A stretch of DNA of 45,587 nucleotides from an uncultured Gammaproteobacteria bacterium (GTDB lineage Bacteria > Patescibacteriota > Microgenomatia > UBA8517), in NCBI GenBank assembly GCA_964500695.1, contig CAZCNT010000004.1:1-45587 (forward strand), written 5' to 3'. The first letter of the stretch is position 1; every line of letters begins with the position of its first letter. Below the pieces are notes generated by a model that saw only the letters and a list, made by a program, of their open reading frames with translations, did no database searches and was not told the origin of the DNA. Below are positions 1 to 45,587 of the stretch, piece by piece. The position numbers and the translations under genes are program-made.

Positions 1-173
1 TAACTCGAGATCAGCGCAACAACAGAAAGTAACAGAAACAACCTTGTGTAGACAGGGGTTAATGAAGTAAAATAGGGAGGTGTTATTGATAAGCGGCAGC
101 GAAAGATTTAATGCCAATATGTTCTTTAAGAAGACTAAGCTGGAGTTCCAAACTAGGCTCGACAAGAGGTCTT

Positions 174-202
174 AGGTTCGAGCAAAGTACGGTCACCAGC
201 TC
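174..202 (+). repeat. att-like imperfect direct repeat, copy 1
   Basis: aggttcgagcaaagtacggtcaccagctc; 25/29 identical to 660-688; contains T-loop-like GGTTCGA and runs into a tmRNA/tRNA-Ala-like 3' end CCAGCTCCA. Confidence 0.7.
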
Positions 203-278
203 CAAATGTGACAGAAATAAACAGAAATGTGCAGAAAATTACATTAAGTAGTACAATCTGCATCAATCAAGAATAAAT

Positions 279-521
279 ATGGCTTTTGAAGCATTAAAGG
301 CAAGATTATTAGGGGCGTTAACTACAGCCGAACAGCATATTCGACTGAGTAACATTAATGATGTTGAATCTAGTTCGGATCCAATCGCTACAAGACGTTA
401 TGAAGATGAACATAGAAAGGCGGCCATGGGAACAATTGATATGTTGTTGGAATCAGCTACAATAACACCAGAAGAAGCAGAGCGAAGAAAAGCGAGATGG
501 GATGTGCTGCATGGATATTAA
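279..521 (+). CDS. hypothetical protein (80 aa)
   Basis: ATG ORF with plausible composition; lies between the two 29-bp repeats. Confidence 0.6.
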   Translation: MAFEALKARLLGALTTAEQHIRLSNINDVESSSDPIATRRYEDEHRKAAMGTIDMLLESATITPEEAERRKARWDVLHGY

Positions 522-659
522 TATTATTTAACATGTTTGTACCATTTTTCGTAATTCTTGAAGCTTGGAATATCCATTCTGATTTTTAACAAATTAAGTT
601 TTAAAATAAGATCAGGAGTTATTAGACGGAATAAGTTTTCGAACAACCACAATGGAAAG

Positions 660-688
660 AGGTTCGAGCTGAGTACCGTCCCCAGCTC
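660..688 (+). repeat. att-like imperfect direct repeat, copy 2
   Basis: aggttcgagctgagtaccgtccccagctc. Confidence 0.7.
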
Positions 689-730
689 TGGTTTGACAGG
701 TTCACAACGTGGTAGTGGGATGAGAAGTTT

Positions 731-830
731 ACCCTGAGCGAAGTCGAAGGGATTCCCCCTACACGCTCTCGTCTTTCGCTAAAGCTATAATTGGATAGGA
801 AATAGGTGCTCCGAAGTTTTAACGTAGGAC
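731..830. repeat. cluster of REP-like palindromes
   Basis: accctgagcgaagtcgaaggg (731-751) nearly matches 43238-43258; ttcgctaaagcta and ctccgaagttttaacgtagga resemble 43338-43371. Confidence 0.6.
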
Positions 831-1030
831 ACCCCCTACCCCCTCTCGAAGCTAATTCTACTACTGGTAAGTAAACTCCATTCGTAAATAAGTCCGACCA
901 AAACCCCGACGATTGTCGATACAGCCTGCATCATTAATTCGATTTTACACCTCTTTTACAGAAAAATCTAAGAAAACTACACTTCAGCTCACAGTTTAAC
1001 TATGCTTAATGAAAAGGGTATAATCTAACT

Positions 1031-1372
1031 ATGAGGAAATTTAATGGAAGCAGATTGTATAAGTTAGTAAAGATTTTAGTCAATGTTGTAACAGTAATTT
1101 CCTTAGTTCTGGCTTTGATAATGTCAGGGAATAGTGAAAAATATATTTCTGGTCTTTCAAATGATTACGCAACTTGTCGGGATAGATGGGGGCCGCTTCT
1201 TGGACCCGATTTACCCGCTTGTGACGTACTCTTGAATGATATAGCTGAATACAGGGCTCGGGAAAGTTTCATGTGGAATTTAGGTATCTTTCTACCAATC
1301 GTTTTTTATGGAGGGACTTTCCTGTATAGATATTTGTTTCCAGTCAAGGATATGGTGAAAGCAAAAAACTAA
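1031..1372 (+). CDS. hypothetical two-TM membrane protein
   Basis: two hydrophobic segments around a loop with 2 Cys; TATAAT 6 nt before the ATG. Confidence 0.75.
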   Translation: MRKFNGSRLYKLVKILVNVVTVISLVLALIMSGNSEKYISGLSNDYATCRDRWGPLLGPDLPACDVLLNDIAEYRARESFMWNLGIFLPIVFYGGTFLYRYLFPVKDMVKAKN

Positions 1373-1495
1373 AAAAGGAATAGAAACAAATTCAAAAAGG
1401 TTTATGGTAATTGCGGTTAAGTGATGTTCAATTTGTGACTTTAGGCAACTTCAGCACCTCGCTTTTGTACAACACTGGAGTGATAACTATGAAGT

Positions 1496-1663
1496 TTAAA
1501 CAACAGTTTTTCCATCTATTTCTGATATTTTAATTTTTGTCCCTTTTATGATAAACACATCTTCTTTATTAGATATTGCCAAATCAAGATCTTGCGATTC
1601 TGTTGTTACATTATCAAATTCCTGAGTATGTCCATCTTTGAATTGAATTATTAATTTAGCCAT
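1496..1663 (-). CDS. small hypothetical protein (55 aa), not in the ORF track
   Basis: manual translation MAKLIIQFKDGHTQEFDNVTTESQDLDLAISNKEDVFIIKGTKIKISEIDGKTVV*; directly downstream of the lepB-like gene on the same strand. Confidence 0.55.
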   Translation of the reverse strand: MAKLIIQFKDGHTQEFDNVTTESQDLDLAISNKEDVFIIKGTKIKISEIDGKTVV

Positions 1664-1686
1664 TTTTAAAGTTAGATAATCAAATA

Positions 1687-2459
1687 TTAATTACAAAAAT
1701 ATTTTATTGAAGTAAACCTTCCCGATATATTCCGTCTATTAACGATGCCGAGGTCAACAACTTTTTGCCAATCCTCCTTTTTTGGGGAGAAAACAGTTAT
1801 ATTTGCACTTCCCGGAACTTGAAAAGCCGAAAGATCCGAGCGGGATCCAAAATTATCCAACATAACAAAATATTCATTATCTTTTAGGTTCATTTCGCCC
1901 TCTGGCCATGTACTTGAAAAGGAAATAAGGCCCCCCCAATTAATATGTGAATCATTTAGAATGTTTCCGTTTATCTTAATTTCCCCAGACTTAATCGAAA
2001 CCGATTCATTTGGTAAACCGACAATTCTTCCGTAAAACTCAGAACTAGAATCGGATTGATTGGAATATAAGATTACGTCACCTCTTTGTGGTGAATGGAA
2101 ATAATAACTGACTTTTTCAGTCCAAACACAATCGTTTTTACTGAAAGCGGGACCCATCAAATTATCGACAAGTTTTTGCGGACGTGCGACTAAAAGGTGA
2201 AAGAAAAAAAAAGTGCTAAAAGAAGGATTCCTATTAATATAACCCTTCTGCCTGCTTTACTTTTAAAAGCCCACACAAGAAGAGATATTCCCCCAATGGG
2301 AATCGACAGCAACAAAGGTATATTAAAACTTCCAAAAACGCCAATAAAAGACAAAATAAATACCGAAATTGATATCAACCAAATCCACATCCATAATTTT
2401 CCTTTCGAAGTTTTCTTTTCTTTCGTCTCAGTTTCAGTTTTACTCTCCGTTTGTTCCAT
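1687..2459 (-). pseudogene. signal peptidase I (S26)-like gene split at a T9 tract; catalytic Ser and Lys absent
   Basis: ORF 2190-2459 (TM helices) and ORF 1687-2160 (PQRGDVI, RIVGLP, YFVMLDN boxes) join if T9 (A9 at 2204-2212) becomes T10. Confidence 0.75.
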
Positions 2460-2469
2460 TACTTATTCG

Positions 2470-2498
2470 AGTATATGACGTACATTTTGCCTAGTCAA
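2470..2498 (-). promoter_or_regulatory. sigma70-type promoter of the lepB-like gene
   Basis: TTGACT-17 nt-TATACT, 10 nt before the ATG. Confidence 0.65.
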
Positions 2499-2534
2499 AT
2501 AGTAGGCTGTACAAAGAGTTTGTAATCTTTATAT

Positions 2535-3029
2535 TCAGTTTTCCTTCCAAATTAAATCTGGTCTTATTACTTCAACAAAATTTGGAAGGTAAATAACATC
2601 CAGACTAGTCTTTTCAATCGCGATATCAAAATTTTGTTGTTCTGTATCTATCAGGTAGATGCAATCTAAGAATCGATGGTTTCCGTCTCCCAATATTATA
2701 AAAGTGCCATCGTTGTTTGCAAAAATACAAAAATTTGGTTCTTGTAAACTATTTTTACGATAATACTTAATCTTTCCATTTTCTGTTTCTTCTTTAGCTA
2801 TTTGCCGGTAATCTGAATTTTTGGTCTTCTTTAATTGGTTAAAAGTTTGGGGAGTTTTAAACCAGGGAGGAATGCTTTTAAAAATTGTTTTCCAGGCCTG
2901 ATTTCCTGAAAGGAATTCTACCTTGGAATTTAATGGAATTAAATTCCAGCCAACGTGGATACCCACAGCAGGCCTACCCAAATGGTTAATAGATAAACGC
3001 CATTTTGAAATAAATTCTTCTGCTATCAT
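2535..3029 (-). CDS. hypothetical protein, possible ParB/Srx-like fold
   Basis: IILGDGNHRF resembles the DGxHR motif. Confidence 0.55.
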   Translation of the reverse strand: MIAEEFISKWRLSINHLGRPAVGIHVGWNLIPLNSKVEFLSGNQAWKTIFKSIPPWFKTPQTFNQLKKTKNSDYRQIAKEETENGKIKYYRKNSLQEPNFCIFANNDGTFIILGDGNHRFLDCIYLIDTEQQNFDIAIEKTSLDVIYLPNFVEVIRPDLIWKEN

Positions 3030-3140
3030 TTTACTTGCTATTTATGTCGATCCTACTCCAAAATCCCTAAAGGTCAAATATTTTGCTTTTGTACAAGGCC
3101 ACAAGTTTCTCTGAAAAAGTAGTAAAATAATTCTGTAGAT

Positions 3141-3884
3141 ATGAATAATAATTTTTTATTTATAGATGAATCAGGTGATCACAGTTTGAATAATATAAAT
3201 GCTGATTTTCCAATCTTTGCACTTCTTGGATTGGTTATTAATAGCACTGAATATGACAAGCTTTCAGAAGAAATTAATTCGTTTAAAATCAAATATTTTA
3301 AGACAACTGATGTAATTCTTCATAGCCGTGATATTAGGAAATGTGAAGGTGCATTCTCAATTTTGTTTAATTTAAAGATAAAAGAATCGTTTTATGCCGA
3401 TCTGAACCAGATATTATCTAAGTCTAATTTTTTACTTGTTGCATCAACAATACTAAAAAAGAAGCATATAGAACAATACGGAAAATTAGCTGACGATCCA
3501 TATGAAATAGCTTTGACATTCGTATTGGAAAGAGTTTTGTTTGAGTTTGATAAGAAAAATAATAATTCAAAATTGGATGTAATTATCGAAAGCCGTGGTA
3601 AAAAAGAGGATCTAACACTTTCAAAAAGATATGCTGAACTCTTAAGCAAAGGAAGCGGGCAAATATTGTCGAATCGGTTTATAACCAAATATTCTGATCA
3701 AATTAATTTTAAGAGAAAAAGAGAAAATGATATTGGATTACAAATCGCCGATCTGTGTGCATATCCAGTTGCAAGGCATGTACTTTATCCAAATGAGCCA
3801 TATCCGCCATTTGATATAATTTTGCCAAAAATAAGAAAAGGACCAAGAGGAATTGAAGGTTTTGGACTCAAAATATTCGCTTAA
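3141..3884 (+). CDS. DUF3800 family protein
   Basis: N-terminal FIDESGD, LHSRDIR, IESRG and C-terminal GLQIADL motifs. Confidence 0.88.
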   Translation: MNNNFLFIDESGDHSLNNINADFPIFALLGLVINSTEYDKLSEEINSFKIKYFKTTDVILHSRDIRKCEGAFSILFNLKIKESFYADLNQILSKSNFLLVASTILKKKHIEQYGKLADDPYEIALTFVLERVLFEFDKKNNNSKLDVIIESRGKKEDLTLSKRYAELLSKGSGQILSNRFITKYSDQINFKRKRENDIGLQIADLCAYPVARHVLYPNEPYPPFDIILPKIRKGPRGIEGFGLKIFA

Positions 3885-3940
3885 AAAACAAAAAGCCTTC
3901 TTGCGAAGACCTTTTGCCGATCGGGGACACCCCGGTCCGT
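3883..3940 (-). ncRNA. putative DUF3800-associated small RNA, convergent with the gene
   Basis: minus-strand TTGGCA-18-TATAAT (3974-3945), GC hairpin GGGG-TGT-CCCC, then GGTCTTC-GCAA-GAAGGCT hairpin and U tract. Confidence 0.6.
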
Positions 3941-4039
3941 TCGTATTATATACCATACTTGTCAAGTATGCCAAAAGAGAGGTCGGTAAAAATATAGCAA
4001 AAAATTTTTGCGTTTTCGAATTTGAACACAAAGGGAATG

Positions 4040-4140
4040 TTCGAGCCGATGTTTGCGGAGGCTTCGGCCGAAGGCCGAGCCGGAGCGAGGACGTCAGATT
4101 TCGCAGAAACGAGTTCTAACTTTTCAAATACCCGCTCAGT
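4040..4140. other. GC-rich palindrome at the right edge of the accessory region; possible island boundary
   Basis: ggcttcggccgaaggccgagcc hairpin in AT-rich context, followed by gagttctaacttttc. Confidence 0.35.
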
Positions 4141-4164
4141 ACAAGATTATCCTTTTGGTTATCA

Positions 4165-4599
4165 TCACACAGACAATTGATCTCCCTTATCTCTACTGGA
4201 CTCATAAATGACAATATGGTCAAGAATATGATCGTTTCGCTTTGGATGAATTCTTCTGGCTATGGCCAAATGAGGACGCTCCTCGTCTATCATTACCCTA
4301 CTCTTAAGCACCTCTTTCTCTGTTGCCATTTCCCTACGCTCAGAGCCATGGGAAACCGTTTCTACTTCTGTATTATAAATATAGATTTCTCCAACGGTAT
4401 CTACCCATGTCCTATTGGGACACTGCGCTGTTCGCAACTCCACACGCCCCGGTTTACCCGTTAGCGATATATTACATCGCACTCCTTGAGGAATTACTCT
4501 TATGGTTGGGTTTCCAAACAGGCGTGCTGTTGTTAAAGATTCGACAGTGAGATCAGGAATTTGTACGGGTACGGTAAAACTCAAGAGATATATGGACAT
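4165..4599 (-). CDS. hypothetical protein
   Basis: 144-aa ORF; TATACT 9 nt upstream of the ATG. Confidence 0.6.
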   Translation of the reverse strand: MSIYLLSFTVPVQIPDLTVESLTTARLFGNPTIRVIPQGVRCNISLTGKPGRVELRTAQCPNRTWVDTVGEIYIYNTEVETVSHGSERREMATEKEVLKSRVMIDEERPHLAIARRIHPKRNDHILDHIVIYESSRDKGDQLSV

Positions 4600-4643
4600 A
4601 GACCGTGTAGTATAAGACTGCAGCTGCGGGAAATCAAAAAAAA

Positions 4644-5375
4644 TTACTTCGCCTTGGAGCTTCCGATAATCACAATCACTTCATCTTTTGAAGTATCTGG
4701 GAGGGTTTGCGCCTTGCCCACACTATAGATGCCGGAAAGTGCCGTTGTAAGTTTTGAAACAAATTCTGCACTCACACTCGCAGTTGTTTTGATGATTGTG
4801 TCGGTATAGTCGTAATTATCTGCGTTTCCGGTTTTACTTACCTCAAAGCCCGCTTTAGTTAAGAGGTCCTTGGCACTCCCCGCAGTTCCGGCAACTCCGG
4901 ATCCATTTTGAACATTTATCGGGAATTTAGTTAAGTCGAGCTTTGCAGAAGGAGAAGCTGTGGGGGCCAGTGTGGGTTCAATGCTGGCTTCAGGCGTCGG
5001 GGATGCTTGCAACTCAAGGTTGACACCTCTCTGATAAAAATACACCCCTCCAAGGAGAGCGCCAAGAAGTAAAACTCCCGGAATAAGTATAAAAAGAGGA
5101 TTTGGGCCGGAGTTGGGCTTTACCGGTACAAATTCAGTTGTTGGTTTATCAACCGACGGTTCAAATTTTTCAGCTGCTTTTATGATTTCTTCCTGGATCT
5201 CTTCGGATTTTTCCACAGACTCCCCTATCTCTTCGGTAACACCATGAAGCTCTTCGACCTTTTCTTTGATTTCTTCAACGGGTTTTGTATCGGATACAAC
5301 AGGCTCCTTAACAGGTTCTGCATTAACTTCTTCCACAACCATCCTCTTTCTTGATTTAGATTCGTCTTTGGGCAT
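4644..5375 (-). CDS. LytR C-terminal domain membrane protein
   Basis: acidic N-terminus, one TM, Pro/Thr linker, VQNGSGVAGTAG...GNAD...VIIG motif. Confidence 0.85.
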   Translation of the reverse strand: MPKDESKSRKRMVVEEVNAEPVKEPVVSDTKPVEEIKEKVEELHGVTEEIGESVEKSEEIQEEIIKAAEKFEPSVDKPTTEFVPVKPNSGPNPLFILIPGVLLLGALLGGVYFYQRGVNLELQASPTPEASIEPTLAPTASPSAKLDLTKFPINVQNGSGVAGTAGSAKDLLTKAGFEVSKTGNADNYDYTDTIIKTTASVSAEFVSKLTTALSGIYSVGKAQTLPDTSKDEVIVIIGSSKAK

Positions 5376-5480
5376 TTATTTAGTATATCAGTAAATGCAA
5401 TAAGTACACAAATTACAAATGTCTTTGAGAAAAAGACAAATCAACTTGTTTTCTTTATATACTTTATTTAGAATAAACTT

Positions 5481-5816
5481 ATGCCGATAATTTCAGACTA
5501 CCCTCTTATATATAAGGCCTCATACTTCATGATGGCAGTTCCCACTCTTCTGGTCATCATAATCTCAATTCTTTCTTCTAAAGAGATGGGGGGAACTCTT
5601 GGAAGCGGGTTGAAAAAAGTCGCTTTGGGAACCATTATCGATTCCATTCAGATTATCGCTTATATTTTTTCAGAGAAAGGAATTCAGTGGATTGTTGATG
5701 GAAGAATTAGGAATTTCTTTTTCTTGGGTTCCGCAGTTATAGCCTCAGTCTTTTTGTTTACCGGTTTTTACCAAATTTACAAAATCACCAAAAAGTTGAA
5801 ACTCTCCAGCCCTTAA
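5481..5816 (+). CDS. hypothetical three-TM membrane protein
   Basis: three hydrophobic segments; TAGAAT 6 nt before the ATG. Confidence 0.7.
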   Translation: MPIISDYPLIYKASYFMMAVPTLLVIIISILSSKEMGGTLGSGLKKVALGTIIDSIQIIAYIFSEKGIQWIVDGRIRNFFFLGSAVIASVFLFTGFYQIYKITKKLKLSSP

Positions 5817-5904
5817 AAAGTATCCCTTATCCCGTTGGTGATGTGCCGGGCTACTAATAAGTGATGAAATTGCATTTTAGGTAAAATGGTCTATAATATC
5901 GATT

Positions 5905-6429
5905 ATGAATTTTAGACCAAAACGAATATTTCTGGCGGAAGATGACGAGAAAGAGAGGGAGAAGTTTAAAAAAGCCCTCCAGGAAGCAGGTCACACTGTC
6001 GTGATAGAAGCTGAGTCTCGTGAAAAAGCCCTATCCCTGATGGATGAAGCACTTGCCAAAGAGGTGGAAGTTGCCGTTCTAGATGGTTACATGCCGGATA
6101 AAGGAGATGGCCAAAAGGTAGCAGCGGAATTAAACAAAATACTCCCAAATTTGATCGTAGTTTCAGTATCCTCGATGTTCCTTGGTGTCTGGAAGGACCC
6201 TAATTTTGACGAAACTAAACCCTACCATCCCGATTTAAAAAACTACGACACTAACGGAAGGCATGAGTTTAGAGGGCCTGACTTCACTGCAGATCAAGTT
6301 GATTGGGATTTAGAGAAACTTGCCCAATGGATAGGAGAAACTGAATTTTCCTTACCAATCGAAAGTGAACTTAAAAAATTACCGACTTTTTTGGAATTTA
6401 TTCAAGGGAGCCAAAGAGAGAGAAAATAA
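5905..6429 (+). CDS. response regulator receiver domain protein
   Basis: IFLAEDD, phosphoacceptor VLDGYMP, VVSVSS. Confidence 0.85.
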   Translation: MNFRPKRIFLAEDDEKEREKFKKALQEAGHTVVIEAESREKALSLMDEALAKEVEVAVLDGYMPDKGDGQKVAAELNKILPNLIVVSVSSMFLGVWKDPNFDETKPYHPDLKNYDTNGRHEFRGPDFTADQVDWDLEKLAQWIGETEFSLPIESELKKLPTFLEFIQGSQRERK

Positions 6430-6600
6430 GTTCAGGTAAGGGAATAGAAATTTGGTTAATCTGGGTTATTCTTATGAAGATCGGGTGCGCATTCCGAAAC
6501 AGCTAGTTTCATTTGTTCAGGAAATAAAGTTATTCTCTCGCTTTCTAGCCCCCAAATTTTATCGATGTGTAGCCTGATATGTTATTATTTAAGAGGACAG

Positions 6601-7131
6601 ATGAATTATTACACGCTAAAAATAGATAAAATTACAAGGCAGTTGCCTATCATTTCAATCGGTGCAAATTTAAAAGTAGCCTCAGTAAATTTGTTGGGAG
6701 ATACGGAGCTTGTAGAATTAGTTGCTAAAAAGCTATTAATTAAACTTAAGAACCTAAAATTCGATTATTTTGTTGGCCCCGAAGTAAAAGTGGTTCCCTT
6801 GCTTCATACACTCTCAAGACTCTCTAAAAGTAATAGATATGTTGTTTGTAGAAAAAATATTTATGGATATATGGTTTCACCTGTTAAAACGAACTTAAAA
6901 AATCATTTTGTCATCAATGGACCGGATGTTAATCTCCTGAAAGGAAAAAGGGTTGTAATAGTGGACGATGTGGTAACTACAGGATCAACTTTTTATGCAA
7001 TAGAGAAGCTCATGGAACAAATAGGGGCCAAGGTTGTTGCAAAAGTCGCAGTTTTTAAACAAGGAGATAATTTACATATCAATAATGAGAACACCATATT
7101 TGTTTCTTCATTACCAACTTTTACTACTTGA
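6601..7131 (+). CDS. type I phosphoribosyltransferase (adenine PRT-like)
   Basis: PRPP-binding motif VVIVDDVVTTGST; ATG at 6601 preferred over 6565. Confidence 0.85.
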   Translation: MNYYTLKIDKITRQLPIISIGANLKVASVNLLGDTELVELVAKKLLIKLKNLKFDYFVGPEVKVVPLLHTLSRLSKSNRYVVCRKNIYGYMVSPVKTNLKNHFVINGPDVNLLKGKRVVIVDDVVTTGSTFYAIEKLMEQIGAKVVAKVAVFKQGDNLHINNENTIFVSSLPTFTT

Positions 7132-7252
7132 CGGGCTATTTATAAACCTTGTAGATTGTAAGTACATTAAAAGAGCCCGTAAGCCGCGGGCATAGATTTT
7201 TTAATAAAATGGCAGATAATAAATTATATTTTTATTTTTTTGATTATTTAAC

Positions 7253-7277
7253 AACTCGAGATCTCTCGGGTTTTTTT
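7253..7277 (+). terminator. intrinsic terminator-like hairpin
   Basis: aactcgaga-tc-tctcgggtt followed by a T tract. Confidence 0.5.
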
Positions 7278-7312
7278 ATGGGAAAAATACAAAGAACAGA
7301 GGTGATTAATTT

Positions 7313-7534
7313 ATGACAATTGATAATATGCTTCCATATAGAGGTCGCAATCTTGGAGATTTAAGTTTGCTTCCTGGAGAGGAGAGGGTGGAAATTGTAA
7401 GGAAAAACGTACTAGTAGTGAGTGATCAAGCCATAAAAGTAAATCCTAATGGGTTTACTGTTGTGCCTTTAAGAGGTTCAAATCACCCTCCTGAGGATGA
7501 AAAGAGAATTTTAGATGAAACAACTATAAAATGA
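7313..7534 (+). CDS. hypothetical protein
   Basis: GAGGTG RBS upstream; ATGA overlap with the next ORF. Confidence 0.55.
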   Translation: MTIDNMLPYRGRNLGDLSLLPGEERVEIVRKNVLVVSDQAIKVNPNGFTVVPLRGSNHPPEDEKRILDETTIK

Positions 7535-7854
7535 CAGCTGAGAACAGACCTCATTTTGGATTAGGTCACTTTTGTGCCGGGTGTCCGTTGTCTAATGTAC
7601 TACATAAGGATTGTCCTATGGTGGTTGTAAAAGATACCCGCCCGGAGACTACAGATGAAGCTCCCACGACCTCACGGTCGGGGTATCTTCTCCCCACGCT
7701 TCGTCGGGAGCGGAATCCCTCCGAAGCGAAAAACTCTTCGCTACAATCCGCGAGCTCACACTCTCGGTGTTTCGCGAAGGGGGATAAACAAAAAGATAAA
7801 CCCCAACCTCTAACAACAACGAAATCAGACTTACAGAACCGGTCTAAATTTTAA
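7531..7854 (+). CDS. hypothetical protein carrying a palindromic insertion
   Basis: ATGA-coupled; CxxC in the N-terminus; GC-rich insert in the middle. Confidence 0.45.
   Translation: MTAENRPHFGLGHFCAGCPLSNVLHKDCPMVVVKDTRPETTDEAPTTSRSGYLLPTLRRERNPSEAKNSSLQSASSHSRCFAKGDKQKDKPQPLTTTKSDLQNRSKF
7655..7788. mobile_element. putative non-autonomous miniature element with IS200/IS605-like end hairpins
   Basis: left hairpin cccacgacc-tcac-ggtcgggg, related right hairpin ccgcgag-ctcaca-ctctcgg, end gggggataaa; no transposase. Confidence 0.45.
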
Positions 7855-7914
7855 ATTCTTGAGGAGCCCACCAGATTAAACAAATCGTAAAAGAGATATT
7901 TTATATCAAACAAG

Positions 7915-8118
7915 TTATCCTGAATGATACGGATTTTCTCTTTCCCAATCCTTTGCAGAAATAAGCGGTGGTTTCCAGGTATCTGGTCTGGGGCTGTTAT
8001 CTTTAGTACTGTCAGGAGCCATATTTGCTAATTCCTCATTTTCTAAGATAGTCTCTAAAGGTAGAATCGGTCGGCCCATATTCTTTGGCTTAATACTGTA
8101 ATATATTTTTTCAGCCAT
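7915..8118 (-). CDS. hypothetical protein
   Basis: 67-aa ORF; TAAAAT 6 nt before the ATG. Confidence 0.55.
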   Translation of the reverse strand: MAEKIYYSIKPKNMGRPILPLETILENEELANMAPDSTKDNSPRPDTWKPPLISAKDWERENPYHSG

Positions 8119-8166
8119 AAGTGTATTTTAACAAATCATCCCTAATAAAGCAGCATTATGGGGTTT

Positions 8167-8185
8167 GGGTGATCGACGCGATTCG
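8167..8185 (-). repeat. 19-bp duplicate of the tRNA-His 3' end
   Basis: gggtgatcgacgcgattcg is identical to 8247-8265. Confidence 0.85.
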
Positions 8186-8247
8186 TGTTCATAATCACCC
8201 TCCTTATTTGGCACTATCGAAACAAGTCGGAGACTCAAGTCATCGAG

Positions 8248-8321
8248 GGTGATCGACGCGATTCGAACGCGCAACCCCCTGCTCCACAAGCAGGAGCTCT
8301 AACCGTTGAGCTACGACCACC
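8248..8321 (-). tRNA. tRNA-His(GTG)
   Basis: full cloverleaf with G-1, acceptor GTGGTCG/CGATCAC, C73, anticodon arm CCTGC-TTGTGGA-GCAGG, TTCGAAT loop; CCA not encoded. Confidence 0.95.
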
Positions 8322-8422
8322 ATATCACCAAGCTATTTTACCACATAGCCCTCTATTTTTAACAGTTTAGAATTTTTAAGGACCGTTGCAATTGCAATAA
8401 ACCCTGCCATAATTAATCCACA

Positions 8423-9112
8423 ATGAAAGATTTCCTTAATCAAAACAAAATATTTATAGGACTTGTCTTCGGAACCTTGATCCTGCTTTTTGGAGGTGTA
8501 TTTCTGTTTAGCCGGGGAGGGTCAACCGTAACAGAAGGTAATCAGGTCAATTCTACTTTTTTAGAACCTGCGGGGAAGCAAAAAACCGGAGGAATTGTTA
8601 ATGGAAATTATGTTTCAGCTTCCGAGAGTGCCGGTATAACCCTAGTTGAGTTTGGTGATTACCAGTGTCCAGCCTGCGGTATATATAACCCTCTTGTAAA
8701 GCAAGTATTAACTGAGTTTGCGGGAAAAATTGCCTTCGCTTCTAAGAATTTTCCCCTTACACAGCACAAAAATGCCCCGATTTCCTCTTTCGCGGCAGAG
8801 GCCGCGGGTTTTCAGGGTAAATTTTGGCAAATGCACGACAAACTTTACGAAAACCAAAACAGTTGGTCGGCTTCCTCCGATGCTAAAACTATTTTTATTG
8901 GTTACGCCACGGATTTGGGCCTAAATGTTGATCAATTCAAGCTCGACATAGATTCGCAAAAAGTTAAAGATATTGTTGCTTCCGACTATGCAGATGGAAA
9001 TACTATTGGAATTAATAGTACCCCAACATTTTATTTGAATGGGGTAAAAATGGACAATCCGGCCAATATTGAAGATTTCAGAAAAACAATTGAGAGTGTT
9101 TTAAATGAATAA
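8423..9112 (+). CDS. DsbA family thiol-disulfide oxidoreductase
   Basis: N-terminal TM, EFGDYQCPAC, cis-Pro loop STPTF. Confidence 0.92.
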   Translation: MKDFLNQNKIFIGLVFGTLILLFGGVFLFSRGGSTVTEGNQVNSTFLEPAGKQKTGGIVNGNYVSASESAGITLVEFGDYQCPACGIYNPLVKQVLTEFAGKIAFASKNFPLTQHKNAPISSFAAEAAGFQGKFWQMHDKLYENQNSWSASSDAKTIFIGYATDLGLNVDQFKLDIDSQKVKDIVASDYADGNTIGINSTPTFYLNGVKMDNPANIEDFRKTIESVLNE

Positions 9113-9120
9113 CCGGATAT

Positions 9121-10461
9121 CTATCTTTTTATAGTATAAGTCGTAGGATAGTAAAGAAAAGCTGCGGGTGAGTCTTCAACTAAAAATCTTTGGAAATCGA
9201 GATAGGTTTTTCTCCTTTCCCCGCTATTTATTTGAGTTCTTCCATCCTCCAGAAGTTTATCTATTCTTGGATTATTGTAACGGGTTATGTTGGTGGCAGT
9301 TTGAGTTGAATGCCAAATGGAATATTGATCAGGATCATCAGGCGTGTCAAAAATTGCCAAAAGGGCCTGATAATCAGAGGGGATACTTGCCATTACCTGG
9401 AGATTTACTTTTACACCGATTGCTTCCCAATCTTTAGATATTTTTTCCGCTTGCGCCAAAAGAATTGGGGAAGATGTTAGATTGATTGTCGGCTCTGAAA
9501 TTTTGGCAGATTTCTTAAAATCGTCAATCATCCCTCTGGCTTTTTCCTGGTCAAAATTATAAGGTTTAATCTGTGAATTATAAGCCCACGAATTCATAGA
9601 TATAGGGCTTATTGCTCTGGCGTAAACACCTGCCCGTTCGTCTCCAAGAGTTTTTTTATTAATTCCATAGCTTAAAGCCTGCCTTAAGCTTTTGTCCGAC
9701 AAAGATTTATCCTCCGTATTAAAAAATATTGCTACGAATTCGCCTGTATTAATATCCTGCGTGAGTTTGGTTTTTTCCCACGTATCAAGAGGTGATGGGT
9801 TGATGATGTTGGTTAAGGTGTTTATTTCGCCGAGTTCAAATGCCAGAACAGATCGTTCTTCAGTCGGGTAAAATTTATATGTTATTTTCTTACCGTCTTT
9901 ATTTTGTACTGTCAGCTTGTCAACAAAAGTACCTGCAAGAGCAATTTTTTTTACTTCCCACTCGCCGGTTCCCAATAGCCCCGACTTAAATGTAGGCTTG
10001 CTTACAACCGAAGGAAAAGCAGAATACGGATTTTGGAGTTTGAAAATAATTGTTTTAGGATCAGGATTCTCCACCTTAACGTCAGAAAATTGATAATTAA
10101 TGCTTTGAGAAGTTATCTTTTTCCCGTCCTGCCAGGAAATTTCGTCTTTTAGGGTAAAAATCCAAGTTTTTCCCTTGTCCGGGGTTTCCCAAAAAGAGGC
10201 TAAATCTGGTATAGCATTTCCGTCGGGTTCCAATTTCGTAAGCCCGTTTCCTATTTTTCGTAGGACTTCAGTGGGTAAAGTTGAAGGGGTATATCTGCCC
10301 GCAATACCGATTTTCTGTGAATCGGGGGAGGTAAGTATGGGAATAAGGAATTTTAATGTAAAAAATATTATAATTCCCAACCCTATACTCAAAAAAATTA
10401 ACACCTTAAATCTGGTAAAAAGTGCCCATATTAGCCTAAAAGCGTAACGGAGGGTAAACAT
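9121..10461 (-). CDS. family 5 (oligopeptide/dipeptide) ABC substrate-binding protein
   Basis: PDLA...W...FTLK...WQDG, GTGEW, LRQALSYGI motifs. Confidence 0.88.
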   Translation of the reverse strand: MFTLRYAFRLIWALFTRFKVLIFLSIGLGIIIFFTLKFLIPILTSPDSQKIGIAGRYTPSTLPTEVLRKIGNGLTKLEPDGNAIPDLASFWETPDKGKTWIFTLKDEISWQDGKKITSQSINYQFSDVKVENPDPKTIIFKLQNPYSAFPSVVSKPTFKSGLLGTGEWEVKKIALAGTFVDKLTVQNKDGKKITYKFYPTEERSVLAFELGEINTLTNIINPSPLDTWEKTKLTQDINTGEFVAIFFNTEDKSLSDKSLRQALSYGINKKTLGDERAGVYARAISPISMNSWAYNSQIKPYNFDQEKARGMIDDFKKSAKISEPTINLTSSPILLAQAEKISKDWEAIGVKVNLQVMASIPSDYQALLAIFDTPDDPDQYSIWHSTQTATNITRYNNPRIDKLLEDGRTQINSGERRKTYLDFQRFLVEDSPAAFLYYPTTYTIKR

Positions 10462-10466
10462 ATAAC

Positions 10467-10682
10467 CTATATTAAGAGTGATATAATCGCCACAATAAGG
10501 AAAAGCGAAACTACGATAAAAGTTAAACGGAAAATCAGTTTTTCAAGTCCCCTTTTTGAGAATGAGCTTGAACCTCCAAATGAATTTGACCTGCCAAAAC
10601 CCGTTCCTCTGGCTTGAATTAAAATAAGGCCGATAAGAAGTATGGAAATAACAATCTGAATTACATTTACTACTCCCCTCAT
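10467..10682 (-). CDS. secG: preprotein translocase subunit SecG
   Basis: ILIQARGTG...RGLEK two-TM pattern. Confidence 0.9.
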   Translation of the reverse strand: MRGVVNVIQIVISILLIGLILIQARGTGFGRSNSFGGSSSFSKRGLEKLIFRLTFIVVSLFLIVAIISLLI

Positions 10683-10704
10683 AGCCTTAAGTATACGCCT
10701 TTCC

Positions 10705-11106
10705 CTATTTAAAAATCCAATACATTAAGGATGAGATAAAGGAGATTAAGAAGGCAAAAGCCAAAAAAGCCAAAGTGCCGTCAAGCGAAATGACAGGAAT
10801 TGAGAATAAGTTTGAAGAATACCCCTTAAAAAGAAAGTCTAAGAGTTTGAAACCGGGGACTAATAAGGTTACTAAATAAAAAGAAATTGCATATGCCACC
10901 CATTTAAATAAGCCAAACGTAACAAGGTTTATCGGTAGGAGCAGTAAATTAATAATAGGCCTAATGACCATTGTGGTAAGCATCAGTACGAGTCCTGTAA
11001 GAAGCAGTGTGTAAAGTCCGTTTTCAAAAACCAATCCCGTAATAGATTGGGAAATAAGATAAAGCGAAACCGTATCGATAATGAAATGTTTAAATATTGC
11101 CCGCAT
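10705..11106 (-). CDS. YvlD-like four-TM (holin superfamily IV) membrane protein
   Basis: IRPIINLLLLPINLVTFGLF motif. Confidence 0.85.
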   Translation of the reverse strand: MRAIFKHFIIDTVSLYLISQSITGLVFENGLYTLLLTGLVLMLTTMVIRPIINLLLLPINLVTFGLFKWVAYAISFYLVTLLVPGFKLLDFLFKGYSSNLFSIPVISLDGTLAFLAFAFLISFISSLMYWIFK

Positions 11107-12403
11107 TTTTATACTCCTTAGATATTAGATGATGATGGTACCTTCTTGCAAATCTATGAGCTTCGTCACGGATGCGGGAGACCAGGTTTAAAGCTGGACC
11201 TGTAAGTTTTACTTTATGAGTGCCGATAATTAAACGATCAGGATTTTTGGCAATTCCGACAACGGGCACATTAATTTTAAATGCCGAAATTTGCCCCTTT
11301 CCCCCGTCGACGATGATTAAATCAGGTTTCCCCCAGTCGTCAAAATGATTAGCTCTTCGCGTCGCCACTTCACTCATTGAATCGTAGTCATTTCCACCCT
11401 TAGCCTTCTTAATCTTAAAATGCCGGTAATATTCTTTTGTCGGCTCCCCTTTGATAAATGTAATCATTGAAGCCACCGGATTAGTCCCGGCAAGGTGGGC
11501 AACATCAAAACACTCAATCCTATTTAGTTTGGTAAAAGGTAAATGGTAAAAGTGTAAAAGTTTTTTTAATTCGGACATTTCTTTGGCTATTGTGTCTTCG
11601 TATAAATTTGGATTTTGCATGTAGAAATCGCTTGGCAATTGTGGTCTTGTAATATAATCCAGCTTTTCGATTTGATCACGAATCAACCTTGAAGCTTCAT
11701 AGTTTTGGAGATCGGAAAGTATGTTCATTTCTCTTTGCAGATCATTTTTTACGCCGGCAAACTTACCTGAAAGCACAAGGTTAACTCTTGTAATGTTTTT
11801 TCTGTAGTTTTTTTGTAAATCCATTTTTACTTTTTGATCTTTGATTTTTGATATTTCTGAAGGACATGGGTTGCATAGGCCAATTTGCGAATAAAAACAT
11901 TTGCGGGTTCCGATTTTGTGATCGGAATACGGAAATATTCCGCGAAGCATTCTTAAGACGGAGTGAACGCTGGAGGATGAGGGAAAAGGGCCAAAACTAG
12001 CTTTTAGGTTATAGCTATTAGCCGTTAGTTTTCGTACAGCCAGAACACGAGGAAAATTTTCATCAGTTATAGCTATATAAAGCGGGTGCTTGTCATCCTT
12101 CGCGACAATGTTATAGCGTGGCATATATTCCCTGATGAGTCTTGCTTCAAGAAGAAGTGCTTCCAATTCGTTTGTTACCCTGATATACGAAACAAAGTCG
12201 GCCTCCGCAATCATCCTGGCGGTTTTTGGTTCCAATTCCAAGTCAAAATATGACAAAATACGCCTTTTTAAATTTACGGCCTTACCGATATATATAGGTT
12301 TAAGGCTTTTAAAGAAAACATATATGCCCGGTGTTTGGGGAAGATCCTTGGGGGCTTTATGCCTTATGTTTATTTTGGGAAGTTTTTCCAGTAATTTTTG
12401 CAT
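11090..12403 (-). CDS. uvrC: excinuclease ABC subunit C (short form)
   Basis: GIY..YIGKA, RIECFD, PDLIIVDGGKGQ, RDEAHRFA. Confidence 0.93.
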   Translation of the reverse strand: MQKLLEKLPKINIRHKAPKDLPQTPGIYVFFKSLKPIYIGKAVNLKRRILSYFDLELEPKTARMIAEADFVSYIRVTNELEALLLEARLIREYMPRYNIVAKDDKHPLYIAITDENFPRVLAVRKLTANSYNLKASFGPFPSSSSVHSVLRMLRGIFPYSDHKIGTRKCFYSQIGLCNPCPSEISKIKDQKVKMDLQKNYRKNITRVNLVLSGKFAGVKNDLQREMNILSDLQNYEASRLIRDQIEKLDYITRPQLPSDFYMQNPNLYEDTIAKEMSELKKLLHFYHLPFTKLNRIECFDVAHLAGTNPVASMITFIKGEPTKEYYRHFKIKKAKGGNDYDSMSEVATRRANHFDDWGKPDLIIVDGGKGQISAFKINVPVVGIAKNPDRLIIGTHKVKLTGPALNLVSRIRDEAHRFARRYHHHLISKEYKNAGNI

Positions 12404-14273
12404 AGCTTGAAGCTATTTTAGCAGAAATACTTTTTAAAGTTATTTTTCTGATCCAAACAAATACGACCATCAATATGATAAAGAACACGGCAAATAAAGC
12501 CAAAAGACTATTAATCACCATTTGAGTTTTATTTGTAGGAATTTCAAGGCTCACCCTGGAGATTTTTACTCTGACAACGTTGGGGGTGTTTTTACCCAAG
12601 AGACTAAAAGGAACTTTTATTTGAAAATCGTAATTTGAATAAGGAGGCAGTACTTCAATAAAATCTCTGCTTTCTTCGGAATTGTCAAAATATATAAGCG
12701 GATAGAGTGAATATAGTGCCGAAGGTCCCGGGTTTACTATTCTCAAGCTAAAAACAGTACCTATAAATGGAACGGATTTTTTAGCGGTTATGGATATATT
12801 GGGCTGACTGATCCTATCTATCGGCAGTTTTCCAAAAGAGACAAAAACGTCCTTTTGAGGATCGCTTCCGAGTTTGTATGAACCGGGTGGGTAGGGCTTA
12901 GTCGAATCCTTTCCGTGAATAACGAAAGCAAAATGTCTGAGATCTAGTTTATCAAAGAAGTTTTCTCCTCCGGTAGTTGCGCCCCAAGTCGGATCTATCG
13001 GAATCCAAATCCCCTTATTGGCATCGAAATATTCGGGCCAACTGTGAAGTACGTCGGCAACCAAACCAAGAGGCTCAAGGTCCGGATTTTCGGTATAGGC
13101 ATATCCGTTTATTTCCCTGGCAGGAATGCCTGCCGCGCGGGCGATCGCAATAAAGGCATCCGTGAACTCCATGCAAATTGCGCTATTTGGATTTTTGAGT
13201 GCAGAAACTGCACCCAGTCTTTGAACATTCGGCTGAACTCTGGAGAGATCGTACTTTAACGTTTTGACGACATAATCGTAGATTTCCCTGGGAGTTCTGA
13301 GAGATAATGCCAGAGAATTAATGCTTGGATCATTAATTTGCCAGTATTGGCCTGCTTTCAGGTTTTGGGCCAAAGTCTCCTCACTTGGTCTGGGAAATGG
13401 CCTAAAGCTAGAAAAAATTTGTACGGAGCCTGAGGCGATTACGTCTAGGCGTTGTCTGGACGCCAGTTTATAAGTAGCAATCCAATTCCCGTCTTCATCA
13501 ATTTGAATTTGGGCAGGAGCGGGATCAATTTTTGAGAAGTAAATTTTTTGGAATGCCGTATCGGGAGGAAGAGCAATTTGAGTTTCCGAAGGGATGCTTA
13601 AAGGGTTTTCCAAATGATAAGAAAGATTAAAAGCAAATACCTGAAACTGACCGAAGGCCGCGGTTATTCCGGATTGTAAAAGCGCATTTTTAGAAAATGT
13701 ATAACTTTTATCAATATTGGTCGTATCAAGAGATTTTGGTTTGGGTGAAACATAAGCTTCCGCGCCAAAACTTGATGGGATAACAAGATTAACGGAATAA
13801 TTTCTAAAAGAACTATTTTCTGCCAAGCGTGGAATGGAAACTTCCCAAACTTCACCGGTCTTTACGGCGAACGCGGAGTTTTCATAAGTAATTAAAAAAT
13901 GCCGAACAGCATCTTTGCCGACAACCGCATCCGAAAAAGTGATAATTATTTTTGTAAGATCGGCGTTTTTTTGAAGATCTAACTTTAAAACGTTGCCCTT
14001 ATCGTCTACCGCCTGAACATTTTCCGCTTCAATATTTTCGAGTGTAAGCGTGTAGTTCGTTGCATAAAGAGAAGAAAAATTATTTTCCAAGGTCGTGTCA
14101 TGAGTAACAATCGTTTTACCCGAATCCTGAAAACGGTATGTGACAAGCGAATCTACAGAAAATTCCTCTTGAGCCCTTATGTAAGTGGGTAAAAGGTAAA
14201 AGGTAAAAGGTAAAAGAACAAAAAAAACAATAATTAGAGTCTTGAGTTTGGAAATTAGTATTTGAAAATTCAT
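12357..14273 (-). CDS. transglutaminase-like domain membrane protein
   Basis: signal peptide, catalytic C (AICMEF), H (LHSWPE), D (IDPTW), C-terminal TM. Confidence 0.88.
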   Translation of the reverse strand: MNFQILISKLKTLIIVFFVLLPFTFYLLPTYIRAQEEFSVDSLVTYRFQDSGKTIVTHDTTLENNFSSLYATNYTLTLENIEAENVQAVDDKGNVLKLDLQKNADLTKIIITFSDAVVGKDAVRHFLITYENSAFAVKTGEVWEVSIPRLAENSSFRNYSVNLVIPSSFGAEAYVSPKPKSLDTTNIDKSYTFSKNALLQSGITAAFGQFQVFAFNLSYHLENPLSIPSETQIALPPDTAFQKIYFSKIDPAPAQIQIDEDGNWIATYKLASRQRLDVIASGSVQIFSSFRPFPRPSEETLAQNLKAGQYWQINDPSINSLALSLRTPREIYDYVVKTLKYDLSRVQPNVQRLGAVSALKNPNSAICMEFTDAFIAIARAAGIPAREINGYAYTENPDLEPLGLVADVLHSWPEYFDANKGIWIPIDPTWGATTGGENFFDKLDLRHFAFVIHGKDSTKPYPPGSYKLGSDPQKDVFVSFGKLPIDRISQPNISITAKKSVPFIGTVFSLRIVNPGPSALYSLYPLIYFDNSEESRDFIEVLPPYSNYDFQIKVPFSLLGKNTPNVVRVKISRVSLEIPTNKTQMVINSLLALFAVFFIILMVVFVWIRKITLKSISAKIASSYAKITGKTSQNKHKA

Positions 14274-14300
14274 AGAAAATTGTAAATTGAAAATTCTAAA
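14187..14300. repeat. two period-7 tandem arrays
   Basis: gggtaaa(aggtaaa)3 at 14187-14214; ttggaaa/ttgaaaa/ttgtaaa/ttctaaa units at 14248-14300. Confidence 0.8.
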
Positions 14301-14309
14301 CTTAGTATA

Positions 14310-17213
14310 TCAGCGTAGGTAGAATCCTGTGTAGGAAGATTTGTTTTTTGTCAGATCAGTTACGCTCCCTGCGGTTACCACCTGTCCTCCGCCGTCTCCC
14401 CCTTCCGGACCCAAATCAATAATCCAGTCGCTGTTTTTGATAACGTCCAAATTATGCTCAATTATAAATACTGAATTTCCCCGGGAAACAAGGAGCTTTA
14501 AAACTTTTAAAAGTCTTTCTACGTCGGCAAAATGTAAGCCTGTTGTCGGTTCGTCCAGTATATAAACGGTTTTTCCTGTTGCGCGCCTGGCCAGTTCTGA
14601 AGACAGCTTAACACGTTGGGCCTCTCCACCGGAAAGTGTTGTAGCAGGCTGTCCAAGTGAAATATAGCCCAGTCCGACGAGTGACAAGGTCTCAAGTTTT
14701 TGTTCAATTTGGGGATGCGTATGGAAAAACTCCAGAGCTTCGTCAACTGTCATATCAAGAACTTCCGCGATATTTTTACCTTTATAGGAGACATCCAAAG
14801 TTTGTGTGTTGTATCTCTTGCCATGGCAAACATCACAGGTAACCCAGATATCGCTCATAAACTGCATTTCAATTTTTAGTTGCCCCTGACCTTCGCAGGC
14901 TTCACATCTTCCGCCCCTGACGTTAAAGGAAAATCTTCCCTTTTTATAACCTGCCGTTTTTGCGTCACGCGTTAAACTATATACATCACGGATAAGATCA
15001 AAGACTCCTGTATATGTGGCGGGGTTACTTCTGGGAGTTCTTCCTATTGGCGATTGGTCGATAAGTATTACCTTGTCGACATTTTCAATTCCTTCAAGGC
15101 GTTTGTATCCACCGGCTTCGCCTCGATATAGAGGATTTAATTCCTTCTGCAGAGCCGGATAAAGAGTTTCAACTAAAAGAGTTGATTTGCCGGAACCTGA
15201 AACACCGGTAATTGATACCAGTTTACCCAAAGGGAACTCAATATCAATATTTTTCAGGTTATATTTTGAACAACCGTATAGAAATAGTGATTGGTGACCA
15301 GTGATTAGTGATTGGTGAGAACTAACACTAATTCTTCGCTTCCCCGACAAAAATTGTCCGGTTAAAGATTTTGAGTCTGAACAAATTTGCTTAATCGTAC
15401 CGGCAGATACCACCTCACCACCAAGTTTTCCCGCCCCTGGGCCAAAATCAATAATATAATCACTCTCTTTCATCATGGTTGCATCATGCTCAACCACGAT
15501 TACAGTATTTCCCAAACTCTTAAGCATTTTAAGAGTATCGATAAGCTTGTAATCATCCCTCGGGTGAAGGCCTATCGTCGGTTCGTCAAGAACATATAGT
15601 ACTCCGGTAAGACCCGATCCGATTTGTGAAGCCAGCCTTATTCTTTGTGCTTCTCCCCCGGAAAGAGAGCCGGCAACTCTGTTTAGTGTTAAATACTCAA
15701 GACCCACGTTCAGTAAAAACTTAAGCCTTCCCTGCAGTTCCTTAATTACCAAGTTTCCTATTTCCGCCTCTCTTTCGTTCACTTTTTGGGCTTTAGTTAG
15801 CGAATCAACCCATTCGAAAGTTTTGGTTATGGAATATTCCGTTACATCCGCAATAGATTTTCCGTCTATTGTGATAGAAAGAGACTCGTTTTTAAGGCGC
15901 GTTCCTTTACAGTCAGGGCAAAGTCTTTCTCTCATATATTTTTTTATTTCCTCTCTTGCCCAATCGCTTTCCGTTTCAAGATACCGTCTTTCAAGGACGT
16001 TTATTACACCCTCAAATCTCTGCCAAATATCCGTTTCTTTTCCAAATCGGTTTACCCCGTGAACTTTATATTCCTCAGTTCCTGTCCCATTTAGTAAAAT
16101 TCCCTTTTCCTTATCGGACAAATCTTTAATCAGAGCCCGGGGGTTTATTCCTTGCACCTCACAGGCTCTCAATATTGTTCTGCCGTACCAAGTTTCGCGT
16201 TCAAACATGTTGGCAAAAGGTAAAATACCTCCTTCGGTAATTGTCAATTCTGGAGAAAAAACCAAGTCAGGCTCCACCTTTAGAATTTTCCCAAGTCCGG
16301 TACAGGTTGGGCAAGCTCCTTGCGGTGAATTAAAAGAAAAGCTTCGGGGTTCGATTTCGGGAAGTGAAATATTATCAATGGGGCACGCAAAACGTTCGGA
16401 ATACAAATGGTCCTCAAACTTTTTGGGTGAGGCCGGCATCGTAAATTCTTTATCGAGTACCTGGGCCATAACAACTACACCTTCAGAAAGATTTAGCGCC
16501 TGCTGGATAGAATCCGCCAGTCTCCCCTTAAGCTCACCTTTAAAGGACTCTCCTTTAAAGCTTGTCAAAGCAATTCGGTCAATGACGGCATCAATTGAAT
16601 GTTTATTGGTCTTGATTAGAATAAGATCTTCCGAAAGGTCGTGGATAAAACCATCGATTCTCACCTGCCTGTAACCTTTACTTTTTAAGTTTTCAAACAG
16701 TTGGGAAAATTCCCCTTTACGTTCCTGGACCATCGAAGAAAGAACCAAAAACCAGGCCTTTTTATCCTGCTTAACGGTTGTTTCGATTAAATTTAGAGAT
16801 TGATTAACAATTTGGTCCAATGTTTGGTGGGAAATCTCCCGTTTACAAATAGGACAGTGAGGGTGCCCTATTCTGGCAAAAAGTAAGCGAAGATAATCAT
16901 AAATCTCAGTTACCGTTCCGACAGTGCTTCTGGGATTATGGGAGGTGGTTTTTTGATCGATAGAAATGGCAGGGGAAAGCCCATCAATCGAATCCACGTC
17001 AGGCTTTTCCATGATCCCCAGGAATTGTCGGGCGTAAGAAGAAAGGGACTCGACGTAGCGCCTTTGCCCTTCCGCATAAACGGTGTCAAAAGCCAGTGAG
17101 CTTTTTCCGCTGCCGGAAACTCCCGTAAGAACAACCAACTTGTTCTTGGGAATATCAAGATTAATATTCTTCAGGTTATGTTGACGCGCTCCACGTATCT
17201 TTATATAGTCCAT
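14310..17213 (-). CDS. uvrA: excinuclease ABC subunit A
   Basis: two GVSGSGKS Walker A motifs, two LSGGEAQR signatures, Zn fingers; likely start MDYIKIRGA at 17213. Confidence 0.97.
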   Translation of the reverse strand: MDYIKIRGARQHNLKNINLDIPKNKLVVLTGVSGSGKSSLAFDTVYAEGQRRYVESLSSYARQFLGIMEKPDVDSIDGLSPAISIDQKTTSHNPRSTVGTVTEIYDYLRLLFARIGHPHCPICKREISHQTLDQIVNQSLNLIETTVKQDKKAWFLVLSSMVQERKGEFSQLFENLKSKGYRQVRIDGFIHDLSEDLILIKTNKHSIDAVIDRIALTSFKGESFKGELKGRLADSIQQALNLSEGVVVMAQVLDKEFTMPASPKKFEDHLYSERFACPIDNISLPEIEPRSFSFNSPQGACPTCTGLGKILKVEPDLVFSPELTITEGGILPFANMFERETWYGRTILRACEVQGINPRALIKDLSDKEKGILLNGTGTEEYKVHGVNRFGKETDIWQRFEGVINVLERRYLETESDWAREEIKKYMRERLCPDCKGTRLKNESLSITIDGKSIADVTEYSITKTFEWVDSLTKAQKVNEREAEIGNLVIKELQGRLKFLLNVGLEYLTLNRVAGSLSGGEAQRIRLASQIGSGLTGVLYVLDEPTIGLHPRDDYKLIDTLKMLKSLGNTVIVVEHDATMMKESDYIIDFGPGAGKLGGEVVSAGTIKQICSDSKSLTGQFLSGKRRISVSSHQSLITGHQSLFLYGCSKYNLKNIDIEFPLGKLVSITGVSGSGKSTLLVETLYPALQKELNPLYRGEAGGYKRLEGIENVDKVILIDQSPIGRTPRSNPATYTGVFDLIRDVYSLTRDAKTAGYKKGRFSFNVRGGRCEACEGQGQLKIEMQFMSDIWVTCDVCHGKRYNTQTLDVSYKGKNIAEVLDMTVDEALEFFHTHPQIEQKLETLSLVGLGYISLGQPATTLSGGEAQRVKLSSELARRATGKTVYILDEPTTGLHFADVERLLKVLKLLVSRGNSVFIIEHNLDVIKNSDWIIDLGPEGGDGGGQVVTAGSVTDLTKNKSSYTGFYLR
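15284..15318. repeat. period-7 tandem array inside uvrA
   Basis: atagtga ttggtga ccagtga ttagtga ttggtga. Confidence 0.85.
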
Positions 17214-17224
17214 AATTTTCTTTA

Positions 17225-17328
17225 CCCCGAATAAGCGCCCTTGCGACGCAAACGCGTAGCATTTGGGAGCAAGTAAGCTATGTTTGGGGCATACAAACTT
17301 CCCGCCGGTTTTAACCGGTGGAGTCAAC
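17225..17328. repeat. palindromic elements in the uvrA leader
   Basis: cccgccggtt-tt-aaccggtgga hairpin plus ccccgaata / tgtttgggg arms. Confidence 0.5.
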
Positions 17329-17369
17329 ATTATACCATCTCTAAAAGATTCCGAAGACGCCGAAGCTAT

Positions 17370-17729
17370 TCAAGTTTTTTTAGTTACGCCTAAACTCTCA
17401 AGAACTTTATTGATTACATTGTTTCCTCTTTTTATATCTTCTCTCGTATTGATAACGTCAGGTTCACTTTTTCGTTCCTTATAATCTTTGGTCCACCAAT
17501 CAAGATACTGTTGAACAATTTCAAGCGAGTCGTTGGGTACAAACCCTTCATCTCTAAACACTTCCAGATTTGCAGCTAACGAAAGGAACCAGCCTGTACG
17601 TACTTTCCAAGGGCCATCGGTTGAGTGAACCATACGATCTGGGATTTCTTCGGACCAGTTATCCCTCAACTCCACTAACGATTCCGTAAAGAGTTGCTTT
17701 GACAAAGACACTTTAATGTATTCCTTCAT
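17370..17729 (-). CDS. hypothetical protein
   Basis: 119 aa; ATGA overlap with the uvrB stop. Confidence 0.7.
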   Translation of the reverse strand: MKEYIKVSLSKQLFTESLVELRDNWSEEIPDRMVHSTDGPWKVRTGWFLSLAANLEVFRDEGFVPNDSLEIVQQYLDWWTKDYKERKSEPDVINTREDIKRGNNVINKVLESLGVTKKT

Positions 17730-19744
17730 TGAATTTCGCGTATTTTATCACGAATCTCCGTCGCAAGTTCAAAGTTTAGGTCCTGTGCAGCCAGGCGCAT
17801 TTCGGTTGTCAAATTCTTCACCAGTCTCTTTTTCTCCATTGGTGTCATGGAATCGATTTTTAGGTGAGGTAAGCTGTCAAAAACTGCCTCTTTACCTCCA
17901 AAAACCCAGGCAGGGGTCTCTCTCTCACTTCGATCGATTAATTTCTCACGAATTGGCTTACTTATACTTACAGGTGTGATGTTAAACTTCTTGTTGTATT
18001 TCAGCTGATAGGCACGTCGTCTTTTGACTTCGTCAAGCGCTCTCTGCATTGACCCTGTTACATGGTCGGCATACATAATGACGCGCCCCTCAACGTGTCT
18101 GGCAGCCCTACCCATCGTTTGAATGAGTGTTACGTCGCTTCTTAGGAAACCTTCCTTATCTGCGTCTAATATCGCAACCAAACTCACCTCCGGCAGATCC
18201 AGCCCTTCTCGAAGCAAATTGATCCCAACAAGCACGTCATATTTTCCGTTTCGTAAGTCGTCTAAAATGTCAGAACGGTCCAGAGTGGTCACGTCAGAGT
18301 GTAAATACTGAACCTTGAGCCCTTGTTCATTTAAATAGGTAGTTAAATCCTCAGCAGTTCGTTTGGTCATTGTAGTCACAAGGGTGCGTTGTTTTTTTGC
18401 TACCGTTTTTTTGATTTCGATAATAATATCGACAACTTGATTTTTAACCGGCTTAATTTCAACTAAAGGGTCCGGGATTCCGGTCGGTCTAACAAGTAAT
18501 TCGACAGATTTGTTGTTTGACATAGAAAGTTCCCATTCATTAGGTGTCGCAGATGAAGCAATAAAATTAGGAACTCTCCTCATAAATTCATCAAATTTCA
18601 AAGGTCTATTGTCTAGAGCCGAAGGCAATCTAAAACCATAATCTATTAACGTTTGTTTTCGGGCACGATCTCCGTTATACATGCCACGGATTTGCGGAAA
18701 AGACATGTGACTTTCATCGACAATTAAATTCCATTTATCTTTATAGGGTTCATTAAAATAATCGATTAATGAATAAGGTGCATCTCCCGACTCACGACCA
18801 TCAAAATATCTTGAATAATTTTCAATCCCTTTTACATAGCCGACTTCCTGTATCATTTCCATATCATAAGTAACTTTTTGAGCTAAGCGATGAGCTTCTA
18901 GTTTCTTTCCTTCATTTTTTAACTCCTTAACTCTTGCATTTAGGTCATATTTAATGTGATCAAAAACATTTTTATAAGTTTCTGGGTTCGTCATGAAGTG
19001 CTTGGCAGGATAAAGAATAAAGCTAGTGGATGGTGATTGGTGATTGGTAATTGCTGAACCTGTAACGGGATTGATTGATTCAACTTTTTTGATGACATTA
19101 TCCCCGACTTCGATATGAATGCCTTCATTAAGGTACGCAGGATAAATGTCAATTGAGTCCCCACGGACTCGAAAAGTAGAACGATTAAATCCAAAATCAC
19201 TTCTTTCATATTGCAAATCAATAATCCTATCTATAATCTGCTCACGGGATATCTTCATTCCCTCGGCAATTTCAAAAACAAACTTACCATAATCTTTGGG
19301 GTTACCTATGTTATAAATACACGAGACTGAAGCTACGACAATTGTATCTGACCGAGTTAATAAGTTGGCAGTTGCTGCTAAACGAAGTTTATCGATTGTC
19401 TCATTAATAGCTGAATCTTTTTCAATGTAGGTATCTGTTGAAGGAATATATGCCTCCGGTTGATAATAATCATAATAGGAAACAAAATAACTGACTGCAT
19501 TTTCCGGGAAAAGATCGCGCATTTCCTGATAAAGCTGTGCGGCGAGAGTTTTATTGTGGGAAATAATCAAAGTCGGCCTTTGCACCTTTTCAATAACCTT
19601 AGCCATTGTAAAAGTCTTACCGCTACCGGTGACACCAAGAAGGGTTTGATATTTTGATCCACCATTAATTCCGTCCGATATTTTTTCAATTGCGGATGCC
19701 TGATCCGGAATCGGTTTGTAGTCTGTTTTAATTTTGAATTTCAT
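17726..19744 (-). CDS. uvrB: excinuclease ABC subunit B
   Basis: LGVTGSGKT, YFVSYYDYYQPEAY, DESH, GINLLREGLD, UVR domain. Confidence 0.97.
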   Translation of the reverse strand: MKFKIKTDYKPIPDQASAIEKISDGINGGSKYQTLLGVTGSGKTFTMAKVIEKVQRPTLIISHNKTLAAQLYQEMRDLFPENAVSYFVSYYDYYQPEAYIPSTDTYIEKDSAINETIDKLRLAATANLLTRSDTIVVASVSCIYNIGNPKDYGKFVFEIAEGMKISREQIIDRIIDLQYERSDFGFNRSTFRVRGDSIDIYPAYLNEGIHIEVGDNVIKKVESINPVTGSAITNHQSPSTSFILYPAKHFMTNPETYKNVFDHIKYDLNARVKELKNEGKKLEAHRLAQKVTYDMEMIQEVGYVKGIENYSRYFDGRESGDAPYSLIDYFNEPYKDKWNLIVDESHMSFPQIRGMYNGDRARKQTLIDYGFRLPSALDNRPLKFDEFMRRVPNFIASSATPNEWELSMSNNKSVELLVRPTGIPDPLVEIKPVKNQVVDIIIEIKKTVAKKQRTLVTTMTKRTAEDLTTYLNEQGLKVQYLHSDVTTLDRSDILDDLRNGKYDVLVGINLLREGLDLPEVSLVAILDADKEGFLRSDVTLIQTMGRAARHVEGRVIMYADHVTGSMQRALDEVKRRRAYQLKYNKKFNITPVSISKPIREKLIDRSERETPAWVFGGKEAVFDSLPHLKIDSMTPMEKKRLVKNLTTEMRLAAQDLNFELATEIRDKIREIQ
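19023..19057. repeat. period-7 tandem array inside uvrB
   Basis: ctagtgg atggtga ttggtga ttggtaa ttgctga. Confidence 0.8.
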
Positions 19745-19784
19745 AGGTGTTGCAAATACTTTAGCAAGTGATATTATAACTCAA

Positions 19785-20021
19785 ATGACGGAAAGGTATG
19801 GATGTTTGAAATATTTAGGCCCACTGGCAGAAATCTTTGCCGTTAAGTACAAACCCGAAAGACAGTTTGTGAAAACAAAGTCTGGTATTAAAGTCGAGCT
19901 ATTGAATGACGAGCCCCACGAGTATGCAGAAGCAATGGCCCAGACATTCTTGACCGGAAAGGCTACGTTTACATATTTCGACGAGGAAAAAGGTGAGTTT
20001 GTTATAGAAGAACTCGAATAG
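19785..20021 (+). CDS. hypothetical protein
   Basis: ATG at 19785 with TATTAT 7 nt upstream; this start avoids overlap with uvrB. Confidence 0.6.
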   Translation: MTERYGCLKYLGPLAEIFAVKYKPERQFVKTKSGIKVELLNDEPHEYAEAMAQTFLTGKATFTYFDEEKGEFVIEELE

Positions 20022-20148
20022 TATCACATCCCCCCTTATAACTTTTGCCAACATCTTCAAATTACATATCGTGTTTGATTAGGAAGGATCCTGTAGATCC
20101 TTCGACACTGTTCAGGCTCGCGCTCTATTTATATACAGAAAGATGTAC

Positions 20149-20206
20149 TTGACCACTTCGGGTAATCTTCGTACGCTATTCATAGCGATCACTTTCTTAT
20201 CACTAT
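20149..20206 (+). promoter_or_regulatory. lexA promoter and candidate operator
   Basis: TTGACC-17-TACGCT followed by ATAGCGAT-N9-ATCACTAT. Confidence 0.45.
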
Positions 20207-20235
20207 AGTGGTGAGTGAGCGTAGCGAATCGAACC

Positions 20236-20859
20236 GTGGCATTAATAGTTTATAGACGTCAGCAACAAATACTTGATTTTATAAGGCAACACATTCAGGC
20301 AAATGGCTCGGCACCAACGCTGAGGCAAATTGCCGATGCTATCGGAGTCTCTTCTTTAGCCACCGTTCATGAGCATCTCCAGGCACTTGTAGATAAAGGA
20401 TTAATTAAAAGAAAGTCGGGTAAGGTTCGTTCGATAGAAATTGTTTCGGGAGACGTCAATTCTGTTCATGAAGGCTTTGAGGCGCCGATTCTTGGTTACA
20501 TAGCCGCAGGGCAACCTATTCAGGTGTTTACCGATCCGAATGCCACCATGACAATCCCCCAGCAAATGGTTACAGGCAAAAAGAGAACTTACGTACTTCA
20601 AGTACGGGGTGAAAGCATGATCGAAGACGGGATTCTTGATGGTGACCACGTCATTATTGAACAGACGGAAGGAGCAACCAATGGGGAAATAGTTGTGGCC
20701 CTTCTCGATAACGGAATGGCCACTTTAAAGCGGTTTTTCAAGGAAGCCACCAGAATTCGGCTTGAACCGGCTAATGCAAAAATGCAGCCGATATTTGTTA
20801 AAAATGTAAGAATTCAAGGAAAAGTGGTAGGTCTTGTGAGGAAATATATCAGGAATTAA
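20236..20859 (+). CDS. lexA: SOS repressor LexA
   Basis: winged HTH (PTLRQIA), AG cleavage site (IAAG), catalytic S (GESM) and K (TLKR); GTG start at 20236 inferred. Confidence 0.95.
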   Translation: MALIVYRRQQQILDFIRQHIQANGSAPTLRQIADAIGVSSLATVHEHLQALVDKGLIKRKSGKVRSIEIVSGDVNSVHEGFEAPILGYIAAGQPIQVFTDPNATMTIPQQMVTGKKRTYVLQVRGESMIEDGILDGDHVIIEQTEGATNGEIVVALLDNGMATLKRFFKEATRIRLEPANAKMQPIFVKNVRIQGKVVGLVRKYIRN

Positions 20860-21505
20860 AGCGGTTCAGTGTTTTTTTCACTATTTTAATTCCAATAGGA
20901 ATTAAAATTGGAAGAATGGAAATAAGTATCACAGCGAGAATGATTGTAGAAAAATTTTGTTTGAAAAACGGGATATTACCAAAAAAATATCCGGCTAAAC
21001 TTCCAAGCGATACCCAAAGAATTCCTCCCAAAACATTGTAGTAGATAAAATGTTTATATGACATTCTTCCGATTCCTGCAACAAATGGCGCAAATGTTCT
21101 GATAATGGGAACAAATCGGGCCAAAACAATAGTTTTTCCTCCATGTTTATCAAAAAAGTTTTGAGTCTCTGCTATATGGTTTTTGTTTATCGGAACTTTT
21201 GGATTAGCTACAAGTTTTTCTCCAAAAAAATGTCCTATCCAGTAATTACATGTATCTCCGAGGATTGCGGCAATTATTAATAAAAGTATAACAAGTACAA
21301 TATTCAAAGATCCCAATGCTGCAAAAGCCCCTGCAGCAAAAAGAAGAGAATCGCCCGGCAAAAAGGGTGTAAACACCAAACCTGTTTCAATAAATATAAT
21401 GACAAACATAATCGTATAGGTGACAAAACCATAGGCGCTTATGATTTCTCCAAGATGAGTATCAATGTGAAGAATGAAATCAAATATAAACAAAATAATA
21501 TTCAT
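20849..21505 (-). CDS. dedA: DedA family membrane protein
   Basis: ETGL...PFLPGDSLLF, ARFVPIIRTFAPFVAG. Confidence 0.93.
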   Translation of the reverse strand: MNIILFIFDFILHIDTHLGEIISAYGFVTYTIMFVIIFIETGLVFTPFLPGDSLLFAAGAFAALGSLNIVLVILLLIIAAILGDTCNYWIGHFFGEKLVANPKVPINKNHIAETQNFFDKHGGKTIVLARFVPIIRTFAPFVAGIGRMSYKHFIYYNVLGGILWVSLGSLAGYFFGNIPFFKQNFSTIILAVILISILPILIPIGIKIVKKTLNRFNS

Positions 21506-21507
21506 GG

Positions 21508-23169
21508 TTAAAAATTATCAAGAAGATTTTTTCCTGTCATGACTGTCGGAATTTCTATTTTCAGATATTTGAGTATCGTAGGGGCAATGTCGGCCAATAT
21601 CCCCGTTGGCAATACGGTTGAATTGCCTTCAAATGTGTTTGAAACTGCGATAAAGGGAACGGGGTTATCGCTATGCTCTGTTTCAATTTCTCCTGTTTGA
21701 TCATTGATCATTTGTTCAACATTTCCGTGATCGGCCGTAATAATCATTAGCCCCCCATATGCTAAAATCCATTGGCTCAATTTACCCAAACACTCATCGA
21801 CAATTTGACAGGTTTTGGCAGCCGCCCCGATGTTTCCCGTATGTCCAACCATATCAGGATTTGCATAATTAACCAAAACAAATTTGTAATCGGGAAAAGC
21901 TTCAAGTTTTTTTAAGACACCATCAGTAACGCTTCTCGCACTCATTTCGGGCGTAAGGTCGTAGGTTGAAACTTTTAGTGAAGGAATGATTAATCTATCT
22001 TCCCCGTAAAAAGGATCTTCTTTTTGTCCATTAAAGTAAAAGGTCACAAAGCGCTCCTTTTCGCTTTCGCAAGCCCTAAGCTGCCTAAAGCCCGTTTCAG
22101 AAATAACTTTTCCTAAAGGCATATCAACTGTTTCGGGTGGAAAAGCTACCTTGGCTCCCGCCTCGAGAATTGCTTGCCCATATTCTGTCATGGTCACGTA
22201 ATACAAATTTTTAAGCTTCGGTCCGCGGGCAAAAGGTTCCTTGATGGCCGGAGGAGTAGGTAGCGGTAAATGGGTTTTTAAGTACTTAGCCTGATAAGGA
22301 TCAAAACCGACAGGTATGTTTGCTTTACTAAAATCATCAAAAACAAAAGCGCTGGAAAGTTGTCTGGGACGGTCAATTCTAAAATTAAAGAAAACAATTG
22401 AATCGTTTTCTTTCACCGTGATAACGGGTTTACCGTCGGGTCCGGAAATAATTGCGGGTTCGATGAATTCATCGGTCTTTCCTTCGGAGTAAGAAAATTC
22501 AATTGCTTCTTCCGGAGTTTTGACCAAATTGCCAACGCCTTTTGTAAGTGCTTCGTAGGCTTTCTTAGTTCTGTCCCATCTTAAATCCCTATCCATAGCC
22601 CAATACCTGCCCATTATGGTTGCGATGGTACCGATTTCCTGCTTATTTATTACGTTTCTTATCTCTGACACATACGTTTTTGCAGAGGTTGGGGGTGAAT
22701 CCCGTCCGTCGGTAAAAAGGTGCAAAAAGACCCGATTAAATTCATGTTTCTTTGCCAGTTCGATTAGAGCGTAAAGATGCTCAATATTACTGTGCACTCC
22801 TCCTGCGCCAATAAGACCCATATAATGCAAATTTCCGCCGCTTACTCTGGCGTGATCGATCGCTCCAATTAAAACTTGATTTCGGTAGAAGCTGCCATCA
22901 GCGATATTCATATTTATTCTTTGCAGGTCCTGATAAACAATCCTACCCGCGCCCAAATTAAGGTGTCCCGTCTCCGTGTTTCCCGGTTCGCCTCTCGGTA
23001 AGCCAACACTCTCTCCTGAAGCTCCCAGCTCTGAGTGCGGATATGAAGCATAAAAGCGATTCATATTTGGGGTTTGGGTTAAACTGATTGCATTTCCCGG
23101 ACCTCCCGCCGCGATTCCCCAACCATCCAATACTACAAGCATAACTAATTTAGGAGGTACTTGGTTCAT
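21508..23169 (-). CDS. gpmI: 2,3-bisphosphoglycerate-independent phosphoglycerate mutase
   Basis: LDGWG, GNTETGH, DGRD, NPDMVGHTG, TADHGN. Confidence 0.95.
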   Translation of the reverse strand: MNQVPPKLVMLVVLDGWGIAAGGPGNAISLTQTPNMNRFYASYPHSELGASGESVGLPRGEPGNTETGHLNLGAGRIVYQDLQRINMNIADGSFYRNQVLIGAIDHARVSGGNLHYMGLIGAGGVHSNIEHLYALIELAKKHEFNRVFLHLFTDGRDSPPTSAKTYVSEIRNVINKQEIGTIATIMGRYWAMDRDLRWDRTKKAYEALTKGVGNLVKTPEEAIEFSYSEGKTDEFIEPAIISGPDGKPVITVKENDSIVFFNFRIDRPRQLSSAFVFDDFSKANIPVGFDPYQAKYLKTHLPLPTPPAIKEPFARGPKLKNLYYVTMTEYGQAILEAGAKVAFPPETVDMPLGKVISETGFRQLRACESEKERFVTFYFNGQKEDPFYGEDRLIIPSLKVSTYDLTPEMSARSVTDGVLKKLEAFPDYKFVLVNYANPDMVGHTGNIGAAAKTCQIVDECLGKLSQWILAYGGLMIITADHGNVEQMINDQTGEIETEHSDNPVPFIAVSNTFEGNSTVLPTGILADIAPTILKYLKIEIPTVMTGKNLLDNF

Positions 23170-23170
23170 A

Positions 23171-24448
23171 CTACTTTTCAGTTACCATTCGTGAAAGCTC
23201 AACTTCAATTGTAGATAGACGGTTGTACTTGGCCACTCTCTCACCGCGGCAAGGAGCTCCTGATTTAATATAATCGGCGCCAACTCCAACTCCAAAATCT
23301 GCAATAAAGCTGTCGTTTGTTTCTCCTGATCGGTGTGAAACTATGACCTTCCAGCCGGCATCTTTAGCCATCTTAATTACTTCAAAGGTTTCTGTCACGG
23401 TTCCAATTTGATTGGGTTTAATAAGTATCGAGTTACAGGCTTTTTCCTGAATTGCTTTTGCAACTCTCTTGGGATTGGTTGCCAAAAGATCATCTCCTAC
23501 AATGATAATTGAGCTTCCCATTTCAACGGAGATTTTACACCAATCCTCCCAGGCATCCTCCTGAAAGGGATCCTCCAAAATGGCAAGTTTGTACTGGTTG
23601 CAAAGGCCTTTATAATACTCAAGCAGCTGCTCTCCATCCATTCCGTTTGTTCTATCTTTAATCAAATAAACGCCGTTATTGAAAAAGGAGTTAGCGGCAA
23701 CATCCAGACCCAGAAAAACATCACGACCTAGTGAGTACTCAGTTTGCTTAATCGACTCAACAAATATTTCAAACGCATCCGCATTTGTAAATAAGTTCGG
23801 AGCAAATCCTCCTTCGTCGCCCACGGAATGAATGGCACCTCTTCGTTTTAGATTTTCTCCGATTGTCAGGTAGATTTCTACACCCATCTCAAGTCCTTCA
23901 GAAAATGGCTTTGATGATGCCGGGATCACCCAAAACTCCTGAAAGTCCAAATTTCCCGCACCGTGAAGTCCCCCATTTATCATATTAAAAAGTGGGGTGG
24001 GCATTCTGGCTTTATGAGTCATACCGTTCCTGGCGGCCAATGTGTAAATCCATGTATACAGCTGCTGCCCGGCAGACGATGCCCCGCTTTTAACCACTAC
24101 TTCAGAGAGCGAAAGAATTGCATTGGCTCCGTATTTGGATTTATTCTCCGTTCCATCCATTTCTATAAGTTTTTTATCAATACTCACTTGATCTTGAGGA
24201 TCCATTCCTATTATTTCAGGTCCCAAAACTTTATTAACGTTATCAACAGCCCGCAAAACTCCCTTACCCAAATAACGCTTATTATCCGTATCCCTCAGTT
24301 CCAAAGCCTCATGGCTTCCGGCTGAAGTTCCCCCTGGAACAGATGAAACGGCAACCGATCCGCTATCAAGTATACAAGCCGTTTCCACAGTTGGTATTCC
24401 TCTTGAATCCAAAATTTCTCTGGCCCAAATATGTGTAATTTTACTCAT
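23171..24448 (-). CDS. eno: enolase
   Basis: EILDSRG.PTVE, VGDEGGFAP, SHRSGET, ERVAKYN. Confidence 0.97.
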   Translation of the reverse strand: MSKITHIWAREILDSRGIPTVETACILDSGSVAVSSVPGGTSAGSHEALELRDTDNKRYLGKGVLRAVDNVNKVLGPEIIGMDPQDQVSIDKKLIEMDGTENKSKYGANAILSLSEVVVKSGASSAGQQLYTWIYTLAARNGMTHKARMPTPLFNMINGGLHGAGNLDFQEFWVIPASSKPFSEGLEMGVEIYLTIGENLKRRGAIHSVGDEGGFAPNLFTNADAFEIFVESIKQTEYSLGRDVFLGLDVAANSFFNNGVYLIKDRTNGMDGEQLLEYYKGLCNQYKLAILEDPFQEDAWEDWCKISVEMGSSIIIVGDDLLATNPKRVAKAIQEKACNSILIKPNQIGTVTETFEVIKMAKDAGWKVIVSHRSGETNDSFIADFGVGVGADYIKSGAPCRGERVAKYNRLSTIEVELSRMVTEK

Positions 24449-24453
24449 GTATC

Positions 24454-26724
24454 TTAGATATCTTTTTCCGCTTCAGTTATAATTTCTCTTACTCTTCCGA
24501 TAGCATCAGGGTTAACAGAAATACTTGTAACCCCCCATCTAACCAGCTTTTTAACCAATTCTTCATACTCACTAGGCGCTTGACCGCAAATCGAACTGGT
24601 TACCCCTGCCGCATTACATTTAGTTATAACACGTTTAAGGGCCCAGAGAACGGCAGGACTCATTTCGTTAAATTCAGTGGCTACTTCTGCGTTGTCTCTG
24701 TCCGTTCCCTCAATAAGCATAGTCAGATCGTTACTGCCAATAGAAACTCCGTCTATCCCAACTTTAATAAAATCCTCAATCTGTATTACATTAACAGGTA
24801 TTTCTACCATCATTAAGAATTTAAAAGAGTTCTTTTCAAATAACCCGGATGAGGCAACAATTCTACGTACTTTGGATAGTTCTTCGGGAGATCTGACAAA
24901 AGGTATCATCAGATTTAAGTTGTCGTATTTTTCGCGGACTTTTGTTATGGCCTGAAGTTCGAGATTAAAAACCTCTGGGTTACTTATATAGCGATACGCG
25001 CCTCTAAAACCCAGAAGTGGGTTTGGTTCAATAGGTTCCCATGCCTTTCCGCCCGGCAAACTTCGATATTCATTAGTCTTAAAATCTGTTGCTCTATAGA
25101 TAACCTGCCTGGGATTAAACTCCTTACAAAAGATTTCCAGATCCAGGGCCAGTTTGTCAATAAATTTACCCTGCGCCTTATTTTTAATCGCCTCTTTGGG
25201 GTGAATGCCTATGTTAGCAATCATAAATTCCGCGCGGAGTAGCCCCACCCCATCGACATTAAGACGCGATATTTCCTTCGCCCGCTCCGGCTCAGCAAGG
25301 TTAACATAAACTTTAGTCGCGGTTTTAATTTTGCTGTTTTTTTTATTTTCCGTAAGCTTTGCCGATTCTAATTTTATAATTTTATTTAATGCCCCCATAA
25401 AGATTTGCCCCGTTGATCCGTCAACACTAACTATGCTACCGTCTCTAAGTATTTTCGTTGCAAGTTTTGTACCGACAACACAAGGAATTCCCAATTCTCT
25501 TGAAACTATTGCAGCGTGAGAAGTTTGTCCTCCTTGATCTGTTACTATGGCAGCTGCTTTTTTCATTGCAGGCACATAATCGGGTGAAGTCATGGGTGCA
25601 ACCAAAACGTCCCCCCTTTGAATTTTTCCGATTTCTTTGGGACTTTTTAATATTTTTACTGGCCCTGTTCCGATTCCCGGAGAAGCGGGGGCTCCTGAAA
25701 CAATCGGCGCCCGTGATATTTTAAATTCATCTTTCTCTGACTTTTCAATCTTAGTTGTTTCGGCAATGGTTGTAACGGGTCTGGTCTGAACAATGAAAAG
25801 CTCTCCTTTTTCTCTGGCCCATTCCGTGTCTTGGGGGAAATAGTAATGCTGTTGCAATTTTGATGATATTTTTGCCAATTTAATGATTTCTTCATCGGTA
25901 ATTTTCTGCTTATCACGAATGTTTTTGGGTACGTCAATCTCTTTTGTTTGACCCTTAACTTTAATTAGTTGGACCGTTTGGTCGGATACCTCCTTAGAAA
26001 GGATATCAAAAGTTCCCTTCTGAACAACATATTTATCAGGTATTACCGAACCTTGAACAATCGTTTCCCCCAGTCCCCAAACAGATTCTATAATAATTCT
26101 TTCCTTATCATTATTTGTAGGATCGATAGAAAACATGACTCCGGAGACATCGGATTGAACCATTTTCATTACAATAACAGAGATTTTCACGCTTTCGTGC
26201 TTAATCTTATTTTCGACCCGGTAATAAATAGAACGGGGAGTAAAAAGAGATGCCCAACATTCCTTAACACTTACCAGTAAATTTGCCTCGCCCTCTATAT
26301 TTAAAAAGCTTGCGTGCTGTCCTGCAAAAGAAGTTGTCCCTGCGTCTTCCGCGGTAGCGGAGGATCTAACGGCAACTAAAGCATGTCTAAAGGTTCCTGA
26401 AAGTTTTTTATAGGCTAAGATAATTTCCTTACAAACATCAGCCGGAATTTGACCGTTAATGACCATTTTTTGTATATCCCGGCCCGCACTACCCAACTGC
26501 GTCGGGTCATTTACATCGGTGGTTTTTAAAATGTCGTAAATTTTTCTGGCAATATCGTTTTCCTGTAAAAAGGCATCGTAGGCGTTTATAGTAATTGCAA
26601 AACCGTTGGGTACGGGGAACCCCGCCCTTGTCATTTCTCCGAGGTTTGCGCCTTTTCCGCCGACAAGAGGTGTGTCGTGTTTATCGATATCTTTGAAGAA
26701 TGAAACAATGGGCAAGCTACTCAT
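24454..26724 (-). CDS. ppsA: phosphoenolpyruvate synthase
   Basis: VGGKGANLGE, VRSSATAED, TSHAAIVSRELG, SIGSNDLT. Confidence 0.95.
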   Translation of the reverse strand: MSSLPIVSFFKDIDKHDTPLVGGKGANLGEMTRAGFPVPNGFAITINAYDAFLQENDIARKIYDILKTTDVNDPTQLGSAGRDIQKMVINGQIPADVCKEIILAYKKLSGTFRHALVAVRSSATAEDAGTTSFAGQHASFLNIEGEANLLVSVKECWASLFTPRSIYYRVENKIKHESVKISVIVMKMVQSDVSGVMFSIDPTNNDKERIIIESVWGLGETIVQGSVIPDKYVVQKGTFDILSKEVSDQTVQLIKVKGQTKEIDVPKNIRDKQKITDEEIIKLAKISSKLQQHYYFPQDTEWAREKGELFIVQTRPVTTIAETTKIEKSEKDEFKISRAPIVSGAPASPGIGTGPVKILKSPKEIGKIQRGDVLVAPMTSPDYVPAMKKAAAIVTDQGGQTSHAAIVSRELGIPCVVGTKLATKILRDGSIVSVDGSTGQIFMGALNKIIKLESAKLTENKKNSKIKTATKVYVNLAEPERAKEISRLNVDGVGLLRAEFMIANIGIHPKEAIKNKAQGKFIDKLALDLEIFCKEFNPRQVIYRATDFKTNEYRSLPGGKAWEPIEPNPLLGFRGAYRYISNPEVFNLELQAITKVREKYDNLNLMIPFVRSPEELSKVRRIVASSGLFEKNSFKFLMMVEIPVNVIQIEDFIKVGIDGVSIGSNDLTMLIEGTDRDNAEVATEFNEMSPAVLWALKRVITKCNAAGVTSSICGQAPSEYEELVKKLVRWGVTSISVNPDAIGRVREIITEAEKDI

Positions 26725-26819
26725 GGTGTAATTCTATATTATTCATTCTATATAGAAAAATTACTCTTGAAAAGAACTACTTGAACGCCCTTTACTTAGA
26801 TACTAGTATTTATCTAATT

Positions 26820-26837
26820 CAATCATTCGAATGGTTG
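26820..26837. repeat. palindromic direct repeat, copy 1
   Basis: caatcattcgaatggttg; first 16 bp identical to 27318-27333. Confidence 0.85.
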
Positions 26838-26847
26838 AGGTACAAAC

Positions 26848-27288
26848 ATGAGAGCTTCAAAACACTTTATGAATAAAAAGATAGAGGAGAAGGTACATGA
26901 AGTGTTTATTAATTCCATTAAGAATGCAAAATCCCATGATGAAGTAATTAGTTTTTTAAAGGACTTACTGTCACCGGCCGAACGTTCAATGCTTGCCAAA
27001 AGAGTCTCGATTGCTTTTATGCTTCTTGAAAACAAATACTCTTATGAAGATATTATCAAAACCCTTAAAGTGAGCGACGGAACTGTTGCAAAAGTTCATG
27101 CAGTATTAGCTTTGCAAGGAAGTGGTTATAGAAAGACCATAGGTGACATATTCGTCAGAAAGATTATTCGAAACTCTTTAGCGGAATTTCTCGATATATT
27201 GACTTCACTGCCACCAAAAGGGGCCAATATTGGAGAATGGAAGAAATCAAAACGTTTATCAAGGAACGAAAGGGAGAAGCCTTTATAA
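26848..27288 (+). CDS. TrpR-like (YerC/YecD) protein
   Basis: FLKDLLSPAERSMLAKRVSIA...SYEDIIKTLKVS..TVAKV...GSGY. Confidence 0.85.
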   Translation: MRASKHFMNKKIEEKVHEVFINSIKNAKSHDEVISFLKDLLSPAERSMLAKRVSIAFMLLENKYSYEDIIKTLKVSDGTVAKVHAVLALQGSGYRKTIGDIFVRKIIRNSLAEFLDILTSLPPKGANIGEWKKSKRLSRNEREKPL

Positions 27289-27317
27289 AATAAGCAAACT
27301 TTGTTGTGGTACTACCC

Positions 27318-27333
27318 CAATCATTCGAATGGT
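27318..27333. repeat. palindromic direct repeat, copy 2
   Basis: caatcattcgaatggt. Confidence 0.85.
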
Positions 27334-27357
27334 AGAAGTGTTAGTAAGATGAAATTA

Positions 27358-28356
27358 TCAGGCAACTTTGGAGAGCTTCTCTTTGAGTTTAGATATCCAT
27401 GGCTCCGGTCCGGGATCTGTGTCTTGAATAATCGAAAGGTGAAATCCCACCCAGGAAGAATAGTGCACAAGTTCTAAGGCTTGAACAAGTTTTGTTGACC
27501 CCCTTAGTGTATATTCGCGGTACATCAGACTTTGTTCATCAAAAAGTTCCTTCGTAATTTTGTAGCGAGCCAAAACTCTCGGGTGGTTAAATTTGCTCAC
27601 AAAAAACAAGTATCGAGTCTTCTCTTTAACGAAATCCGGTTTATGTGTAGCTTCAATAAGAACGTGATTAACTTCCGGAAAATCGTAAAACTGGGTAAAG
27701 TTGCGGGAAAGTTCACACATTACGTTTCTTCCTGCATTTAGAGCCCCGATTAAGGGTCTGCCTCCGAAAAGAACGGGTAAATAACCATTCAGCCATTCGG
27801 CCTTCTCCTTTACATCCCAGATGTTTCGTATTTGCATAAGTTCAACTAGGGCAGAATTTATTTCCTCCTCCTGAATTTTTAAAACGCCGATCTTTGTCAA
27901 TACGCCGGCAAGGGCACCTATCGAAATACCAAGTCCGGTCTTGGGAAAACCGGTCGGATTGGTGTCTTTGGGGTCTATAACGATATCCGAAATCTTGCCA
28001 CCGGTTGAAATTCCGATCACTCTCGCACCTCTTTTTTTAGCATCCTCGTAACCCGAAATTGTTTCCTCCGTATTGCCGGAATAACTGTTGGCAATTACCA
28101 AGCTATCTTTATTGACCCACGAAGGAAGACCATAATCATTATGAATATCAATATCGATCGGGGCGCCAAAATCCTCTTCAAAAACTCCCTCCAAAATCTT
28201 GGCGGCATTACTGGAACCGCCCATGCCGTTAATTACAACGCCGTTAAGAGGAGATGCTATTTTTAAATCACAAGCCATTGCCTGCTGATATGCCTCTTTT
28301 ATCTGGTCCGGGAAAAGCTCCAACGATTTTTGAACACCAAGGGAATCTAGGTCCAT
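27358..28356 (-). CDS. bifunctional phosphoglucose/phosphomannose isomerase (SIS)
   Basis: GMGGS, SYSGNTEET, FPEVNH. Confidence 0.9.
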   Translation of the reverse strand: MDLDSLGVQKSLELFPDQIKEAYQQAMACDLKIASPLNGVVINGMGGSSNAAKILEGVFEEDFGAPIDIDIHNDYGLPSWVNKDSLVIANSYSGNTEETISGYEDAKKRGARVIGISTGGKISDIVIDPKDTNPTGFPKTGLGISIGALAGVLTKIGVLKIQEEEINSALVELMQIRNIWDVKEKAEWLNGYLPVLFGGRPLIGALNAGRNVMCELSRNFTQFYDFPEVNHVLIEATHKPDFVKEKTRYLFFVSKFNHPRVLARYKITKELFDEQSLMYREYTLRGSTKLVQALELVHYSSWVGFHLSIIQDTDPGPEPWISKLKEKLSKVA

Positions 28357-28359
28357 TAT

Positions 28360-36471: not shown

Positions 36472-37823
36472 TTTTGTATCCTTTCTAAAAGTTTCTCCCG
36501 AACTAATTGCGGATTTCCTTTTCCTTTTAATTCTTTTTGCACCATACCGATTAAAAAGCCTACCACATTTCCGTTTCCGACTTGATAGTCGGCAACTGCC
36601 TTTTCATTCTCAATTATTACACTTTTCACGACATTTTCAACATCATCATCTGAAGCATATTGCACGTTTGATATTTCCAATATTCTTTTGACCAGTCCTG
36701 CCGGCTCGGGATATTTCTCATCCAGTTTCTTATTAACCATTAAATCAGCAACTGTCTTTGACGATACCCCGTAATTATCCTGAACGAGTGAAACGAGTCG
36801 AAGGACTTCCTCAAAATATTCCGAGCGGACTTTGTCGGAAACCAAGATGTTAATAAAATCTTTTGAAATTCCGTAATCTTTCTCAAACCTGGTCCTTTTA
36901 TCTCCAGGCAATTCAGGTATCTGATCTTTGACAGTCGAGATCTGATCCTCAGTGAAACTGACAGGAGGAAGATCCGGATCCGGGAAATATCTGTAATCGT
37001 TAGCTTCTTCTTTTACTCTTTGCAAAAATGTCGTATGTTTAGTTTCGTCGTAACCTCTTGTTTCCTGGGCTATTCTTTTACCACTCCGCAAAAGCTCTTC
37101 CTGCCGTTTAAGTTCCGCAGTAATCGCTTTCTCCAAGAATCTAAACGAGTTAATATTTTTTAATTCGACTTTGTAATTGGGTAAACTTCCATCATTCGAA
37201 AGTGAAATATTGGCTTCCAACCTCATTGAACCCTTTTCCATATCGGCATTGCTGATATCAAGGTAGCGGGAAATTAACTGAACTTCTTTAAGAAAAGAAA
37301 TAATGCTTTGGGTGTCATGAAATTCAGGTTCGGTAACTATTTCCATAAGCGGAACGGAGCTTCTATTGAAATCGATCAAAGAAGATTGAGCTCCGTCAAT
37401 GGTTTGGTGAACAAGCTTACCCGTATCTTCTTCCAAATGTACTCGCCTTATTTTAATTTCAAATTTTGAATTTATTTCGGATTTCGGATTTAGGATTTCG
37501 AATTTCCCTTCTTGGCAGAAGGGTATGTCGTACTGGGAAATCTGATAACCCTTGGGTGAATCAGGATAAAAATAATGCTTTCTGTCGAATTTGCTAAATA
37601 GATTAATTTTTGCATTCATTGCCAATCCAAACTTAATCGTGGAGATTATGGCATCATAATTTACATAGGGCAACGCGCCCGGAAGCCCCAAACATACGGG
37701 GCAAACTTGGGTGTTAGGAATTTTACTAAAATGATCAGCACTGCATCCGCAAAACAATTTACTTTTTGTTGCAAGTTCTATGTGCGCTTCAAGACCTATT
37801 ACAGGGATGTATTTATTTTTCAT
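36468..37823 (-). CDS. gatB: Asp/Glu-tRNA amidotransferase subunit B
   Basis: IGLEAHIEL, FDRKHYFYPD, HLEEDTGK, YRYFPDPDL. Confidence 0.96.
   Translation of the reverse strand: MKNKYIPVIGLEAHIELATKSKLFCGCSADHFSKIPNTQVCPVCLGLPGALPYVNYDAIISTIKFGLAMNAKINLFSKFDRKHYFYPDSPKGYQISQYDIPFCQEGKFEILNPKSEINSKFEIKIRRVHLEEDTGKLVHQTIDGAQSSLIDFNRSSVPLMEIVTEPEFHDTQSIISFLKEVQLISRYLDISNADMEKGSMRLEANISLSNDGSLPNYKVELKNINSFRFLEKAITAELKRQEELLRSGKRIAQETRGYDETKHTTFLQRVKEEANDYRYFPDPDLPPVSFTEDQISTVKDQIPELPGDKRTRFEKDYGISKDFINILVSDKVRSEYFEEVLRLVSLVQDNYGVSSKTVADLMVNKKLDEKYPEPAGLVKRILEISNVQYASDDDVENVVKSVIIENEKAVADYQVGNGNVVGFLIGMVQKELKGKGNPQLVREKLLERIQK
36777..36805. repeat. REP-like palindrome in frame in gatB
   Basis: atcctgaacgagtgaaacgagtcgaagga fits CCTGA(G/A)C-n-GTCGAAGG. 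Confidence 0.65.
37456..37506. repeat. period-7 tandem array inside gatB
   Basis: atttcaa attttga attt atttcgg atttcgg atttagg atttcga. Confidence 0.8.
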
Positions 37824-39084
37824 TATATCCAGTTACAAATTTTTCCTTAATCATTGTGTCGCCGTGTTTCTTGGAATAAACCAATACTGCCCCCGTACCC
37901 AAAGCCAAAATAGAAAGCATTGTGCGTATACCAAAAAGTTCCGTAATTGCCCCGGAAAAAAGTACAGGGAACACGGAAACTATAGTAACCAAAAAGTATA
38001 AGTTGCCAAAGACTCTGCCTCTTAGCCAAAGCGGTGTAGCAGACTGAAGATATGTAAGTGTTGGTAAGTTTATAGATACAAAACTAAACCCTGCTAATAC
38101 TAATAACATCGGCGTGATAATTACTCTGTAGAAAAGAGGCACAACAGGTACACCCAGGCTTATAAGCAAAACAGATGCCATTATTCCGATGAGTGCGCTT
38201 TCTATGATTTGCTTTTTTCTGTATCCATTTTTTATCAATCTCGGTATGTAAATCGAACCCAATATTGCGCCAATTCCTGCAGGTATGACGATTGAGACTC
38301 CCGAAAAATTCACTGATATTCCCAAAATTTGCACCGCAATAACAGGAAGACTCACAACTATTATCGCTAGACTTGCCTGCAATCCCAATAAAAGCAAAAG
38401 CGGGTAAAGTACTGATTTGTTTTCTTTGATAAACACATATCCTCCAATAGCGCTATCAAAAAAAGCTTTGAGAGCCTTTTCAAACTCTTCAGGTATTTTC
38501 TTTCCGGGCGTTGTCTCTTTCAGAAGACTTGTACTTACAAAAGCAACAAATAGAAATATGCTGCAAAGAATTAGCGCTCCGTCAAACCCAATGAATCTTT
38601 GTATTATTCCCGCAAATCCAAAACCAAATATCAATGACGCCTGGGAAGTGAGAAAAAATATGCTGTTGGCCTGAGGCAGATCATCTTTAGAAGCAGTGGA
38701 AGGTAAATATGCAGACTCTGCGGGTACATAAAATTGGTTTAGAAGCGAATAAATAAGGACTACGGCATAAAGAATAAATATTGACTGCTGGTTTACAAAA
38801 ATCGTGAGAAAGATTGTTATTGCCTGAAGCAAGTTTGCGATCATTAAAACTTTACGCCTGCTTACCAAGTCTACCGTTGCTGCCCCGATTGGACCGAATA
38901 CCAGAGCGGGAAGCGCGTATGCAACCCAAAGAAGAGAAGTTGCAATAGAAGAGCCGGTAACCGCATATAGTTTTGCCAAAAGCAAAAAATTCATAATATT
39001 TATGGTGACTTGAGACAGAATTTGCGAGGTCCATAAATATCTAAAATTAGATTTTGCTATTATATTTTTGAAATCGTTTGGCAT
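37813..39084 (-). CDS. MFS transporter
   Basis: about 12 TM; GATVDLVSRRKVL motif A; LRGRVFG. Confidence 0.9.
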   Translation of the reverse strand: MPNDFKNIIAKSNFRYLWTSQILSQVTINIMNFLLLAKLYAVTGSSIATSLLWVAYALPALVFGPIGAATVDLVSRRKVLMIANLLQAITIFLTIFVNQQSIFILYAVVLIYSLLNQFYVPAESAYLPSTASKDDLPQANSIFFLTSQASLIFGFGFAGIIQRFIGFDGALILCSIFLFVAFVSTSLLKETTPGKKIPEEFEKALKAFFDSAIGGYVFIKENKSVLYPLLLLLGLQASLAIIVVSLPVIAVQILGISVNFSGVSIVIPAGIGAILGSIYIPRLIKNGYRKKQIIESALIGIMASVLLISLGVPVVPLFYRVIITPMLLVLAGFSFVSINLPTLTYLQSATPLWLRGRVFGNLYFLVTIVSVFPVLFSGAITELFGIRTMLSILALGTGAVLVYSKKHGDTMIKEKFVTGYNEK

Positions 39085-39086
39085 AA

Positions 39087-40439
39087 TTAAAACCTTTCGT
39101 AAAGTTTTCCTAATTCAAAAAGTACGGGTTCAGAAAATCTTGGACCTATCAACTGAAAACCTAAAGGCAACCCCTGCTTGTTTTTTCCGTTGGGAACAGC
39201 CAAACCGGGAATTCCTGCCAGATTTGCAGGGGCAGTTAAAATATCAGCAAGGTACATCTTTAAAGGATCACTTGTTTTTTCTCCCAATTTAAAGGCTGCC
39301 GTAGGGGAAACGGGTGCAATAATAGCATCAACTTTAGAAAACGCTTCATTAAAATCCTGGATAATGAGTGATCTTACCTTTTGAGCCTTTAGATAGTAGG
39401 TATCGTAATACCCGGCAGACAGTACGTAAGTTCCAAGCATTATTCTTCTTTTTGCCTCATCACCGAATAAGGCTCTATCTTCTCCATATCGGATTCCCTC
39501 ATACCGACCCAAATTCGATGACACTTCTGCAGGTTGAATAATGTAATAAACTTCTACTGCATGTTTTGTGTTTGGAAGACTAACATCAACCAGTTCAACA
39601 CCCTTCTTTTTTAAAATTTGGGACGCTTCAATTACAGACTTTTCCACTTCCCGGTCAAGTCCTTCAGCAAAATACTCTTTGGGAATGCCAATTCGTAACT
39701 TGTGATTGGTGATTGGTAATTGGTGATTAGTGACAGTTGCATCGTACCCATCTTGGCCTTTAATAACATTAAATACGGTTTCAACATCGGTGACACAGTT
39801 TCCGAATACGCCGGGGCAATCAAGCGAACTGGCCATCGCAATAATTCCGTACCGCGAAACCGCCCCGTAAGTGGGCTTTAATCCGACAACTCCGCAAAAA
39901 CTGGCAGGCTGTCTTACTGAACCCCCCGTATCCGTCCCTGTTGCAATAAGCGTTAGTCCTGCCGAGACTGAAGCCGCTGAACCGCTACTTGAACCACCCG
40001 GAACATAATCTTTATTATTTGGATTTAAAGTAGGGCCAAAATCGGAATTTTCTCCGCTTGCGCCATGCGCCCAGGCATCGCAATTGGTTTTACCGATCAT
40101 GATGGCGCCGGCTTTTTCCATCCGCGCCACTACTGTGGCCGAGTAAACCGGAACATAGCTTTCCAAGATTTTGGATCCGGCAGTTGTTCTAACTCCTTTT
40201 GTCAAAAACAAATCTTTATGCGCAACCGTAACTCCAAGAAGCGGCAAATCCTGTAAACTTGAATCAATTAGTTTGGCCTTTTTATATGCATCCTCACTAG
40301 AAACTGAAATAAAGGCATTTAGACCTTTGTTCTTTTCAATTCTGGCCAGATACTCATCAACCAAATTCACCGCTGAGAACTTCTTCTTCATAAGTCCTTC
40401 TTTTGTTTCCTTTATGGTTACTGGTAATTTGCTTATCAT
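39087..40439 (-). CDS. gatA: Asp/Glu-tRNA amidotransferase subunit A
   Basis: amidase signature GGSSSGSA, GTDTGGSVRQPA, RRIMLGTYVLS. Confidence 0.96.
   Translation of the reverse strand: MISKLPVTIKETKEGLMKKKFSAVNLVDEYLARIEKNKGLNAFISVSSEDAYKKAKLIDSSLQDLPLLGVTVAHKDLFLTKGVRTTAGSKILESYVPVYSATVVARMEKAGAIMIGKTNCDAWAHGASGENSDFGPTLNPNNKDYVPGGSSSGSAASVSAGLTLIATGTDTGGSVRQPASFCGVVGLKPTYGAVSRYGIIAMASSLDCPGVFGNCVTDVETVFNVIKGQDGYDATVTNHQLPITNHKLRIGIPKEYFAEGLDREVEKSVIEASQILKKKGVELVDVSLPNTKHAVEVYYIIQPAEVSSNLGRYEGIRYGEDRALFGDEAKRRIMLGTYVLSAGYYDTYYLKAQKVRSLIIQDFNEAFSKVDAIIAPVSPTAAFKLGEKTSDPLKMYLADILTAPANLAGIPGLAVPNGKNKQGLPLGFQLIGPRFSEPVLFELGKLYERF
39692..39733. repeat. period-7 tandem array inside gatA
   Basis: ttcgtaa cttgtga ttggtga ttggtaa ttggtga ttagtga. 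Confidence 0.85.
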
Positions 40440-40496
40440 TTTAATCTATCTATTTGCTTACATCGGCTGATGCTGATATTTGTAGATTTGCTTATT

Positions 40497-40808
40497 CTAC
40501 TTATCAGTTCTCTCCGTAAGGATTGCACCGACTTTAAAATATCCATTGTATGTTTCCTCAGTCCCGCTTAATGCCTCATCTTGACTTAATGACCCATCAC
40601 TCACTACTCGATCCTCGCGGAAGACATCAACAAGACCCGTAGTTTGGCTGGTTGCATCAACTTTTGAAGTGTCAATTTTACTAAGGTTTCCGATGTAATC
40701 AACGATAGTAGAAAGCTGGGGAACAAATTTTTTGACTTCGTCCTCCGTCAAGTCCAACTTTGCCAACTCGGCAATGTGTAAAACGTCCGTCTTGGTCAAC
40801 TTTGCCAT
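40497..40808 (-). CDS. gatC: Asp/Glu-tRNA amidotransferase subunit C
   Basis: VLHIAELAKL, FRED, GYFKV; upstream of gatA. Confidence 0.92.
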   Translation of the reverse strand: MAKLTKTDVLHIAELAKLDLTEDEVKKFVPQLSTIVDYIGNLSKIDTSKVDATSQTTGLVDVFREDRVVSDGSLSQDEALSGTEETYNGYFKVGAILTERTDK

Positions 40809-40854
40809 GCCATAATAATAGCCGACTTACTGCATATTTTGAAGAGCCTTACAA

Positions 40855-41784
40855 TCAAAGCATTGATTGAAGGGCTCTTATACGGGCAAGTGTGGGAGGG
40901 TGGGTGTTAAAAAGTCCCGCAAAAGTACTGACAGCTTTGTTTACTTCTCCCTTGAAAGGATTAACAATGTAAAGATGGGCGGTTGCTTTATTTGCCGCTT
41001 CAAGGGGTTCAATATCCAGTGAAATCTTTTTAAGTGCACCAATCAGTCCCTGCGGCTGGCGTGTAATTTCAACAGACCCGCCATCCGCCATAAACTCACG
41101 CCTCCGGCTTATTGCCAGTTGAATCAGGGTTCCGATAATCGGAGAGAGAATGGCAAAAACAATTCCGAGAATGATAAAAATTGTACCTGCGCCCTCCCTG
41201 TCTCTGTCTCTTCCTCCGTTTCCCCAAAACATACTGCGGGTAAACCAATCACCCAATAGCGCAACAAGCCCTACCATTACGGCAACTACCGCCATAAGAC
41301 GTGTGTCATAATTTTTTATATGAGTTATTTCATGAGCCAAAACGCCTTCAAGCTCTGTTCTTGTCAGTTTTTCCAATAGTCCCGTGGTTACACAGATTAC
41401 GCCGTGATTCAGATCTCTTCCCGTTGCAAATGCGTTTGGCGCCGAATCATTAATAACATAAAGTTTTGGTCTTGGAATTCCTGCTCCTATGCACAAATTT
41501 TCGACAACGCTTTTATATAGTTTATCCTGCTCTTTTCCTGCAGGTCTTGCCCCGGAAATTCCGAGTACAATTTTGTCCGAGTAATAATAACTGACAAAGC
41601 TGGATACTCCGGAAATAATAAGAGCCACTCCAAAATATCCAAACCCACCCGGTGCATATCCCATGTAATACCCAAAGGCATTAGTTAGAACATAGACAGC
41701 GCCAAAAACAAATACAACAAACAACGCCACTATCACGGCGCTTTTGATTTTATTACTCGTCCGAACTTCGTAAATATTCTTCAT
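40855..41784 (-). CDS. htpX: zinc metalloprotease HtpX (M48)
   Basis: PNAFATG, HEITH, SRRREFMAD, THPP. Confidence 0.93.
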   Translation of the reverse strand: MKNIYEVRTSNKIKSAVIVALFVVFVFGAVYVLTNAFGYYMGYAPGGFGYFGVALIISGVSSFVSYYYSDKIVLGISGARPAGKEQDKLYKSVVENLCIGAGIPRPKLYVINDSAPNAFATGRDLNHGVICVTTGLLEKLTRTELEGVLAHEITHIKNYDTRLMAVVAVMVGLVALLGDWFTRSMFWGNGGRDRDREGAGTIFIILGIVFAILSPIIGTLIQLAISRRREFMADGGSVEITRQPQGLIGALKKISLDIEPLEAANKATAHLYIVNPFKGEVNKAVSTFAGLFNTHPPTLARIRALQSML

Positions 41785-42146
41785 GTCAAATCCAGATACT
41801 TCCGTGTTTCATCTACATTCCTTGGAAGACTTAATAAATCCTCGTCTTGAAGCAAAAAAAACAGGCTATATGTACAACCCTCCAATAATTCATCAGACAG
41901 CTCTTTATTGAGACAAATAATTTTCTTTAAAACGAGCGATGCTTTTTGATAGTTGCCGTGAAGAACAAGTTCCAATATTATCTTGCTTGGTTCCAAATTA
42001 TTCTTTTCTGCCAATGCAAAATCTACAACATTGTCAACGTGCCCGTCTCGAATCAATATCAACTCTTCAGGCAACAAAAGTTTGGTAGCTGATTTCTCCC
42101 ACGGCCAAAAATCCTTCTTCGTTGGATTGCGAAAATCTACTTCCAT
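41781..42146 (-). CDS. hypothetical protein
   Basis: 121 aa between lemA and htpX; ATGA-coupled to htpX. Confidence 0.7.
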   Translation of the reverse strand: MEVDFRNPTKKDFWPWEKSATKLLLPEELILIRDGHVDNVVDFALAEKNNLEPSKIILELVLHGNYQKASLVLKKIICLNKELSDELLEGCTYSLFFLLQDEDLLSLPRNVDETRKYLDLT

Positions 42147-42150
42147 AGTT

Positions 42151-42714
42151 TTACTTAAGATTAACCTTTGGAGTTTTCATTTCACTACCCTTGACATTAA
42201 ATGAATCTCCCTCCGACGGTGTTTCCAAACCTTTTAAGACTTCAAAATGAAACATATCCGCCACCAACTTACTTGGGAACGTGACTCGCTTAACATTGTA
42301 ATCGGCGGTTAGGTCGATTAGGAGGCGGCGCGCGTACATAACTTTATCGGATGTATCTCTAAGCTCGTCCATAAGTTGTCCTACGACATTATCAGCTTTA
42401 AGCTGTGGATTACTTTCAACTACAATTTGTAATTTTGGTAAAATTTCAGAAATTTTTTTTGATGCATCTTTACCTGCCGCCATTAACTTTCTAGCATCAG
42501 ATAGCATTTGCATGATTCCTTTTTCGTGTGTTAGGTATCCTTTGACTGAACTTTCCAAATTTGGAATAAGATCAACCTGCCTTTTAAGCTGATTCCCAAT
42601 TTCTTGAATAGAAGCTTTAATTCTGGCCTTGCTTGATACAAAGAAGTTATAAACAGAAACAACCCAAAGTATTACTAAAACTACTGCTACTAATAATATT
42701 GTTGTTATATTCAT
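42151..42714 (-). CDS. lemA: LemA family protein
   Basis: N-terminal TM, QLKRQVDLIPNL, ESNPQLKA, FPSKLVA. Confidence 0.92.
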   Translation of the reverse strand: MNITTILLVAVVLVILWVVSVYNFFVSSKARIKASIQEIGNQLKRQVDLIPNLESSVKGYLTHEKGIMQMLSDARKLMAAGKDASKKISEILPKLQIVVESNPQLKADNVVGQLMDELRDTSDKVMYARRLLIDLTADYNVKRVTFPSKLVADMFHFEVLKGLETPSEGDSFNVKGSEMKTPKVNLK

Positions 42715-42717
42715 AAA

Positions 42718-44580
42718 TTAATCACCCCGTTTCAACTCTTTTTTAAATCCCTCTAATGAGGAACAGTTTATCACATTTTTCTTTTCTGCCCAACCTCTTC
42801 TGGCAACGGAAACTCCCCAAATCATGTTATTCATTCCGTCAATGTGGTGTGCATCTGTTCCCAACGTTAATTTCACACCAAGTTTCACGGCTTCGCGAAC
42901 TAAAGTATCGGGAAGATCGAGCCGCATCGGGTCGCAGTTAATTTCAATCCATTTATTGTTTTCTAGACAAAAATCAAATATTTCGGGCCAATTAAGTTCA
43001 GCTCCTTCCCGTTCATTAAGCTTTCTGCCTGTGGGATGAGCAAAAATTTTTACTTTGGGGTGGGCTAGGGCAGTGAGAACGCGTTTGGTTTGTGCGTCTT
43101 TCTCAATACCAAAGCTTGAATGAATTGACACAAGGGCAAAATCCAAAGTTTCAAGTCCGGCTTCAGGAACAGGGAGACTCCCATCGGGTTTAATGTCTAT
43201 TTCAAGGCTATTAAAAACTTTTTTTAACCCCGCGTAGCCCTGAGCGAAGTCGAACGGGCGAAGTGGGGTTGAACCTATTCGATTATATTTTATACTCATA
43301 TTTTTAATTGAGTAATTAATCTGATCAACTTTTTCACTGTGGCCATCCGAAGTTTCACGAAGGAGGCCGCGACGAATTCTGTCATTAAGTTTATCAACTA
43401 CTTCGCGTTTGCGCTTTAGAATATCAATAATTTGAATATCTGTATGTCCTTTTTGACTGGGATTATGTTCCGTAAAGGCCAGATATTCATAGCCTAAATC
43501 TCTCCCCTTCCCGATTATTTCTTCCATTGAACTTTCACCTAAGTCATGACTGGTTTCAATATCAAAGCTTGAATGAATCTGAAGGTCTGCCTTAACATTA
43601 TCCAGTTCGACTAACTTTGGTAGACCATTAGGTTTACCCTGAGCCTGTCGAAAGGCAGCTTCGATTTCCCCTGTATCCTCCCTCAATTCCGGTTCGATAT
43701 AATCAAGACTCAAGTGTTTATAGAATTCCTCCTCCGTCTTAAATGTTTGGAGCTTGGAATTCGGATCTTGAGATTTACGGATGCCGTACTCGGAAAGGCT
43801 TAGGCCTTTCTTGAGCGCAAACTCACGCAACGCTATGTTGTGGTGTTTTGAGCCTGTAAAATGCTGCAAAAGAGCTCCGTAAGACTCCACAGGCTGGACC
43901 ATAAGATCAATTTGAACCCCACCGGGTACCAAAATAGAAGCTGTATGCTCCCCTTCTTCAATAATCTTTTGGGTTTTGGGGTACTTTGTAAAGTAGTCAA
44001 GAACACCTGGGCCATCATCTGTGACAATAGCGAGGTCAATATCCCCTACCGTGCTGGCCTTGCGTCTGAGGCTGCCTAGCGGGTCCACACGCTTAACTTT
44101 GGGGTTCTTGACTAAATAATCCATAATTTCCCCGGCAATCATGGAAGCGTAAGGCAACAGGTGTCGTTTAGCTTTCTTTTCCAGTTCATAAACCTCCTTA
44201 AGCTTTTCTTCGACCAAAGGGCGATCACCTTGAGCGATAAGTCGAAGGGCTGTTTTTATCCCAATTCCGGGAAGTTCCATCAACTTAAAAGCTTCCTTGG
44301 GAATTCCCTTCATCAGATCTTCAAAATGTTTTGATTTCCCGGTTCTAAAAAGTTCATCAAGATGTTCTGCTATGCCAGGACCTATTCCCGGAACGTCAGT
44401 CAGTTTTCCGTCATCCCAAAGATCCTTAAGTTCGCTTGTCGCATGTTCCACGGCATCTGCCGCCCTTTCGTAGGCGATTATTTGAAATTTGAATTTTTGA
44501 CTGTCCTGAAGCTGATATGAAGCTGCCACGTCCCTTAGAAGTTCTGCAATTTTGAGATTGGTTAGAGTTTGGGTACTCAT
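42718..44580 (-). CDS. polX: DNA polymerase X / PHP domain protein
   Basis: HhH VPGIG, GSLRR...GDIDL, HFTGSK, PHP motifs (QIHS, TEH, AHPTGR, GTDAH). Confidence 0.93.
   Translation of the reverse strand: MSTQTLTNLKIAELLRDVAASYQLQDSQKFKFQIIAYERAADAVEHATSELKDLWDDGKLTDVPGIGPGIAEHLDELFRTGKSKHFEDLMKGIPKEAFKLMELPGIGIKTALRLIAQGDRPLVEEKLKEVYELEKKAKRHLLPYASMIAGEIMDYLVKNPKVKRVDPLGSLRRKASTVGDIDLAIVTDDGPGVLDYFTKYPKTQKIIEEGEHTASILVPGGVQIDLMVQPVESYGALLQHFTGSKHHNIALREFALKKGLSLSEYGIRKSQDPNSKLQTFKTEEEFYKHLSLDYIEPELREDTGEIEAAFRQAQGKPNGLPKLVELDNVKADLQIHSSFDIETSHDLGESSMEEIIGKGRDLGYEYLAFTEHNPSQKGHTDIQIIDILKRKREVVDKLNDRIRRGLLRETSDGHSEKVDQINYSIKNMSIKYNRIGSTPLRPFDFAQGYAGLKKVFNSLEIDIKPDGSLPVPEAGLETLDFALVSIHSSFGIEKDAQTKRVLTALAHPKVKIFAHPTGRKLNEREGAELNWPEIFDFCLENNKWIEINCDPMRLDLPDTLVREAVKLGVKLTLGTDAHHIDGMNNMIWGVSVARRGWAEKKNVINCSSLEGFKKELKRGD
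43226..43371. repeat. nested and adjacent REP-like palindromes in frame in polX
   Basis: aaccccgcgtagc[cctgagcgaagtcgaacgg]gcgaagtggggtt (43226-43270) and tgtggccatccgaagtttcacgaaggaggccgcg (43338-43371). Confidence 0.75.
43636..43655. repeat. REP-like palindrome in frame in polX
   Basis: accctgagcctgtcgaaagg. Confidence 0.7.
44228..44249. repeat. REP-like palindrome in frame in polX
   Basis: ccttgagcgataagtcgaaggg. Confidence 0.65.
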
Positions 44581-44616
44581 AACTAATTATAGCAACCACT
44601 GCCAAGAAGAATGCTA

Positions 44617-45021
44617 CTATTTACGCGAGTCGAGAATTTGCTGCTTTAAGTTTTTTCCATCGGCCTTAAAAAAGAAGTTTATAGCCCTACTTTGGTGATT
44701 TCTCACAAAATCTGCGTTCACTTGGGCCATTTCGGCAGTGGTGGGTATTACGCAATCGTTTGCGTAGGCGGCTCTAATGTCGTGAGCCATAGCCACAATT
44801 ATTCTTTGCTGTGCTTCTGGAAGCTCTGCTAAATCTCCGTTAAGTACTGCTCTGTCTACTGAAAATGCGATACCTCTTTTTGCGTCTTCTACTACTTCCT
44901 CAATAGATTTATGCTTTACGGCACTCTCAATCATCTCAAAATTATTATTATCAAAAGCATACAACCGGTCAAGGGGAAAAAAATACCCTCGGAGCTTGGA
45001 AAAAATGCTATAAGCATTCAA
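44617..45021 (-). CDS. hypothetical protein
   Basis: 134-aa ORF, start uncertain. Confidence 0.55.
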   Translation of the reverse strand: MNAYSIFSKLRGYFFPLDRLYAFDNNNFEMIESAVKHKSIEEVVEDAKRGIAFSVDRAVLNGDLAELPEAQQRIIVAMAHDIRAAYANDCVIPTTAEMAQVNADFVRNHQSRAINFFFKADGKNLKQQILDSRK

Positions 45022-45054
45022 TCAAGACGAGGGTCTTCACAACGAATGTTGTGG

Positions 45055-45264
45055 CTAAAAGTATGTAAGAATGAACCGAAATGCGTCAAGAACAAATAAT
45101 ATAAAACCGACACATGCCGTTCCTCCTCCAAATAGGATACCTAGTAAAGAAAGGCACCCAACTCCAGTGTTATTGTTGGTTATTTTTGCTGAAAAACCAC
45201 CAACATAGACCATGATAAACCCAAATACTAAACCTGAAACACACAATACTAATCCAATTAACAT
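45055..45264 (-). CDS. small two-TM membrane protein
   Basis: AGGAG RBS; two hydrophobic segments. Confidence 0.6.
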   Translation of the reverse strand: MLIGLVLCVSGLVFGFIMVYVGGFSAKITNNNTGVGCLSLLGILFGGGTACVGFILFVLDAFRFILTYF

Positions 45265-45351
45265 TTGAAACTCCTTTTAAAACAAGATTTCAAAAAAGAC
45301 GCAATATTGTCTTATTTGATAAAGGAAATATAGCAGAATTATTCTTAAAAG

Positions 45352-45585
45352 TCAAGTATTATGGGGTGCTTTGGGAGTCTTTTCTTTATCTTGTTCCAAT
45401 TTTTGTTCATGTATCCTGATTTCATTTGCAATCTGCACATCAAAAGGTACGATTGGTAAATCATCTTCTACCGACACCGGCCCATCCTTGCTTTTTCGTC
45501 TTGGCAATTTATTTCTTTTTATAGCTCTTTCCAACACTGCTCGTGCCTGTTTATCAGTTAAACCGATTGTTTGTTTTTCACTCAT
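45352..45585 (-). CDS. hypothetical protein
   Basis: 77-aa ORF at the window edge. Confidence 0.5.
   Translation of the reverse strand: MSEKQTIGLTDKQARAVLERAIKRNKLPRRKSKDGPVSVEDDLPIVPFDVQIANEIRIHEQKLEQDKEKTPKAPHNT

Positions 45586-45587: not shown

Follow-up and report, generated by a model that had tools for sequence, protein, structure and literature searches.

Among long simple repeats, heptamers show the strongest over-representation in many bacteria, and they have been without an explanation since the cyanobacterial STRR sequences, which Mazel reportedly described in 1990. Rickettsia palindromic elements (RPEs) are in-frame inserts, about 100-150 nt long, that can potentially form hairpins, and pathogens other than Haemophilus influenzae carry phase-variable heptanucleotide tracts. 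In H. influenzae itself, such a tract lies in the hmw1A promoter region (PMC8262952). A survey of prokaryotes found the same heptanucleotide excess among long SSRs and is the source of a proposed explanation through the footprint of the polymerase (Mrazek 2007, as cited in PMC4679880 and PMC4692102). The GGGNATC heptanucleotide repeats of Xanthomonas and Nostoc prefer about four units (PMC4692102), Beggiatoaceae carry TAACTGA repeats (PMC4679880), and Geobacter metallireducens has multicopy elements of four or five tandem heptanucleotides, the Gmet_H4 family with 49 copies, as well as other families that occur as opposite-strand pairs (PMC2700814). ORF-bearing 23S rRNA intervening sequences (S23p/IVP) include the Coxiella IVS (PMC4990558).

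The window, by which we mean the whole 45,587-nt stretch analysed here, belongs to a 0.75-Mb genome (G000) of a groundwater Woesebacteria/Microgenomates (CPR) bacterium, and heptamer arrays run across essential repair and translation genes of this minimal genome. These arrays are members of the over-represented heptanucleotide repeat or STRR class known from other bacteria: directly tandem 7-nt units, dispersed families, about 4 units per array and an intergenic excess were all found.

Heptamer arrays of the window and the genome

All host genes of the window's arrays lie on the minus strand, and Pfam upholds the names that the initial annotation gave them. The features are listed with their lag-7 matches and, where TRF called a period-7 array, the coordinates and score of that call.

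11090..19744, minus strand: gene block (ORFs, Pfam) of uvrC (11090-12403), a transglutaminase-like gene (12357-14273), uvrA (14310-17330), a small ORF (17370-17729) and uvrB (17726-19744)
11530..11561, minus strand: array in uvrC, sense unit CTTTTAC; lag-7 16/25; TRF 11531-11560, score 44 (period 7) and 51 (period 14)
11824..11858, minus strand: array in uvrC, plus-strand unit TTTTTGA; lag-7 21/28, lag-scan maximum 17/21; TRF 11833-11856, score 34
11994..12028, minus strand: degenerate array in uvrC, NNNTTAG units, moderate; lag-7 17/28, lags 5, 6, 8, 9 and 10 at 8 or fewer; TRF score under 30
14187..14216, minus strand: near-perfect (GGTAAAA)x4 array in the transglutaminase-like gene; lag-7 20/21; TRF 14188-14216, score 58, 100% matches
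14248..14300, minus strand: degenerate array in the transglutaminase start region; lag-7 28/46; TRF 14277-14300, score 34
15284..15318, minus strand: five-core TCAC array in uvrA, 32-nt five-core span; lag-7 20/28; TRF 15285-15318, score 40
19023..19057, minus strand: TCAC-family array in uvrB; lag-7 21/28; TRF 19031-19057, score 40
36468..44580, minus strand: gene block (ORFs, Pfam) of gatB (36468-37823), an MFS transporter (37813-39084), gatA (39087-40439) and polX (42718-44580)
36918..36947, minus strand: claimed array in gatB (tatctga), weak, not counted; lag-7 11/23, a score equalled at 3.3% of window positions; no TRF report
37456..37506, minus strand: two sub-arrays in gatB; lag-7 32/44; TRF 37474-37506, score 52
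39692..39733, minus strand: TCAC-family array in gatA; lag-7 27/35; TRF 39702-39733, score 50 (period 7) and 58 (period 21)
43745..43772, minus strand: claimed array in polX (gcttgga), weak, not counted; lag-7 12/21; no TRF report

A short period-7 array at 21697-21712, also called by TRF, was missing from the earlier list.

The initial annotation had counted at least 11 period-7 arrays written in frame. Eight of these are strong and one (11994) is moderate, but those at 36918 and 43745 are weak by both lag-7 and TRF; the arrays are indeed translated, except that 14248-14300 is only partly coding because the start codon (14273) falls within it, along with spacer sequence from between that codon and the uvrA stop (14310). 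A 4-nt phase break ascribed to two arrays is clear in gatB, where ATTTCAA/ATTTTGA is followed by ATTTCGG x4.5 with an offset of ATTT between the sub-arrays (peptide GKFEILNPKSEINSKFEI); at 14248 a register shift is visible in what is a degenerate array. The peptides quoted earlier are reproduced by translation. The uvrC array at 11530..11561 reads LLHFYHLPFT (about aa 281-291), immediately ahead of the RNase H-like domain, and 14187..14216 reads LLPFTFYLLP in the hydrophobic N-terminal segment of its protein. The uvrA units TCACCAA, TCACTAA, TCACTGG, TCACCAA and TCAC encode SHQSLITGHQSL (about aa 671-683), the uvrB array SAITNHQSP in a domain 2 loop (about aa 229-241), and the gatA array VTNHQLPITNH (about aa 236-250). 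For annotation, arrays of this kind are the reason why proteins that are otherwise conserved contain strange low-complexity peptides such as SPITNHQ and LLPFTFY. The gatA peptide recurs in an unrelated gene at C3:39654-39685, where the DNA differs at 2 positions.

The anticipated lag-7 excess over codon-shuffled controls was found genome-wide. Across 798 ORFs, segments with at least 17/21 matches number 52 at lag 7 against 0.3 in codon shuffles, with a lesser excess at lag 8 (11 against 0.1) and 25 against 0.5 at lag 14, and every other lag yields at most 4 segments, near chance. The window ORFs give 6 such segments at lag 7 (0.0 in 30 codon shuffles), 1 at lag 14 and 0 at lags 3-6, 8-13 and 15. 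At a TRF score of at least 40, the genome has 67 arrays of period 7 and 24 of period 8, where 5 dinucleotide shuffles give 0.0 and 0.0. Two of the 11 claimed arrays, no better than about 1-3% of window positions, would fit an origin by chance or as an artefact of the genome's A+T-rich composition and codon bias, but this explanation is refuted, and its probability is virtually nil, given shuffled controls of about 0 beside these counts and sister genomes of similar composition with 0-4 arrays.

The genome's 120 period-7/8 arrays, most with 4-5 units, lie inside ORFs (65), at ORF edges (17) or between genes (38). ORF calling was crude (longest ORFs of at least 70 aa), so a few of the inside arrays fall in doubtful ORFs (e.g., C3:15786). 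With about 8% of the genome outside these ORFs, intergenic enrichment is about 4-fold, and many intergenic arrays form inverted pairs. The period is 7, less often 8, and 9-10 near four-helix-bundle (IVP) genes. A typical array consists of four full periods plus a fifth core, with lengths peaking at 30-33 nt and a copy number of 4.0-5.0 in 47 of 67 period-7 arrays. The AATCACC/TCAC unit family occupies 31 loci, with three cores in 3, four in 12, five in 16 and none longer; other recurring units are AAATTCT, AAAAGGT, AAACTCT and AAGTACT and the octamers AAATAAGC and AACCAATC. Mismatches in 38 arrays are concentrated in certain columns (sum of squares 333 against 294 ± 12, p = 0.003), leaving a 4-5-nt core and a variable spacer. 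Some relatives have longer arrays, with 11 of 29 at 6.1-8 copies in G018 and some above 8 in G010.

Length and descent of the array sites

Sequence comparison shows that in-gene arrays occupy the least conserved, most indel-prone segments of their proteins, amino acid identity to the sister genome G008 being 35% in array windows and 66% in control windows. The proposal that arrays are tolerated in variable segments holds on this count, and the UvrB array is predicted to be a low-confidence coil between two strands (pLDDT 61 at 231-240, below 50 at 236-238).

Most in-gene arrays also fill as many codons as ordinary ortholog sequence. Relative to G008, which has almost no arrays, the net length difference is 0 at 24 of 57 array sites and at most one residue in either direction at 34; relative to G023, the counts are 24 and 33 of 52. 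Net gains of at least 8 residues occur at just 9% of sites against G008 (5/57, including GatB 37456, sites that have the look of whole-array insertions) and 6% against G023, on which basis in-frame mobile insertion (MITE- or RPE-like) was rejected, and the differences contain no +7 or +14 residue class. Reading frames survive because the arrays mostly replace existing codons rather than adding new ones. Control windows, however, show a net difference of 0 in 84-85% of cases and arrays less often, in 42-46%, so that arrays do go together with indels.

Since arrays decayed in G008, a net 0 against it says nothing about how the sites first arose, and the evidence on first origin is that of five proteins compared with solved homologs of other phyla, together with the UvrB loop. 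The uvrC array at 11530..11561 is net 0 against both G008 and G023, which has an array of a different unit at the orthologous site, and aligns to Thermotoga maritima UvrC (2nrt_A) with a 4-residue gap (+4) adjoining it. The uvrA array is net −2 against G008 and +1 against G. stearothermophilus UvrA (2r6f_A), the gatA array is net 0 against G008 and G023 with no insertion relative to Aquifex GatA (3h0l_A), and UvrB is +4 against its solved homolog. At 14187..14216, the difference is −1 or 0 against G008, depending on the flank chosen, and 0 against G023, where a related CTTTTAA-type array sits at the orthologous site. The gatB array at 37456..37506, +13 residues against G008, +10 against G023 and +4 against T. 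maritima GatB (3al0_B), is a true net insertion, the sole case among the window's arrays. At the UvrB loop, 9 further distinct orthologs out of 95 carry arrays of other units; loops with arrays have 10, 10, 11 (four times) and 14 (four times) residues, mean 12.0, and those without have a mean of 12.1 and 10 residues in 44 of 85, the range being 10-14 with or without an array. An insertional route nevertheless exists in relatives, as UvrB of G034 and G035 carries a complete inverted pair of arrays as an in-frame insert at residue ~410; G039 and G022 have one array plus a small palindrome at that site. For most arrays, then, there are few or no gaps against non-periodic orthologs, an outcome that the initial annotation had named as refuting its idea that a dedicated process deposits or expands them; a minority, notably GatB 37456-37506, do look like insertions.

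Nor are the sites freshly hit. G023 has an array at the same site in 11 of 52 cases, against 1 of 166 control windows of the same proteins (G018, 1/26; G010, 1/19; G008, 0/57; G017, 0/28), and the orthologous segment fits the G000 consensus unit in phase (at least 6/7) in 25% of cases in G008 and 37% in G023; mismatched sites do so in 2-3%. A tree of 121 proteins, built from sequences projected onto G000 coordinates, places G008 as sister of G000 with G023 outside (support 1.000), and because G023 branches outside this pair, sites common to G000 and G023 predate G008 and decayed there. The arrays have thus been inherited at orthologous sites between genera, the unit drifting in phase, and have turned non-periodic in the G008 lineage. 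Their flanks are only 65% identical as DNA, yet the arrays are 85-86% internally matched in both G000 and G023, which speaks for active maintenance.

This pattern is difficult to reconcile with ordinary microsatellites, in which slippage of a polymerase with a 7-nt footprint would create and resize arrays and selection would keep the in-frame states. Slippage draws on the prior heptanucleotide excess and the footprint proposal, and MutS was found in 0 of 5 genomes searched, but it is equally missing from the array-free G008 and G017 among them. The +7 and +14 residue classes are lacking, no unit-number differences between orthologs were found, and copy number is sharply peaked at 4-5, with no longer TCAC arrays. 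At the uvrC, transglutaminase, uvrA and uvrB arrays, groundwater contigs of 94-100% identity (4 runs, 3 studies) have no gaps, and no indel is listed within any array among strain-level contigs, a weak argument as contigs can miss rare length variants. We consider slippage highly unlikely; it does not predict that arrays mostly cost no length, that sites persist across genera with a unit drifting in phase, or that an entire array population vanishes in sister lineages. A phase-variable SSR (contingency locus) was rejected for the same want of unit-number polymorphism in the contigs of the 4 runs and in orthologs.

Inverted arms and four-helix-bundle genes

The initial annotation linked similar arrays to four-helix-bundle genes (IVP, PF05635), noted none in the window and suggested that its arrays might be footprints of such an element. 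This link is real in this genome: of 13 PF05635 matches, 6 have arrays as inverted arms on each side and a further 4 on a single side, compared with 20 of 802 other ORFs that have arrays on each side, and 8 of the 120 arrays are no more than 200 nt from an IVP gene where 1.4 are expected. Cassettes with arms of phased 7-10-nt repeats from shared families occur in G000; the gene at C2:50554-50868, for example, is flanked by TCAC-family arrays like those of uvrA, uvrB and gatA. The window's contig, C4, has 0 PF05635 matches, as claimed. Its arrays were rejected as a cassette of this kind, with no PF05635 ORF between arms, no inverted partner listed on C4 (at least 14/18 within 450 nt) and folds like those of shuffles. 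In-gene arrays are in general solitary, unstructured and translated: only 10 of 65 have such a partner, compared with 16 of 38 intergenic arrays, and as RNA they are no more stable than shuffled sequences (z +0.36 to +0.90 for three, with no stable fold at 14248..14300 at z +0.36, and −0.36 for the uvrA array).

The footprint idea fares less well. G023 has 36 arrays (score at least 40) in 590 kb, matched as well as those of G000, with no PF05635 match and no match to a lineage-specific HMM at E ≤ 1, and G025 has 22 TCAC-array windows and no PF05635 match; with such array-bearing relatives, the link between IVP genes and arrays is an association only. A dedicated element or process could still insert or expand arrays, those in genes being footprints or solo arms of IVP cassettes or of gene-less hairpin forms. 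The shared IVP arms, the inverted intergenic pairs, the complete hairpin pairs in UvrB of G034 and G035 and the +10 to +13 residues of GatB 37456 would all follow, as would the sister contrasts (13 IVP genes in array-rich G000 and 0 in array-poor G008; 5 in G018 and 0 in G017). Yet large net insertions are few, UvrB loops with arrays are not longer, arrays resemble orthologous sequence in phase, partners are scarce in genes and G023 and G025 do without PF05635, so that we think this origin unlikely, though worth keeping in view.

If, on the other hand, the five cores at 7-nt spacing were phased targets of an oligomeric single-strand nucleic-acid-binding protein, selection would keep the period. 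The binder could be the pentameric IVP protein, whose paralogs would differ in the core that they read, or a protein of the cold-shock type; for CspB, binding to heptamer repeats at one protein per heptamer is noted in PMC4679880. The core-and-spacer structure, the end of TCAC arrays at five cores and the unstructured RNA of in-gene arrays agree with this, and an IVP protein of G000 matches PDB 2GSC (E 7e-16, 5 chains), an assembly of five four-helix bundles going by the title of the structure paper as PMC10053308 lists it among its references. However, array-rich genomes without IVP genes exist, G018 and G010 have longer arrays, the sites follow no positional logic, lying dispersed over variable loops whose genes are unrelated, and the entire population is gone from G008 and G017 without visible compensation. 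Binding sites are thus a quite improbable explanation.

Putative upkeep of the arrays and comparison with known repeats

The explanation we favour, and hold to be reasonably probable, is that the arrays are old, of heptamer/STRR type, and owe their continued periodicity to a conversion-like process that leaves length unchanged, with selection acting as a filter. They would then belong to a set of short phased repeats spread over the whole genome, most of them old in G000 and not new insertions. We infer the mechanism from the pattern: homogenisation of neighbouring 7-nt registers, inside an array or among arrays that share a family, would keep the periodicity without units being gained or lost, and if it is length-neutral, reading frames would survive automatically. 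Selection would need only to remove stop-containing orientations and intolerable residues. The putative homogenising factor would be lineage-labile, and IVP genes would share the arrays without being needed for their upkeep.

A bolder possibility, speculative and in our view improbable, is a lineage-labile conversion activity that would homogenise registers and turn patches of ~32 nt, at unchanged length, into a phased series of five 7-nt (or 8-nt) units, in coding and non-coding DNA alike. G000, G023 and G018 would have it, and their near relatives G008 and G017 would have lost it, with pentameric IVP proteins as passengers or readers rather than makers. If such a register-rewriting activity exists, then the decades-old heptamer excess in bacteria would be the trace of a specific molecular machine. 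With two pairs of sister genomes, one member rich and the other poor in arrays (G000/G008 and G018/G017), the factor responsible could feasibly be sought by gene presence. DGR targeting, in which RT and Avd carry out length-neutral rewriting, was rejected, as RVT_1 has 3 matches in G000 and 0 in the array-rich G023 and G018.

Among known systems, the phase-variable tracts of pathogens share the 7-nt tandem unit, but they are described as varying in unit number and switching genes, while the arrays here show no such variation in strains' contigs or orthologs and sit in essential genes. Like RPEs, they are repeats that occupy permissive sites of conserved genes and are translated with them; unlike RPEs, most add no length and have no fold. 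The 13 PF05635 genes of G000, most of them flanked by inverted arrays that match in period and unit family, resemble the 23S rRNA IVS/IVP, from which the window's arrays differ as translated protein parts with no IVP gene, partner arm or stem. The Gmet_H4 elements are presented in the text cited as putative regulatory elements, without analysis of frame, orthologs or evolution (PMC2700814). The STRR, GGGNATC and TAACTGA repeats share with the arrays here a 7-nt unit, many dispersed loci, few unit families, about four units, intergenic enrichment and occasional inverted pairs. Unlike those repeats, 65 of the 120 arrays here lie inside ORFs, essential genes included, and the units are A+T-rich and varied rather than G-tracts; three features of the array sites were not found in the heptamer-repeat literature searched, namely their inheritance, their mostly unchanged length and their wholesale loss from sister lineages.

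Period-7 arrays in the window and across the genome

The source genome (G000) comprises 752,771 bases in 46 contigs and is 97.5% complete, the window being C4:1-45587. Judged by UvrB, its nearest named relatives are MAGs whose titles read Candidatus Woesebacteria, Microgenomates or Patescibacteria group. Many MAG records with UvrB 60-83% identical (L179, L182, L186 and others) are titled 'uncultured Gammaproteobacteria', but these titles, which belong to one third-party set, look wrong given their conflict with the other relatives. The gene names of the initial annotation were borne out by Pfam, and all seven host genes lie on the minus strand:

11090-12403, minus strand, UvrC
12357-14273, minus strand, transglutaminase-like protein
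14310-17330, minus strand, UvrA
17726-19744, minus strand, UvrB
36468-37823, minus strand, GatB
39087-40439, minus strand, GatA
42718-44580, minus strand, PolX

The UvrC is short (437 aa), with GIY-YIG and RNase H-like domains and no match for a helix-hairpin-helix tail, and its ORF overlaps that of the transglutaminase-like protein by 47 nt.

Eleven arrays of 7-base units had been claimed in these genes. By per-claim lag statistics, in which self-matches are counted at a 7-nt offset, 8 are strong, and the remaining 3 are as follows:

11994-12028, minus strand, moderate array, lag-7 17/28
36918-36947, minus strand, weak array, lag-7 11/23
43745-43772, minus strand, weak array, lag-7 12/21

TRF gives nine period-7 rows in the window. 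The initial annotation had proposed a lag test, which we ran by counting ORF segments with 17 or more self-matches in 21 and setting them against codon shuffles. The window ORFs yielded 6 at lag 7 (0.0 in the shuffles), one at lag 14 and none at lags 3-6, 8-13 or 15. The 798 ORFs of the genome yielded 52 at lag 7, 11 at lag 8 and 25 at lag 14, where 0.3, 0.1 and 0.5 are expected, and no more than 4 at every other lag. At a TRF score of at least 40 the whole genome contains 67 period-7 and 24 period-8 arrays, and dinucleotide shuffles contain 0.0 of either kind. The period is thus mostly 7 and sometimes 8, the excess spans the whole genome, and the observation of period-7 arrays is confirmed.

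After merging, the genome has 120 period-7/8 arrays, 65 inside ORFs, 17 at ORF edges and 38 intergenic, with ORFs called crudely and about 8% of the genome outside them. Unit families recur, the largest being AATCACC/TCAC with 31 loci, followed by the heptamers AAATTCT, AAAAGGT, AAACTCT and AAGTACT and the octamers AAATAAGC and AACCAATC. Size is narrowly distributed: copy number is 4.0-5.0 in 47 of the 67 period-7 arrays, and the commonest lengths are 30-33 nt (period 7) and 35-36 nt (period 8). TCAC arrays have the core at both ends, with 3 cores in 3 arrays, 4 in 12, 5 in 16 and more than 5 in none, and mismatch columns cluster into a conserved core and a variable spacer (p=0.003, 38 arrays). 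Longer arrays are also present in the relatives G018 and G010. An inverted partner lies within 450 nt of 16/38 intergenic arrays, as opposed to 10/65 in-gene arrays, and the window's arrays fold no better as RNA than shuffles do.

In 47 of the 65 in-gene arrays the consensus unit is open in one orientation only. Arrays with the sense unit TTTTACC encode LLPFT(F/I/L)YLL in hydrophobic, membrane-like segments (window 14187-14216; source genome C5:38192-38230 and C10:21402-21426), and TCAC-family arrays encode SPITNHQ in polar loops, so that unit type seems to be sorted by protein context.

Length of array-bearing sites

The initial annotation took the arrays to be deposited or expanded by a dedicated process. 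Our main length comparison was with the complete genome of an array-poor near relative, G008, which has 4 period-7 arrays with a score of at least 40 in 0.98 Mb.

Array-bearing sites compared with G008; controls are windows in the same proteins
Net length 0: array windows 24/57; control windows 85%
Difference of at most 1 residue: array windows 34/57; control windows 89%
At least 8 residues longer: array windows 5/57 (9%); control windows 2%
Amino-acid identity: array windows 35%; control windows 66%

The identity values agree with the earlier suggestion of tolerant sites, the arrays lying in variable coil or linker segments. If whole units were gained in frame, length differences of +7 or +14 residues would be predicted, and the absence of such a class from the comparisons with orthologs speaks against such gain. 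Against solved homologs of other phyla, the GatA array shows no insertion and the UvrA array one extra residue, the UvrC array aligns position by position next to a gap of 4 residues, and the UvrB and GatB arrays are longer by 4 residues each. As a replicate of this length test, G018 against a further relative, G017, gave 9 alignable sites, too few to count, with net 0 in 5. The only clear insertion among the window's arrays is in GatB (37456-37506), with +13 against G008 and +10 against another relative, G023. Judged from these alignments, the arrays are mostly not inserts but occupy the same length as their orthologous segments.

Among 110 orthologous UvrB loci, strong arrays occur at just three places, and 14 of the 17 strong-array rows fall in one loop, residues 228-245, with at least 8 different units. 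In 10 of 95 distinct orthologs this loop bears an array, and its lengths are then 10, 10, 11, 11, 11, 11, 14, 14, 14 and 14 residues; the 85 array-free loops average 12.1 residues, with exactly 10 in 44. Two orthologs therefore have the ancestral 10-residue loop wholly filled by array. The predicted structure shows the array in coil flanked by strands 217-224 and 241-244; the pLDDT is 61 for residues 231-240 and drops under 50 at 236-238. An insertional route of acquisition also exists: near residue 410, four relatives have in-frame insertions of 16-36 residues, which in G034 (L260, G034:C8:6450-6710) and G035 (L261, G035:C21:18580-18850) consist of a complementary pair of heptamer arrays plus a short loop, and in G039 (L262) and G022 (L259) of one array and a small G+C-rich palindrome.

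Two further observations concern these genes. In a close relative, L185 (LCBU01000016.1, Candidatus Woesebacteria GW2011_GWA1_41_7), the UvrB frame is interrupted by a stop codon at residue 281 of the stretch that matched, which may reflect a pseudogene or a sequencing error. In a contig from one sequencing run (X15), the end of the uvrA array (15318) and the beginning of the uvrB array (19024) are joined with one letter between; we do not read this joint as biology but probably as a product of the assembly graph, the two arrays being similar.

Persistence of sites and possible drivers

Array sites are shared with G023 far more often than control windows. G023, whose array figures cover 590 of about 768 kb, has an array at 11 of 52 in-gene sites of the source genome, compared with 1 of 166 control windows taken from those proteins; the corresponding count is 1/26 in G018, which is more distant and array-rich, and 0/57 in G008. 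At gap-free sites the consensus unit of the source genome is matched at no fewer than 6 of 7 positions by 37% of orthologous segments in G023 and 25% in G008, against 2-3% among mismatched site pairs; units at shared sites thus differ yet are related in phase. In a FastTree phylogeny of 121 concatenated proteins the sister of the source genome is G008, with G023 outside and G018 and G017 as a further pair (all support 1.000). Arrays common to the source genome and G023 are thus older than the split from G008, and in G008 they have decayed into ordinary sequence of equal length.

Flanking DNA is about 65% identical between these genomes, and yet the internal match of the arrays is 85-86% in the source genome and in G023 alike, which argues for continued re-homogenisation without length change. 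No array indels were seen in Logan contigs, which are assembled, so that rare variants would go unseen. No RNA data set was listed as containing the stretch. Taken together, the comparisons show arrays compatible with the translated frame, mostly length-neutral, inherited, and lost in sister lineages.

We infer that homogenisation would be conversion-like, acting among adjacent 7-nt registers or among arrays of the same family. The peptide VTNHQLPITNH is encoded both in gatA (39702-39733) and in an unrelated gene (C3:39654-39685), by arrays whose DNA differs at two positions and which have a variant middle unit in common, and this hints at exchange between them. Selection would then purge stop-bearing orientations and sort the units, LLPFT-type hydrophobic ones to membrane segments and SPITNHQ-type ones to loops. 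If units are never gained or lost, a non-triplet period is harmless, which would answer the earlier puzzle of its presence in essential genes.

Two other drivers were considered and rejected. One is loss of mismatch repair: MutS_V was not found in 5/5 genomes, array-rich and array-free alike, and so does not discriminate between them. Rewriting of the RT/DGR type has 3 RVT_1 matches in the source genome to offer and none in the array-rich G023 and G018. Each of these three genes (C14:5182-6318, C3:38113-39273 and C36:1087-3555) is near a weak or divergent Avd-like four-helix-bundle match, and the loci are likely diversity-generating retroelements; the array-bearing sites C3:39654 and C3:40068 are in the gene right behind one of them. 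Twelve ORFs are present in the source genome and G023 without a G008 match, 1 of which also matches G018 (the other genomes being partly covered, power is low), and by-eye inspection of the 12 gave no obvious nucleic-acid enzyme.

Four-helix-bundle genes and known heptamer repeats

The initial annotation further suggested that the arrays may be footprints of an element with a four-helix-bundle (PF05635, IVP) gene. The association itself is real in the source genome: of its 13 PF05635 matches, none of them on C4, 6 are bracketed by TRF arrays and 4 more have arrays on a single side; of the other ORFs, 20/802 are bracketed. These arrays have periods of 7, 8, 9 or 10 and are inverted. As footprints, however, most arrays do not qualify, being mostly of ortholog length, and only 8/120 have an IVP gene within 200 nt. 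In the six genomes whose arrays were sampled, array density varies together with the number of IVP genes in two sister contrasts (13 IVP genes in the source genome and 0 in G008; 5 in G018 and 0 in G017). The exception is G023, whose 36 arrays in 590 kb equal those of the source genome in internal match, and where PF05635 had no match in the whole genome and an HMM of the source genome's IVP proteins none in 590 kb. Another relative, G025, has 22 TCAC-array windows and likewise gave no PF05635 match. Although IVP genes carry the same arrays, the upkeep of the arrays does not depend on them. One IVP cassette with octamer arms (C5:42830-43330) lies directly 3' of a tRNA-like sequence, and one IVP protein matches PDB 2GSC, whose paper, by its title in the reference list of PMC10053308, concerns an assembly of five four-helix bundles.

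The initial interpretation is partly supported: tolerant loops and the association with IVP genes stand, but not, for the majority of arrays, deposition, expansion or an origin as footprints. Within the library searched, we found no paper tying heptamer arrays to PF05635/IVP genes, and none on length-neutral, site-persistent in-frame or concertedly evolving heptanucleotide arrays. Elhai reportedly described, in 2008, small dispersed repeats in heptamer arrays. Published work reports heptamer over-representation, a four-unit preference and a non-coding bias in Xanthomonas and Nostoc (PMC4692102), and, for TAACTGA repeats, 11 ORFs with reverse-orientation repeats and the idea of a polymerase footprint behind heptamer repeats (PMC4679880). 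To these the present analysis adds length, phase and sister-lineage tests on in-frame heptamer arrays, which are a coding, length-neutral variant of this known, unexplained class of repeats.
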